Source: the human T2T-CHM13v2.0 reference genome, Homo sapiens
Assembly (NCBI RefSeq): GCF_009914755.1
Contig: NC_060928.1
DNA: 64,000 bases
Reading direction: 5' to 3' (one strand)
Both the position numbers and the translations under genes were made by a program. How positions within the stretch are numbered: position 1 is the stretch's first letter; every line of letters begins with the position of its first letter. The notes under the pieces were generated by a model that worked only from the letters and a program-made list of their open reading frames with translations, had not been told where the DNA came from and searched no databases. Positions 1 to 64,000 of the stretch are shown here, one piece after another.

Positions 1-789
1 GGGATCTGGTGAGTTTGATTACTGTTCTGGCTTTGTTCATTTGTTAAATCCGAGTGGGAAAATTATTTAGGCACTGTCCTAGTAACCTCAGCGATTGGCT
101 CTTTTTTTCTGTAACTGTTTATTTCCTCCTTGGGCCATTCAGAGCGTCGAGTCTCCTAAATGTCAGTATACTTTGTAAAGTAGGTGTTTCCATGCTGCAA
201 GACTTAAATCTGTTCTGGAAACTTCAGGGAAACTCTGTGGTTGGAGTAGAGGCTTCATAATTCACCCTGAGGAAGGAAATGATAGTATGAATAATCAGTA
301 CTATCCACAGACTTTATGATAGAATGTTTGATTCATAGCAAACATATTGAAAGAGAAGCTTACAGCTCTATGGTCAACAATTGCTCCTTCTCCGGCCAGA
401 AAAGGCTCAGGATTCTTCAATCCATGGAACAGAAATCTGAAATCATTCCCATCAGCATGTCTTAATGCAGGGCCTGCCTGGCTACTGCAGGGTAAGAGCA
501 TGAGCCGGAGCACTCTTGTAATGTGGAAGCAGCTGCTGGTCTTGGGCTTCAAGGTTTAGTTCCTTTCAAATTCATACTTAAAAAATACTTTCTGGTGGAG
601 GTGGTCAGGAAACTCGAACAATGGGTGCCGCTAGGGAAGGGTTGAGGTGGGAACTGTCTGGAAACACCTTACTGTGTCTGGAGGTGAGAAACAGTCTTTC
701 TCTGCTGGCAGCTGTGCTGACCTCAGCTCATGAGACGTCAGCTTCAACTCTTTGTGGTCCCCTCTGAAGCATGGGGCCAGTCAGAACAG

Positions 790-1640
790 CAAGGCTTTCT
801 GGGCTGAGGATGTTGAATGCATGCAATGGTCTTGGTCAATGCAGTTGGCTCCTCAGGAAAAACTGGTGTTTTTCAGAGGCCTTTTTGGGTCAGCTACCAG
901 CCTCTTCATTGCTTTCGGGCAGTTCTTGTGTATCTTGCTAAGATCTAGGAATGGGGGGATACCCCCAGCCTGTCAAGAAGATAATCTGGTCGGGGTTGTT
1001 GATGTGGGAGAAAGGAAGTGCCCCTCCCATCAGCTCATAAAATGAGATGCCATAGGCATTGACATGGGACTGGAAGCTGAGTGGGTTTTTACCCTTCGTT
1101 CAGATCGCCTCTGGGGCCATTGACTGTGGGTTTCCTTAATCTGCTGAGAATCACTTCGGTGTGACTTCACTGTTGCCAAACCAAAATGTCTCTAGTTCAC
1201 ACCATGAGGCCTTCATGGAGAAATATGTTGGATTTTATGTCTCTGTGGATGATCTTCTCTGCATGCCAACTAGTTCCTTCCCTGAGCTGTCTACCAGGCA
1301 ATGTCAATTAGCTGGAATGTCTGAAACTTGGTCTCCTGGACATGCAGGTAGCTGTAGAGGCTGCCTTCACAGCACTGGGTCACAATGCCAGGTTGTCCTG
1401 TGTCATGAACCCCAACAAGAGCAGAATGTCCACATGTCCTACACTGCTCAGGACAGCCACCTCATCTCTGAAGGCCTGGAACTGCTCTGGGGGTCAGGTT
1501 GACAACCTTGGAGGATCTTGACTGCATTGCCTCTGCCACTTAACCTGAAACAGTTCTGATAGAGCCTGACCTGATCTAAGCAGAGCGTGCCACTATATGG
1601 GCTTGTATTTCCCCAGAAGAACATGGATCTGTCCATGAGG
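790..1640 (-). pseudogene. Highly decayed Mx copy (GED end ~790-960, G-domain remnants ~1370-1500)
   Basis: Minus strand ttcctgaggagccaactgcattgaccaagacc resembles MX1 FLKERLARLTQA codons; GIVTQC at ~1375-1392 resembles GIVTRC. Confidence 0.5.
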
Positions 1641-2089
1641 TCTAACGTTTTTTTCTCCTGGATCCCAGAGCTCAGTGACTTTCCTTGTGTGCTGGCACAG
1701 GGGTTTGGGTTGTGGACCAGCTCACTGGGCTGAGGTGGCTGGAACCACTGGGGTAGGGCTGTGAAGGGAAGGCAGATTGACTGTGACTTGGTGTTGCATC
1801 CTCAATCATCCTCCTGTCCACAGGTGTGGTGATGCTGATCACGTGGACATGAAGCGTAGATGTTGACCCCTCTCTCTGGGAGAGGAAACCTTCAGAGGGG
1901 CTGAAGGAATTGAATATGAAAGCATGAGGTGTAGAATGTCTGTTGGGAGCTAACAGGCATCCAGGAAAGACTGTCACGTATGATACATTGTCAAAGAAGG
2001 TAGTGCTGGGACCTCACTGTAGCCAGTTTGGAAATGAATTGTCCGATATTACTCCAGCCCACGTGCCTAGTGAGTACTTTAGTGCTATA

Positions 2090-3480
2090 GTGCTCATGAA
2101 ACTTGTAGCCACGAGCATGATGCTGAAATCCACTTAGCAGGAATTTCTGATGTTACAAAAGGTAAACTTCAGGAGTGTCTTCTGAGCAAAGTTGTGTGTT
2201 GTAAGGGGAACATGACTCAGGAAATCTACCTGAAGCTCTTCCCCCATCAGGCAGCATCAGTATTCCAATATAAATGCCTTTTTACCCTCGTGTCCATTAA
2301 GTCTGAACACAGCACTGTGGTTGCAGCCTCTCACCTTGAGTGCTTTCACGAGGCAGCCACATGAGCTCCTTCTGCTTTGCACACTGACCACTGTTGTTTG
2401 CTTATTGGCAAGAAAACAGTGCTGCCTGCCTTAGAAGAATCTGAATTTGCTGTCGTCTGATGCCTGGTGCTGATAGATAAATGGTTGAACAATTGTAAGG
2501 CAGATGTAGCTAGAGCCATAAAACTCCAAGGCTTAGAATACAGAACCCTTGCTGCTTGTTCTTCAAGCTCCATGTGTGCTCCATTGACACTGTTGAAACT
2601 ATTAAACCTGAAGGAGCCAGGCTATACCAAGTGTCCTGTTGCCTGAGGGCAGCTTTTCCTCCATTCCTTCTCTCCACCATATTGGGGAGAAGGAGGCAGT
2701 TAGATTTGGTTCCAAGCCCAGAGGACAGGCCCCTAGGCAGCCCCAGTATCTCGGTACTGGAGCTCCCTGCCTCAGGGCGCAGGACCTAAGGCCCAGCCAA
2801 CTGACTTCCTGACCTTGAGCTTAGTGAAGAAACCTTCCTCATACTTTCCTGAGGCTAGAAGCTTCTGATCCTCACTCCTGTGATATCCACTGCCTCTTGC
2901 TTTTCATTGCCACGTGCCCCACTCTTCCATTACAGAGAAATGGGACTTGAAATTTTTTCTCCTATAGGTAGTTTTGTAAGGGATGCTTCTTGTCATTCTC
3001 TGAGCTGGTAAGAAGTATGTGTACCTTGTCTTACTTGGACGATTAATGTCCTATTTATGAAAGGACTTGGTTCTCTGCAGATATCACTTTATCACGATTT
3101 GAGGGAGCTTAGCCAGTGTCACACTGCTTCCTCTAGTGGAAGCAGGTGCCAATCACACTGGCCTGGGCTTTGCCTACTTCTGCCATTGTTTGATCACTGC
3201 CATCTGGGCCACTGATGGATACAAACTAGGTCACCTTTTGACCTTTGACAGACTCCTTATGGATGCATAAGGAGGTCGTTTTAAATCCAGAGATTAGGAT
3301 GGTCCAATGAGATTTGTCACCACCTATGTGTTCTGGTGGAGATTTTTACCCCAAGGGGGATTTCATAGCATGAGTACCATTGATGGTGGACATGGGTTAT
3401 CATGGTCTTTTCCTCTGGCTCCCACATCCATGGTTCTCAGACCTCAAGATTTCAGTCTTCTCTGTGGGGTCCCTTTTGAG
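2090..3480 (-). pseudogene. Decayed Mx copy, lineage II (G domain to GED)
   Basis: In order: GLRTMDVG (SLRALGVE), MAEVGKAQASVIG (EKEINKAQNAIAG), VTLAKLPQI (LTLIDLPGI), LEEQAARVLYS (LEEPAVDMLHT; ORF 2346..2573), SHVPL (SHIPL), HQKFL (KRKFL). Confidence 0.7.
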
Positions 3481-3589
3481 TGGTGAAAACCTAAGGTCAA
3501 GGACCTGGCAACATGTGAATGCTGTTGCCACTGGCAGTTCCGATATCTGGCAAGCATTTCCCTTCTGTCCTGATCATAGGTTGAGCTTC

Positions 3590-6099
3590 AGACATGGTTT
3601 CCAGAAGATTGACATAGGTTTATCCTCTTTAGGGAACATCCCTGCTTTTCCTTCCTGTGGTGAAATTGGTGAGTTGAGGGATTTGTCCAACTAGGAGAAC
3701 TCCTTGATACTTTATTATGCTGCAGAAGGATGGCGCATAGCCTTCTAGTTTCCTGACAATCACGGGACATGTGACTATGACAGATGTTGCATGTCATTGT
3801 AACTTTCATGAGTGGGTAGTTGCCATATGTGCTGCCCCCCCTTCTTTGAAAGCCATGGGTTCCATCTGAAATTGTTATACTTAATTCCTAAGTCCTGCTG
3901 GAGGAAAGATTTGTCTACAAATGAAAATAATATTTAACACTGCCTGTCATTGTGAGCATCTGAAGTTGCTTCAAGATTGACTCAGGAATTCAACACTGGA
4001 TATTTCTGATCTGTGTTAGTTCTCAGAAATTACGAAGTCCTGAACTTCAGAGAATTCTGGATCAATGTGTACATTCCAGTTAGTAGGGATGATGGATGAT
4101 ACTAATGGAAGTTATTTTAAAAATAACAGAACTATTGCATTGCCTTCTGCAAGCCTTATTGACTTCTGGAGTCAGACCTACTGTGGCATCAGCAAGTCCC
4201 ATTGCTTGTTTCTCATAAGTTAGAAAGATGAGCTGTTCCAGTGGCAGAGTCTCTGAACCACATGTCCATGATCATGGATGTATCCTGAATCAAAATGCCT
4301 GAGCATCTTTTTTTTCCATAGTGCACTTGACTACTAAAATGAGAGGAATGAGTGACGAACACATCAGCCCCTTGTTCCTCCACATATTAGCCTCCCCTTT
4401 TCTGTGCTTTTGGGTGTAGGAACTTTCTTCCTTATCTTCAAGCTATTTTTAACCCATTTATCTCATATTTTAATAAGTACCATATCTTAAGCTGAATGCT
4501 TTCATGGATATTTTGACTTCATGTTCTTGTTCTGGCCACCATCTGCTGCTTTGTCTTCGAAGTTATCAACTGTCTTGAACTTAATTTCCTTCTTGCTCTA
4601 TAAGTTTAGTTTTCTGAAAATGACTGTGTACCTTAGGTGATTACCTTATCCTGTGAGTTCTTGTAGTGGCTTTCTTGCCTGAACTTATAAACTGATAGAG
4701 GGGCTTTATTGAGAAACAGTTGTTTTTTTAAACTGGCTGAAGTGACCTCCATCCGTGTTGAAGGTCATTATGTACTGAACCTGGATATCCTCTGAAGCTG
4801 TGACATCTGTTGTTCCAATTGCCCTGAGGATGCTAAGACCTAAATGCTAGGGGACAAGAGCTGGAACCCCACTTCTATACATCTTCATTGGATGGCTTAG
4901 GCACGACTAGAAATGAGATAGGCAGAGAGTGCTTCCATGGGCAACAGTGCACCTTCTGTGGGCAGACAGGTGGAGGCTGGAAACATGGGGCACAATGCTG
5001 AAACCATCATTCTGCAGTGGCACTGTCAGATGAGCTAACCTTTGGCCCAAACTTTGAGCCAGTGAAGAGTTCTAGGTGGAACACACAGCTGTTCTTTTCG
5101 TCTGGTCTCTAGCCTCTTTGTTTTTCTGGGAAGAAGGCTAAGAAGTCCTGGGGAATGGCTATGAGAAAATAAACCTTGGGCTAGTTTTGTGACCAACTTA
5201 CTGTTGGTCAGTAGAGTTGCCAGAAGGTGCAAACCCTTCCTCCTGCACTTAGGAACTACATGACAATCAGACCTCGCTGGCCAGCTGTGGAGCCCTGAGG
5301 ACTTGCATATCTGTTTGTCTTGAGAGTAAAGCTGGTGAGGATTCAATCATCAGACTTGGTGGGGCTACTTCATCCTCAGCAATGACTCCATCGTAGTTTA
5401 CACCTTTTAGGTGATAGAAAATTTCATACCACAGCAAAAGCAGATTGTCTTCAGTACCTTTGTCTACCAGATGAGTCTGTCAATGTGACTAATGCTACAT
5501 GTGTCAGGGTCTACCTCCTGAGAAGTGGTTAATGCCTCTGTAGCAGCAGGCTGATTGCCCATAAACCACTCAGGTTGTTGTATTAAGGTGGCCTGTTAGG
5601 TGTGTGGGGATCTGATGTGCACATTCATCAGCTCATGACTATCTCCTACCAATTCCTGGTGATGACATTCTGGGCTTTATTGACTTGCTTTCTACTTCCA
5701 AAGCATCTGACATCTCATGTTTAAAGTCCTGGTGAGTGACCTTGCTTCTCTGCTCATATCTGTGTACAAGTTTTTTCAGTTCCAACACCAGCAGACATTG
5801 TGTGACAAGACCATGCATCCTGGAAGAGCCACTCTCCCCATAGCTTTCAGAATGGGGCTCTTGCATGAGATCTGGTCTTTGACGGTGAAAGTGGGGAAGG
5901 TCACATTTTTATGCCTGGAGTCTATGGGGATTCGATGAGGTCAGTGCAGGCATGTACCTTCTCTACCTCCTGGCTCTACAGGCGGTTCTTCATTTCAGTG
6001 TCCCCATTGTTCTCAGCCTTATTGTCATCTCCATTTGGTAGTAGAAGGTTGGTTAGAAAAGGTGAATCACCTTTTGAGATTCCCTTCTGGATGAACTAT
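3590..6099 (-). pseudogene. MX1: MX1-derived processed pseudogene, lineage I (5' part 5395-6099 well preserved)
   Basis: LLLPNGDDNKAENNGDTEMKNRL (MX1 [23 protein letters not shown]); ORF 5639..5866 GLVTQCLLVLELKKLVHRYEQRSKVTHQDFKHEMSDALEVE ([41 protein letters not shown]); KGTEDN..FYHLKG; LATLLTNSKLVTKLAQGL (LAEKLTSELITHICKSL). No introns; many stops and frameshifts; start codon decayed to ATA. Confidence 0.9.
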
Positions 6100-7089
6100 C
6101 CTCTAGTAAATCTGGTGAGAAGGCAACCTGTAAACTGAGTTGGCTTAGTTCCCAGGAATGGGCCTGTGAAGACTGATGCACATGGTTTGTCCCTCCAACT
6201 CCTTGTTAATGTCTTATCTGCTGATGCTGGCCACTGCCTGGAATGTCTTCAGAACCCAGAGTGAATCTCTCCTGCCTGGCTGGGATGTGGTTGTGTTGTA
6301 GTGGGTCCTGTCTGTACACGGGTTCTGGTGTGTTTAATCATGCTTCTGGCCCTGTTGAATTGGTAAACCCCAGAGTAGGGAAATAACTTGGGCACTCTGC
6401 TAGGTGCCCCAGTGAATGAATCTTTCTGTCCCTTTGGACTGTTCAGAACATGGACTAAAGTCTTAGTACACCTTGTAATGTGTGGGTATTTCCACGTAGT
6501 GACAGATTAAATCTGCTCTGGGAACTTCCCTGAAAACTTGCACAGTGCCATGGCTTAGAAAATTCCCCTAACGATGAGAAGAATGTTTCCAGAATGAATA
6601 GTAATCACCCCAGACTTCATGATAGGACATTATTACCATAAGTACCCAAAAAGAAGAGATGCTTCTAGCTCCATAGTCAACAAGGCAGCTTCTCTGGGCA
6701 GCAGGTGCTCAATCTGAGGGGCATGATTCTAAAATCCTTTCCATCCCCTTGTTGTCTGAATGTTTGGTCTGCCTGGTCCCTCCAGGGTAAAAGCCACATG
6801 AACCAGAGCTGTGACATGGAAGCAGCTGCTGGTCTTGCTTCCCAGGTCTTAGCCTTTCAGATTTGTACTGGCAGATGCCTTCTGGTGGAGGTGGTCAGAA
6901 ACCAGAACAATGGCTGCCACTAGGGGGGAGGGTTGAGGAGGTTCAGAGCCGTCTGTGGAAAGGCTTGACTTGGGGGTATGTGCAGGTGAGAAATGTCCTG
7001 CCTCTTGCATCTGTGCTGACCACAGCTCATGAGAGGCAGGGACTTCGTGGTCCCCTGTGAACTGTGAGGCAGCATCACTGGCCTGGAAT

Positions 7090-8350
7090 GAGGATGTTGC
7101 AAATGCTTCTAGTGGCCTGAGTCAGTGCAATGGGCTCTTCAGGGAAGATGAAAATTGTGAGTTTTCCCATCTTTGTTGGCTGGAATGATTTGGATGTGAT
7201 TGTATTTCTACCTTTTGGTGGATAGAACCAAGTAAACAGTCTTCTGGGCCCAGAGAATACCTTGTAGATTTCAGTTGTACACTTAGTTCCTAAAGCCTTC
7301 ACTTGTGTACTCGGCAGTTCTGTGGAGGTTATAGTCAAAGCATTTTCTGAAATCTGAGAAGGAGCCAGACCATGTCATCTATGTGCTTCATGACAACTGA
7401 CTCTTCCAGTGTTTTGCTTTGCTGTTCTATGATAGTCTTGAATATCCTGTGATTCCTAAGTCCTGACAACTTTCATAACATTAATCCTCAAATTCCTATA
7501 TTTTTCTACAAAAAAACCTTTGATCTTCCTAAACGTTTTCAATCACAGCACTCCATTTGCAGAACCCATTATAGAGATTGCTAGACAGATGGTATTTTCT
7601 CCACTAAGGTTTCCTCCCCTTGCACTAAAGCCAACATGTCCTGATCACATGTACTAACTTATCCTAGAGAAGGTTTCTAGGATAAAGCATTAAGTCACTC
7701 TTCCAAAAACACGGTCCATTATCCCCATCAAGGAGTTCACTGTGGGAGCAGACTGCTGCTGGCCTCAGAACGTTGCTGGTCCTGTTTCCTCCATTCATGT
7801 AGCATCTGGGGACTAATGAAAGTGCTCTGTTCTGGATCATCCCATAAACCCATCATTGAGGTCTCAGGCTAAACTGTCCATTTTCTGGCTCTTACCTTTG
7901 GCTGTTGCTGAGCAACTAGGGTAGGTGAGCACCCAAAGTGGTGGTGTACCAACTATACCTCTTAAAGCATGAGCTGCTCTTGAGACTTCATTTCTCACTC
8001 CATTTTCAGATTATTCAAGGAGCCCTTTCTTGTGGCCTAAACCACTCCTACAATGACAAGTTAGCACTAGTGATTAATCATTAGCTGCTTTCTCACTTTT
8101 CCACCACTTGCTGTTACTGAAGTGCTTCGGTGACATTACCATTGTCTTGCTGGGGTCTTCCACGAAATAGGACTTAGGGATGTGTATGACTTAGCTATTC
8201 TGTTTGTGGAATCTTTCTTCAGACACAGCTCATGATAAGCACTTTCCTTTTCCATGTTCTTATGAGTAAAATGAGAGGATAATTCTTTGCAGAACAGTAT
8301 TCTGAATGAGACCAGTATCTCCTTCACGTTGGCATAACAATCCCATCCTG
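7090..8350 (-). pseudogene. MX1: Decayed Mx copy, lineage V (stalk 7240-7680 clear)
   Basis: DQDMLALVQGEETLVE (NQDITALMQGEETVGE), FCKWSAVIEN (FHKWSTIIEN), IFKTIIEQQSKTLEES (TFETIVKQQIKALEEP), NLHRTA, and EEPIALTQATRSIC at the C-terminus (ORF 7075..7338). Confidence 0.85.
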
Positions 8351-8979
8351 AATCTCCAGCTGAGAACTTGACAACTGGAAAGTGCTAATAAGACAAATAG
8401 CAAACATGAGCAATAGTCAAGTTCTTGAGGCTTAAATCCTTACCTCTGCCTGTTACCGGGATTACTATGTAAAATCTTTTGAGGCCACCATTAACCTCTA
8501 ACAATTAAATAAGAAACACTTTGCTCCTAAGTCTATTGGTAAATTTTCCCAGAGTGAGGCTCTGTCTGAGCTGGCGGTTGAGGCATGCTCAGCTTGGGAC
8601 AGGAGCCCATGTACCTGCTTTGTTTCCTCCTAGGCACAAAGCAGCTGTAGCTGCAGCCCTAGGGCCTTGGCAGTTTCCCACTGTCCATTTAGTGTAGACA
8701 TTGGAAGTGGGGGCATTGTTCAAATAAAGGGTTATAAGTGATACTGACAAAATGTTCTTGGCATATACTGTATGACAACACTGGCTGGAATCTTATCATT
8801 TGGCCATTGAAGGGTTGGGCCTTAACTGTATCTCTTTTGAAAAGGTTTGTGTTAGAATTTGCCAGATATGGCCTGCACCACTGCTGGGTGCCACCTCGCA
8901 GAACTGCTGCATAAATCATGCCCTGCTCCATTCTCCCCTCACCTGCCACCCATCAGCTGTAGGCCAATGCAATTTTCCC

Positions 8980-10130
8980 TTTGCACTTCAAGTTGTACGT
9001 GAGATGTCCAAGGGCGTAGCAACATTATGAGGATTGTGTGCATCCACTCAAAACACGATAGATGCACATCTGTTTTCTGCTTGGATTTGTCTGGCTGCCT
9101 TTAGTTAACCTTTCTAGTGCAGTTTGCTCCAGGAGAAGACTGGAGTTGTCCACGCTGAAGAGGGATGGCAGAGAGGAACTCGAATTCCTGCAACTTGGGG
9201 ATGGATGAGTCTTCATGATTCAACCTGAAAGCTGATTGCCTTGTGGTCAGTACACTGGGGACAGAAGTTCTGCTTTGGGTTGTGAGGTAGAGCCTTGAGT
9301 GGCATTTCATCTTCAGGATCTTGGCCTTGACTCTGCTGCTATGACTGGTCAACATGTTTTGACACTCAGGTTGGAAAGTGAATGCTCCCTTGTAGGGAAC
9401 CCTGTACACGTTATAGTTCATGTCAGTGTATAGATGTTATCCTCTAGTTCGAAAGACAACCATGAATTTCTACCAAAACCGTATTTTAAAGCATGATTCC
9501 CAAGTGGGACTAGTTTATCTCTCCCTTATCTTAGATTTTTGGAGGACCTCCCTCTTTGACCCAAACTTGTCAGTTAGGAGTCAGCACTCAGGATGAGGCT
9601 TACATTTTCTTTCCTATTTTGATGTAGTTGCTTACTCATGCCACACTACAGGCTCCCTGTAGTGTGCTACTGGAATGGCCTTGGCACGCGACATGTGTCT
9701 TATGAGAATCCCCCACTAACTATGACATGGAGAATTTTATGCAGGTAGTCCAGGCTGCTGGCCCTAAGAGACAGACATTCTTAGAACTTTCTTCTAAGAG
9801 TTGATGATAGCACCACCCACCCCAGCGTCACCCAGGCCAGGGCTAGTTCTAGTGGAAGCTGCTGCCAAGTATGCTTGGCTTTGGCTTTGCCCACTTCTGT
9901 GGCTTGATAATTCCATGATCTGGGACACTGCTGGATATGACCCAGGTCATTGAGTCTTGCTTGCCCAGTGTATTTGTTGCTTGTGAGTCCATATGGGGGA
10001 TCATATAAAAGCCAGAGTTTGGGATGATACAGATGAGGTTTCTCATCACCAGATAGTTCTGGTGGACCTGTTCAATCTTACCTAGGGAAGACATATTGGA
10101 TGTGGATCATATGGGCATTATTGACTGGGG
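8980..10130 (-). pseudogene. Decayed Mx copy (lineage II G-domain piece plus lineage VI stalk/GED)
   Basis: ORF 9101..9421: VKAKILKMK..SRLYL..DSSIPKL..LSAIPL versus AKSKIEDIR..IRLHF..DSSMEEI..ISSHIPL; LLTDKF versus FLIDKV. Confidence 0.6.
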
Positions 10131-10164
10131 CCCTGGGTCACCATCAGGGATTTGACAGAAAGAG

Positions 10165-10292
10165 CATAAGGACAAATAACTAACGCCTGTGGGGCCCAAC
10201 ACCTACGCGACGGGTGGATAGGTGCATCAGACTACCATGGCACACATTCACCCATGGAACAAACCTGCATGTCCTGCACATGTATCCCAGAA
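10165..10292 (+). mobile_element. L1PA (about L1PA8-13) 3' UTR fragment
   Basis: ataggtgcatcagactaccatggcacac...aacaaacctgcatgtcctgcacatgtatcccagaact is the L1PA 3' end. Confidence 0.75.
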
Positions 10293-11109
10293 CTAGCTGT
10301 ATGGCTACTATCTCCTCACTCATGTTCCAGGGCTCTTTCCTTTGCCTCCAAAAAGGTCACCAGGTCCAGCATGGAGATGGCAAGACCCAGAGAGACCATG
10401 TTTTTATAGTCCTCTATTGTTACTTGACTATGCAAAGCCTGCTGAGAAGGGTTCCAGGTATTTCCATTCCTCCAGAGAATTCTATGACCCCATCCCTGAA
10501 TGTCAACAGTTTCTGTCAGTTTGAGCTTCTTGACCTGTGTACATGTTCTTCACTCAAGTATCAGGAAACTGGAGCAACTCCCATTTGAACATATTGGGAG
10601 ATTCCTTCCCACTGTGGGCCTCAGATACATTTTGTTTTGCAGGTTCTTGCACTACCTTACTGGGATGGGTTGTTTTCCTTTGGAAAAAATTTCTTCACAA
10701 ATCTGAAAAAAATCCAGAGGGTGGGAATCATCTCTGCCTTTCCTCAATATCAGCATCTGATTTGCTGATAACCAATGTGTCATTTCCCAGCTTCCAGGAT
10801 GTCCTGGCAACTTAGCTATGCATCTCCCAGGACCTGCAGATCACAGGGCAACAGAGGCTGTGATAAAATCACCGGGAGCTCCTGAGGTGTGGAGGACATG
10901 GAACAGGAGAAATGGAACCCAAGATCTCCTGAAATTCTTTTCCACCAACCCATTGCTTTTGTACCAGAACAAAAGTGGTTTGTCAGTTGCCATGGCAAAC
11001 ACCGAGGCTTAGGTGACACACAACAGATTGTGTCTCTTAGGACTAAAAATGTCAGAAGCCTGAGTTTTCCCCAAAGCACAGTCCCAATGCCATACTGCGG
11101 GGAGCGTTC

Positions 11110-14100
11110 AGAGTGGCAGGTGCTTCCTGTCAAGCATGGGGAGGGCAGGGCTGCTCCTTGCTCTTTCTGCAGATGTGTGGAGCACCTGGGACCCAGGAGC
11201 AGTGAGATGACCTCGGCTCATCCTGGAGAATCCCAAGTGCCAACATACACGGCATCAGAATTTGAACCTTTTAAATTTGCTGGTACATTTTCTCAGGGGT
11301 TACTTATGAGTACTGTGGTTAATTTCTGCTGTAATCATTTTTGAGCATTAATCCATCCCAGGAGTAGAGTTGTTGCATGTGAAAGGGGCTGCCATCTCTA
11401 CCTCTGCACCTCACACTCTTAGAAACTTGACTGTATTAAATTTTAGTATAATCTTTAAATTGCCTTTAAAATGTCTGTAAAATACTCTTAATATGATATA
11501 GCGTGTTCGTATTTTAACAAGTACTATATCTTAAGCTGAATATTCCAAGTGTGTTATGACTTCATATTCTTGGTCTGGCCACTGTCTGCCATTTTCTTTG
11601 AGGTTATTGATAAGAGAGGCTACACTATTATTCATTAGCGCTCATGGAAGCACAGTAAGAAACACTTTGTACGTGATCATTGAGATAGGTAAGGGACTGA
11701 TGCAACCAGGTTTTGTAATAGAATGGGCTCAAATCTGAACACAGTATAGACAAGTGGGAATTGATAGCCAAGTAGTATTGGGTCAGACTGTGATGAAATA
11801 TCAAAAGGTAAGAGGTTTGCAAAGCAGACTTAGGGTTCTTTGCTAAAACTGGATTTTACAAGGACGTACACAGATGGGCCTAAAAAGATTTGGTCTGACT
11901 CCAGTTGGCCAAGGAAAGAATCTTGATCACTCTACCTGCTGTTCAATTTTTGAAGAATAGTTGTCTTTACCACTGTCTCTTCTGATATTTCCAATAGACG
12001 GGATGCAGAGAACTTTGTCCTTAGGTTTGGGTTGATGGTCATAAGCAGCTGTACCTTTCTAGAGCTCTTCCTTACAGACAGCTTATGATGGTTCTACCTC
12101 TTCCACTTAGAATTAGGTGGAGGTTGATGAGAATAGGTAAACAGCCTCTTCGCTGAATGCACTTTTGGGAAGTGAACACAGCTGCTGCTTAAAAGCACAG
12201 AAATTCCTCAGGCTGAAATGATGGTTATGATCTTTACCCCCAAAGCACTGCAGCCTGGCTCTGAGTAATGTACTCAATATCGGGAGGTCTGCAAGGAGGG
12301 AGGGCAGGTGTGGGGTGTGTGTCCATCCTTGGAGTTCTGCTCAAGCTGCCTTTTTATTAAAATGGGGATGCCTGATCCGGACAATGTCGGTCCTGATAGC
12401 TGATCTTCAGAAAGAGTGGCAGTAGGAGACTGTTCTCGAACTTACCCTGAAGTCGGTCATGGTAGCTCTGTCTACTCAAGTGGAATCCTGGGAAACATCT
12501 GTCTGGTCTACTTCACTTAGCTGTAGTTAACTAATTTCATTCTGTCCCACAGGTCATAAGTGAAAGCGACACGTGAACTTTGGGATCATGTCCTTAAAAA
12601 TGTGACCCTCCTCTTCTCCACTGTCCTCTTTATGACTGAGTCCCTCCTCTCTGGGAATAGTAGGACCTCAGAGGAGGAATGTGATGTATGAACCTCCTTG
12701 AGGGCACCTGTGTAAGATAAAAGTACTGGTGGGGTATGACGTTCCAGCAAAGAGTACTCTCCCATTAAAGTAGGCCTGGGGTTTGGTAAATGGGTCTGTA
12801 GGCCTCAGGTCGAGGAAGATTCAGTGGGTATGCATGTTCCTACAGAGCACCCATTCCCTTGTACCTGGTTGTACAGCCTTCTGACATGTTCCATGCCAAA
12901 GGAATGGAAGAAGGCAGCTCAGTTGGCTTGAAAACAACCTCACCTGGGAGAGGCATCTATGCCTGCCCAGACAGAAAGATTGGGTGATGTTCCCCTTCCT
13001 GAGATGTTGTAGCGGCTTTATTGCTGCCTTTTTAAGTAAGATCTCGGCACTCTGACCAAGGTTTCCTGGGAGGCATCTTTGTTTCTTTGTTATGCAAACA
13101 ATGGGATATGAAGCCAAAATATTATGGGTCAAATCTCAACCATATCTCTTGTATACATTGAGTGGAATATTCCAGAGGGCTTCAATTTCCTTTCCTGGAG
13201 AACTGTTTAAATATTTGCCAATGACTCATTGCATTATCCTTGGTGTTGTAGGTGTGAGTTTGTTACAAATGGGTAAGATATGGCTCCTAAAAGCATTCAC
13301 GCACGTGGAACTGATGCCTATAAAACACTGGATATGTGAAAAGATGTTATAAAGGCCAGTAAAATCACCTTCTGTGATACTTAGCAATGAGTTTCTGACA
13401 ATAGAAGCAGAGAGCTGAGGATAGGAAGAACGCTGAGGTATTCCTTTATGAGTACAAGGGTCTGAGCATAATCTCCACCTCTATAAGCCAGGTCACTGGA
13501 ATTTTTCTCCTCCAGATGAGCTAACTGCCTTTTGCTGAGATGTTACTGCCTGAAAAACCAGTGAGGGTGAAGGTGTGGCCCCAGGCAGCCCATTCATTCC
13601 AATCAAATGTCAGACCACCTGGATGTCTTTAGGTGAAGGATGGGCTCAGTGCCTCCTGAAGCATTGAGAATAATGAGTGCAATAACTGAGTAAGTCAATA
13701 GTCAACTGAGGCTAACTTGAACTGAAGGTTTCATCATTTGAAATCTTGGTTTCTCACCCCAAAACAGGTGAGATTGTGTACTGAAGTATTTAAAATAGGC
13801 TTATGTAATTTGCCAGATCTCCCTTTCATGTTAATGGATAGTTCTAAGATGACTATGGAAGATATTCACAATTGTCACTCTTCCTTTGAGCAACATGGAC
13901 GTTAGAAAGTTTTGGTCTCTGCACCTGGCATTCTATCACCACTGATACTCAGGCTCTGGTCATTGATTAACATTGCTCTTGGATTCGGCGAACTTTGTTT
14001 CTTCCATGCCCTCACCTGTGTACCAGTGCAGGAAGGCCTTGTACGAGAAAATAGCACTAAATTGCTGAGATACACGTGAACTGCTCTAAGATGCTTGAGT

Positions 14101-14490
14101 ATTGTACTGTTCATCACCTGCTGCTTTTCATTGGCATACACCTCACTACATGTTAGGGGAGGAAATGGTATGTGACATATTTTGTGCACATGTAGTTGAT
14201 TGAGGGATGCTTTTCTCTATCCTCTGAGCTCATAGGAAAGGTGTGCATCTCATTTTAATTGGACCATTAATGCTTCTTCTATTGAAAGTACTTCTCACCT
14301 CTGTCACTTCCTTGAGCTCCCATAATGGGAGGGAGCCTTGCCAATGTCACATCGCTTCATAGAGTGGAAGTTGATGCCAGATGTGTTTGGCTTGGCTTTG
14401 CCCACTTCCATGGTGTATGTTGGACCCCCATGCTGGATACAACCTAAGTCATCCTCTGACCCTGGGCTGTGGACATTGTGTGTCCGTATC
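11110..14490 (-). pseudogene. Decayed Mx copy or copies (G domain 13560-14490, neck/stalk 12000-13330, GED tail 11110-11240)
   Basis: MEVGKAKPNTSG (ORF 14304..14546; EINKAQNAIAG), PILHLKT (VFHLKK), DIVRI (DMVRL); GED tail shared with 33310-33410 and 40270-40400. Confidence 0.55.
11610..11929 (-). mobile_element. ERV1 LTR fragment, MER67/MER31-like
   Basis: Minus strand starts tgatcaagattctttccttggccaac...ggcccatctgtgtacgtccttgtaaaatccagttttagcaaagaaccc, matching my recall of the MER67-type 5' end. A paralog lies at 33640-33970. Confidence 0.65.
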
Positions 14491-14649
14491 AGGGACACTT
14501 CTAAGCCTGGGATTGGGATGGTCTTTTGCTTGTTCCCACACAGCATGAAAATGCTTTAATAGAGGTTATAATACATAGCAAGAATAGCAAGTGCACACGC
14601 AGACATCATAGAACACACTGTAGGTGAATAAAGAATTGATACTCATCAT

Positions 14650-15680
14650 CAGGCACCTGTCTTACAGGTGGGATGGAAGGTGGCACAGAGTGAGCCAGCA
14701 TAGAGCCTCATCAGAAAAGAAGAGCACTAGGCTTTCCCCAGATAGTGTCAGGGGCTCTGTTCTCTTGTGATCCTGAAGGGTTACAATACTGCTTTTCAGC
14801 TAAACAGTATCTCCCCACTCTGAGGAAAGCTTCCTTTCAGGCAAGCTTGTCTGTTTCATCCTGTTATAAAAATGGTGGGAAACATAATGGAAGCAGGAGG
14901 AATAAGTCTCTCCTGCCTACATTAGGGTAAAATAAAGGCTGAGGTCTTAGGCTTCTGTTCATGTGACTGTTTTAATGTCTGTTGATATTTCCAACAGTAT
15001 GCTCATCCCTGCACTTCTCAGTGGGAGGATAATCTAAATGGTACAACTTCTTACCAGCTACCTTTCTCCTAAGTGTCTAAAAACTGGCTTACTCGAGTGT
15101 GAATATTGTGTAAAAATGATTAATCTGTCCTCAATATGCCAAATCTTCAGCCCATGGATTGTAGTGAAACCTGACTGGCTTTGCACCGGATCTTCTGTGG
15201 ATGAAATTGGAAGTTTGGGATGTGTCTGAAACCATCTATCTGTGTTCCCTACAAGGCTAATGAGAGGGACAGGGCTGGACTGGACACTGCACTGTGACCC
15301 TCCAAGGGAAAGAATTTGCAGGCTGTCTTTTACCCTTAGTGTGGTATACGTGGGTTTTGTGGTCCTCTTCCCACCAGCCCCTAATGGCGGAGATAATAGG
15401 TTGTCTTCCTTCTTGGCTCCCTGATGCTCTTACTCTTTATTCGCCAAAATGGGCTTATTTCTACTAGAAAGCATTTGAGATCATCCGTCTTCCACCATCC
15501 AGATATTCTTGGAATTCGAGCTTGTTTATCTCTGGAAACATCTTTTGAGTGGTGACTCCATGGACAGTGTTCCCTGTAAGCCTGGATCTTCCCCCGAGGC
15601 CAGCACAACCTGGGCTCTCATATGATTTTTAGTCTACAGGGCATCATCTTCCAAAACTTGTCTTCGTGAGTCATGGGACC
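14650..15680 (-). pseudogene. Decayed Mx copy, lineage IV (G domain and neck)
   Basis: KMMPC.D..HMRAQVV (KVRPCIDLIDSLRALGV), LISLV (TISLV), ISSTED (IATTEA), FGILRTD (IGILTKPD), in order. Confidence 0.65.
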
Positions 15681-15929
15681 AGTATCTTTAGATAGTAGTA
15701 GCTTTAGAGACACTTGTTGATCTGTGGGTTTTGTCTGACGGGTTTAGGGTTTGTCTGAGAATACATTTTAGGAGCATGTGCTTCACGCAGAGTGTATCAG
15801 ATCCCGGTCCTGGATGAAAGGGCATCCACCTGGGTTGGCTATTATCCATAGTGCCTGGCAGATAGGTGGTTTCCTACACTTGGGCATATTTCTGCTTGAA
15901 TCTTCAAATAGGAAGTGCAAGGCTGAAGG

Positions 15930-17620
15930 CAGATGGTTTGCAGCCAGCTGCCTCCTGAGCTTTCCTTATTGACACCTTAGGTACCTCCTAGAGATGTGAC
16001 AGCTGCAGACAGGGTGAGGACAGGGCACAGCATGGCCAGCAGCAGCATGGTCTCTGGGCAGACAGGGCCCATCTGGAGACTGGAGCAGAATTTTGAATCT
16101 ATTCCAGTCTCTCCCAGTGTCACCCTGCCAGAGATTCACTGACCCTATCAGGTATGGGCAGCAGCACAGGGGTGTTAGCATGGTGGAAACTGTTCTTCCC
16201 GCCTTCCTGGTCTTAACTCTTTCCTAGCTACTGTTTTGTGTTGATCTGGGGAACGTGTTTCACACATGGCAGAGTGATGTCAGAGAAAACAATTTGCTCA
16301 AGCTTTGTATGAAGCAAATTTGGTGTGCGTGGAGAGAAGGGGCCTATCAGGGCGGTTCTGCTGCCGTTCAGTCTGGTGTGAAGCAGGCGCCTCACTGACA
16401 GCTCTGAATGTCAGAACTCCCCTCAAGCCTCACTTGTTCTGGCTGGAAAGTTGGTGAGCATGAAACTATGCTGTGGGTGTCTACCTTCCTTGGACAAATG
16501 AGCCCAGAGTGCTATGTCAACACTGGATTGAAAAGGGAGTCTGATGTTTTCAGCTTCAGGTCTTATTCTGGGGAAGTTAAAATCGTCGTTAGATGCATGG
16601 AAATAGTTTTCCAGATACAAAGGTGTTTTTCCTAAATTCATCTTCCTCTATATGCAGAGGTGCTTTAACGTAGACTGTGATCATATTTCATGTAAATACA
16701 GCTCTTAACATTGTAGTCGGCTGGGTCCACTTGACTTTAATTGCAGGCTGTTTCTTCTACCAACCTTGGATCTCAACTGATCAGACAATCGTGGGGATGT
16801 TCCGTTCAGCTTTGCTGCTTGTGCAGCTTTCTGCTAATGACTTTGGTCTTTGATTTTGCAGAGAGCATTTCATTTTACAGCATTCTATTCATTTTTCCAG
16901 TGTGCACAAAAAATGATCATACTCCAAGAAGGGCCTGAGGTTATTGAACTTGCACATCCTATGTCCAGGAAGCAAAGCAAACAGCCACCAAGGGATGAGA
17001 TGAATTCTTGACTGACCATCACCTCCTTTTCAGGTGGAGGCACTCACTTGGATTGGTACCTGGGCATTGTCTTGCAGTGGCTTCAGGTGTGAAATCTTCC
17101 AGTTCCCTTTAGTCCGATTTAGTTGTGTGCATCTACTCACCTGTGAAAACATGGCCTGCATATGAAACACTCACCTCGCTGTACCTGGAGATCATCTGAG
17201 TCAAGATTGCCATGTATTTGGGGATGGCTTGAGCTGGAAGATCTAGGTAGAAGTGAGTATGGACTTCTGTGCTCCTGTGGGGGACCAAGAGAAATGTGAC
17301 CATATAGAATATTTAAATCTTCCACAGCTATGCCCTGGAAAAGAATGGTGAGAAGTGGGGTATGGCACATTTAGCTTGTGTTGTCACCATTTTCTCTAGT
17401 GTGCTAAGCTTCAAGTCGGTGACAAGGTCAACTCAAAGGATTACGGGGAGGTCTCCGGGCCTCGTATGCTGCTGTGTGGAAGCTCAAGTCTCTGGACCAC
17501 AGAGGGTTTCCAGGGCTCTCATCTTTTTGTGTGCCCCACCCCCATCCAAGAGACAGAGCTTGGGCCCATCCTTGGCTGATCACATATGTTATACCTGCTC
17601 TAGACCTTGTCTCTGTCTCA
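15930..17620 (-). pseudogene. Decayed Mx copy, lineage III
   Basis: DQPRMGPSSV (DQSSGKSSV), ALETLCG (VLEALSG), LKLSTL (LKLKKL), LDLPA (IDLPG), CLHLKR (VFHLKK), cagagaccatgctgctgctg (QKAMLQL codons). Confidence 0.65.
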
Positions 17621-18749
17621 TAAAACCTATGAACTCAACGTCATTTTTTTTTCTACACTTGTGTGTGTCTGTTGCTCTCTAGGGGCCTCCTTGGATGAAG
17701 GAGTTGTGTATGTAGACTTGTCTCAGGTTCCTACCTCTCCTGTGGTTAATATACTCCAGAACCTTTGTGTCCCCAGTTGCACTCTGGCACAGTCCATGAG
17801 GGATGAAGTACTGTAGGAGAGGCTCTGCACTAGACATCTTTGAAGAGATACATGTGGTTTGGTCTTCTAGTTCCTGCCTGGAATGTCTGTGGAGCCCACC
17901 GTGAAGTTCCCCAGCTTGGTTCTGATGTGCTGTATTGGTTGTGTTCTTCCTGGAGAGTGGGTTCTGGCAAAATTGACAAGTCTATGGGCTTTGTTCATCT
18001 TGTAAGTCTTAGTGGGAAAAGGACAAGGGCAATGTCCTTTAGAACATCTGTGAAAGGCTCTATCTCTGTTCTTTTCCCTCTGGACTGTTGGGGAGAGCAA
18101 GCATGACCTCTCCTGAGTCACAGGATACCTTATAAGAAGCAGGCATCTCTTCTGGGTCACAGTTTGCTATGGAAACTTTTCCACAAATGTGATATTCAGG
18201 GCACTGCTTTGGAATTCACCATGAGAGAATAAAGGACTGAATGTAGAATATGTGGTGAGTATGCCTTAGGCTTCTGAGATGTTTCATTTTTTTCAAAGGT
18301 AAGAGAGCAGGAAGCTTCCAGCTCCACGGTCACCAATGGCACCTTCTCTGGGCAGGAAGGACTCAGGATTTAAAGGGTACAATTCTGAAAGCATTCCTGT
18401 CCCCGTATTGTCTGAGTTCTGGGCCTGCCTGTCTCCTCTGGGGCAAAAGCATGAGCCAGAGCTCGCTCCTTTGATGTGGAAGCAGCTGCTGGGTCTGGCT
18501 GTCCAGGTCTCAGCCTACTTCAGAATGCTATATGCAGATGTCTTCTCTTGGCTCAGACCACTTCCAGAACAGTGGCTGCCCATGGAGGAGGTTCACAGCT
18601 GCTTGTGAAAAGACTTACATGTACGTGTGTGTACGTGTGCAGGTGGTTAGTGTGCTGCCTCTGCCAGCAGCTGTGCTGACTACGACTCCTGATGAGGAAC
18701 CTCCTGGTCCCCTCTGAAACGGGAGCCCTGTTGGAGCAGTGTAGCCTCT

Positions 18750-20620
18750 GGGTGGAGGATGTTGAGAATGCATCCGGGGTCTTGATCAGTTTAGTTGGTT
18801 GTTCAGGGAAGGGGCAGTCTGAGAATATTTCTTATATTGGCTGGAATAATTTGGATGATTGTTTCTACCTTTACTGGTGGGTAGCATTCAGTAAAGATAT
18901 CTAAGTCCTGATAATATTTTGTGGTGAGGTTTTCATTGTAGACTTAGTCTCTAATGTCTTCACGTTTGGACTTGATGGTTCTGTGGAAGCTAAGAAATTA
19001 TTTTCTGAAACATTTTTGAAAATGAACTGGGCCGTATCCTTCCATGTGTGCTACACATCAGCAGTTCTTACAGTGCTTTTACTGTTTTATGATGGTCTCA
19101 AATTGCCTGTGATTCATAAATCTTGGCAGCTCTCTGCCAAAATACTGATTGCCTAATTTCTACAGTTTTTGATATAAAACTTCATAATCTTCTTAATGCA
19201 GAACCCATTATGCAAAACAGACGAGTGATTTTTTTCCCCCTGTGGTTTCTTCACCATGTATCAAAGCAATGATGTTGTGACTAAATACGTGAAAGAACAA
19301 GCATTGAGTCACTCTTGCCAATAGACAGTCCAGATCGCCCTAATCGGTGGGGTTCATTGTTAATCCAGCTGCTCTTCAGTTTCCTCCACTCACACAGCAC
19401 CTGAGCATTTATGGGATCAGGACACATATTTTCATTGGGAGCAGCAAGGAGCTGTCATCTTTTAGATCAGCCCATAGACACATAGGTGGGGCCTGAGGGG
19501 TTTAAGCCCTGTCCATTTCTTGGCTCTTGCCACTGGCTGTTACTTGGTACCTAGGGAGGTGAGCACCCCGGGTCAGTGTCTATCAATTACAAGCAGTTTT
19601 CAAAGCATGAGCCTCTCATGAGACTTAGGAATTCTCATTGCCATTTGTTTATTTTTTTCAAGGAACCTTTCACCGAGGCTCAGACCACTTCACAATAACA
19701 AGTAAGCAATAGTGACACGTCATATTTCACCTTGTTTTGGTGTAGCTGCTCCCACCTACTTTGATCCTGGCTTCTCTTGGTTGTTGAAGGTATTTTGGTG
19801 ACATTACCACTCTCCCATTGTAACCAAACACAGATCAGCCACTCACCATTTGCAGACTCCAGTGGCAAGAGTGAGGTATGGTAGAGTGGTTTTTTATTAA
19901 CCAAAACTAGTAATGGAGAACTGGCCCGATTGCAATCCAAAGTAGCCACTTGGCCTTTCTGGGGAGAAGGCGGTAAGGGTTTATGAAGGGAAAACTTGAT
20001 AGGGAAGGCATTCATGCAGGAGTTGTGCTGAGTACAAACGCTCTGTCTCATTCCAGTGGCTATCTCAGGCTCAGTCCACCTGGAGCATGGGCTGGCATCA
20101 TGTCAATGGTGGGAATGCTGAGTAGCTGCCTTGAGGTAATCACAAATTTTAAAGTTGGGCCTCCATGCTTGGCCTGTCTGTCCAAAGATGAGCTCCTGGA
20201 ACTGCTAAGTAAGCACATAATTAGATACTAGCATATAGTGAAATGCAAAAGAAGAATATGGTGGGAAAGGGAGAGACATGGAGTCTATTTTAAGATTGAG
20301 GGAAAAGACTTCTGTAGTTTGCTCACAGGTAACATCTTGAGACTAGGGGGAAGAGGCAAAAAGCTTGTGTTGGAAGTCAACCTGCTTGGTTACATTGTCT
20401 TTCTCCAAAGGAGACTCAAAGATTAGTATGCTTTCCCTTCCTTCTTGGTGGTCTGTTTATGGAATCTTCCTTGGTAGACACATCTCATGACCCCTTCCCT
20501 TCCTCCACTTTGCATGAATATGAGAATAACTGTCTTTGCAGAAACTATCTGGGAAGAGACCAATGGCTTTTTTACATGAGCACAACAGTCCCATCCTAAA
20601 TGCCACAGCGGACAACTTTA
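18750..20620 (-). pseudogene. Decayed Mx copy, lineage V, paralog of 7090-8350, interrupted by an LTR
   Basis: Minus strand ggcagagagctgccaagatttatgaatcacagg at ~19105-19138 gives GRELPRFMNHR (GRELPGFVNYR); colinear with 7090-8350. Confidence 0.8.
19819..20394 (-). mobile_element. Solo LTR (ERV1, MER4-group-like; family not resolved)
   Basis: Terminal inverted repeat TGTAACCAA...TTGGTTACA; AATAAA on the minus strand near 19895; absent from the paralogous site near 8140. No clear TSD. Confidence 0.7.
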
Positions 20621-21199
20621 CTGCCAACTAGAAATCGTTGATGAGGTGCTCAAATGGGAAAGTTACAGAACTGTGATGATCTGATCAAAACTCGCAAGGC
20701 TGAAACAGTCATCTTTGTCTGTTCTGGGGGTTACTGTGTGGAAATCTGGGGCCATGCTAGACCTACAGCAGTTGAATGAAATATCTCTACTTTTGGGTAT
20801 AGTTGCAAGTTTTCCAACAATGGGCCTCTGCAGCTTCTTGTCCACATCATGTAGAAGTGAAATGGGGTCTTTGCTCCAATGGAGGGCTGCAAATGTTGCT
20901 CGTTAAATGCCCTTGGCATACACTGCAGGAAAACATGGGTTTTGAATCTCTTCATTTGTTTTAATTAAGGCAATGAGCCTTGCCTGTATCTCTTGGGGAA
21001 AATGTTTTGAAATTTGGCCGTATGGCCTGTGCTACTGCTGAGTGACACCCTCCAAACATGCCACATCAAGCATCATTGCACCATTCCACTCTCCCCTTTC
21101 CTACCGCCAAGCATCCATAGACTAGCACATTTGGGTTCCTTTGGTGTAGGCCCTTGTGGAAGATTTCACATACAATGTGGGGTCCAAAGCAATGATGTC

Positions 21200-22050
21200 T
21201 TGTGCCTCTCCTAAAATCAGATGTCAAGCAGTATTTTGTTCTGCATTTGGGTTTGTTTGGCTACATTTAGTTAACCTCCTCTGTAAAGCTTGATCTAGGA
21301 GGTACAGGGGTTGTGAACCTGGAGGGAAGAGGGGCAGAGAGGAGCCTGCCCTCTTGTATCGAAAGGCAGATTGAGTCCTCATGATTCAACCTGGGGAAGC
21401 TGACTGCCCTGCCGTCAGTAAGCAGGGACAGGAGTCAAGTTCAGCATCTACTGGGCTGAGGTAGAAGCATGTGGCTTTGGCCCTCAGGATCTTACTCCTG
21501 ACTCCAGTACTGTTCCTTTTCAGTGGATTATCTTGGTGTACACTAAGGTTTGGTGGGGAAAGGGGCCCAAACAGCAAACGCAAATGTGGGAGAAAATACT
21601 GACTTGACATCCAATTTTGGGGGAGGCACAGAACATCATTACTTTGGACTTCACATTGCCTGGCTCACCTTAATGTGTAGATTGTATCTGGCTTAAACGA
21701 TTACACATGGTGCTAAAATACACGAGAATCATTTTCGAAAGCATACGTCCTCAATGGGACTTGAGTTTCTCTCTTTCCATCATCTTAGGTAGTTGAGTGA
21801 TGACCTCAATAGTGACTTCAGTCAGCCAAGTGGAACTTGGCACTGGTGACAAGCCTCATGTTGGGCTGGCTTTGTGGTTTCTTTCATTCCTGCTGACAGG
21901 CTTCTTGTTCTGCCTGATTGAAGTGACCTCCACACCCATACCAGTGCTTCATGAGTATCTTCCCTAAAGAGGACATGTTAAAACTTATGTATATGGTCCA
22001 TATTGGCAGCTATAAATCTGATTCTAGAATTTCTTTGAGATGGTATGACA
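21200..22050 (-). pseudogene. Decayed Mx stalk/GED, lineage VI, paralog of 8980-9830
   Basis: Colinear DNA homology (tcatgattcaacctg, caggatctt, catgagtatcttcc) with the 9 kb copy. Confidence 0.55.
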
Positions 22051-22399
22051 ACCACTTGCCCCCCTGTTCACAAACTAAATGAATGTAATAAAGGTTGGAA
22101 GAGAACAGCCTCTCTGAAGAGATCTGTTCCCTCTCACACAATCCTTTACTGAAGTGGAAATGGGTTGTCTTTATTACCCGCAGTCAGTAGCTTTGAGTGA
22201 AACCTTACAATTGAGACGTGTCTGCATGAAAAATGGTAAATGTGTGGTGTCCTGTACTGTGGTGGATTTCTCTCGAACTGCCTGTTGACTCAGCCTCTGA
22301 TTCCTTATATGGGAGGATCTGGGTGCTACTGACCTAAGGAGTGGGCAGCAGAGGAGAGGCCATTCCTGTAACTTTGACAGGGTTGTTCATCATGGGACA

Positions 22400-23880
22400 A
22401 CATCAATACAGATGACTTGTCTGCTATGTTGAGTAAGCTGTCGTCATGGGCTATGTTCTGACCATGGGGTTTAAGCAGGCATGGTGGCTGACCCTCAAGA
22501 GCAATGCCTTTCAGAAGGATGTGGCTGGCCCCCGCTTTCCTTTGTGGCTACTGTTCAGTGAGGCCAAGAGAGGGACCCTTTAGAGGCATGGCAGAGAAAG
22601 AGTAGCACTGATCTGGAACCTTCTGGTTGTTACACATTCTCAGAGGTGACCATTAACCTAGAGCATGTCACTAATGAGCTGCCCTGCCACTCGTGGGCCC
22701 TGAGCTACATTTGAGGGGAGAGAATGGTCAGAAATTGAAGGAGTGAATCTGAATCTTCTGTCAAGGATCCATCAATGGATAAGTGTACTGTTCCCTGAAG
22801 GTCACCCATTCTCACCAACCCCAGGGCGTGTGGTTGTCAGGTACCTGCCTTGCAGGTGGGATGGAAGAGAGCACAGAGTGATCCAGCATAGAGCGTCATC
22901 AGGGTGTGATGGGGACGGAGAGCTCTAGGCTTTCCCCAAGCAGATAGGGGAGGCTTGTTTTATTCTTGCCTGGGATCCTGAATTTTGTCATGTTGCCCCT
23001 CAGCTAAATAGGACCTTCCCGTTCTGAGGAAAGCTTTCTTTGAGGCATGCTTGTTTCATTCTGCTGTCACAAAAAACTGGGAAATAGGAAAAATATCCAG
23101 AGAAATCACTGTGGCCTACATCAGAGTGGAATGAATGCTGAGGTCTTGGTTTTCTGTTCATGTGGTTATTTTAATGTCAGTGAATGCGTTTCCAACATTG
23201 TGCTTGTCCCTGTGTTTAGGGGGAAGAGGATTTAAAGTCAACTTATTACCATTTTGTTTTTGTAAGCTGTTTGTTTTTAAACTTCTGTCTACATTTCTCA
23301 TAATCATGGGAGAATTAAACATTTCTTGTGTAAAGATATGCTTAATCTGTCCTCAATATTAAAAATTTTCGGGCTCATAGATGGTAGTGAAGCCTGACAG
23401 AGAAACGCCACCTCCCCACTGGATCCTCTGCAAATTGAAACATTAGCACAGAATGTGTCTGAAGTGGTGACCTACCTGCAGGTCTAATCAGAGGTGCACG
23501 ACTGGACTTTGCACTGATGGACGAAGACAGCCTTGGAGGCTGTCTTCCACGCACACAGAAGTCTAGGTGGGTTTTGTGTGACCTCATCCTGCCAGCTTCG
23601 GATGAGATTATAAATGCTGCCAACTGTCTTTCTGGTGCTCTTAATCTTTACATTCCCAAATGGACTTATTCTCATTAGAATGCACTCGGGATTGTTTGTT
23701 GTTGACCATCCTGTTTCCCTGGAAGAATTTTCAGCTTTAGTATTTTCTCTGGAAAAATCTTCAGAATATCAACTCCGTGGGCAGTGTTCCTTATGAGCCT
23801 GCGTTTATCCCCAAGGCTAGCACAACCTGGGCTCTGAGATCTAGGTTTTGCGGCCACAGAGGATTATCCAATCATTGCTT
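22400..23880 (-). pseudogene. Decayed Mx copy, lineage IV, paralog of 14650-15680
   Basis: Colinear with 14650-15680 at about 8.2 kb offset (ttaatctgtcctcaatat, aaatggacttatt, gcacaacctgggctct). Confidence 0.6.
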
Positions 23881-23987
23881 TCATTAGTAGTGAATTTAGT
23901 GCCTTCATGGTCATAACTGCAGACACAGCCATAGCTAACCTGCAGGGTCTTTATTTTACTGCTTTTAGGCTCTCTGCCTGAGAATAC

Positions 23988-24214
23988 GTTTTCTTTTTTA
24001 ATTTTACTTTTAAGTTCTGGGATACATGTATAGAATGTGCAGGTTTGCTACATGGGTATTCATGTGCCATAGTTGTTTGCTGCACGTATCAACCTGTCCT
24101 CTAGGTTTTAAGCCCTGCGTACATTAGGTATTTTTCCTAATGCTCTCCCTCCCCTAGCCTGAGTGAGAACATGCGGTGTTCGGTTTTCTGTTCTTGTGTT
24201 AGTTTGCTGAGGAT
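23988..24214 (-). mobile_element. L1PA8-like 3' fragment with internal deletion
   Basis: T-rich head, then ttttaagttctgggatacatg...ctaggttttaagccc...tgagtgagaacatgcggtg; absent from the paralogous site near 15770. Confidence 0.85.
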
Positions 24215-24349
24215 TGCTTCACCCAGAAATGTATCACATCCTGATCCTCGAAGGGTGATCCACCTGGGTTAGTTGTCCTTACCATTCCCCAGCAGACATA
24301 TGGTCTGTTTGCATGTTGCTGCTTGAACCTCCAAATGCAAAGTGCAGAC

Positions 24350-25500
24350 TTGAAGGCAGGAGGTGGAAGCCAGCTGCCCCTGACCTTGTCTTGTTGCCTT
24401 TGGAAACACCAGAGATGGGACAGCCCAGACAGGCTGAGGACAGTGCACATCATGGTCGTCAGTGGCAGGTTCTCTGGGCAGCCAGGGCCCCTGTCTGGAG
24501 GTTACAAGAGGATTTTGAATATGTTGTAGTTGCCAATGTCATCTTGCAGACATCACTGAGTGAGATGAAAAGCATGAGGCAATGATCTCTCTGGGTTGAG
24601 GGTGTTACTGTGGCTCATGCCATCTTGGTTTTAACCCCTGTCTGGTTCATGTTGATGATTTTCTGGGGAGCATGTTTCAGCTGTCTTGGATTAAAGAGGC
24701 TCTTGGATTTTTTTCGTGACCACTGCCTCTGGTCGTTTCTGCTGGAAGTGCCTTAGAGTGAATAGACTGCCCTAAGAATCAAAGTCTGCATATAACAACT
24801 TACATGTATTCCAAGAAGGTCATAAGGTTGCTGACCTTAGGCATAATCTCCATGAAGCAAGGCCAGTTGTCAGCAAGGGATGAGATTATTTCTTGTTTGA
24901 TCACAACTTTTCAGGTGGATGCGCTCACCTGATCACTGCTACCTAGCATTGTCTTGGAGGCTGGGTCCTTTGGTGGGATATCTTCCTCTTACGTCAAGAG
25001 GCTGTTTTAGGTTTGTGCTGCTTTCTAGCAGTGACGATGTTACCTGTGTTTAAACACACTGTACCATATCTGGAGACCTGAGTCAAGGTCAACACATATC
25101 TCTAGGTAGGCTTATATAATCAGGAAGATCTAGATGGGAGTGTGAGTAAGCATCGTGGTATCTCAGGGGGACCTGGAATAAACAGAAGTTTCCTCAGCTC
25201 TCAAAGCTGCATGCTAGGAAGATAAGATGGGCCTCGTGAGCTGAGACAAGGTGCATTCTGTCCATTTCCCTTAGTGTGCTGAGCTTTAAGTCAGTGACAA
25301 GTTAGACTCGGAAGTATGTGGAGAGGGAGCAAGGCTTTGTATGCTGCTGTGTGGTAGCTCAAACCTCTGTATTCCAGGGGGTTTCCAGGGTTCTTTGTGT
25401 TTTTGTCCTGAGAGACTGGGCATGATTCATGGCTGAGTGGATGACGTACCTGCTCTTGACATCGTCTTGATGCTATACAGCCCGTAGGTAGAAGGACCTT
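24350..25500 (-). pseudogene. Decayed Mx copy, lineage III, paralog of 15930-17620
   Basis: Colinear homology (ggaagatctag, gtgctgagctttaagtcagtgacaa, tatgctgctgtgtgg). Confidence 0.6.
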
Positions 25501-26882
25501 TCGTCTACATTCATGGCTGGGTCTGCAGCTTCTTTACAGGGGTTTCACTGGGTGAAGAAATAGGCATGTGTAGACCTATTTTGGGTTCGTACCTCTGCTC
25601 GGGTTAGTATGCCTCAATGCCTTTGAGTTTCCCAGCTGTACTCCTGAACTTCTGGCACAATTCATCAGGGATGTAGTTTATGGGAGAGGCCCTGTGCTGG
25701 GACACATGCTTGAAACCAGAATTACATTGTAGGTCCTGCCAGTTGCTTGTGCATGGCTTATCTTTGCTGTGCACTGCCTGGAACATGTCAGGAGCTAAGA
25801 GGGGCTTTCTGTGGCTTGGCTCTGTGGTCCCTTGGTCACGTTGGACCCTGTTGGCAATGTGGGTTCTGGTGAGTTAGAGCATTGTTTTGGCCTTGTTCAG
25901 CTCATGTTACTCAGAATGGAGAAATAAGTTGACCCCTGTCCTAGTAACTACGGTGAAAGGGTCTCTGACCCAGGAGAGTCCATGTCCTGCTGAGCAGTCT
26001 AGGGAGAAGGACTTAGAATCAGTCCAACCTGTAAGGAGCAGGTATTTGCATTGGGCAGCAGACTTAAATCTCCTCTGGAAACTTCCCTGAAAATGCAATG
26101 GTTGGTGTAGCTTTTGGGAATTCACCCTGAGGAAGTAAGGGACTGATCGTAGAAAGATCAGTATTCTTCTCAGACTTTCTGGAACAATGTTATTTGTACC
26201 AAAGATGTCAAATGAGGAGGGGAGAGACTTCCAGCTCTGTAGTCAATAGGAGCTGCTTTTCTGGGAAGGAAGGAAGGGGTCAAGAATCTTCAAGAAGGTG
26301 ATGGAAAGGATTTCAGAATCCATAGTCTCCTTGCTAGGCCTGCCTGGCTCCTCTGGGGTAAAAGTGTGAGCCAGAGTGCTCTCCTGTGATGTGGAAGCAG
26401 TTACCAGTCTTGCTCTCCAGTGCCTAACCCCTCTCAGGTTTGTACTTAGAGATGTTTCCTTGTGGGGGGTGGTCACAGAACCAGAACAATGGCTGCCACT
26501 AGGGGGGTCCGGAGGTCAGAGCTCCCTGTGGAAAGGCCTTGTGGTGTGTCTGTGAAGGCAAGAAATGGCCTGTCTCTTCTTGCTGTTTTGTTGACCTGGG
26601 CCGTTGCCAAGCAGGGGCACTGTCGTCTCCTGAAGTGTGAGGTCTCTCAGCAGTTTAGCCCCTCTGGGATGAGGAATGTATCCATTGCTCTTGGTCAGCA
26701 AGGTTGGCTCTTGAGGAAAGATGGGCATTCTGAGTTTTCCCAGGTTTCTATGTTGTGTGGAATAAATGGAAAATGGTATGTGTATTTCCTCGTTAATGGG
26801 TAGGTAGCATAGCTTTCAGTAAGTAAACTCTCTATGGTCAGGGAACACTATAGGAAGATTTTCAATTGTGTACTATTTTTTG

Positions 26883-26970
26883 CATAGAAAAATTCATCAA
26901 CATGACTTCAGACTTCTTGTATACATCATAGAAAAATTCATCAACGTGACTTCAGACTTGTTGTATACAT
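26883..26970. repeat. 44-bp direct tandem duplication
   Basis: catagaaaaattcatcaac(a/g)tgacttcagactt(c/g)ttgtatacat twice, 2 mismatches. Confidence 0.95.
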
Positions 26971-27299
26971 TTTAGTAATTCTATAGCATTTGATGCATGT
27001 CATTTGAAATTTAAACAACATTTATAATCTTAACCTCTTCATATTGTAAGGGCAAGAAGCATACGCAGCTATCTTTTTTTCTTGATTAGACTTCCCAGGA
27101 AAAATATTTGAGTCTTCTCATTTGTAATAATGAGGACAAATTAGTGACTCGGTATGGCTTTTGGAAAAGTAGACCCTGAAGGAGAATAGGATATTTGAAG
27201 ACATACGTTTTCATTCTTTGAAATGAAAGCCCTAACAAATAATGTTTAGGGCTTACAATTTTATCGTACACTTGGGGATTCCAAGTTTGAAATGGCTGT

Positions 27300-29000
27300 C
27301 CCTTGGATGAGGTCAAGTTGGTGGCAGGGTTTGGGTTCCTATCTTGTTGGTCTGAGGACAGTGGTTCTATGACTTACCTACCTTTCAGGGTCCCTTGCAT
27401 TGCTTTTCTTGTGGACTTTCAATTTCACCCTCGGGAATCTCAAAATAGCATGTATATTTAAGTCTCTCTTGGACTCTCATCTGAACTTTTGTCCCTCTTT
27501 TGATGACAGTCCTCCTGGATGATATCTAAATTATACATTCAGTTGGATTTCAACCATATTTCAATATGTTCCCTAAATGTGCCACTGGCATGTTTCTTAA
27601 CACGCTCAGAGTCTATTAGGATCAAGACGTCAATTTGCCTACATCTGGTCTTTTTTGGACGTGATCTCTGAAGGCCCAGAGTGGGATGCTGAACTGCTGA
27701 AAGGTTAGAAGCTACTGAAAGGGTAGTTGTCACTTGGTCATGTAGACAAGACAGTGGCCCAATCATCCTTAGGTCTCTCTGGGGAGGGGTGGAATGTATC
27801 TCACAATGTCTCTCCTTAGGGATAAGACTCTGAATCTTTGACCCCACCTCTGCCTGCCATGATCATACTGTTCCCCTTCTGAGGCACTTATCTCCTGTGC
27901 TGCTGGAATGTGGCTCTGTTTGGAAAAAAGTGAACAAAGGGTAAGAACATGGCCCCTGAGCCCAGTGATTCTAATCAAATAGCAAACCACCTAAGTGTCT
28001 CTTTGTGCAGAAGAATGGGCTCAGTGCCTGTTGGGGGCATAGGGAATAATGAATGCAATATTGGGAGTGAATAACATAAAACAGTAACTTTTCTCTGAAC
28101 ACAAGAAAAGTTGACTTGTTCTAAATCTTGAGCTTTTTCTGACAAAACTGAATAGAATGGCATGCCTGTGGTTCTAAAATAAGACCTGACTCATTTGTCA
28201 GATGTTCTTTACATAACATGATTTATTCTAAGCTGACTGAGATACTTCTCATTCTTCCTTTTGAGGGTCGTGGAGGTCAGCAGGTTTTGATCTCTGATCA
28301 AATGATATCTCATTACAATATTCACACATGGTACGTGTGTGTGAATATGTGTGTGAATATGGTAATGTCTATCACCTTTTGCTTTTCATTGCCACAATCC
28401 TCATTATGTGTTTAGGGAGGTAGGGATCTAAAATACTCTATTGCCCCTTACTTGATTAAAGAACCTCTTCATAGTTCGAGCTGGTAAGAATAGTGTTCAT
28501 CTCGCTTTGATTGGAGGATTAATACTCTTGTTCCTGGTGAAAGGTATCCATTCTCCTCTGAATCACTTTGGCTAGGCTCTCTTGAATCATGGGAGCTCAA
28601 AGTCAAGCTGCTTCCTCTAGGGGAAAGCCGCTCCCAGACATGTTTGGATTTGGCTTGGCTTTACCCACTTCTGTCTTTTGATCCCCATGATATGAGCCAC
28701 TGATGAATATAACCTAGGTCATTTCGATGCCCTTCTACGGACACAAGTAGCCAAGACTCTTGTTACTTCTATCCATATAAGGGTCATTTGAAAACCAGAT
28801 TTAGGTGGTGGGACACTTTACCTGGACCATCCCAAACTGTTCTTGTGGGGATCATTCATTTAACCCCAGGAGGTTCCCCTGGATGTGGATTACATAGGTA
28901 ATATTGATTGACTGGGCCTGGGTCACCATGCTCTTTCCCCACTTCCCTGGCCTCCACGTTTATGGTTCTCAGATCTGAGGTGTTCCATTTTCTCTGCCAT
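27300..29000 (-). pseudogene. Decayed Mx copy, lineage II
   Basis: 28450-29000 is colinear with 2990-3480 at about 25.5 kb offset; GTEPILLHK in ORF 27975..28163. Confidence 0.6.
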
Positions 29001-29139
29001 GGACTCCCTTTGGATAGTGAAGATCAAATTCAAGGGCCCAGCATCCTCTGTGCTGTGTGTAGAGCTGACTCACTGGCACAACCTACATCTGACAAAGTGA
29101 GCATGTCCCCTGTGCCCTGCTGGTCTTAGGTTGAGCTTC

Positions 29140-31679
29140 AAACATGGTTTCCTGGAAGTTGAGACAGGTTTCCTTCTTAGGGAACAGCTCTGAATTAAGA
29201 GTTGGTTGATGATGAATTGAGGGATTTGTCCAATCAGAAAGACTTTTTGTTTGATACTTTAGAAGGCTACAGAGTGATTCTTCAGCATAATTTCCTGGCA
29301 GCAATCACAGGGCTGGGGCCTGTCAAAAGGTTCCATTTGAAGTTGTTCCATGTGAAAATCTTAATTGCCCAGTGGTACTGGATTAAAGGTTTGCTTAGAA
29401 ATAAGCTCGTTAACATTTCCTATTACTGTGAGTTGTCTAGCATGCTTCAAGATTGACTTGATCAGGAATTCAACACTGGATAGACTGCTTTGTTCAAGCC
29501 CTTACAACAGAGAACTCTTTGGAAGCCTAGAACCGAAAATAATTCTGTATGAAACTTAATGTTCTGATTAATAAGGATGATATGATAGAAATTATATTCT
29601 AAATATGATACAGAAAATAAGTGTGCTGTTAGCTCCTGGTACTATTCACATTTTCTGCAGTCCGTTATGCCACTTTTGCATCATGAGACGTTATTCCTTA
29701 TGTTGATCTATACCTCTGACAGACGAACCATCCCAAAAGAAGAGTCCATATTTGAACCACGTGGCCTGTGCCATGGATAGTATCCAGAAACCAAATGCCT
29801 TAATGCATTGTCTTTTTCTATGCTACACTTGTGGAACCAAAATGAGAACAGTTTGAGTGACTAAAATGCAACTACTTGTTCTGCATTGCAGCATTTCTAT
29901 TTTCTTTGTGATTCAGAGTATCAGGAAATTGTATCCTACTTCTCATGTAAACGATCTCATATTTTAGAGTACTGTACTTTAAGTGGTGTGGCATGTCTTA
30001 ACCTGTTTCATGACTTCATTCTTTGATACACTGTTATCTGACACTTGATCTTTGAGGATATGAACTGTATCCTACTTTCTTGATCTTAGTCTCCATTGCA
30101 AAGGTTGTATTCTAAAAACCATGGTGCCTTGTAGGTGAGTGTTCTCTGTCCTGTGAGTTCATGTAGAAGCTCTCCTACCTGAACATAGACTGGTGGGGAT
30201 GCTACTGAGAAGTACTTTGTGTTTCTGGCTAAAATTATGTCCCCCTATACTCAATGGGCTCATGGTATCTTGTACTTAGATATCCCCCAAAGCTGTGGTG
30301 TCTCGGATGCTACCCCCAAATTTCCCCTACATAAAGCGAAGACCTAAATGCCAGAAGGTTGTAGCTGGACACTGATATGTCTTCACTAGATGCCTTTAGA
30401 GCCACTAGACACAATAATGTCCTAGACAAGTGGAAAGAACACTTGTCATGAGCAACATTGCATCTTCCCCTGAGTATAGACAGGGCCAGTCGGGAGACAG
30501 CACAATTTTGAAGCCATTACAGTCTGCAGTGTCATCGTCAGATTAACTGACCTTTGGCTCAAACATGGAGCCTATGTGTTTCGGAGTGGAAAATGTAGCT
30601 GTTGGTGATGCCTTCCAGTCATTAGCCCTGTTGTGCTTTTTTCCCTTGATTTACTTTTTTGGAGAGTGGCTCAGAAGTCTTGGAATAATTATACTAAGGG
30701 AAATAAGTTATGCTAGGGCTCTTCTTGTGATGAACTAGCTGTTGGTCAGTGTCAGTAGAGCTGCCAATAGGTTCAGAACCCTTGATCCTGCACACTGACA
30801 AACGTGAAAAACCAGAACCTTATTGTCTAGCTGTGATATGTGACAGTTACTTTGGGAGTAACACTAAACCAGTAGACCTGGTGATCCTATCTAGTCCTCA
30901 GTGATGAGCCCATGGCTATTGGTATACCAGGTTTTATACCGCATCAAGGAACTTGACTTTGGCACCTTTGTCCACCAGAACAGGCTTTGTCCAGGTAACT
31001 ATGGTATTACCTGCTTTGCTGTCCACCTCCTGAGCCATATTCTAGTGCTTCTGTGGTGGGGATGTCCATGTAACTGAGGGCAGCCACCAAGTGGATTGTC
31101 TCCTGCTTACAGAGGTCATCCTCGAGTGCCTTGATCTGATGTGCAAGGTCAGTGGTCTGATAGCCCTAAGCCACTTGAACTCGTACCAGGAATGTCTAGT
31201 GTGGGGAGCTGATCTCTAGACTGATAAGCTCATGACTAATTCCCATCTCTTCCCAGCAATGACATGTTGAGCTTTATTGATTTGTGTCCAAAACGTCTCT
31301 ATCTGTGTGTCCTGATAATTACCTTTCCTCTATACTGACATTAATGCAAAAGTGTTTCAGTTTCTGCACCAAAGAACATCTTCTGACAATACCACTGCCT
31401 CTAGGAAAGACTACTCCCTAGATAGCCTCCATCACAGAGCTCTGGACCAGGCTCTGATCCCCTTTGTGCAATAGGACCAGGCTTTCCTTCGTGCCCAGGG
31501 CTCTCGTGAGTAGATGAGGTCAGTGCAGGTGTGTACCTTCTGTCTGTGCTGGCTGTTCAGGTGGTTCTTGGTCCCTGTATCCTGATTTGTCTCCGCCATA
31601 TCACCATCTCCGTATAGTATTTGAGGTTGCATGCAGAAGCTGAATCACACTTGGCAATTTTCGGTTCCGAATGAACTGT
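29140..31679 (-). pseudogene. MX1: MX1-derived processed pseudogene, lineage I (30935-31679 well preserved)
   Basis: VHSEPKIAKCDSASA ([16 protein letters not shown]), NHLNSQHRQKVHTCTDLIYS ([20 protein letters not shown]), GDQS..QSSVMEA, FPRGSGIVRRCSLVQKLK, INKAQHVIAG..MGISHELISLEISS, KQETIHLV, MDIPTTEAL.MAQEVD, TKPVLVDKG; contiguous, no introns. Confidence 0.95.
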
Positions 31680-32190
31680 CCTCTAGTAAAACCAATGAGA
31701 ATTCAATGGCTTGGGTGTCTGTTTTTAGTCTTCGAACATGAATCTGTAAGAATCTGGGGTGCTCTGTCCTGTCTACCTTTACTGTTGGGTATGGTCAATT
31801 CAGACTCATTAGCTTTGCTAAAGGGGAGTTTAAGTGGCTAGTCATTGTCATGGGAACAGAATTCTGAGCTCATAATTGCTTCCCTATGTACTTTCCAAAT
31901 TTTGCCGCCTTTCGTAGAAAGCAAAGTGAGTCTGGGTCAACTACAGGCTGTAACAATGAGATCTTGCCATTTTACAGCTCTAATGAATGGTGTCCAGTTT
32001 AACATGAAAGTGGGTGCTTTCAGTCTTTGGGTTTTTTTCTGGTAGGTCATCTTTACTTGCCCAAGGAAGGGAACATGTCCAGAGAATTCATTCTTAATAT
32101 TTCATGTTTGTCATTATACTTCATTGATTGATCCCATTCCTGGTGATTGGTCACCTTGAAATTGTGATACTTTTGAATGGAAACTGTTCT

Positions 32191-32900
32191 TTTTTTAAAA
32201 AATTTATTTATTATACTTTAAGTTTTAGGGTACATGTGCACAATGTGCAGGTTAGTTACATATGTATACATGTGCCATGCTGGTGCGCTGCACCCACCAA
32301 CTCGTCATCTAGCATTAGGTGTATCTCCCAATGCTATCCCTCCCCCCTCTCCCCACCCCACAACAGACCCCAGAGTGTGATGTTCCCCTTCCTGTGTCCA
32401 TGTGTTCCCATTGTTCAGTTCCCACCTATGAGTGAGGATATGCGGTGTTTGGTTTTTTGTTCTTGCGATAGTTTACTGAGAATGATGATTTCCAATTTCA
32501 TCCATGTCCCTACAAAGGACATGAACTCATCTTTTTTTACGGCTGCATAGTATTCCATGGTGTATATGTGCTACATTTTCTTAATCCAGTCTATCATTGT
32601 TGGACATTTGGGTTGGTTCCAAGTCTTTGCTATTGAGAATAATGCCGCAATAAACATACGTGTGTGTGTGTCTTTATAGCAGCATGATTTATAGTCCTTT
32701 GGGTATATACCCAGTAATGGGGTGGCTAGGTCAAATGGTATTTCTAGTTCTAGATCCCTGAGGAATCGCCACACTGACTTCCACAATGGTTGAACTAGTT
32801 TACAGTCCCACCAACAGTGTAAAAGTGTTCCTATTTCTCCACATCCTCTCCAGCACCTGTTGTTTCCTGACTTTTTAATGAGAAAAACAAGCAATGGGGA
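32191..32900 (-). mobile_element. 5'-truncated L1PA2/3 with a short 5' inversion
   Basis: L1 3' UTR and ORF2 C-terminus (ORF 32571..32894 [26 protein letters not shown]); GAG rather than the L1HS-Ta ACA diagnostic; TSD ggaaactgttctttt at 32179-32193 and 32898-32912. Confidence 0.95.
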
Positions 32901-33639
32901 AACTGTTCTTTTGGCATGGCGGAGGTTTGTGTCAACATCAACTGTAAGGGTTTTAACTGTGCCTGCATTCCACTCACTGGAAAATAAAGGCTTCTGTTTC
33001 TTGTCTAAAACTGGAGGGAGTTAAGAAAAACAATTTGTTCTTTAACAGAAGGATGGGAGAGAAGGGAGCTCATCATTCCCAGTCCCCACTTACCACTCTA
33101 ACCCACATTCCTACACAGGTTTCCTAAAATTCTTTCACCAAACAGATGCTTTTGTCCCAGAACAAAGTAGTCTGTCAATTGGCAAAACCCCAAGATTAGG
33201 AGACACATAACAGGTTGTAGGTTCCTTAAAGATAGAACATTTCAGACAGAAGCTGAGTTCTTCCAAAAGAACTCCTATGTCATAGTTGAGTGTGTTCAGA
33301 GTTCTGTTAGGCACTGGAGGACAGAGCTGTTTCTCACTGTTTTCTGCAAATGTGGAGCACCTGGGACCCAACAGTAAGGTGACCTCACCTTGTCCTGGAG
33401 AATCTCATATAGTGTGACAACGACACAGCCTTGGTTTCCACTGTAACAGTACAAGATTAATAGAGGGGAAGAATTCTTAATTTCATGACAGATTAGTGCC
33501 CTCAAATAGTCAAAGGGGATCTCATCTCTAAATCAACTAATACAATGGATTACTTAAAAGTCGAAAGTTAAAATGTAAACTCAAACTTCTACAAAGTGTA
33601 TTTTAAATACAATTTTGGCTGCCTTCTCACCTGTTAAAG

Positions 33640-33970
33640 TACAGTGTAGGCAAATAGAAATTTATACTCAAGAAATAGTGTGGGGTCAGTTGATGGAAAA
33701 CTACCCAGATAAACTTCAGAGAAGGGTTTGCTGGCCAAACTGACAGGATTCATGCTAAGGACCAGCTGGGAATATAGGCATCACCTGGGAGATGGTGGAA
33801 GAACCTCATCAGATATTGAAAATAATTGGCTGTCAAGTGTGTGGGAGGTTTTTGCAAAATGGCCTTCACAGGGTTGTTCACTAAAGTTGTACTTTATAAG
33901 GAAGTACAGAGTGGGCCCTCTCAGAAGGCTAGGAGGCCTTGCAGTTTGGCCAACAAAAGACTCTTGATCA
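33640..33970 (-). mobile_element. ERV1 LTR fragment, MER67/MER31-like (paralog of 11610-11929)
   Basis: Ends ...ttggccaacaaaagactcttgatca at the equivalent position of the unit. Confidence 0.55.
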
Positions 33971-35095
33971 CTACCCATGATATCATGCTACCTGTTAAAC
34001 TCCTGAAGGATAATTGCCATCCTCATCCCTGTCTCATTATGAACCTCTACTAAATGAAATGGGGAGGATATTGCCCATAGGTGGGGGTTCATGGCCCTAA
34101 GGAGCTGTATGTTCCTGGAATTCTTTACTCAGATAGCTTATGATAGTATCATTTGTAACTTGAAGAGGTATGAAGTAGAAGTTAAAAGGCCTCTTTGCAG
34201 AAGGCATTTGTGAAAAGCGACCAAACTCCTTGAAGAATAGCAGTCCCTTAGTGAAGTTGAAATGACATTGTCTTAACCCTACAGCACTGAAGACAAGCAA
34301 GTGAATACGAGGGGTTTTCAAAAGAGGGGATAACAGGTATATAGTGGTTTTTCCTCCTTGGATTTCTGTTGGAGCTGCCTTTTTATTAAACTGCATGGAG
34401 ATGCTTGATCCCAGAAAATGCCTGTGCTGATAGCTGACATGCGGGGGTGGGGGGGCACAGAAGTTAATCTTGTACTTACACTGAAAAGTCTTGTCTTCAT
34501 TGAAGCTGAATTTTGAGGAGTTGTCTCTTCCATTTTACTTAGCTTTACTGATGTGCTTTCATTCTCTCTGACAGATTAAAAGTAAAAGCGCTATTTCTGA
34601 ACCTTCCATTTCTCACTGTCTTTAGGATGGAGATTAATAGTTACCCTCTCTGGAAGTAGTTAGAACAAAAGGGTGTGTCTTGAACCATCATGATGCCTTG
34701 TATTGTAAGAGGTGTACAGTGGAGTAGTCCATCCCAGCAAAGAGCTACTTACATTCTTTGCCCTCACCTACCATTGAAAGACAAAAATGTTCCTGGAATT
34801 GTTTCTGTAACCATCCCACCTCTGGTCAAGGATGTCTGAGTATGCATGTTGCTTCTCCAAGAGCATGCATTTCCATGTACCCAGCTGAGCTGTCTTCAGA
34901 CATCTTCCACCCAGGAGACATGGGACGTGGCTCAGAGTTCAATGGTGAACAGCCTCATCTGAGAGATTTCTAAGCTTGCCCAGACAAGTATATAAGTTCT
35001 GTCTTGTTCTCTGTCCTGTGATGCTGAACTTTTTGTCATGTTTCCTTCTAAGATGACTCAGTGCTCAGACTAGGGCTTCTTAAATGAACGTCTCT

Positions 35096-35136
35096 TCTAT
35101 AGATATATAGATATATATAGATATAGATAGATATAT
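35096..35136. repeat. (TATAGA)n-like microsatellite
   Basis: tctatagatatatagatatatatagatatagatagatata. Confidence 0.9.
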
Positions 35137-35719
35137 TTTTTGCTATGAAAACAGGAAATATGAAGGCAAAACCTTGTGGGACAAATCTCGATGTTTCTTT
35201 ACTGGATGGAGTGAAAAATACACAGGTTTCCTTCCTGAGTGACTAATATCTCTCAACCACTGCATTTCTTGTTCTCTTCATGATCATGTATAAACAGATT
35301 TATTACAGGTGGTTATAACATTGGCTCCAAGAGAATTCATGCAGGTTGATACTGATCCTCCTGAAACTTTGGTTCATAAGATAATACCAAAACCAGGAAA
35401 TAGACTTGCTATTCATCAGTTGGGAAGATAATGGGATAATTCAGAGAGCAGGGAGGACTCCGAGGTTTGAAAATCTTTCCCAGTCAGGAGATGATGTTCC
35501 AACTATAACTTATGCTTCTGAGAATAGGGCTTTAGTCTTCGTGCTGAAATCAAATTGCTACCACAGCTTTTATACTAATTCCTCAGGGACGAATGGTTAA
35601 GTGGAGACTGATAACAGTCCCATTACTATGTTAGCTGTGTCATCAATTTGGAAGAGGGTATGGCACTTCCTCTCCTTGGAGACTTACTGTGGAGATATAG
35701 TGCTGGACAGAGAGCCTAG

Positions 35720-36500
35720 TTTACAGGGGAATTTGAGTTGGTGTCTATGATAGGATGGCCATGAAAGCCTCTTCTCTGGTAACTTCTTCCTGTTTATGGT
35801 GTCTGCTCCTCCAGGGGCCAGCTGCAGATCCTTGATCTGGAGTAGCTGCAGACTGCCCTTCTGCAGTTTTTGGACATGAGAACTACACAATGAAAGGCAT
35901 GTGGCTAGAGATGCAGTTGCTGCTCTCCTGGTGGACAGGGGATCAGCAGCTGAGATTTCAGCCATGTAAGAGTCTGAAGAAATGGGTTAAAAGAATGGCT
36001 TGCTAGATTTTTAGAGCCTTTTCCCTGTATTCTGCTGCTTTGTCATTCTGTGATGAAGTAAAGTCAACTTGATAACTTTCCTTTTTGAATCAATGTCTTC
36101 AAAATTAACTTGAGTCTTCAATTTTGGACTTGGCTGCCATACAACAGTTAAAATCAATTTTTTTGTGAAGTATCTATAATGGCAATCCAGACCTTTCTAG
36201 TCACTGTGCAGCCTATCAACACTTGGCTCTTCTGCTGCCTTGAACATCATAAAGTAGGAACTCAACTGTAATTCACAAATCCTGGCAGCTCTGTCATGAT
36301 ACTACTGCCTGTTTTCATGTTTGGCCAGAAACTCAAAATGGTTCTCACTTTGATAAAATCAAGATGGTGGGGTTGGTCTCCTATTATTTCTCTAAAGGAC
36401 ACTGTTTCCTTGACTGACTTGTCCAGTGGTTTCTTACACTGTTTGTCTTGTGGCCCCTTTATTGTTCAAAGTTAGAATCGTCATTCATCTCAAAGATGAA
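35720..36500 (-). pseudogene. MX1: Well-preserved MX1 stalk, loop L4 and GED fragment
   Basis: ELPGFVNY, KAAEEPSVDRLH, AAKSKIED, DSYMAEIS, HQESSNCISSHMPFIV, QKLQKGSLQLLQIKD..DTINRKKLPEKRL (ORF 35684..35965) versus MX1 QQLQKAMLQLLQDKD..DTSDKRKFLKERL. Confidence 0.92.
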
Positions 36501-36789
36501 TGTATATCTTCAATTATTTCACCCACCTGCACTTTTGCTTCCCTCTTCTTAGTCTTTGACTTTCTGATAACATGGTGGCCAATTAGCTGACTTGAAGATA
36601 CAGAAATCATCCAGGGGAGCATATTATTTCCATGTGTTCCCTTCATTCCCTCTTGCCATGTTGAATAACATGTTAATAGGTTCTAAGCATTAGCATTAGG
36701 AGAAGGATATCTCTAGGGGTCACTTATTTGCCACTACCTGACACTTAGTTAAAGAGATCCCAGGAATTTCAGAGGAAGGTGGTGAACCA

Positions 36790-36856
36790 GTGTGTGTGTG
36801 TGTGGGGGGGGGGGTGGGGGTGGGGGTGGGGGTGGTGCAGGGAAGGTAGGGTGGGG
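36790..36856 (+). repeat. (TG)n followed by G-run / (GGGGGT)n tract
   Basis: gtgtgtgtgtgtgtggggggggggtgggggtgggggtgggggtgg; has four or more G-runs, so it fits a G-quadruplex motif. Confidence 0.9.
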
Positions 36857-37089
36857 CACAACAGCTACTGAATGGGTAGAATCGGAGTCTACCTGGTCAC
36901 TTAAGTAGGTGAGTGGGCTCCATATCACTGGGTTCTCTGTGAGGAAGTTGTAGAATGTCTCCAAGAATGTCTTCCCTACTTGAACAAGTTGGATAATTTA
37001 CCCTTAAGCTCTATCTGCCATGATCATTGTTTCTTCCAGTGGCATCAATTCCCCTGGGCTGCAGAGATGTGATGTTGCATGCAAGTAAG

Positions 37090-37810
37090 TGAATCGAGTT
37101 GAGGGTGTGGCCTAGGGCAGCCAATCATTCTAATCAAATGGCAAACCACCTGGAAGTCCCTTTGTGCAGACGGATGGGCTCAGTGCTGGCACAGGCAGAG
37201 AATAAGCAATGCAGTAACTGAGACTTGATAATGTAAACATTGAATAACCAAGTCTCATTGTTTTCAAGGGATGGCTTGTCTTTTTAAATGTCCTGCCTTT
37301 TTTCACTCAAAAAATACGTGGGATTTTAATATATTCAAGGATCTAAAACTAGACCCACCTCTTCTGCCAGTTCTCTACCTGTCATGAGTTGTTCTAAGAT
37401 GATTGTTGTAGGTAATGGGCAAAACTCTCATTGCTCTCTCAAGTGTAGTGGAGGTTAGGAAGCTTGGACCTCCACACAGGGGTATTATGTTTATTGCCTC
37501 TTGCTGTTACTTGCCATATACTTCACTGTACTTACATGTTCTGAAAAGGAGAAAAACATCCCTTATAAAACTACATGTGAACAAAGTATTTTGGATCCCA
37601 TTTCTCAATGTACATCCCATTTTAACTGGACTATTAATGCTGTTTTTTAATTCGCCGAATCTTCTCCTGACATACACCACTTTTTTGAGCTCCCATGACT
37701 TGTGGAAGCCTGGCAATGTTATGTTACCTTCTCTAGTGGAAGCTACTGGTAACTTGGTTTGTAGCTTGGCCTACTTTGGCCACATGCAAAAGTACGGAGC
37801 CAGTGACCCA
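37090..37810 (-). pseudogene. Decayed Mx G domain, lineage II
   Basis: Colinear with 13570-14430 and 27950-28710 (caatcattctaatcaaat, ctctagtggaagct). Confidence 0.55.
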
Positions 37811-37899
37811 TTTTAGATGGGAGAAGTGGCTCTTGGTGATGTCTGCCAGTCATTAACTCTTCTGTTTCCTGGAGATGTTTTTCTAGGGAGAATAGCTCA

Positions 37900-39398
37900 G
37901 CAGTCCTGGTGGATGGCTCTAAGAAGAGAAAAATAAGCAATATGGGGGCTAGTTTGTAATGAATTTTATGTTGGCTGTGGAGCAGATGCAAAACCCTTTA
38001 CCTTGCACAGTGACTGATAGCAGTGTGAAACAGGGACCTCATTGGCTAGCCTTGAAGTTTTCAGACTTATGTGTCTTAGCCTGGCAGTAAAGCTGGTGAG
38101 AACTTAGTGGAACTCCCGAGTTTACTTGGTCCTCAGCAGTGAGCCCATTGGAGTCAGCACCTGGGTGGAACGCCAGGGTTCATATCACATGAAGGATCTT
38201 GTATTTGGTACTTTGGCTGCCAGATCAGGCTTTGTCAAGATTATTGTGGTGCTATCTGTGTTAGGGCCTACTTTCTGAGCAATTTTCATCACCTCTATGA
38301 TGAAAAATGTCCATGTAACTAATGACCACCAAGTGGATCATTTCTTGCTTGTGGATGTGCCTCTTGATGAGTGCCTTCCTTTACCACTAAATGTGAGCAG
38401 GCTGAATGAATAATACACTCCTTGTACCAGGAAGGTCTACTGGATATGTGAGGACCTATCTTCAGTAGGATTAGCTTATGACTGATTCATATTCCTTTCC
38501 TAGCAATATTGGGCTTCAGTGACTTTTTTTCCTTCCTGTCTCTGAAGCATCTGAAATCTGGATCTCAAAAGCCAGTGACTGACCCTGTCTCTTCACCTAT
38601 CATCATAAACAAGTTTTTTCAGCCCCAATAATAGAGAACATCTTGTGACAATGCCACTGCCTTTGGGAAGGGCAACTCCTTAGGGTTTTCAGAATGAGAT
38701 CTTGCCCACGCTCTGTCCGACAGCCATGGTAGGCAGGACCATGTTCACTGTATGTCCTGAGCCCTCTGAAAGTTCGTGAGGGCAACGCAGATGTGTACCT
38801 TCTGTTAGTCTAAACTGCACCATTTTGTAAGCTCCCCGCTATTTTGCAGATCTTGGTCAAAGTGAAGTAGTTCATGGGGGTTTGGGGAATGAGAAACATC
38901 CTGCCTAACCACTTGACCACAAGGTGGACAAAGGCTGAACTAAAGAAACATCGCTATCATTTCCTGCTGGACAAAGTTCCAAGGAACATCACGATGACAT
39001 CCCAATGAAACAAGGACCAGAACCGCCTCCTCATGGGAACATCTTAACAATATCCTGCTGGTCAACAAGCCATATTGCTCAGACCTCTCCTGCCCATACC
39101 TATAAGTACCCCCAGCCTGTAAGCAGTCGTGGGATCTGGCATTAAGCTGGTCCCCGACTTCTGTAGATTTTATGCTGGACATAAAGCCTGCATTTGCTGT
39201 TGAGCCACCCTCTTTCTGTGTGTCTTTAACCCTCACCTTCCCTCCAAAACCTAACACCTTCTGCTCATACGGGCTGTACAGGTTGTTCCTGATCTGTTTG
39301 ATTTTTCTCTGCCATAATAGCAAATTCGTTTAGTAATGGATGATTGGGTGCAGAAAATAAAACACATCTGGATTATTTTTCCCTGTCACATGAACCAT
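37900..39398 (-). pseudogene. MX1: MX1-derived processed pseudogene, lineage I 5' half, interrupted by a solo LTR
   Basis: Intact start agaagATGgttcat (ATG 39398-39396); RNNLYSPYEQKV (ORF 38940..39323; [11 protein letters not shown]); PSQRQWHCH is the off-frame LPRGSGIV; LTKPDL at ~38220-38240. Confidence 0.92.
38803..39256 (+). mobile_element. Solo ERV LTR, 454 bp (family not resolved)
   Basis: TGTTAG...CTAACA terminal inverted repeat, 5-bp TSD CCTTC (38798-38802 and 39257-39261), TATAA near 39101; empty site in paralogs near 5955 and 31538. Confidence 0.9.
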
Positions 39399-40269
39399 CT
39401 TCTAGTAAATCTGAGTATTCAATCAGCAGATGTGGTAAATCTACCTGGTCTTGAGGTGAGCCTATGAGTCTAGGCTGCTCTGTCATGACTGCCACTAAAG
39501 GGAAGTGGTCATCTCAGCCTGGACAGTTGGGCTGAGGGATTTTTAACTTGGTTATTCCCATGGAAACAGATTTCTGAGTTCATAATGGTCTCCTTATATA
39601 TGTTCCATTTTTCCCCACTTCATACAGATCTGAGTTGTCATGCAGCTTGTGTTGTCTTTGGTAAGCCATCATAAAATCTTGACATGTGATACCTCTAATG
39701 GTGTCCAGCTTGGTACGAAGATTGTTTTTATTGAGCTTTCTGGCACGTTATTCCTTGTCCAAAAATGGCAGCATGTTCAGAAAACTCATTCTATTTCACT
39801 TTTGTCATTTTTTTTCTTGCTTGATCTTTCTGCTGGTTGAACAGTCTCCTTGAAATTGACATCTTCAAATGGAAATTGTTGCCCTCTTCTACAGGGTGAG
39901 TTCTTAAAGTCAACGTGAAATGCAAAGAGTTTATTTTGCCTTCCTTGCTCTCTGAAATCCCTTATGGAAAATAAGGGGCCTTGGTCCTTCTGAAACTAGA
40001 GCAGGCTATGAAACAGTTGGTCCTTCAGCTGAAGGATGAGAGAAGAGAAATCTCATTCCCTGTCCCCACTTGTTATCACTCATTCACATCCCTACAAGGG
40101 TCTGCAGAAATTCTTTTCCACCAATTTGATGCTTTTGTACTGGAACAAAAGTGGTTTGTCAATTGCCATGGAAAAACCTAGGTTTAGGTGACAACAGGCC
40201 TTGTATGTCTCTTAAAGGTGAAAAATGTAGAAGTCTGTCTTCAAGAGTCTGTCATAGTTGGGGAGTTGT

Positions 40270-41590
40270 CAGTGGCAGGTGCTTCCTGTTGCACATGGAG
40301 AGGATAGACTTTGTCCTCAGTGTTTTCTGTAGAGACGTGGAGCACCTGGGACCCATGAGCAATGAGATGTCCTCAGCTTGTCCTGGAGAATCCTATGGGC
40401 CAACACGAGGTTGTACATACGATTGATGGCCTGATGGTAGCAGATAGAGTGCTTACAGATTTCAGTTATGGAAGAATCTGCCTTAAAAATGAAGAAACAG
40501 ATTTTTTCTTGGTCTTTTCCTTTTGACTTTCTGGAATACAGAGGTAATCTCACAACAATTTTTCAGCTTGTTCACGTCTAATGGCTTGGACTTTAGACTT
40601 GGAAGTTCTATGGAGGTTAAAACCTTTTTTCTGGAATGTTTGTGAAGGTGAGTTAGACCCCCTGTCAGTCAGCATGTATAGCACATCAACAGCTGGATCT
40701 TCCAGTGCTTTGATTTGCTGTTTTATGGTAGTCTCTAATGCCCTATGATTCACAAGTCTTGGCATCCTCTCTGTGAAGATGTTGATTTTCAAACTGCCAG
40801 TTTGTTCCATATACAGCCTTATTACCTTCTCGGAAAATATGTTCAATTACAGTACTGCATTTGCAGAACTCAACTTGATATTTGCCAAACAGCCAAATAT
40901 CTTCCTTCCCTTTTACTTTTTGTATTAAAGCAATAATTCTGTGATAAATGCATTAATTCTACCAGATCACTTTTCAAGTTTATCGAGTATGTTGATGCCC
41001 AACTTAGGACTCTTGTTATATTCCGGTGACTGTCTTTGTTTCCTAACGAGGGCAGAGATTCATAAACATAATAAATTTGCTCATCTTCCTGCAAGGAAGG
41101 AAACTAGCCCTTCTCCCAGAAGATTCCTGAAGGGTGGGTGGCAATAAAATTCTGCAGAAACTCAGCAAGGCTGAACCAGTCCTGGGTATCCTGATGACTT
41201 GGGTGCTTGTTGAGAATCATGGAGTCCTTCAGGTGGCTCAGGAGGTTTGGTACCATGCGAGTGATCTCACGCTGAGTGCTCTTGTCCACCAGATCAGGCT
41301 TGGTCAAGACTCCTGTGGGCACTGTCTTGGAGTCCACCTCCTAAGTGATGCTCAGTGCTTCTATCATCTCAAAGTCCACGTTACTGGAAACCACCACCAA
41401 ATGGGTGGTTTCTTGTAGATATACTGCTTGATAAGTGCCTTGATCTGCGTGCAATGTCAGTGGGCTAACAGCTCACAGCCACTGTGGTTATACCAGGAAG
41501 TTCTATTAGTCATATGGAGTTGAGGTCCACATGAACTATTAAGGCAGATTCCCATCCCTTTCCGGTAATAATTAATGTGGCCTTGGGGTA
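40270..41590 (-). pseudogene. MX1: Best-preserved MX1 processed pseudogene segment (G3 motif to GED)
   Basis: LIELPGIT (LIDLPGIT), QIKALIKQYI, LVVVSSNVD, GVLTKPDLVDK (41281-41313), LVNHRALETTIKQQIKALEDPAVDVL, FNLHRTSKSK, DSSITEIC, YHQ, ILQDK..SW; no introns; multiple stops and frameshifts. Confidence 0.96.
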
Positions 41591-42503
41591 TAAGCAGATG
41601 TGGTGTTTGACCTTTAGGAACCTACCTTTTAGAAGGATGAAGCCTCCCCTCCCTCTTCCTCTGTGGTTATTTGAGTCGGAATTCAAGAGCAATCCCTTAA
41701 AGGAATGGCAGAGGAAAGGTAGAGCCATGATCCTTGTGCATTCTTACCGCTGTGTCCTCTAACTAGTGACCGTTAACTTAGTACGTGTCATTAATGAACT
41801 GCTTTCCTATTTGTGTCCTAAGCTATATTTGAGGAAATGGTGATGGAGGTAGGAGGGAATCTGTAACCACATGTTCAAGAACCTCTCAGTGGATAGTCTA
41901 TTGGTCTCTGAAACTCACCCCTACCAACCCCAAGTTGTGTAGCTTTCGGGCACCTGACTCACAGGTGGGATAGAAGGTGGCTCAGTGAGTCTCTGAGCAG
42001 CAGCATCTGAGAAAATCAGCTCTAGGTCTTCCCAAGACGGGGAAGGTTGGGTCTGTTCTCTTCCCTGTGATCCAGAAGTTGGTCAGTGTTGTCTTTCAGC
42101 TAAATATCTTCCCACTCTAACCCCAGCTTCCTTTAAGGCACACCTGAATTCTGCATTTCTTTTCCTGTGAAAATGATGGTAAATGTCATGGAAAGACAGT
42201 GTGGCAGAAACGAACCTGTTATCCCACATCAGACAGGAATGAGTCCAGAAGTCCTAGGTTTCTATTGCTGTGGGATATTTTACTGGCAATTAATGCTTTT
42301 CTGACAATACACTCATCATTCTATTACTGCTCAGGGGAAAGATTATCTAACATAATACTATTTTATTTTATAAACTAAGTTTGCTTCTAAATGCCTAAAA
42401 TAGTATAGCTCTCACTTGAATGTGAGCAATTTAATCACTTAAGAAGGATTAACCTTAATTCTGTCTTGCCATTTTAACTTCCTCCAGTTCCATGGATTGT
42501 AAC

Positions 42504-42931
42504 TACCAAGACCCAGCTCAGTCATGGAGACCCCAACCCAGTGGCGCTAAAAACACAGAAATAGTGCAAAGTGGGATCCAGGGGGCTTGACCCACATATT
42601 TATTGACAGTAAGCCAGTGATAACCATTGCTTCTATAGATTATAGATTAAAAGCATTCCTTATGGGAAACAAAGCATTCTTAGCGAGGAGCAGAGGAACA
42701 GGCTGTAGCTGATTGTCTGCAGCCAAAACATGTTGTTAAGGCACAGGCTGCTCATGCTATTTGTGGTTTGAGCAGTTTTCTGCTCCGGGCATTCCTTGCC
42801 CTGCTCCAGTAAACCAACAACTAGCAGTGTGCGTGATAGCCAACATGAGCATGTCACATGGCTGCAGAGATCCTGTTTGTGGCCAGTTTCTTTAAGGCCT
42901 GTTTATGAAGGCTTAGGGCTTGTTCCCAGCA
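42504..42931 (-). repeat. 3' LTR (MER9-type), 428 bp with internal deletions
   Basis: Minus strand tgctgggaacaagccc...gagctgggtcttggta, preceded by polypurine tract cagaaagggagaca. Confidence 0.9.
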
Positions 42932-42944
42932 TGTCTCCCTTTCT

Positions 42945-44810
42945 GCTTTTGCAAAGCAATTAAGACAAAGGCAGCTTTGTCACAGTGGGCTACTTCTCTC
43001 AGGATTCTGGATCCCATCTGCAGACTACACAAAGACGACATAGATTAAAAGAACAATCATTGAAATCACAAAGCCTCCAAGTGTCTTGATCCATTTTAAT
43101 TGGTTAATAACTGCTAATCTGCCTGCAGCTCCTTCAAGCACTTCCCTTCCTGGCGTTAGGGTCAGATGTGCCTGAGAGGCTTGAAATACTTGTTCCTTCA
43201 GTTTTGGAATATCTAAAGATAAATTTCTAGTATGACCCTTTAAATGTCTCTTAACTGTTTCTTACTCATGTTCTGTTTCATTATACAGACGAGAAGTAAT
43301 GCAAAAATCAGAAGTATTCCAGTCACATTGTAACCATTCTATACTCTAAACTAGTTACTAGATCTCCTAGCCACATTAGTTTGGTGGAGATCATTGATTT
43401 GATTAGCTAGTTTCTGGTCTATATTAGAGTAGAATTTTTCTGCCAATTATTTACATAGTCTGCTGTTTGTACTGTGGAATGCAAAGCAACTCCGGCTACT
43501 GCAGCAGTAGCTGTGACAGCAATCAATCCCATAATGATTTTAAAGTGGCAACGAAATGCCGAGAGCACCTCAAAATCTTTTGAAGAATTTCAGTAATAAT
43601 ATGCACAGGAGAGGCTTCCTAAGGACGGGAAAGCTTTACATGTATCTGTACTCCTTCTTGGGCTCTTACCACTAAAATAGAATGATCAGTATTATACAAG
43701 GAAGAATTCACACAAGAAAACAATCTACATCCTTGACAAGTCACATGATTAGGGAGATCAAGTTTTAAATCACCTACTACAAGCAGGAAAGGAGGACGGA
43801 CACAACTCTATATCCAGACTGAATCATGAGTCAATTCTAACATAATTAGGATTACACTGGGTTGGCTTTAGTATATCTTCATTCCCAAATCTTTATCCTT
43901 TTTAGTGCCATGAATATTTTCTACACCTCCTTATGTTTAGCTCCTACAGCAGGCCATATCATTTGGGGTTGAGGTGCCACTATACCACCATATGCCAAAA
44001 TAATAGGAACTCTTGCTGTACTTCTTATAGTGTCCACCATCTGATTATTTTGTTTAGATGCAGGGTGAGCATTACCTGCAGATTGAGAGGTGAGCCTCAT
44101 AAATGCACCTTTAGGTAGGGGATCAATCACTAATGACTCCATATGAACCATTACCACAACACCTCTGCCTGCCTTGCTATACAATCTTCCCAAGCAAATG
44201 CCTTCATTTTTTCTGACCATGTCCAATCCACTTTATCAGATAGGTTTTTGAGGGTGGTAAACTTTGGCTACAGGAGCACAATCATTGTAATAAATACTAA
44301 GACCAGAAAGCATATGTGATTGTGCCACAAAGATGTTACGTTAAGGTACTGTTGCCTGCCAAGATTGAAGACTGGGAGGTAAACACCCATTGGCTTTTCC
44401 CATGCAAATGGGTAGATGATCAAATCCCAATGAGATTTTCTTAATTGTTCCTTCCTCTTGGGTGTGAGATGGGCCTCTATTATCTGTAGAACCAGGCATC
44501 CAAAAACTATCATTAGTGTATACCTCTGCTGGGGGGTCTAACCATGTTACTGGCTGTAGAAGTGGTGGAATATTTGCCCAATAAGCTTAATTGTTTTTTG
44601 TTTCAGCAGTTACTGGGGGAATATGGCAATGGTGAGCACAGCCATCACAGCTACCATTAGGTTGCTCATTGTAACTGGTTGTCCCACCTTCAGATTTTTT
44701 TCTGCCATCTGTGTCAACTTTTTGATCTGGCCTCAGATGGGTGGCTGTGCCACCATAAGTGTTGCTCGCCAGGACTGGTGTCTTCCTTACTGTCAGTCTA
44801 GACATGGCTG
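42945..44810 (-). pseudogene. env: HML-3 env remnant
   Basis: Fusion-peptide region [25 protein letters not shown] near 43460-43540; CDWN-type TM segment; disrupted. Confidence 0.85.
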
Positions 44811-44829
44811 CAGTCCTTGCGTTCCTCCC

Positions 44830-47400
44830 AAAGTCTCTTCCTCAGCATCTGGCTCATAAGGTTTCAGGTGTCTCGATGGTATCCAAATCAGCTGCTGATT
44901 CTGGCCTGGAGAAACACAGGTATAACCTCTACCCCAAGTTATTTTACATATTTCCCAACTTTGTGTTATCGGACCTCTCCACCAAACCAGTTCTGCTTCT
45001 GTCTTTGCCACTGGTTTCTGTAGATGCTGTTCAGCTGCTGATAGCATCTGGCCTTTAGGCAGGCTCAAAAAATTTAAAATCAATAATGCTAGATTCAATT
45101 GCATATGTGGGGTCCCGTAGTCACTATCTCTCCCTTTGTTTTTGTAATTGCTCTCTCAGGGAGAGATCCATTCTTGCCACAATGGCTTGTCCTTGTGAAT
45201 TATATGGGAAGCCAGTAATGTGTTTAATATTTCATATAGAGAAAAATGTAGCTAGAGCTTGGCTTAGTATAGCATGGGGCATTATCTGTTTTAATAGAAG
45301 CTGGAATGCCCATCACTGCAAAACACTGCAAAAGGTTCTGCCTGTGCAGTGTTAAACATCAAGCAAGAAGACTCTCCTGATTGGCATGTAGCCCAAAGTG
45401 AGAAAAGGTGTCCACACATGTACATAAGCTAGCCTCCCAAATGAGGGAACATGTGTGCCATCCATTTGCCAAAGAGAATTAGGTTCCAATCCTCGAGGAT
45501 TAACTCCTCCTGTAAAAGGTGAGGAATGTACCTTTTGGCAAGTTGGGCGTCGCTGGATAATAGCTTTAGCTGCTTTCCAGGTATTGCTGTATCTGCATTT
45601 GAGACCAGAGGCATTAACATGGGTTAAATTGTGAAAGTGTCTAGCATTAGATACTGCAGTAGCAACTAGACGATCAGCCATTTGATTCCCTGCAGTCAAA
45701 GGTCCTGGAAGAGGTGTATGAGCTCTAATATGAGTAATGTAAAAAGAGTGCATTCTATTCCTAACTGCGGTTTGTAATTGGGCAAATAAAGTCATGTTGC
45801 TCATCTGTGTGGAATCGTAGCTGAGCATTTTCAGCTATGTAGAATGGACCACATCTGAAGAATCAGAAATTACATTGACAGGCATCTCAAAAGCAGCCAG
45901 CACCTCAATTATAGCTACAAGTCTCTGCTTTTTGAGCTTGAAGTATAGGGTGTCTGAAAAACTTAACTTTTTGATCCAGAATAAGAAGCTTTTACCATTA
46001 CTAGACTCATCTGTTAAAAATATTTTCAGCACCTTCAATTGGTTTAAATTTAGTTATTCTAGGGAGAATCCAATTTTTAATATCGAAATTTTGTTTTCAG
46101 AAAGTGATGATCAAGAATACCTATGAAATCAGCTAAATGGGTTTGCCAAGTAAGACTATTTATAAAGGCCTGTTGTATTTGTGCCTTTGTAAGAGGGACA
46201 ATTTTTCCAGGGTCATATCCATGTAATTTACCAATTTGAGTTCTCACATTTCCTATCAGTAGCAATTTGATCCAAATAAGGAGTTAGTCCGTGAATTAGC
46301 ACGTGGAAGAAAAAGCCATTCTACTAAGTCTTGCTGTTGAACAATAACACCAGTAGGTGAATGTTGAGTCAGAAAAACTAGCAAATCTAGAATCTTCTCT
46401 GGATCTATTCTATTTGAGCCTTATGCACTTGCTTTTCAATTAGCTGTAACTCTGCCTCAGCCTCCTTTGTTAATTGCAGAGGGTTAGTTGACAATAGGAT
46501 CTCCTCTAAGGATAGAAAATAGATTACTCATGGCATAGGTAGGAATGCCTAGAACAGGTAGTATCCAATTAATGTCCCCTAGTAATTTTTGAAAGTCAGT
46601 GTTTTCAATTGATCCTTACATATGGTTACTTTCTGTGGCACTATTGCAATGTCATTTACTGAGGTTCCCAAGTAGCGCTAAAGAAGAGTAGTCTCAATTT
46701 TGTCGGAAGCTATAATTAAACTAGCACAAGAAATAGTTTTGCAAGTGATCATAACATGGGAGTAATATTTCCTAAGTGGAGGCAGCACAAAAGAATATCA
46801 CCTATATAATAATGTAATGCTGTGAAAATATTTTATGAATAGGTTCAATTGCTTGCCCTACATACGTCTGGCAAATTGTTGGACTGTTTAACATGCTTTG
46901 TGGCAACACTTTCCAATGAAAATGCTTAGCAGGCTGCAGGTTGTTTACAGCGGGAATTGTAAATGCAAATAGTTCAGTCTTGCTCAGCTAAGGGGATAGT
47001 AAAGAAACAGTCTTTTAAATCTATTAAAGGCCAATTTTTTGGAATCATAGCAGGAGAACGCAATCCTGGCCGCAATGCTCCCATAGGTTGTATAACTGAA
47101 TTAATGGCTCTGAGATCTCTCAACACCCTCCATTTACCTGATTTTTTAATAACAAAGACTGGAGAATTCCTGGGGGAAAATGTTGGAGCTATGTGTTCTT
47201 TTTCTAATTGTTCAGTAAGTAAGTTCTCAAAGGCCTCCAGTTTCTCTTTACTCAGCGGCCATTGCTCTATCCAAATTGGCTTATCTGTTAACCATTGTCA
47301 AGGTACAGGTTCTGGAGGCTTAACAATGGCTGCCATCAAAAATGATATCCTAAACCTTGATGAGAATTCTGTCCTTCCACTTGAAGCAGTTTCTTTAACG
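44830..47400 (-). pseudogene. pol: HML-3 pol remnant (RT, RNase H, integrase)
   Basis: [44 protein letters not shown] (decayed YMDD), HIRAHTPLPGPL, HNLTH, LWQMDGTH, WIPSRHL; many frameshifts. Confidence 0.93.
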
Positions 47401-48054
47401 CTTGTAAATTTTTTCCTAATCCCATGCGAGTCCCATACCCCATCTCTTGCATCATATGCTGACTTTGAGGGCTGTGTAATTGTTCGGAATTAACACTTGT
47501 GTTCCCCATTGCTGTACTCTCTTCCCCATAAATTTATAGGTACAGAAGTTACAATTGGTTAAATAGTCCCAGATTGTCCATCGGGTCCTTCATAATGCAA
47601 AATATAACTGCTTTGATATGTCAGGGGCTTTACCAACTCCAACTATGTTAAATTGAGTGGGTTGAATTGGCCACATGGACAGAAAGTGCTGTAGAGAAAT
47701 GATTGAAATGGCTGCTCCTGTATCTATCAAACCTTTAATTTTTTTTCCCTGAATAGCTATTTCGCAGGCAGAACGTTTATCAGTAATTTGATTCACCCAA
47801 TAAGCTGCTTTGCCTTGTTGGTTTGTTCTTCCAAATCCTCCTTTTCATTTAGTTTCACTTTTCCCAATTTCCACATACAGCACAATCAGGAGCTGTGCTA
47901 TACACTCTCCTGGCTCTGCTTTCCGGGGAACAGAAGTAGATATATAACAATTTGAATTTCCCCATTGTAATCTGAATTAATGACTCCTGTATGTACTTGT
48001 ACTCCTTTTAAATTTAAACTAGACCTACCTAGAAATAATCCTACAGTCTCTGCT
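47370..48054 (-). pseudogene. pro: HML-3 pro remnant (partial dUTPase and aspartic protease)
   Basis: GRSSLNLKGVQVHTGVINSDYNGEIQI (dUTPase) and GLIDTGA (protease active site) in ORFs 47898..48098 and 47590..47796. Confidence 0.93.
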
Positions 48055-48807
48055 GGCATCATCTGACTGGAGACAGCAACATTCTTTAACGGTCCCATTA
48101 CAAAAGAACCTGGTCCATATTGATAGCTTGTTTAAATTCTTTAAGTATTTTAAAAGGAGAAGGCTCAAATGTAGCTATGATATTCTCCTGTTGATCAGGT
48201 GGGTGTATTCTAACAGGGAACTGCCAAGCCATCCATGTCACCCTCTAGTCTAGCTTGCTGGATTCTTGTGTGAGTAGAACTGGGAGTGGTTGCTCGAGGC
48301 ACTGCTTGACTACTCACTGGGGCAACTACTTTTTGCCCAGTGTCCTCTGGAAAAGAAAGATCTGGAGGGTCAGGCCACTCTTTTTTTTCCAAAATAATGA
48401 GGGGGTACAGAGGGTAGGGACAAACCTCTCTCTCCTTTGCCACTTTAGCTGGCAAGCAAACCTGCTCTGCACCTCTTCTGTTACTTCATTAGACTCTCCT
48501 CCTTCCTCTAATTCTTCCTTGTCATCTGTGTGGAAAGGCTCCAGGGTGGAATGAACCAGAGCCCACACTGACCAGACAGTTATAGGAATATCCTCAACAC
48601 CATCCTTATGCCTTTTTCAGTGTGCTTGCCTACCTTTTCCCAGATCTCTACGTTCCTAGTTCCTCGGTCCAGAAACCAGGGGCAGTATTTCTCTACCACA
48701 CTAAAAAGCTGCATAAGTCAGCTGGTGCTAACCTTCACTCCTCCTTTTCTGAGGAGATGCGGAAGCAGACTCAAATAAGCTTCGTGCCTGCTCAACTCTT
48801 GTCCCAT
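48055..48807 (-). pseudogene. gag: HML-3 gag 5' remnant (MA to start of CA)
   Basis: ATG at 48807 gives MGQELSRHEAYLSLL..RKGGVKVS; WALVHSTLEPFHTD; FKILKEFKQA, then truncated by deletion. Confidence 0.88.
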
Positions 48808-48933
48808 TGTTACCCTGATGCTTCTAGGCTCGCCTTCTTACCACGAGGATTGCTTAAGAGTACTCGGGTGTCCTCCAGCATAGTTCTATGTTCTCCAACT
48901 ATCACTTTGGTGACCCTTTGACCCAGGTTTGAG

Positions 48934-48951
48934 TCCCCACGTTGGATGCCA
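48934..48951 (-). promoter_or_regulatory. Primer binding site, tRNA-Lys type
   Basis: Minus strand tggcatccaacgtgggga(c), 2 nt after the 5' LTR; Lys PBS consensus TGGCGCCCAACGTGGGGC. Confidence 0.88.
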
Positions 48952-48953
48952 CT

Positions 48954-49447
48954 TACTGAGACCAGCTCCAGTCATGGCGACCCCAGCCCAGCAGGACTAG
49001 AGGAATTGAAGACAATGACACACAAATTGAGTGCAAAGTGGGATCCAGGGGGCTAACAGCCTTCAGAGCTGAGAGTCACGAACAGAGTGTGAGCTACATA
49101 CATATTTACAGTAAGCCAGCGACAAGCATTGCTTCTGTAGATTATAGATTAACTGAAAGCATTTCTTACAAGAAACAAAGCATCCTTAGGGGCAGAGAAA
49201 CAGGCTCTGGCTGATTATCAGCAGCAAAAAGGCACATGTTAAGGCACAGGCTGCTCATGCTATTGGTGGTTTGAGCCATTTTCCGCTCTGGATGGGCCAG
49301 GCGTTCCTTGCCCTGCTCCAGTAAACCAACAACTGCTAGTAGTGTGCGTGAGAGCCATCATGAGCATGTCACATTGCTGCAGAAATCCTGTTTATGACCA
49401 GTTTCTTTAAGGCCTGTTTATGACAGGCTTAGGGCTTGTTCGCAGTA
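48954..49447 (-). repeat. 5' LTR (MER9-type), 494 bp
   Basis: Direct repeat of 42504-42931 (taagcc..cataaacaggccttaaagaaactgg, taatctataatcta). Confidence 0.9.
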
Positions 49448-50319
49448 GTAACAAGGCCTGATAAGGAAACACTGCCTTCCCATTGGATCCTCCAAGAGCT
49501 GCGTGAGAAGGAAGCCAGGGATGTGTTGGAAACCCTCATCTACCTGGGTTCCCTGCAGAGGGACAGGGCTAGGCTGGACACTGTGCTAATGCACCAAGGC
49601 AAAAGCTTCCAAGGCCATTTTCCATTACCCACTGTGTACATGGATCTAGTGTGATTCTCATAATGCTGCCTCTGTGTTGAGACTACAAAGAGAATTCTTC
49701 ACCTTGTCTGCCTGATGCTCTTATTCCTTCTGTGTCAAAATAGGGGTCCATTCCTGTTAAAAGTATGAATCGTGCAGTGAAGTTTTTCACATTTCTGATG
49801 CCCTGGAAGAAACTTTATCAGTTTATCCTAAATGATCGTAGGATGTTGACACACAGTGATAAGCCTGGCCACACTCTCCCCAAGTGGTTGTACACACTGG
49901 GCTGAGATTTCAGGCTCTTTAATCCACTTTGCACAAGAGATCATCTTCTAACCATTGTCCCCGTAGGCTCTGTGTCTTTATATGGTAGTAACTTGTGAGG
50001 GATAGTTTTCCTTGGTCTGTTGGTTCTTTATATCCTGAGTTATGATTTCTCTGCCTGAGAATGCATTTTGGGAGACAAACTTCATCAGTTTTGTGTGATG
50101 TGGTATGCTGGCCATGTGAGGTCCTGTTCGTAAGTGGACTCTTTTGCTCCTGTTTAGTGGGGAAGTCTGAGTGGGAGATGATTTGGGCACTGTCCTAGGA
50201 ACCTGAATGAAAGACTCCTGTTTTCTTTTGCCCTGGATTGTTCCGCATAAGTGGAGTCAATCCCTCTGTGCTGCTGTATATTGCTCTGAATGAAAACAAG
50301 TAACCCAAGAGGTTGAGGG

Positions 50320-51380
50320 TGTGACCTGGGGTAGTTCAGTCATTTTAACCAAATGCCAAGACACCTGGGTGTGTCTTTGAGCAGGAAAGGGACAGGATAA
50401 GAGTGTACTGCAACGAGGAGCTTTTTCTTCCATTTTCTGTGATGGAGATGCTTTTCTTCGAGGAGGGAAATCTTCCTGATCGATCAGGAAGCCAAAACTC
50501 TAATAATGTATTTATGAAGGATGTGCCTTTTACATCTCATACATTCCACCACAAATGTTGAGTATGTTTAATGATCTAAAATTTGATTATATATCAGCTC
50601 TATGTAATCCTGAGTTCAAAATATGATAGTTTAACACTGTGCCTTTTAGGGCAGTAAAGAATACTGGGTTTAGATCCATACTTCTGTGGACATTTTAATA
50701 TGTTAAGTAGTGGATTTCATTGCTATATACCTCTGTACAGTTTACAGTAAAATATGATCTGAAGTCTTTATTTTCTCTATATTTTTGTAAGAGATCCCTT
50801 CAATTTTTTACTTCTAAAGTGAATATAATCTCCTTTGACTTTGAAAAATCGGTGCTCCTTAGTGTGAAGAATTTGTTCACACTTCAGACATTCTGCTTGT
50901 AGTCTTTCATAAATTTTAGGGAACCTATTTTAGTTGACACTGCCTATGCATTTAAAACCCCTTTGAGTGCATGAGAAAAATGACAGTGTTGGAAACCCTC
51001 CTGCTTGCACTTCTGGCAGCTCTAACCCATGTGCCTGGATTGATAACTGTATTGACCTTAAGTGAAAGCTCCTGGCTCATGTTTAGCTTTGACTCTTCCC
51101 AACTCTGTTGTAGGGTCTGATCCTTATTGTTTCTGCCCCTTGGACATGGAAGGGTCAAAACATGATGTAGGCTGATACTCCTGTTCCTTATGAGTCCACA
51201 TGAGTCGTTCCCAAGCCAGAGTCATGAAGATCCTCACTACCTAAGTGTTGTGGGGGAGATGCCCTCTGTTTGACCCCCAGGGAAGCCCCACTGGGTACAG
51301 ATCACATGGACAATGTCTGTTGTGAGCCCAGGTCACTAAGGTGTTTGTCCCCAGGCTCCATGGTTCTCATATCTAAGGTA
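50320..51380 (-). pseudogene. Decayed Mx G domain, lineage II
   Basis: Homologous blocks cattttaaccaaatgcc (~50341) and ccatggttctca (~51358) shared with other lineage II copies. Confidence 0.45.
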
Positions 51381-51529
51381 TTCAGCCTTATGTGCCACAG
51401 GCTCCCTTGGCTGTGAAAGGCTGAGCTTAAGAACTCAGTGACGTCCATGGTGTGTGCAGAGCTGACCCTCTGGTAGATGGTACAGACAATGGACAAGGCA
51501 AGTGTTTTCCCTTCTACTCTGACCTTAGA

Positions 51530-53320
51530 TTGAGCTTCAGACATTTGCCCAGGGGTCTTAACATGGGTGTAGCCTCTTTACGGCACCAACCGTTACATTC
51601 TTTGAAGTGAGTTGTTTGAAGGCAAATCAAATTGTCCAGATCAGAAGACACCTCACTTGGGGCTTTGCAATGATGTATAAATCTAGATCTGTAAACTACT
51701 GGCCTCCAGAGTATGCAGTTTGTGCCTATGACCGGTGTTACAAATCTGTATCTTAAATGCATAATCAGCCTGTTGGCTCTTAATGTGCTTTCTATTAAAG
51801 GCAATGGGTTTCATTTATACTGTTCCCTCTGAAAGTTTTACAGGACAGATTGCATGAATAAAGGTTATCTAGAGAAAATAAAACCTATTTTAGCATTTCC
51901 TGATCCTGTGAACTCTTTATTAACAAGGCTTAGCATTGACTAGAACAGGAATTGAATTCAGGACATTCCAAGTCCACAGAAAGCAATCTTGATATCCTGA
52001 ATTCCTAATTGAAACCAGATGAAAATCAGCATTCCAGTTACTGAGGATACTTTATGCAGATAGAAATTTACCTTCTAAATAATAAAGTGTTCTCTTACCT
52101 CTTGCTGATCTTTGACTTCTGTAACTCAGACCAAACTGTCTAGGCAGAGCAGGGTACACAGATTATTTTTGAACCACATGTCCATAGGCAGAGAATACTC
52201 TGAACCACAAGGTCTGGAAGTCCTGTATTTCACTTCACGTACTTTGAGGGCCCCGGGGTTCAAAGATGTTGGGAAACAAATACACTGTGTCTGTCTTATT
52301 TTAGTCTGTCTTTTCCTTTGGTTATCAAAAATCTGCTTGTGATCTTCTGCCAGTGATTTTTGCCTTCTGTTCATATATAGTACTCTTTTCTTGCCAAACA
52401 TTTGTCTGCTTTATTCACCGATACCTTCTTCCAGAGTTCATCAATGCCGTTCGTATATCTGAAAAAAACTTATTAATTTTATTTCAGTAACTTCATTGAG
52501 TGTAAGTTCTAATTTATTAAGGTAATGGTTCCCTGTAGGTGACTGCTCTTTGTCTTGTGGGTTCTTACAGTCGCTGTCAAGAAATAATTGTACATTAACT
52601 GGCTGAGTTGATGGCCACCTGGTTTGAATGTCATTCTGTAAGATAGGTGGATGTCCTCTGAACCTGTGAAGCTCGAGGTGCTGCTCTTAACATTTCTCCA
52701 ATGGGAGCTAAACTGAAATGCTAGAAGGTTTGAATTAGAATGCCCCCTTGTAGCCTGTCGTGTGATGCCTTTGGCACTAGTAGAATTTTGATTGCCACGG
52801 AAAAGTGGGGAATGGTGATCATCATTGGGAGAATTGTTCTTCTCTGATCAGGTAGAGACTGTTTGGAAGACAAGCAGAGAATTTTGAAACCTTCAGTTGG
52901 AAAGCATCCCACTGGCAGGATTTGACTGTTGGGCAAAAACTGATCCAGAGACCCTTTTTGGGTAAGGGAGGCAGCTGTTAGTCATGGTTTCTAGTCATTC
53001 TTTGCCTTCTGGTTTGTTCTTGGCAACGGTTTTTTGCAAAGGATGGCTGAGGGTCCTATGCCATGGCTGTAATAAGGAAAATAAGTAATTCTAGAGCTTT
53101 TTCCCCCCCACAAAGAACTTGTCAGTGTGTGGGAAAGCATTTTGCCTCTTCTAGCAGCTCTGCTGACAACCACATGACAAGCAGGGAGCTCATGGACCAG
53201 CTGTGGATTCTAAGGACTCATGCATCCTAGTTACTCTGGCAGCAAAGCTGTTGCCAATTCAACCAGTGGACTCAGTCTATTGGGTCCTGAACCATGAGCC
53301 CATTGCATGCTCTATGGTGT
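51530..53320 (-). pseudogene. Decayed Mx copy, lineage I, lacking the 5' G domain
   Basis: Colinear with 3580-5390 and 29130-30915 (ttgagcttcagacat, gaaccacatgtccat, aaatgctagaagg, gagcccat). Confidence 0.55.
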
Positions 53321-54149
53321 CAGGATTACTGTGACTGGAGGGGTGAGGTCAGTTCAGCCTGAAAAACCTTGGAGCAGGAGTTTAACTTCTCAAGGGAACA
53401 GATTTCTGAGCTTGTGATGACTTGCTCACGTATTCCAAATGTTTATTTTTTTTTTTTGAGAGCAGAGCGTTTAAGCCTTTTGGAACACTCTTCTGTGGTG
53501 GCTTATTACAGTGAAGCCTCAGCAGGGTATAGCACCAATCAATGGTGTCCAGCCTAGATCAAAGTAAGGTCCTTTAATGTGACTTGCTTCTCTTTGCTAC
53601 AAGCTCATTACTCTTGAAGGGATGGAATCAGGTTCAGACTACCCTGAGTCTGGCTGTTTCATCTTGGTCATTATTTGCTTTATTACTTGATCCTAGAGCT
53701 GGTAACTAGTCACCTGAACAGTGTGACATGTGAAAGATTAAAAGCTAATCTTCCCTTGGTACTGAATGAAGAAATTCTTAAAAATGAACTGGAAGTTTGT
53801 GAACCTTTTTCCCATTTCATTCTCTGTAACTTGTGAGGGGGCTTAACACCACCTCATTCTCCTGAAAGCTGGTGATGGCAGGAAGTCTGCTTTCTCCTTC
53901 AGCAGGAAGGTAGGAGAGCAGGGAACATGTTTCCAGTTTCTAAATATCACTACCCTGCACTCCTAGGAGTGTCGGCTGAAATGCTTACACTGCTTGAGAG
54001 ATATTCAATACTGGACTAAAGAAGGTCTGTGAGTTACTGTAGAAATAACCCAGTTCTAGAACACTCCATGATTGTTAGTTACAGGGAAGAGGCCAGCGAT
54101 AGGAGCCTGCTAAACTCATCCTTCCATAAATGTTAAAATCCCTATCATC

Positions 54150-55830
54150 CCAACCAAAAAGGAATTCACTGTGGGAGCAGATTCCCATTGGTCTCTACAG
54201 AACATAGCTAGTCCTGTTTCCTCTATTCAGCATCTGGGGAGTCATGCCGCCTTGTTTTGGATTATCCCAAAAACCCATCAGTGGGGCCTCAGAGTTTTAA
54301 ACTCTGTATATTTCTGGGCTCTTGCCATTGGCTGTGGCTTGGCAGCTAGTTAGGTGAGCACCCAAGCTGATGGTGTACCAACTACAGCTCTTTTCATAGC
54401 GTGAACCTCTCCTGAGGCTTTAAAAATTTGCTGTCCTAACTATCACAAGGACAAACAAACACTGCATGTTCTCACTCACAGGTGGGAACTGAACAATGAG
54501 AACACTTGGACACAGGAAGGGGAACATCACACACCGGGGCCTGTTGTGGGGTGGGGGGAGGGATAGCATTAGGAGATATACCTAATGTAAATGCTGAGTT
54601 AATGCGTGCAGCACACCAACATGGCACATGTATACATATGTAACAAACCTGCACATTGTGCACATGTACCCTAGAACTTAAAGTATAAAAAAAGCAAAAA
54701 AAGTATGCTGTCCTCTGCCGTTTTATATTGTTAAAGGAGCACCTCACAGAGACCTTCATTTCCAAAGACAAATGTGCACTAATGATCAAGAACATTTTCT
54801 TACACTGATATACCTGGTCCCTCTCAATTTTCACTCTGCCTGGTCTTGACCATAATATGTTGGTGATATCCTTGTCATAGTAGGGTCCTCCACTAATAAG
54901 ACATGAGAATCTTACGCTTTTAGCCTCTGGTGATCTGTTGGTTTCTGGAATCTTTCTTGGTCTTACCTAGATTATGATGAACCTTCTCACTCCCCTCATC
55001 TTCTATGAATATAACGTAGACACAGGGAGAGTAAACAGTCTTTTTGAAAAGTATTTGCGAAGAGACCAATTTCCTCTAAGCACCATGATCCCACATGGTC
55101 AGATAAATGAGGGTTATGTGTCGCCTCATAAATTCTCATAGCAGTTGCCGTTTGTTCCACAGTGGGATTTCTGCTTTGGCTGCTTTTAGCCAACCTGCCT
55201 TGAGAATCCTGACCTAGGAGAAGACTGGAGGTTGCTGGTCTGTGGAGAGGGCCTCAGAGGAGCCTGTTTTCTCAAGTTTTCTTGCATGGGCACATGAGTC
55301 TTCATACGTCAACTTGAATAAAGCTAATTGCCCTGCTAGCTCTGTATGTAACTAAGTTCTATCTGCACTAGGGTTCTGAGGTGTGTTAAGTGACCTTGGA
55401 CAAACAATCTTATTGCTTCATTCTCCTGATAGTGATGAGCCAACTTGATATTTTGGAACACTTGGGAGGAATGTTAATTCTTCTGTGTTATAGAACCCTT
55501 TACATTTCCTCATGCCATCTTGTAGAGGTCCTACTCAAGTTTGAAACATTATACATGGAATAGCCATCTTCGAAGCATGACTCTGCATTGGAACTTGAGT
55601 CTGCCCTCGTTCCTTTTCTTAGGTTTTTGAAGGAGAACCTCACTTTTGAGTTCACTCATACATTTTAGCACTAACGATAAACCATATGTTTGGCTTATGT
55701 TTGGAGGTCATTTTTCTCTTATCCCTGATTATACCCTGCCTGTTCCCTATTGAAATGACCCTGGCATCATTACTGAGGCCTCATGAAAATCTTCCTCTGA
55801 ATAGGACTGGAGAATTTTGTGTATATAGTC
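54150..55830 (-). pseudogene. Decayed Mx pieces, lineage V G domain (54150-55090) and lineage VI stalk (55150-55830)
   Basis: Colinear with 7730-9800 and 19350-22010 (ttcactgtgggagcaga, aggtgagcaccc, gagaccaat, gagtcttcat). Confidence 0.55.
54438..54702 (+). mobile_element. L1PA (about L1PA4-5) 3' fragment with poly(A)
   Basis: catgttctcactcacaggtgggaactgaacaatgagaac...ctagaacttaaagtataaaaaaa; imperfect TSD aaaa(at/gt)(t/a)tgctgtcct at ~54423-54437 and ~54699-54714. Confidence 0.93.
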
Positions 55831-57970
55831 CACATTCTTGGCCATAAAGAGCTCTTGGTCAACTTTCCTGTCGGCCTGCTCCAGAAGAAAAATGTGGAGG
55901 CACCTTATCTATAGAGGGGGACATGGAAAATGAGGTCTATGCCTGCAAATAACTTCTCCAGGGTCACCTTAATTTTTCATGAGTCAACTTCATATGAATT
56001 GATGTTCTTGCTGTTCATTAGCTGGGATCAGGCAAATATGTTGTGACTATGGCATTTGAGAAATGTGACATTGATACATCAAGATCTTGCCCTTTAAAAG
56101 GAGATGGCCTTCCCTTTTATTTTCCTGAGCTCCTCATTAACACTGAAACCAAGCGTGTGAACTCTTGTGTGAATGCATGGCAGTGGGAAAGCAGGAGTGT
56201 AGCTTGCATGTTCTTGCTGGTGCATTGCTGGTACACTTTCTCTAAGAGGTATTGCATTGGCTATAACATCTCAGAAATACCCTCCCATTTAGGAGTCTCA
56301 CCTACCTTTGTGTAGGGAGAAGATAGTTCTGAAGGTAGAACAAGGGTGTTCATAACCACTAGCTCAGAGACCTGTTTATGGGTAAGTCTACCTTGGTCCC
56401 TCTAGAGCACCAATTCTCACGTGCCCAGTATGCATGGTCTTCAGCCACCTGCCACGCTGGTATGGAAGATGGTCAGCATTAGCCTATGGGTTTCCATATC
56501 TGGGAGAAGATGTGTGCTTAGACAGGTAGAGAGGTTTGTCTTCTTCCTTCCTTTCTTTGGATCTCCATTACAGTCTCAATATGTCCTTTACCTACATATT
56601 ACCTGACTGCCCTGATCAAGACATTTCTTGATGCATACTTGATTTTCTATATCTCCTCCTCTTGTCCCAAAAATGAAACGATCCTAGGACAAAAATTCAA
56701 TACAGGCTTGAAAAGCAAATTGATCTTCCGGAGCAGAAATCCTGCTGTGTCATCCCACTATTGCTTGGTGTGAACAAGCCTGAGTTCGCTCAGCCTTTCT
56801 TTGCCTTAAGTACCGGAAGCTGAAAAACATCTCAGTATTATGCCTTCAGTTGACACACCTGTACATGGAGAGACACATCTTCCATTGTCTGTGGTTAATC
56901 TAGGTATTCTTACCACCATCAGTAGTAGAGAAGTAAAGAACAGTGAAGTAAAACTTTGGGATTGTGTGGATGATGCCCAGGACTGAGACTGGAATGTGTT
57001 CCCACTGAGACTGGAAAGATAGTGCAGATGAGCACTTTGGGTATGGCAGGATCATTTGAAAGAACCAGTTAAGCATGTTTATAACACAAACATAAACTTA
57101 CTAGTTAGAAATCGTCAAGGATTTCTAGTGTGTTCAGATTCTATTGTCTAGGGCTTATGTTAGATTTTATAGGCTGAGATCTTGTTCTCTAACTGGAAGG
57201 CAGCATCTGCCTCTTTCCACTTGAACTCTGGCAGGAGGTTTGTTCCATTGCATGTGGTTCTGAGTTGTTCAGTCTAATGGAAGAAGCACTAGAGAAGAGC
57301 TCAGAACGTTTGGTTTTAAAGCAGCATCGTCAATATCTTTGAGTCCAACAGTCAAATTCAAATATACTCCAAGAATGTTACGAAGTTGTCGTCGGGAAGC
57401 ATGGCAAACTGATACAGTGAAAAGAGAAATTCTTGAGTCAGGTGTTGATCACTTTAAATCTCAGGTAAGAGGCATTCACCTGAGGAGTACTGGAAATTCT
57501 CTCACCTGCAGAGGCTTGCTAGGTTTGTGCTTGTTTCCATGTGAAGAGCCATAAGTTATAACCCTCCTCATACCGTGTGTGGAGACATGCCAGGCTCAGA
57601 TCAACACATACCTATGTAGGGATGGGATGAGCAGGAAGATCTAAGTTGGAAGCATCAGAAAACTTATGGGGTCAGGAGAAGTGTGGGTTTGTATGCTACT
57701 CTGTGGAATCTCAATCCTCTGTCCTCCAAAGGGTTTCTAATTCTCATTGTCTTGTGGTCTTTGTGTGATTGCCATTATCTTTCACACCAGTGGTGTGGAA
57801 AAGTGGTCAATGTTAGCCTGAGTCTCCCTATCTGAGCTGGTTTGGTTCTCATTCCTTTGATTCCCCAAGATAGTCCCAATGCCTCCTTTTAACCAAATAT
57901 TCACTGACTACTCTGACCACGAGATCTTTAGATGTGTATCTGCCTTTTATATATTTCCTTATATTGCCCC

Positions 57971-58347
57971 TGATACAGTTTGGATATCCCTTCCAAATCT
58001 CATGTTGATATAATCCCACTGTTGGACAGTAGGGCCTGGTAGGAGGTGTTTGGGTCATGGAAGTGGGTCCCTCATGACTTGGTGCTGTCCTCACCATAGT
58101 TCTCATGACAGCTAGTCATTCGAGTATGTGGCACCTCCCCCTTGCCTTTCTTCTGCTTGTACCATATGACTTGCAAGCTTCCCCTGTGTCTTCCACTGTA
58201 AGTAAAATCTTCCTGAGGCCTGTCCAGAAGCAGATACCAGCGCTATTATTGCCATACATCCTGTAGAACCGTGAGACAGTTAAATCTCTTTTCTTATAAA
58301 TTACCAAGTTTAGGTATTTATAGCAATGCAAGATATGGCCTGACACC
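57971..58347 (+). mobile_element. MaLR solo LTR, MST type (MSTA/MSTB-like)
   Basis: tgatacagtttggatat...aaatctcatgttga...gggcctggtaggaggtgtttgggtcatgg...tagcaatgcaaga; flanks gcccc / acccc. Confidence 0.9.
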
Positions 58348-59695
58348 ACCCCTAAAATGATATTCTGAGACAAAAATTCACTATAAGCTTAAATCTTGCA
58401 GAGCAGAAACCCTAATTCTTGGTTATCCCACAGTTGCTTGGTGGGAACATGTCTGATCTCCTCTCAGCCTTTCTTTGCAAGCATCAGAGTTTGGAAAACA
58501 ATCTCAACTATGCCTATATGTCACACACTTGTGCATGTAGACACACATCTCTAACTGTCTTGGTGGCTGATCTAGGCATTCTGACCACCACCTCTACAGA
58601 AGTAAAGAACAGTGAAGGAAGAATCTGGGATGGTGTGGATGATGTCCAGGACTGAGACTGAAGTACGTGTTTAACTGAGATTGCTCATTTGCAGTATCTT
58701 CCCAATCAGGTTGTGTGGGCTCATTTGGAAAAACCAGTTTACCATGTTCATAACACCAATGTTGTAACTGAGAACACAAATCCTCCTTGTGGACTTCTAA
58801 GTAGCAAGTGTTAATCTCTATGGCTTATGTTGGATTTTTAAGGCTGACACTTGATCGCTAACTGGAAGGCTGTATTTCCTTTATTCCTCTCAAGCTCTGG
58901 AAGGAGATCTGTTCCATTGCATGTGGTTCCGAGTTGTCTTGCGGTTCAAGCACTAAGGAGCACAGAGCATTTGGTTTTACAGTGGCATCATGGGTATTTT
59001 TGAGGCCCAAACTCAACATGCTTGGAGTATGTTTGAATTCAAGTTGCTGGCCTAAAATATCACCTATAGGAAGCATGGCAAATTGATACCATGGAAAAGG
59101 ATCATTCCTGCCTCAGGTTGACCACTTAAATTTCAGGTATGAGACATTCACCTAAGGGGTGTCACCTGGGCATTGTCTTGGAGGCCACAGCAGCCTTCCA
59201 TGAAAACTCCTACAGAGGCTTGGTAGGTTTGTGCTTGTTTCCACCTGAAGAGCTATAACTTTTATAACACTCCTCATGTGTTGTGGAGACATGCCAAGCC
59301 CAGATTAACAATACCTAGGTAGGGATGGGATGAACAGGAAGATCTGGGTTGGAATTATGAGCAAATTAAGGGGTTAGGAGATGAAGTGAGGCTTTGTGTG
59401 CTGCTCCATGGAAGCTGAAGCCTCTGTAGTTTAAAGGGTTTCTCATTCTCCCTCCCTCCTGTGGTCTTTGAGGGATTGCCATTGCCTGCCATGCTAGTGG
59501 CATAGAAAGTGGTCAATATTAGTCTGTGAGTCTCCCTATCTGATAGGACTCTTAACCACGTGGGGAGAGGTGTCTCACTCTCATTCCTTTGATTCTCCAT
59601 GGTAGTCCCAGTGCCTCCTTTCAACTAAATATTCACTGACAACTCTGACAAATCTTGAGATGCATATTTGCTTTTTATATTTCCCTATATCGCCC

Positions 59696-60080
59696 TGATA
59701 CAGTTTGGATATCCCCACCAAATCTCAAGTTGAGATGTAATCTTCGATGTTGGATGATGGGGCCTGGTGGGTGGTATTTGGGTCATGGAAGTGGATCCCT
59801 CATGGCTTGGTGCTGTCCTCCCCATTGTGAGCTCTCACAAGATGCAGTCATTGAAAAGTGTGTGGTACCTCCCCCTTGCCTTTCTTTTGCTTTTGCCATG
59901 TGACATGCAAGCTCCCCCTTTGCCTCCATAAGCATAAGCTTCCTGAGGCCTCCCAGAAGCAGATGCCAGTGCTGTGCTTCCCTAACAGCCTGCAGAACCA
60001 TCAGATGATTAAACCTCTTTTCTTAAGAATTACCCAGTCTTAGGTATGTCTTCATAGCAATGTAAGAATGGCCTGATACA
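59696..60080 (+). mobile_element. MaLR solo LTR, MST type, duplicate of 57971-58347
   Basis: Same termini at the same position of the 1.7 kb unit; flanks cgccc / gccct. Confidence 0.9.
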
Positions 60081-62094
60081 GCCCTTATAATAATAATCTG
60101 GGACAAAAATCTAATAAAAGCGTAAATAATCTTGTAGAGCAGAAATTCTAATGCTGTTATCCCACAGTTGCTTGGTGGGAACACGTTTGATTCCTCTCGA
60201 CCTTTCTTTGCCGTAAGTGCTAGAGTCTGAAGAAAAAAATCTCTTATGTCTGCATTTCACACACTTGTGCATATTGGAGACACATCTCCAGCTGTCTTGG
60301 TGGTTAATTCTTACCATCTCTTGTAGTGGGGGAGGTGGAGGACAGCAGTGAAGCCACGAGAGTTTGCGGTGGTGTGGATGATACCCAGGACTGACACTGA
60401 AATGTGTGTTTGAATAACTGAGATCGCTCATCTGCCAGGCCTTTCCAGGGTCAGTTCATGGGCTCATTTGGAAAAACCAACTTACCATGTTAATGCCAAC
60501 ATAACTGACAACACACTAGAAATCCTTCTTGTGGATTACTAGTAAGTTTTATTCTCTGGGGATTATATTGGATTTTATAGGCAGAGACTTGATCTCTAAC
60601 TAGAAGACTGCATTTGTCTTTTTCCACTTGAGCTCTGGAAGGAGATTTGCTGCATTTCATGTGATTCTGAGTTCAGTCTTGTGGAAGAAACACTAGAGAA
60701 GAGCGTAGAGCATTTGGTTTTAAAGGAGCAGCATCAATATCTTTGAGTTCAAACCTCAAATTCAAGTATACTCCAAGAATGTTAAGTTGCTGGCCTAAAA
60801 TGTCACCTGTAGGAAGCATGACAAACCAACACCATGGAAAAGGATCATTCTTCACTTTTGTTGGCCATTTTAATCTCAGGTAAGAGGTATTCACCCAAGG
60901 ACTGTTATCTGGTCATTGTCTTGGTGGCCACAGTGGCCTTTGGCAATTCTCATCTTAACTGCAGAGAATTGCTAGCTTCTGTGTTTGCTTTCACCTAAGG
61001 ACTCATTACTTGGAACATAGGCCCCACACTGTGGAGATATGCCAAGCCCAGATCACCACATATATATAGGTAGTGATGGGGATGAGCAGGAAGATCCAGG
61101 TAGAAAGGAGTTTTTGGTATGCCAAGTGGAACCTGAAATAATTCGATCAAACATAAGTTTCTAGATCTTTCAAAGCTGTGTGCTGAGGGAGATGAACTGG
61201 TAATGGGAAGTTGAGGTGCTTTCTTCTGATTCTTGAGTGTGCTGAGCTTCATATTATGGCTATTTAAGAACTAACTGAAGTGTCTAGAGATGGAGTCAGG
61301 CTTGGAAGGCTGCTCTGTGCAAACGCAACCCTCTGTACTCCAGAGGATTTCTAATTAGATTCCATCTCCTTTTTATGTGCATGATCTCAGAGGCTCCAGC
61401 TTATTCCTGATCCATAAGTGATCAGAAATTCTCTACCTGCTGTAGAGCTTGTTTTTAACTTGTAAAATATGCAAACCAAAACATTTCATCTGCTCTTGGG
61501 TGGTGGCCAACATGGCAGGGTCTTTTTGGTGAATGAATGGGTGTGTGCAGACCTATCTCTGGGTTCCTACCTGTATTCGAAAGGATGCATGATCCTGCGT
61601 GGCTGGCACCATCCATCAGGGACAATAGGCTTTCAGGGGTAGGCACTGCTGAGGGACAATGCTTGAAAATGGACATGACCTTTCCTTCACAGCTCTTGGC
61701 TCATGGTTGTGATACTGGGCACTGCCTGCATCTCTGAGAAAAAAGTTTCTCCAGCTTGATCCTGTACGATGGGGCCTTTTGGCGCCATATTTGGTTAGGT
61801 TTTTAGGTCTATTCTCAGTTCCCTTTTCAGGCCTTTTTCAATTGATGATTCTCAGAGTCGGAGAGATGGTTTGGACAGCTTATCAGGATCTGAGCAAATA
61901 GCATGAGTGAGGCTGCTTCTGTGTCTTACCCAGAGATTTGCTTCTAATCCCAACGTTCCAGTGGAATGTGGTCTCTCCCATAACAGTTGAAATTCTTTGA
62001 CCACTTTTCGTTGGAAATTTTTGAACAATGTGCATTTCTTTGAATTGAAGTTCTTTAGTATAAAAGGGGAGACGGTGATGGCCTGGGGTGCTTT

Positions 62095-62377
62095 TTCTTA
62101 TACATTTAAGGGGTACAGTGCAATTTTGTTACTGGTATAGTGATAACCTGTGCTTCTAGGGTATCCATCTCCCTAGTAATGTGCATAGTATCCATTAGTT
62201 TTTCATGATCCACTCCCATTACCCCTTGACCCATCACCCATGACCCTTCTGAGTCTCCAATGTCTGTAATTGCACACCCTATGTCCATATGTACACATTA
62301 TGTAGCTCCCATTTACAAGCGAGAACAGGTATTTGACTTGCTGTTTCTCAGTTGTTTCACTTAAGATAATGGCCTCC
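62095..62377 (-). mobile_element. Old L1MA-type 3' fragment
   Basis: ccttctgagtctccaatgtct...tgtacacatt..tagctcccatttacaagcgagaac...gttgtttcacttaagataatggcctcc. Confidence 0.75.
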
Positions 62378-62654
62378 TAGAGTGCTCTTGCTGGGAGGTT
62401 TTAATTTTGTATTCATTTGGTTCCCTGGGCCACCTGTATATCTTACACCTACTTCCTGCGATTTCAGACAATCTTGATAAGAACATTGAAAAAATGGATT
62501 AATTGAATGGAGTTCATAATATGCACTTCCCCTAGAGACTGTAAAACAAGTCCCACCTTTATTCTTGATAGAAATAATTGGGCATTTTCAAATGGATGAA
62601 TCATGCCAGTAGAAGAATAGTTAAGATTCTTATCTGAAGTGAGACCCAAGTATC

Positions 62655-62890
62655 TGCATATGGATATCCTAAATTCAGATCCTGAGACCTATGTTTGAGG
62701 TAGAAAGGCTTGTGAAAGTGACTCCAGGAAACATGGAGGAGTAATGAAGACAGGGTAGGAAGAGCAGCCAGACCTGGGAGAGCATTGAAGAGGTCACCTC
62801 TATGCTGTGTGCAACTCAGTCTCCCTGGGAATCCTCTAAAAACCCACATGGAAAATGATGTCCCAGAATCTCATTCCTAGGATTGCCTAC
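62655..62890. mobile_element. Possible old ERVL LTR fragment (LTR33/LTR16-like)
   Basis: cagatcctgagac...gtgactccaggaaaca...gacagggtaggaagagcagcca resembles my recall of these LTRs. Confidence 0.4.
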
Positions 62891-62899
62891 CACATCCAA

Positions 62900-63420
62900 C
62901 CTACATCTTTAAGGGTAGTATTCTTTTTGTACTGCAGACGTGTACCTTGGTGCTTGAGGCTGATGTGCCTTGGGTGATTTTAGAGAGCCAGTACAGTGAG
63001 AATTTTGATAGACTCAGCAGTTCTACCTGAAGCATGATATATATTTTGGCAACTAAACTATCCTGCTTCAATAACGAGTGGTAACCCACGTTGGGATCTT
63101 ATTAGGGCCAGGTGAGGCTTGGGGCTAAGAGCCAGCCTGATGGCACCTCCTCAGGGTCCTGCTGAGTGTTGCCCACCATCCAGTGAGCAGCTCTACACTG
63201 GCAGGTGCTTCTGAGGTTTCATCCTGAATGTTCTCATTCTTCCAGGCTGCTTCATCTATGCAGGATAATTCCACAGCCTGGGGCCAGGAATCTAGCACCG
63301 ATCCAGAGACTGAGTCCACTGTAAGGATAACTCACTGCAAGCTGCCGGTGCTGTGAGGCCTGTACCTAACCCCAGCCTCTAACCTTCAGCTTCATTTGGG
63401 CTGGAAGTGGCCATTTGTGG
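62900..63420 (-). pseudogene. Very decayed Mx G domain (separate lineage)
   Basis: LGLGTGLTAPA (LGVEQDLALPA), DSVSGSVLDS (DQSSGKSSVLEA), WKNENIQDETSEAPASVE ([21 protein letters not shown]), KQDSLV, ITQGT, in order. Confidence 0.5.
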
Positions 63421-64000
63421 TGAGAGCTGAAAACAACACCCTTCCTTTATGACTGGACGAGGAACAGCTGCCTTGTCAGTGTCACTAGGGCTGGTCCACT
63501 GCTTATCTAAGGTTAAGGAGAACTAAAAATGGGATGTCCTGCACATCTGGACCTCATGGACTCTAGAGGAAAGCCAGACACTCCTTTCATGCCTGGAGAC
63601 TGTTGTGACTTCAGTGTTACTTATTTGACCCATGCTCACATGGAGTGGCTATCTGATTCTGTTTCTTCCCCACAGACTGTTGAGCAGAACACATTTTCCT
63701 GAGTGATTTTTCACCTTGAAAGGAACAAGTAGTTCCATCCAGTGATTTAAACCTGCTCTGGCAGTTTCTCAGAAAGGTCAATGATAGATGCACAGCTTAA
63801 ACTCACCCAGAGGTGGTGAAGGACTGAGCGCAGAATGCGTGGTGCTGGAAACCTTTGCTTTTCTTACGGCTTGTGCAAACCATTGAAACGTGCTGTTCCG
63901 CAAATTCTGTGTGCAGTGCTGATTGCGGTCATGTCAGCAGCTTTGCTGCACAAGAAAGGCTCAGTAGTCTTGAATCCAAGAATCCTGTTTCTGACTCCAT

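What the first reader, a model, noticed from the sequence alone, without database searches (positions are those of the whole stretch)
790..63420. Hidden tandem array of about 20-25 intronless Mx (MX1) antiviral GTPase copies makes up the window
Seen: the apparently anonymous repeat translates on the minus strand, unit after unit, into Mx motifs in the right order (N-terminus, GDQS P-loop, GIVTRC, DLPG, TKPD, LTSELITH, ELPGFVNY, LEEPAV, AKSKIED, YHQE/SSHIP, LQKAMLQLLQDK). Every unit has the same orientation, with about 2-2.5 kb spacing once transposons are removed. Established: primates have two intron-containing Mx genes (MX1, MX2), and processed pseudogenes are normally single and dispersed. 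Inference: one MX1 retrocopy was amplified in tandem into a large cluster that runs off both ends of the window. It is either an extinct intronless Mx gene family (birth-and-death, as in GBP/IRG clusters) or a non-coding macro-array built from an immune gene. I know of no description of such an array but cannot check the literature.
Basis: partly seen in the sequence, partly recalled or inferred. Interest (0 to 1): 0.95.

Follow-up and report, generated by a model that had tools for sequence, protein, structure and literature searches.

The report
Decayed MX1 pseudogene fragments in old repeat
This stretch of human chromosome 4 is an old, badly decayed block of same-direction repeats that carries seven broken, intron-free pieces of the antiviral gene MX1 rather than 20-25 hidden copies, so it is a pseudogene graveyard and not a lost gene family.

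Summary
The minus strand holds intronless MX1-derived sequence with the motifs in the right order. The scale is wrong.

A frameshift-aware alignment of human MX1 to both strands gives exactly 7 significant segments, scoring 186-584. Noise tops out at 63 on the same strand and 62 in the controls. The 7 segments total 4,934 bp, or 7.7% of the window. Three of them are the annotated MX1 pseudogenes. Two more fragments lie 5 and 16 kb to the left, and none within 100 kb to the right.

Nucleotide profiles of the Mx pieces find no further copies. Consensus sequences of 11 other repeat-block families score like shuffled sequence.

The window is nonetheless repetitive. 77.6% of it has same-orientation self-homology at about 65% identity. 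It belongs to a repeat zone of about 230 kb (chr4 10.14-10.37 Mb) with no fixed period.

MX1 pieces sit in 6 window units as passengers and share breakpoints, so one retrocopy was probably co-amplified after it was already broken. RAF1P1 and a HERV-K-like provirus are later insertions.

Unexplained: strong Alu depletion, and three retro-derived pieces abutting the same edge of one block.

The parts
5405..6109 (-). Mx fragment c1: MX1 residues 8-272 (G domain), followed downstream by a Y-like block. Not in the annotation table.
   Evidence: DP score 355, 47% aa identity. nhmmer matches 5 consecutive MX1 exons. Its ORF 5642-5908 hits 7 of 7 PDB chains named MX1 and no MX2 chain.
7143..7669 (-). 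Mx fragment c2: MX1 residues 375-567 (stalk), joined at 7143/7146 to block Y1. Not annotated.
   Evidence: DP score 195. nhmmer to MX1 exons at C21:39834680-39834830 and 39837822-39838000.
18950..19461 (-). Mx fragment c3: MX1 residues 317-510, followed by block Y1. Not annotated.
   Evidence: DP score 201. nhmmer to 3 MX1 exons.
30918..31683 (-). Mx fragment c4: MX1 residues 2-269, starting 4 nt before the ATG. This is annotated LOC100422637.
   Evidence: DP score 498, 54% aa identity. Six MX1 exons are contiguous here.
35288..36334 (-). Mx fragment c5: MX1 residues about 430/444-661 plus about 450 nt of MX1 3'UTR with an AATAAA signal. Not annotated.
   Evidence: DP score 186. nhmmer 35288-35936 matches C21:39847203-39847892, E 5e-41. 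Sequence of the 3' end printed.
38088..39414 (-). Mx fragment c6: residues 42-296 at 38088-38819. An unrelated stretch of about 440 bp lies at 38812-39254. Residues about 8-50 lie at 39256-39414. Partly annotated as LOC100422638.
   Evidence: DP score 382. The G-family profile hits 38161-38820 and 39256-39413. 38812-39254 has no self-homology.
40419..41584 (-). Mx fragment c7: MX1 residues 146-586, the longest piece. Both ends fall on MX1 exon boundaries. This is annotated LOC100422639.
   Evidence: DP score 584, 49% aa identity, 5 stops and 13 frame shifts by my count of the printed alignment. ORF 40553-40846 hits 4 of 4 PDB chains named MX1 at E about 1e-14. Exon ends.
852..2843 (-). RAF1P1 body: a single-copy processed RAF1 pseudogene. 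Homology to RAF1 stops at, or within about 11 nt of, the donor site of the penultimate exon (window 852).
   Evidence: Exon-by-exon hits to C3:12583693-12617552 at 75-87% identity. Overall 81% identity, K2P 0.223. No self-homology across 872-2843. Junction. RAF1's last exon and 3'UTR are absent from 264 kb.
1..871 (.). Block Y1, copy 1 of 4 full copies. The others are at 6320-7149, 17959-18810 and 25861-26730. Shorter Y-like copies are at 4910-5360, 15892-16469, 24320-24678, 30447-30836, 37766-38102, 50138-50250, 52656-53285 and 63643-63994.
   Evidence: nhmmer and profile search. Pairwise identity 60-71%, K2P 0.37-0.59. No match elsewhere in the genome and none to RAF1's last exon.
42491..49447 (-). 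HERV-K-like provirus, a later insertion. LTR pair at 42491-42931 and 48941-49447, 83% identical.
   Evidence: Pfam hits on minus-strand ORFs: dUTPase, RVP, G-patch, RVT_1, RNase_H/Integrase_Zn/rve, IN_DBD_C and HERV-K_env_2. LTR pair. The interior has no self-homology.
32197..32890 (.). Young L1 3'-end fragment flanked by a direct repeat (gaaactgttcttt...). Related pieces at 54436-54706, 23981-24218 and 10161-10294.
   Evidence: Sequence read; the L1 identity is recognised from memory. Self-hits at 86.5%.
1..64000 (.). Part of a same-orientation, roughly 65%-identical repeat zone spanning chr4 about 10.14-10.37 Mb.
   Evidence: Eleven block families gave 149 plus-strand hits against 10 minus-strand hits over 264 kb.

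Best explanation
The window is a slice of an old, non-coding, same-orientation segmental repeat at 4p16.1. The repeat zone is about 230 kb, its units average about 65% identity, and unit lengths are irregular (roughly 7-16 kb).

One processed MX1 retrocopy landed in a unit of this repeat. It was interrupted and truncated, and was then copied along with its host unit by local DNA duplication. Further deletions and neutral decay followed.

What remains is 7 dead fragments in 6 units of the window, plus 2 more to the left. Later, a processed RAF1 copy (RAF1P1), a HERV-K-like provirus and a few L1 pieces were inserted.

Shown: the identity, strand, intronless state, number and extent of the Mx pieces; the extent and orientation of the repeat zone; the shared breakpoints.

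Inferred: a single founding retrocopy; its age (roughly 70-130 Myr, on or near the euarchontan/primate stem); absence of present function.
For: Number and strand of the Mx pieces:
- Seven minus-strand hits scored 186-584 against noise of at most 63. The same 7 appeared with a shrew Mx1.
- The whole-genome search found MX1-like DNA only on chr21 (MX1 and MX2), in the dynamin genes, and at this chr4 locus.

Processed origin from MX1:
- Only MX1 exons match, they are contiguous, and c5 carries the 3'UTR.
- The two informative ORFs hit PDB chains named MX1 only, 4 of 4 and 7 of 7, with no MX2 chain at E<=0.01.

Co-amplification after damage:
- c1 and c4 lose nucleotide homology to MX1 at the same point in the exon for residues 244-310 (C21:39830480-484); c6 shares the downstream junction.
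- c4 and c6 share the upstream block 'flank5'. c2 and c3 share the Mx|Y1 junction.
- Copy-to-copy K2P is 0.51-0.71, about twice what each copy would have accumulated given 0.33-0.40 to MX1 exons.

Mx as a passenger:
- 77.6% of the window is repeat but only 7.7% is Mx.
- Eleven block families recur from -34 kb to +133 kb, 149 of 159 hits in plus orientation.
- No Mx lies to the right.
- Five right-hand units carry the flank5 block (at 53.2, 69.1, 85.7, 112.5 and 122.9 kb) with no detectable Mx. In the one unit examined at base level (53.2 kb), flank5 abuts a Y-like block directly.

No coding capacity:
- Each alignment shows stops and frame shifts.
- Of 243 ORFs of at least 65 aa, 1 hit Dynamin_M.

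Age:
- The fragments nest inside eutherian Mx1.
- The 8 best-scoring of 35 reference Mx proteins are all primates, tree shrew or colugo.
Against: - A single founding insertion is inferred, not shown. No target-site duplications were sought, and c7 (residues 146-586) and c5 (residues 444-661 plus UTR) have junctions different from the other copies.
- The FastTree topology is weak. Support for the main chr4 cluster is 0.79 and for its sister position to primates 0.29. c1, and c5 with the left fragment, fall elsewhere. The fragment sequences were extracted by alignment to human MX1, which may bias them towards primates. IQ-TREE did not finish.
- The substitution load (about 0.27-0.3 per site per copy) looks older than the euarchontan placement, unless the local rate was high.
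- 'No function' is not tested. The zone is about ten-fold poorer in an Alu motif than its right flank and shows a constant strand skew. Either could reflect constraint or transcription.
- Copies diverged beyond about 55% identity would escape all my tests.
Confidence: 0.78

Rival explanations
1. One reading: the whole window is 20-25 tandem MX1 retrocopies of about 2-2.5 kb, most of them too decayed to recognise individually.
For: - The window is highly self-similar in one orientation.
- A deeper layer of Y-like blocks sometimes lies 1.8-2.3 kb apart.
- One block family (U) gave a borderline consensus score of 59 over residues 123-340.
Against: - The DP with human MX1 finds only 7 segments above a noise ceiling of about 63.
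- Profile HMMs of the Mx families find 0 new copies.
- Eleven family consensuses score 29-59 against 596 and 328 for the positive controls. U is reached by 2 of 60 shuffles, which is not significant across 11 tests.
- No MX1 intron or UTR homology exists outside the 7 pieces.
- Self-hit offsets are not 2-2.5 kb.
- About 7 kb is a provirus and about 2 kb is RAF1P1.
Confidence: 0.04
2. Several independent MX1 retrocopies inserted repeatedly into this locus, which would be a retroposition hotspot, rather than one copy multiplied by DNA duplication.
For: - Junction types differ: Mx ending at about residue 270 joined to Y2, Mx ending at residue 567 joined to Y1, Mx ending at residue 586 joined to block S/V, and a full 3'UTR joined to block U.
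- RAF1P1 shows that the locus accepted another retrocopy.
- In the unit at 53.2 kb, flank5 adjoins a Y-like block directly, as an empty site would.
Against: - All 9 fragments share one strand.
- Groups of copies share breakpoints and both flanks.
- No other MX1 retrocopy exists elsewhere in the genome.
- Most fragments lack a 3' end, which primary L1-mediated insertions always carry.
Confidence: 0.1
3. The repeat zone is a functional non-coding locus, for example a germline lncRNA or piRNA precursor transcribed on the plus strand, antisense to the Mx and RAF1 pieces. Selection would keep Alu and L1 elements out.
For: - The Alu 24-mer motif gave 0 hits in the window and 6 in the 230-kb zone, against 8 in the adjacent 24 kb.
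- G>C and T>A on the plus strand across about 250 kb, and CpG o/e of 0.12-0.18.
- Every gene-derived piece lies on the minus strand.
Against: - No expression, small-RNA or conservation data could be examined.
- The skew can be inherited from the composition of the repeated unit, and it extends beyond the left edge of the zone.
- A 7-kb provirus and L1 pieces did insert.
- At about 70% identity to MX1 exons, the pieces cannot guide sequence-specific silencing today.
- Rfam found 0 families.
Confidence: 0.07

Closest known systems
Processed pseudogenes multiplied by segmental duplication (duplicated-processed pseudogenes, as catalogued by GENCODE/RefSeq; here LOC100422637-9)
   Same: Intronless and parent-derived. 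Dead on arrival or soon after. Copied together with flanking DNA, with shared breakpoints among copies.
   Different: This is unusually old and fragmented. It is embedded in a 230-kb irregular repeat zone. Only 3 of the 7 window fragments are annotated.
Retrogene-bearing macrosatellites such as D4Z4 (DUX4) and RS447 (USP17L) on chromosome 4 (recalled, not checked in a paper here)
   Same: A retro-derived gene copy carried inside a kb-scale, head-to-tail repeated unit.
   Different: Those arrays have uniform units, more than 95% identity through concerted evolution, and an ORF in each unit. Here units are irregular, about 65% identical, most lack the gene piece, and no ORF survives.
Chimeric retrocopies formed by template switching or exon trapping (U6-L1 chimeras, SVA exon trapping; recalled)
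   Same: A spliced gene part lacking its own 3' end is joined at a fixed point to another sequence. RAF1 stops at or within about 11 nt of an exon donor site, and c7 is exon-bounded.
   Different: The partner block Y is found only at this locus, not dispersed. Two of the three Y junctions fall inside MX1 exons.

Membership tests
MX1 processed pseudogene | Significant similarity to the MX1 coding sequence | tested here: met
   Seven segments with DP scores of 186-584 against noise of at most 63. 70-74% nucleotide identity to MX1 exons.
MX1 processed pseudogene | Exon junctions fused, with no intron sequence | tested here: met
   c7 and c4 each match 6 MX1 exons contiguously. There were no intron matches at E<0.01.
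MX1 processed pseudogene | Derived from MX1 rather than MX2 | tested here: met
   ORFs from c7 and c1 hit only chains named MX1 (4 of 4 and 7 of 7), with no MX2 chain at E<=0.01. No MX2 proteins were included in the tree.
MX1 processed pseudogene | 3'UTR, polyadenylation signal, poly(A) tail and target-site duplication | tested here: inconclusive
   c5 carries about 450 nt of 3'UTR and an AATAAA signal, followed only by an A/G-rich remnant. The other 6 pieces lack a 3' end. Target-site duplications were not sought.
MX1 processed pseudogene | Disabling mutations | tested here: met
   Stops and frame shifts appear in every alignment.
   TRF found no long-period array, though its longest period is 500 bp. 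Self-hit offsets are broad, with peaks at 11, 14-17 and 25-26 kb. The only local period is 1.68 kb, at 56.7-61.1 kb.
   7.7% of the window is Mx. There were 0 extra copies by profile search and consensus scores stayed at noise level.
Functional intronless Mx gene family (birth-and-death) | At least one long open reading frame, or evidence that copies were intact when duplicated | tested here: not met
   The longest in-frame Mx ORF I identified is 98 aa. Copies share a truncation at about residue 270 and junctions with foreign blocks.
Ancient same-orientation segmental repeat | Most sequence has diverged paralogues nearby, in direct orientation | tested here: met
   566 direct against 25 inverted tile hits, covering 77.6% of the window. 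149 plus-strand against 10 minus-strand family hits over 264 kb.

The most novel reading that the evidence does not exclude
The 230-kb zone at chr4 10.14-10.37 Mb may not be inert. It could be a long-lived, Alu-resistant, strand-asymmetric locus. One block edge (the 'top' of block Y) would have repeatedly captured spliced cDNA pieces lacking their 3' ends. Three such pieces abut it: RAF1 up to the donor site of its penultimate exon, MX1 to residue 567, and MX1 to about residue 270. This would point to a capture mechanism (splicing into, or template switching onto, a locus transcript) or to a germline antisense-transcribed pseudogene trap.
Probability: 0.08. Interest if true: 0.7.

Novelty: new member of a known kind. 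Interest (0 to 1): 0.3.

Why it matters
The result removes a tempting but wrong reading. There is no hidden family of 20-25 antiviral Mx genes in the human genome.

It also adds four unannotated MX1 pseudogene fragments in the window and two outside it. It shows that RAF1P1 lacks RAF1's last exon and ends at or within about 11 nt of a splice donor. It delimits a roughly 230-kb ancient repeat zone between WDR1 and ZNF518B that is strongly depleted of Alu elements.

If that depletion and the recurrent junction at block Y turn out to reflect constraint or a capture mechanism, the locus would be worth a closer look. As it stands, it is ordinary genomic debris with an unusual architecture.

Tried and rejected
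- **Pfam on read-through translations.** For the 3 annotated pseudogenes, only 1 of 9 frames hit Dynamin_M, so this was too insensitive.
- **The search for homologous proteins with window ORFs** found nothing for the Mx ORF or the RAF1P1 ORF. No RAF1 protein reference was obtained, so RAF1 was studied at the DNA level from the genome instead.
- **Block Y as RAF1's C-terminus plus 3'UTR.** I first thought so from recalled sequence. I rejected the idea because neither the four Y1 copies nor the 12-copy Y profile gave any match to RAF1's last exon or 3'UTR beyond one junk 10-nt hit at E 8. The last exon is present in the fetched chr3 stretch, and it has no homologue anywhere in the 264 kb. A 42-aa Y ORF hit nothing in the PDB.
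- **Non-Mx blocks as retained MX1 introns.** Rejected: there are no intron matches.
- **RAF1P1 or Mx split by insertion of a Y element.** Only partly fits. A left-flank fragment starts at residue 566 where c2 ends at 567, but it lies about 280 bp from the nearest Y copy, and RAF1's remainder is absent.
- **Other searches with no result.** The c5 ORF 35687-35986 gave no PDB hit. Rfam gave 0 families. IQ-TREE timed out, so FastTree was used.
- **The hub's '2% masked' as a measure of transposon content.** Rejected: the 7-kb provirus is almost entirely unmasked.
Full report
**Setting.** The window is chr4:10,230,001-10,294,000 of T2T-CHM13. RefSeq annotates RAF1P1 and three 'MX1 pseudogenes' here (hub table). 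The genome is held as handle G000, so flanks and parent genes could be read.

**Is the window repetitive?** Yes, but not as a regular tandem array.
- Tandem Repeats Finder (periods up to 500 bp) reports only 5 trivial arrays.
- Sensitive self-blastn gives 144 direct and 9 inverted HSPs. Direct hits cover 66.5% of the window at 58-75% identity.
- nhmmer with 800-bp tiles gives 566 direct and 25 inverted hits, covering 77.6% against 3.0%.
- Self-hit offsets are 6.3, 7-8, 11.6-12.2 and 25.5 kb. The only short period is 1.68 kb, at 56.7-61.1 kb.
- Stretches without paralogues are 872-2843, 10298-10919, 19821-20395, 26877-27282, 32495-32925, 38812-39254, 42932-48940 and 62378-63638.

**How much is Mx?**
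- A 98-aa ORF (40553-40846, minus strand) matches human MX1 residues 444-514 in the PDB at E 1.6e-14. All 4 hits are MX1.
- Using that ORF I obtained a full-length Mx protein. From it I obtained 120 mammalian Mx1 proteins, including human MX1 (P0014).
- I wrote a frameshift-aware protein-to-DNA local aligner (BLOSUM62, gap open 11, gap extend 1, frameshift 8).
- Human MX1 against the minus strand scores 584, 498, 382, 355, 201, 195 and 186, then 63 and 54. Control maxima are 62 on the plus strand, and 55 and 51 for the reversed protein on the two strands. The shrew protein finds the same seven segments.

The seven segments, in human MX1 residues:

| Fragment | Window coordinates | MX1 residues |
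|---|---|---|
| c1 | 5405-6080 | 8-272 |
| c2 | 7143-7669 | 375-567 |
| c3 | 18950-19461 | 317-510 |
| c4 | 30922-31676 | 2-269 |
| c5 | 35726-36291 | 444-661 |
| c6 | 38088-38819 | 42-296 |
| c7 | 40419-41584 | 145-590 |

- They total 4,934 bp (7.7%). Amino-acid identity to MX1 is 42-54%, and every one carries stops and frame shifts.
- c4, c6 and c7 are the annotated loci. c1, c2, c3 and c5 are not in the table.

**Are more copies hidden?**
- Nucleotide profile HMMs built from the G-domain copies and from the stalk copies recover only their own members, plus 39256-39414 (the 5' end of c6). They find no new copies at E<=1e-3.
- I built majority consensuses for 11 non-Mx block families and aligned them to MX1. 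Minus-strand scores were 29-59. The two positive-control consensuses scored 596 and 328.
- Against 60 codon-block shuffles each, the five families tested lay inside the null. Counts of shuffles reaching the observed score were U 2, R 4, Xrest 28, Plow 29 and Pmid 60, each out of 60.

**Processed origin, and from MX1.**
- nhmmer of the window regions against the 31-kb MX1 gene matches exons only. Six consecutive exons are contiguous in c7 and in c4.
- c5 also matches about 450 nt of 3'UTR, up to C21:39847892 (window 35288). An AATAAA signal follows, but no clear poly(A) tract.
- ORFs from c7 and c1 hit only MX1 chains in the PDB (4 of 4 and 7 of 7) and no MX2 chain at E<=0.01.
- A genome-wide search with MX1 finds only MX1 and MX2 on chr21, the dynamin genes, and this chr4 locus. 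That search used a stricter first pass, so weak matches may be missed.

**Extent of the locus.**
- In 100 kb on each side, MX1 aligns significantly to two more minus-strand pieces on the left. These are chr4:10,214,174-10,214,621 (residues 2-155, score 254) and chr4:10,225,011-10,225,300 (residues 566-657, score 133).
- Nothing aligns on the right. The maximum there is 62, against 64 for the reversed protein.
- The old direct-repeat zone is much larger. In every 10-kb bin from 10.14 to 10.37 Mb, 41-96% of the sequence lies in direct self-hits below 78% identity, against 0-30% in inverted hits.
- Length-weighted mean identity is 65%, with no single period.
- Profiles of 11 block families seeded in the window hit 149 times in plus orientation and 10 times in minus orientation. 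The hits span -34 kb to +133 kb in window coordinates.
- None of 14 candidates for window 2880-10110 lies outside this locus.
- Elsewhere in the genome, only the following find matches:
  - an old dispersed repeat at 19818-20395;
  - four short pieces of about 100-160 bp (11786-11935, 13583-13690, 13926-14086, 14545-14642);
  - 10293-10927, which matches chr15:25,636,760-25,637,107.

**Architecture.**
- The Mx pieces are passengers inside larger units. c1 and c4 lose nucleotide homology to MX1 at the same point inside the exon for residues 244-310 (C21:39830480-484). c6 shares the same downstream junction with a Y-like block, although its DP alignment was carried on, unreliably, to residue 296.
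- c4 and c6 share the same upstream block, 'flank5'.
- c2 and c3 end at or before residue 567 and are followed by block Y1.
- c5 keeps the true 3' end. c7 runs from residue 146 to residue 586.
- In units D and E, a G-domain piece and a stalk or C-terminal piece lie in one unit, separated by 1.8-3.6 kb of Y2, Xrest and Q blocks. The copy was therefore interrupted before it was duplicated.
- Five units to the right carry flank5 with no detectable Mx. In the unit at 53.2 kb, flank5 abuts a Y-like block directly.

**RAF1P1.**
- Its body (872-2843) is single-copy. It matches RAF1 exons at 75-87% identity, with overall K2P 0.223.
- Homology to RAF1 stops at window 852. The window reads '...TTTTTCCTGAG' where RAF1 reads '...TTTTTCCCCAG|gtaagg', the donor site of the penultimate exon. 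The last about 11 nt are ambiguous, because block Y carries a similar pyrimidine run.
- RAF1's last exon and 3'UTR are present in the chr3 stretch I fetched. They have no homologue in Y1 or anywhere in the 264 kb.

**Age.**

| Comparison | K2P |
|---|---|
| Mx pieces to MX1 exons | 0.33-0.40 |
| G-domain copies to each other | 0.51-0.71 |
| Y1 copies to each other | 0.37-0.59 |
| RAF1P1 to RAF1 | 0.223 |

- A FastTree of 35 Mx proteins plus the nine fragments places all fragments inside eutherian Mx1. Six of the nine form a cluster (support 0.79) next to primates (support 0.29). The other three scatter with low support.
- Independently of any alignment to human, the eight best-scoring of 35 reference proteins (summed over the nine fragments) are Homo, Pongo, Nycticebus, Macaca, Tupaia, Saimiri, Eulemur and Cynocephalus.
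- I read this as retroposition on or near the euarchontan/primate stem, with duplication soon after. The substitution load looks somewhat older than that, so I quote 70-130 Myr. The neutral rates used for this range are recalled, not computed.

**Later insertions.**
- 42491-49447 is a HERV-K-like provirus on the minus strand. It has Pfam hits to dUTPase, protease, G-patch, RT, RNase H/integrase and HERV-K env. Its LTRs are 83% identical. I only observed it.
- 32197-32890 is a young L1 3' fragment with a flanking direct repeat (identity recalled from memory).
- Of 243 ORFs of at least 65 aa, the other Pfam hits were a KRAB box at 10319-10549, one Dynamin_M hit, and two weak hits that are probably chance.
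- The provirus is almost unmasked in NCBI's file, so the hub's '2% masked' does not measure transposon content.

**Unexplained.**
1. A conserved Alu 24-mer (recalled), allowing up to 3 mismatches, gives 0 hits in the window. It gives 6 hits in the 230-kb zone against 8 in the 24 kb just to the right.
2. G>C and T>A on the plus strand, with CpG o/e of 0.12-0.18, persist over about 250 kb.
3. Three retro-derived pieces that lack their own 3' ends all abut the same edge of block Y. They are RAF1 up to its penultimate exon's donor site, Mx to residue 567, and Mx to about residue 270. In addition, c7 is bounded by MX1 exon junctions at both ends (exon ends). Splicing-mediated capture or template switching is possible, but two of the three Y junctions lie inside exons, and Y is not a dispersed element.

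**Literature.**
- No paper held 'MX1 pseudogene' together with 'tandem', or Mx1 together with 'processed pseudogene' and 'chromosome 4'.
- In Mitchell et al. 2015 (PMC4687636) I saw only the matched passages. 'Chromosome 4' and 'processed' each occur 0 times, and the pseudogenes discussed are MxB genes at the chr21-syntenic locus.
- RAF1P1 appears in 3 papers in the search listing: two uric-acid GWAS and one paper unrelated to this locus.
- A review notes that C-Raf-2 is a pseudogene (PMC9101324, passage).
- I found no mention of this locus in one paper on retroelement-free regions (PMC2582637, term search). For the other papers I saw only the listing.

**Verdict.** This is a real but ordinary feature: decayed fragments of a processed MX1 pseudogene, multiplied as passengers of an old, irregular segmental repeat. 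It is not a 20-25-copy Mx array.

Noticed in passing
window 42491-49447: HERV-K-like provirus on the minus strand, with dUTPase, protease, G-patch, RT, RNase H/integrase and env remnants. LTRs at 42491-42931 and 48941-49447 are 83% identical. It is almost unmasked in NCBI's soft-mask.
   Followed up: partly
window 852-889 and chr3 locus L019 7651: RAF1P1 homology to RAF1 ends at, or within about 11 nt of, the donor site of RAF1's penultimate exon. RAF1's last exon and 3'UTR are absent from the whole 264 kb examined. This is odd for a processed pseudogene.
   Followed up: yes
window 10293-10927: Single-copy stretch with a KRAB-box hit (ORF 10319-10549 minus, E 4e-5). It matches chr15:25,636,760-25,637,107 at 73-87% identity and looks like a fragment of another gene or pseudogene.
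   Followed up: partly
chr4:10,140,001-10,370,000 (window -90 kb to +140 kb): Same-orientation repeat zone of about 230 kb at about 65% identity. The Alu motif is roughly ten-fold rarer than in the adjacent 24 kb. Plus-strand G>C and T>A skew is constant, and CpG o/e is 0.12-0.18.
   Followed up: partly
chr4:10,214,174-10,214,621 and 10,225,011-10,225,300 (left of the window): Two more MX1-derived minus-strand fragments, covering residues 2-155 and 566-657. The second starts where c2 ends (residue 567).
   Followed up: partly
window 19818-20395: Old dispersed repeat of about 580 bp, 70-76% identical to copies across the genome (2,180 first-look candidates for the whole 20-kb query, nearly all of the scored ones mapping here). 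It is inserted in one unit only.
   Followed up: no
window 56663-61358: Local sub-array with a 1.68-kb period at 72% identity, younger than the rest of the repeat. It is built from the block called Pmid.
   Followed up: no
proteins P0001, P0002: Two short predicted proteins in the public representative library are 93% and 86% identical to the c7 ORF. Some genome annotation has therefore called ORFs in an orthologous or identical copy. The source is unnamed and was not pursued.
   Followed up: no

What the first reader, a model, noticed from the sequence alone, without database searches (positions are those of the whole stretch)
2090..25500. At least five or six deeply diverged paralog lineages: was the cluster once protein-coding?
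Neighbouring units (II at 2-3.5 kb, I at 3.6-6.1 kb, V at 7-8.3 kb, IV at 14.6-15.7 kb, III at 16-17.6 kb) barely resemble each other in DNA, while each has close relatives 8-25 kb away. Lineage-specific residues are shared between sister copies (e.g. KLSTL and LDLPA in lineage III; EVGKA in II). Such deep divergence with retained motif order implies great age, a locally high mutation rate, or a phase of rapid coding evolution.
Basis: inference. Interest (0 to 1): 0.75.

Follow-up and report, generated by a model that had tools for sequence, protein, structure and literature searches.

The report
Old duplicated block with dead MX1 fragments
This stretch of human chromosome 4 is a very old, decayed, repeatedly duplicated block of non-coding DNA that carries broken pieces of one processed copy of the antiviral gene MX1, and nothing suggests these pieces ever worked as genes.

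Summary
The raw observation holds. Neighbouring stretches of 2090-25500 look unrelated by BLAST, each has a 65-75% identical relative 8-25 kb away, and the quoted peptide words exist on the minus strand.

The "units" are not five or six Mx paralogs. Only 1,921 of 23,411 bases (8%) derive from MX1, as four truncated fragments. The rest is locus-specific spacer DNA.

The window lies inside a direct-orientation array of about 154 kb (window -20 kb to +134 kb). Its units are irregular, 12-17 kb long, and contain two older sub-modules (M and N). M and N are the only real deep paralogy between units II/I, IV/III and V.

All 13 Mx pieces come from one intronless MX1 (MxA-lineage) retrocopy. They keep the 3'UTR and AATAAA signal, and they share deletions, breakpoints and stop codons.

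Divergence among copies is the same at all three codon positions (0.45/0.39/0.41), against 0.22/0.20/0.45 for MX1 versus MX2. So already broken, neutrally decaying fragments were amplified. Distal units lack the Mx piece cleanly, which makes Mx a passenger rather than the founder.

A weak third-position excess among shared changes leaves a short early coding phase formally open. Age is inferred from divergence only, because no other mammal could be examined.

The parts
1..64000 (-). Part of a ~154 kb direct-orientation array of irregular 12-17 kb units. The array runs from about -20 kb to +134 kb in window coordinates. The strand given is the sense of the Mx pieces.
   Evidence: Tile-family profiles hit every 2 kb bin from -20 kb to +134 kb except about 98-102 kb and 128 kb. 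From -60 to -20 kb and from 134 to 164 kb at most 2 hits fall in any 2 kb bin. 1095 of 1169 tile matches are direct.
5382..6098 (-). Mx piece G: MX1 cDNA about 2-847 (start codon to mid GTPase domain), truncated at about 819 and joined to module M. Not annotated in RefSeq.
   Evidence: nhmmer. tblastn of MX1 exon peptides, exon Eb E=5e-12.
7283..7680 (-). Mx piece F: MX1 cDNA about 1111-1533 (middle domain), ending at a breakpoint shared with piece E. Not annotated.
   Evidence: TAG at codon 432 shared with E.
13241..13475 (-). Mx piece U13: end of the MX1 3'UTR (cDNA about 2199-2443) with a decayed polyadenylation signal. Not annotated.
   Evidence: Sequence read.
18943..19513 (-). Mx piece E: MX1 cDNA about 897-1534, sister of F. 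Not annotated.
30864..31678 (-). Mx piece D: MX1 cDNA 2 to about 819 (the profile extends to 878). Corresponds to RefSeq LOC100422637.
   Evidence: This piece is cleanly absent at the same junction in distal units.
35281..36365 (-). Mx piece C: MX1 cDNA about 1226-2443, including the whole 3'UTR, AATAAA and an A-rich remnant. Not annotated.
   Evidence: Sequence read.
38149..38823 (-). Mx piece B: MX1 cDNA about 126-832. Corresponds to RefSeq LOC100422638.
39255..39398 (-). Mx piece Y: MX1 cDNA about 1-153, a small extra 5' fragment. Not annotated.
40381..41587 (-). Mx piece A: MX1 cDNA about 437-1810, the longest contiguous piece and the only one that runs uninterrupted across cDNA 819. Corresponds to RefSeq LOC100422639.
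   Evidence: ORF 40553-40846 matches Pfam Dynamin_M and solved human MxA chains.
4538..5391 (.).
   Evidence: The profile of tile 4501 gives 27 direct hits over the array. Cross-unit hits I-III (E=2e-81) and I-V (E=2e-27).
3115..3998 (.). Other N copies in the finding lie at 9842-10143, 14343-14595, 15357-15689 and 23575-23847.
   Evidence: The profile of tile 3001 gives 26 direct hits and that of tile 15001 gives 22. II-IV cross hit E=8e-10.
889..2622 (-). RAF1P1, a processed RAF1 pseudogene inserted once into an array unit. It overlaps the start of the finding.
   Evidence: Tiles 1001-2001 have only self hits. 11 RAF1 exon pieces on C3 match at 75-87% identity, contiguous in the window.
19819..20395 (.). 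Interspersed repeat inserted into one copy of segment T after its duplication.
   Evidence: At least 40 scored copies genome-wide at 69-76% identity. No counterpart in the sister copy at 7.8-8.3 kb.
42588..49445 (-). HERV-K-like provirus that interrupts the array (observed only).
   Evidence: LTR pair 42588-42929 and 49090-49445 at 83.1% identity. Retroviral Pfam domains in 5 ORFs.
56666..61096 (.).
   Evidence: Tile map.

Best explanation
A single MX1 (MxA-lineage) mRNA was reverse-transcribed and inserted, minus strand, into this part of 4p16.1. Judged by divergence, this happened at or soon after the origin of eutherian mammals.

The locus was already being built, or went on being built, by repeated unequal tandem or segmental duplication of ordinary non-coding DNA. 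That DNA holds two older sub-modules (M and N), a MIR-like element and a KRAB-like retro-fragment.

Duplications with breakpoints inside the retrocopy spread truncated Mx pieces through the proximal third of an array of about 154 kb. The pieces cover cDNA 1-819, 437-1810, about 900-1533 and 1226-2443. Everything then decayed neutrally (CpG observed/expected 0.16).

Shown here: the origin of the Mx pieces, their intronless state, their single origin, the neutral pattern, the extent and orientation of the array, and the absence of Mx from the other segments.

Inferred: the age, the order of events (array first, Mx as passenger) and the duplication mechanism.
For: 1. Origin from MX1:
- 13 of 13 nhmmer matches to an MX1 pseudo-cDNA are on the minus strand.
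- tblastn with MX1 exon peptides gives 26 minus-strand and 0 plus-strand hits at E<=0.01.

2. The copy was processed:
- Exons abut without introns, for example E0/Ea/Eb/Ec at 6094-5541.
- No tile matches an MX1 or MX2 intron.
- The 3'UTR, AATAAA and an A-rich remnant are kept.

3. MxA lineage: at sites where MX1 and MX2 differ, every copy sides with MX1 more often (for example A 196 to 66, F 69 to 13).

4. One insertion:
- A 13-19 nt deletion at cDNA 511-540 is present in all 4 copies covering it and absent from MX1 and MX2.
- The breakpoint at cDNA ~819 is shared by G, D, B, and the one at ~1533 by E, F.

5. Neutral decay:
- Codon-position differences among copies are 0.453/0.392/0.405, against 0.224/0.196/0.446 for MX1-MX2.
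- Difference from the conserved state at non-CpG G/C sites is 0.337/0.334/0.336.
- Stops are shared at codons 93, 267 and 432.

6. Most of the DNA is not Mx:
- A profile built from all copies finds no further piece in 224 kb.
- Of 127 tile-family profiles, only 19 hit the cDNA, all over known pieces.

7. Mx as passenger:
- In units at 52 kb, 69 kb and 112 kb the M module and segment S3 abut, or nearly abut, where D carries Mx 1-819.
- Mx-bearing units are mutually closer in flanking DNA (p 0.37-0.39) than to Mx-less units (0.40-0.51).

8. Relative dates:
- RAF1P1 is single-copy and 75-87% identical to RAF1.
- A TE is present in only one of two sister T copies.
Against: - Shared derived changes (MX1=MX2, most copies differ) are more frequent at third positions: 19/215 against 15/595 overall, 12/198 against 10/543 without CpG (p=0.006), and 11/156 against 5/203 at G/C sites only (p=0.04). 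A short coding phase of the stem copy would produce this. So would parallel G/C>A/T decay, or the MxA/MxB gene conversion reported by Mitchell et al. 2015.
- The age rests on divergence alone. No other mammal could be searched, so a locally raised mutation rate is not excluded.
- A 5' cDNA fragment without a poly(A) tail, sitting cleanly at a canonical unit junction, is not what simple retroposition gives. The test for flanking duplications was inconclusive.
- The flank tree does not make the three Mx-bearing units an exclusive clade. Only D+G is supported (94/92), and no fork is starred.
- Alignments at 55-70% identity are error-prone, and codon phase comes from a MAFFT keeplength alignment to a pseudo-cDNA that lacks a few junction codons.
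- The origin of modules M and N and of segments T and S1-S5 is unknown.
Confidence: 0.75

Rival explanations
1. One reading: the cluster was once a family of functional intronless Mx genes. These diversified under coding (possibly positive) selection into five or six lineages and then died.
For: - Third-position excess among changes shared by most copies.
- Protein-level similarity to MX1 is still detectable in pieces up to 65 aa long.
- One 98-aa open fragment reaches the Pfam Dynamin_M cut-off.
Against: - Only 8% of the finding and 9% of the window is Mx-derived.
- Every piece is a truncated fragment, with breakpoints shared between copies.
- Divergence among copies shows no third-position excess (0.453/0.392/0.405).
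- Stops and a deletion are shared.
- The P-loop word GKS[ST] occurs in none of the Mx pieces. DLPG survives in one piece and TKPD in two.
Confidence: 0.05
2. A younger array in a mutation hot spot: duplication happened well after the eutherian radiation, and an unusually high local substitution rate makes the copies look ancient.
For: - No cross-species data could be obtained.
- The HERV-K-like LTR pair is only 83% identical.
- RAF1P1 is only 75-87% identical to its conserved parent.
Both values are on the diverged side.
Against: - The ordering is coherent with ordinary clocks: array units 55-70%, a TE private to one unit 69-76% to its genomic relatives, RAF1P1 about 80%, LTR pair 83%.
- Copies of the interspersed repeat at 32180-32905 are 79-91% identical to their relatives in the flanks, which is not extreme.
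- CpG depletion (0.16) and GC content (0.44-0.45) are ordinary.
Confidence: 0.1
3. The Mx retrocopy founded the array: a single retrocopy plus its flanks was the first unit, and the distal Mx-less units lost it later.
For: - Mx pieces and their flanks are about equally diverged between the same units. For G versus D, the Mx part is 65.7% identical and the flank 66.5%.
- All divergences are near saturation, so the order of events is hard to read.
Against: - At least three distal units lack the 5' piece with the same clean boundaries.
- Mx is confined to -16 kb..+42 kb of an array spanning -20..+134 kb.
- Modules M and N are repeated two or three times inside each unit and are more diverged than the units. 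This points to duplication rounds older than, or independent of, the retrocopy.
Confidence: 0.1

Closest known systems
Human MX1 (MxA) gene, chr21, and its paralog MX2 (MxB)
   Same: The pieces are 62-73% identical in DNA to MX1 exons in cDNA order, including the 3'UTR. The ORF at 40553-40846 aligns to solved MxA chains 3LJB, 3SZR, 5GTM and 3ZYS.
   Different: The pieces have no introns and no intact frame. Each covers only part of the cDNA, and they show no purifying-selection signature.
RefSeq MX1 pseudogenes LOC100422637, LOC100422638 and LOC100422639 (from the annotation supplied with the finding)
   Same: My pieces D, B and A coincide with them.
   Different: Six further MX1-derived pieces in the window (G, F, U13, E, C, Y) and three in the upstream flank carry no annotation row. 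Four of the six lie inside the finding. No paper in the searched library names these loci.
Tandem arrays of intronless genes, such as the USP17L/RS447 megasatellite, also on 4p16.1 (recalled, not tested here)
   Same: An intronless gene-derived sequence repeated head to tail in one orientation.
   Different: As I recall it, that array has a regular 4.7 kb unit, highly similar copies and open reading frames. Here the units are irregular (12-17 kb), only 55-70% identical, mostly non-genic and without frames. Tandem Repeats Finder reports nothing at score >=200.
Ordinary L1-mediated processed pseudogenes, for example RAF1P1 in this same window
   Same: Spliced exon order, 5' truncation near the start codon, and a retained polyadenylation signal.
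   Different: RAF1P1 is a single copy. The Mx retrocopy was cut and multiplied by later duplications of its host DNA. No convincing target-site duplication was found.

Membership tests
MX1 processed pseudogene (retrocopy) | DNA and protein similarity to MX1 exons | tested here: met
   13 nhmmer hits, E from 2.4e-07 to 1e-110. tblastn gives 26 minus-strand and 0 plus-strand hits at E<=0.01. Pfam Dynamin_M match. PDB MxA match.
MX1 processed pseudogene (retrocopy) | Exons contiguous, no intron sequence | tested here: met
   Adjacent exon matches abut in G, D, B and A. No tile matches MX1 or MX2 introns.
MX1 processed pseudogene (retrocopy) | 3'UTR, polyadenylation signal and poly(A) remnant at the 3' end | tested here: met
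   UTR homology extends to cDNA 2432-2443 in C, U13 and Z2. C reads AATAAA followed by an A-rich stretch; U13 has AACAAA. The poly(A) remnant itself is weak.
MX1 processed pseudogene (retrocopy) | Target-site duplications flanking the insert | tested here: inconclusive
   Local alignment of the two flanks of D scores 9 against a null mean of 10. B/Y scores 16 against a null of 9.6 +/- 2.1.
MX1 processed pseudogene (retrocopy) | Parent is MX1 rather than MX2 | tested here: met
   All 9 copies tested share more MX1-specific than MX2-specific states. The UTR matches MX1 only.
Functional Mx / dynamin-family gene | Open reading frame covering the GTPase, middle and GED domains | tested here: not met
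   The longest Mx-frame open stretch found is 98 aa. There are stops in every copy, and no copy covers the whole cDNA.
Functional Mx / dynamin-family gene | Purifying selection (third codon positions diverge fastest) | tested here: not met
   Copy-copy differences are 0.453/0.392/0.405, against 0.224/0.196/0.446 for MX1-MX2.
Functional Mx / dynamin-family gene | GTP-binding motifs kept | tested here: not met
   The word search finds no GKS[ST] inside an Mx piece, DLPG only in B, and TKPD only in B and A. The motif definitions are recalled.
Tandem repeat / macrosatellite | Head-to-tail copies in one orientation | tested here: met
   1095 of 1169 tile matches are direct. All module M and N hits are on the + strand relative to the window.
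Tandem repeat / macrosatellite | Regular period and similar copies | tested here: not met
   Spacing of the same segment is 12.0-25.5 kb. Copies are 49-67% identical in the S4-end segment. TRF reports no array at score >=200.
Interspersed transposable element (for the non-Mx segments) | Copies elsewhere in the genome | tested here: not met
   Queries 28500-30500 and 14600-17650 hit only this chr4 locus. Exceptions are one private TE at 19819-20395 and a ~100 nt MIR-like element at 27959-28060. The tool skips very common words and works at BLAST sensitivity, so old families could be missed.

The most novel reading that the evidence does not exclude
The founding copy may have been, for a short time in stem eutherians, an expressed intronless MxA-like retrogene under purifying selection before it was broken and multiplied. 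The third-position excess among changes shared by most copies would be its trace. Separately, a ~154 kb, roughly 100-Myr-old one-orientation array with no Alu in the 64 kb examined might be kept for a non-coding reason rather than being inert.
Probability: 0.07. Interest if true: 0.6.

Novelty: new member of a known kind. Interest (0 to 1): 0.22.

Why it matters
This result mainly tidies up the annotation.
- It shows that the 'Mx pseudogene cluster' on 4p16.1 is one dead retrocopy carried along by an old segmental array, not a lost antiviral gene family.
- It adds six unannotated MX1-derived fragments in this window.
- It gives a worked example of how a mosaic repeat can be mistaken for diverged gene lineages.

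If the retrocopy's age holds up, it is a fossil sample of the MxA mRNA from near the MxA/MxB split. That could help polarise early changes in MxA, including in exons later homogenised by gene conversion.

Tried and rejected
- Translating long stretches for Pfam failed because of stop codons. I used stop-free ORF references instead: 129 ORFs >=80 aa over the whole window, then 122 ORFs of 52-79 aa in 2700-25500.
- Iterating nhmmer from the MX1 pseudo-cDNA (5 rounds) found no more than the first 13 hits.
- Transitive mapping of tiles to cDNA coordinates suggested that segment S6 was the Mx 3' part. The S6 family profile does not hit the cDNA and S6 does not hit copies A or C, so I dropped that idea.
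- Union-find clustering of 200-nt bins collapsed neighbouring segments into one component and was useless.
- A long target-site duplication suggested by a MAFFT alignment did not stand up to a shuffle test.
- Independent multiple retropositions were rejected because of shared lesions and breakpoints.
- Origin of the spacers from MX1 introns was rejected.
- No proper dN/dS (codeml) was run; codon-position counts stand in for it.
- The script budget ended, so the K-family copies of the KRAB-like fragment and the M/N sub-unit tree were not analysed further.

Full report
**What the window is.** The window is human T2T chr4:10,230,001-10,294,000. It has no N, GC is 0.38-0.48, and Tandem Repeats Finder finds no array at score >=200. 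The held genome could be searched. I fetched the MX1 and MX2 loci on chr21 and 160 kb of flanks.

**Check of the observation.**
- Self-BLAST gives 34 non-self pairs at E<=1e-10, nearly all 65-75% identical.
Offsets are: II (3358-3726) +25.5 kb; I (5602-6121) +25.6 kb; V (6658-7474) +11.7 kb; IV (14649-15618) +8.2 kb; III (15779-17519) +8.4 kb.
- The quoted words KLSTL, LDLPA and EVGKA occur 3, 3 and 4 times, always on the minus strand and always in homologous copies.
- With nhmmer on 1 kb tiles, 1095 of 1169 non-self matches are in direct orientation. Most of the 74 inverted ones belong to a younger interspersed repeat.
- So the repeat structure is real and far beyond chance.

**What is Mx and what is not.**
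- I located the MX1 coding exons by comparing the MX1 and MX2 loci. The in-frame cores give 661 residues; I recall MX1 as 662.
- tblastn of the exon peptides against the window gives 26 hits at E<=0.01 on the minus strand and none on the plus strand.
- nhmmer with a pseudo-cDNA (exon cores plus 3'UTR, 2444 nt) gives 13 hits in 184 kb, all minus.
- A profile built from MX1, MX2 and all copies, run over 224 kb, finds the same 13 and nothing beyond 41.6 kb.
- In the window these are G 5382-6098, F 7283-7680, U13 13241-13475, E 18943-19513, D 30864-31678, C 35281-36365, B 38149-38823, Y 39255-39398 and A 40381-41587.
- That is 5,847 bases (9.1% of the window). Inside the finding it is 1,921 of 23,411 bases (8.2%).
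- D, B and A are the three RefSeq MX1 pseudogenes. The other six have no annotation row.
- Family profiles built from each of 127 tiles were run against the cDNA. Only 19 tiles hit it, all lying over those pieces.
- Pfam scans of 129 ORFs >=80 aa (whole window) and 122 ORFs of 52-79 aa (2700-25500) added only a KRAB match.

**The Mx pieces come from one processed MxA-lineage copy.**
- Matches to successive exons abut with no intron, for example exons E0, Ea, Eb, Ec at 6094-5541.
- No tile matches an MX1 or MX2 intron.
- Homology runs through the MX1 3'UTR to an AATAAA followed by an A-rich stretch.
- At sites where MX1 and MX2 differ, all nine copies tested side with MX1. Counts are G 70:15, D 72:33, B 79:22, A 196:66, X 42:16, F 69:13, E 96:27, C 108:40 and Z1 76:16.
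- Mitchell et al. 2015 (PMC4687636, passages read) infer that MxA and MxB split at or just before the origin of eutherians. The retrocopy is therefore no older than that.
- All four copies covering cDNA 511-540 lack 13-19 nt that MX1 and MX2 both have.
- Copies A, C, E and F all have a 6-11 nt gap near cDNA 1467.
- G, D and B all end at cDNA ~819; E and F both end at ~1533.
- Independent insertions would not share these features.

**Test for a coding past.**
- Each copy is closer to MX1 (62-73% identity) than to other copies (50-64%). This is what neutral copies radiating early from a slowly evolving parent should show.
- Differences between copies by MX1 codon position are 0.453, 0.392 and 0.405 (about 2,120 comparisons each). 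For MX1 versus MX2 they are 0.224, 0.196 and 0.446.
- Measured against the state conserved in both MX1 and MX2, non-CpG G/C sites differ by 0.337, 0.334 and 0.336, A/T sites by 0.285, 0.220 and 0.284, and CpG sites by 0.49-0.61.
- Stops are shared: codon 267 in G, D, B (TGA/TAA/TGA, from CGG); codon 93 in D, B, X (three different stop codons); TAG at codon 432 in E and F.
- One result points the other way. Among 810 columns where MX1=MX2 and at least three copies are present, 34 carry a change shared by most copies: 10/293, 5/302 and 19/215 at positions 1, 2 and 3.
  - Without CpG the counts are 6/257, 4/286 and 12/198 (third position against the first two, p=0.006).
  - Among G/C sites only they are 11/156 against 5/203 (p=0.04).
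  - Parallel G/C>A/T decay in three of four copies, or MxA/MxB gene conversion after the copy left (reported by Mitchell et al.), can produce such sites. So can a brief coding phase of the stem copy. I cannot separate these.
  - The sites are not clearly clustered in the converted exon (9 of 34).

**What the rest is.**
- Tile profiles hit almost every 2 kb bin from -20 kb to +134 kb. They hit essentially nothing from -60 to -20 kb or from 134 to 164 kb.
- The array is therefore about 154 kb long, in one orientation.
- A given segment recurs every 12-17 kb in the distal part. In the proximal part, where extra local duplications occurred, spacings reach 22.5-25.5 kb.
- Reading one unit upward in window coordinates gives S6, S5, N, S4 ending in M, S3, S2, T, IV (with N), III (starting with M), then S6 again.
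- Profile searches reveal an older layer:
  - Module M (400-650 nt) links the end of S4 in unit I, S6 in unit V and the start of unit III (E down to 2e-81). It has about 27 copies.
  - Module N (300-500 nt, carrying EVGKA) links unit II and unit IV (E=8e-10). It has 22-26 copies.
- Queries with S4 and with III+IV find only this locus in the genome. The tool works at BLAST sensitivity and skips common words.
- The unit also contains a ~100 nt element with about 16 relatives elsewhere at 73-82% identity. It is MIR-like by size, but its identity is not established.

**Mx as passenger.**
- Mx pieces occur only between -16 kb and +42 kb.
- In the units at 52 kb and 112 kb the end of M and the start of S3 abut exactly where unit D carries Mx 1-819. 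At 69 kb about 120 nt separate them.
- In flanking DNA, Mx-bearing units differ from each other at 0.37-0.39 of sites and from Mx-less units at 0.40-0.51. The tree supports D+G (94/92) but does not make D, G, B an exclusive clade.
- I read this as insertion into an array already under construction, followed by more duplication with breakpoints inside the retrocopy. This order of events is inferred, not shown.
- A 5' cDNA fragment without a tail at a canonical junction remains unexplained.

**Relative dates.**
- RAF1P1 matches 11 RAF1 exon pieces at 75-87% identity and is single-copy.
- A TE at 19819-20395 sits in one of two sister T copies and is 69-76% identical to at least 40 genomic relatives.
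- The provirus LTRs are 83% identical.
- All of these are younger than the unit duplications.
- Per-copy divergence of about 0.30-0.31 raw (about 0.4 after Jukes-Cantor correction, my arithmetic) is comparable with what I recall for the oldest recognisable mammalian repeats.

**Literature.** Searches for 'MX1 pseudogene' with 'chromosome 4', for MX1 with 'processed pseudogene' and 'tandem array', and for the LOC names or 'Mx pseudogene' found nothing relevant. RAF1P1 appears only as a GWAS landmark and in one unrelated paper (listing seen).

**Verdict.** This is an ordinary genomic fossil, well characterised here. The coding hypothesis is not supported. Interest is low.

Noticed in passing
window 10319-10549 (-): A 77-aa open fragment matches the Pfam KRAB box (E=4.1e-05, 23.5 bits against a cut-off of 20.4). 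It reads like KRAB A and B boxes joined in one frame (B box judged from a recalled consensus), which would mean a spliced KRAB zinc-finger retro-fragment. It lies in an array family with about seven copies, roughly one per unit (63028-63359, 75189-75460, 91549-91844, 119349-119847, 131436-131954, -15021..-14782). The other copies no longer read as KRAB. The only other genome hit is on C2 at 55% identity.
   Followed up: partly
window 42588-49445; locus L019 (-60.0..-56.2 kb): A HERV-K-like provirus on the minus strand, with env, integrase, RNase H, RT and protease Pfam matches in broken frames and LTRs 83.1% identical. A related provirus 100 kb upstream is 77-84% identical to it. Observed only.
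   Followed up: no
window 1-64000: No Alu-like match anywhere in the 64 kb when tiles were searched against 100 kb of the Alu-rich MX1/MX2 loci. CpG observed/expected is 0.15-0.16. This fits the 2% masking in the supplied annotation. Recognisable later insertions add up to roughly a fifth of the window.
   Followed up: partly
window 27959-28060, 13568-13690, 37100-37222: The ~100 nt MIR-like element inside the unit is 76-85% identical between units, while the DNA around it is 65-70% identical. This could be chance, low mutability or constraint.
   Followed up: no
window 21167-21664: A ~500 nt stretch matches its own reverse complement (nhmmer E=5e-26). It is a large imperfect palindrome inside segment T.
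   Followed up: no
window 56666-61096: A local 1.7 kb tandem repeat (copies 69-72% identical), related to unit III. Each copy carries a ~400 nt interspersed repeat (57957-58351, 59660-60112) that has at least eight relatives in the MX1/MX2 loci.
   Followed up: no
window 32180-32905, 54438-54693, 24009-24220, 10148-10293, 62106-62417 and flanks: A ~680 nt interspersed repeat (the only long stretch masked by NCBI) occurs about eleven times in the 154 kb array at 72-91% identity, in both orientations. It also occurs in the MX1/MX2 loci. Its family was not identified.
   Followed up: partly
window 889-2622: RAF1P1 is only 75-87% identical to the RAF1 exons, so it is itself an old processed pseudogene. 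Bases 2090-2622 of the finding belong to it.
   Followed up: yes
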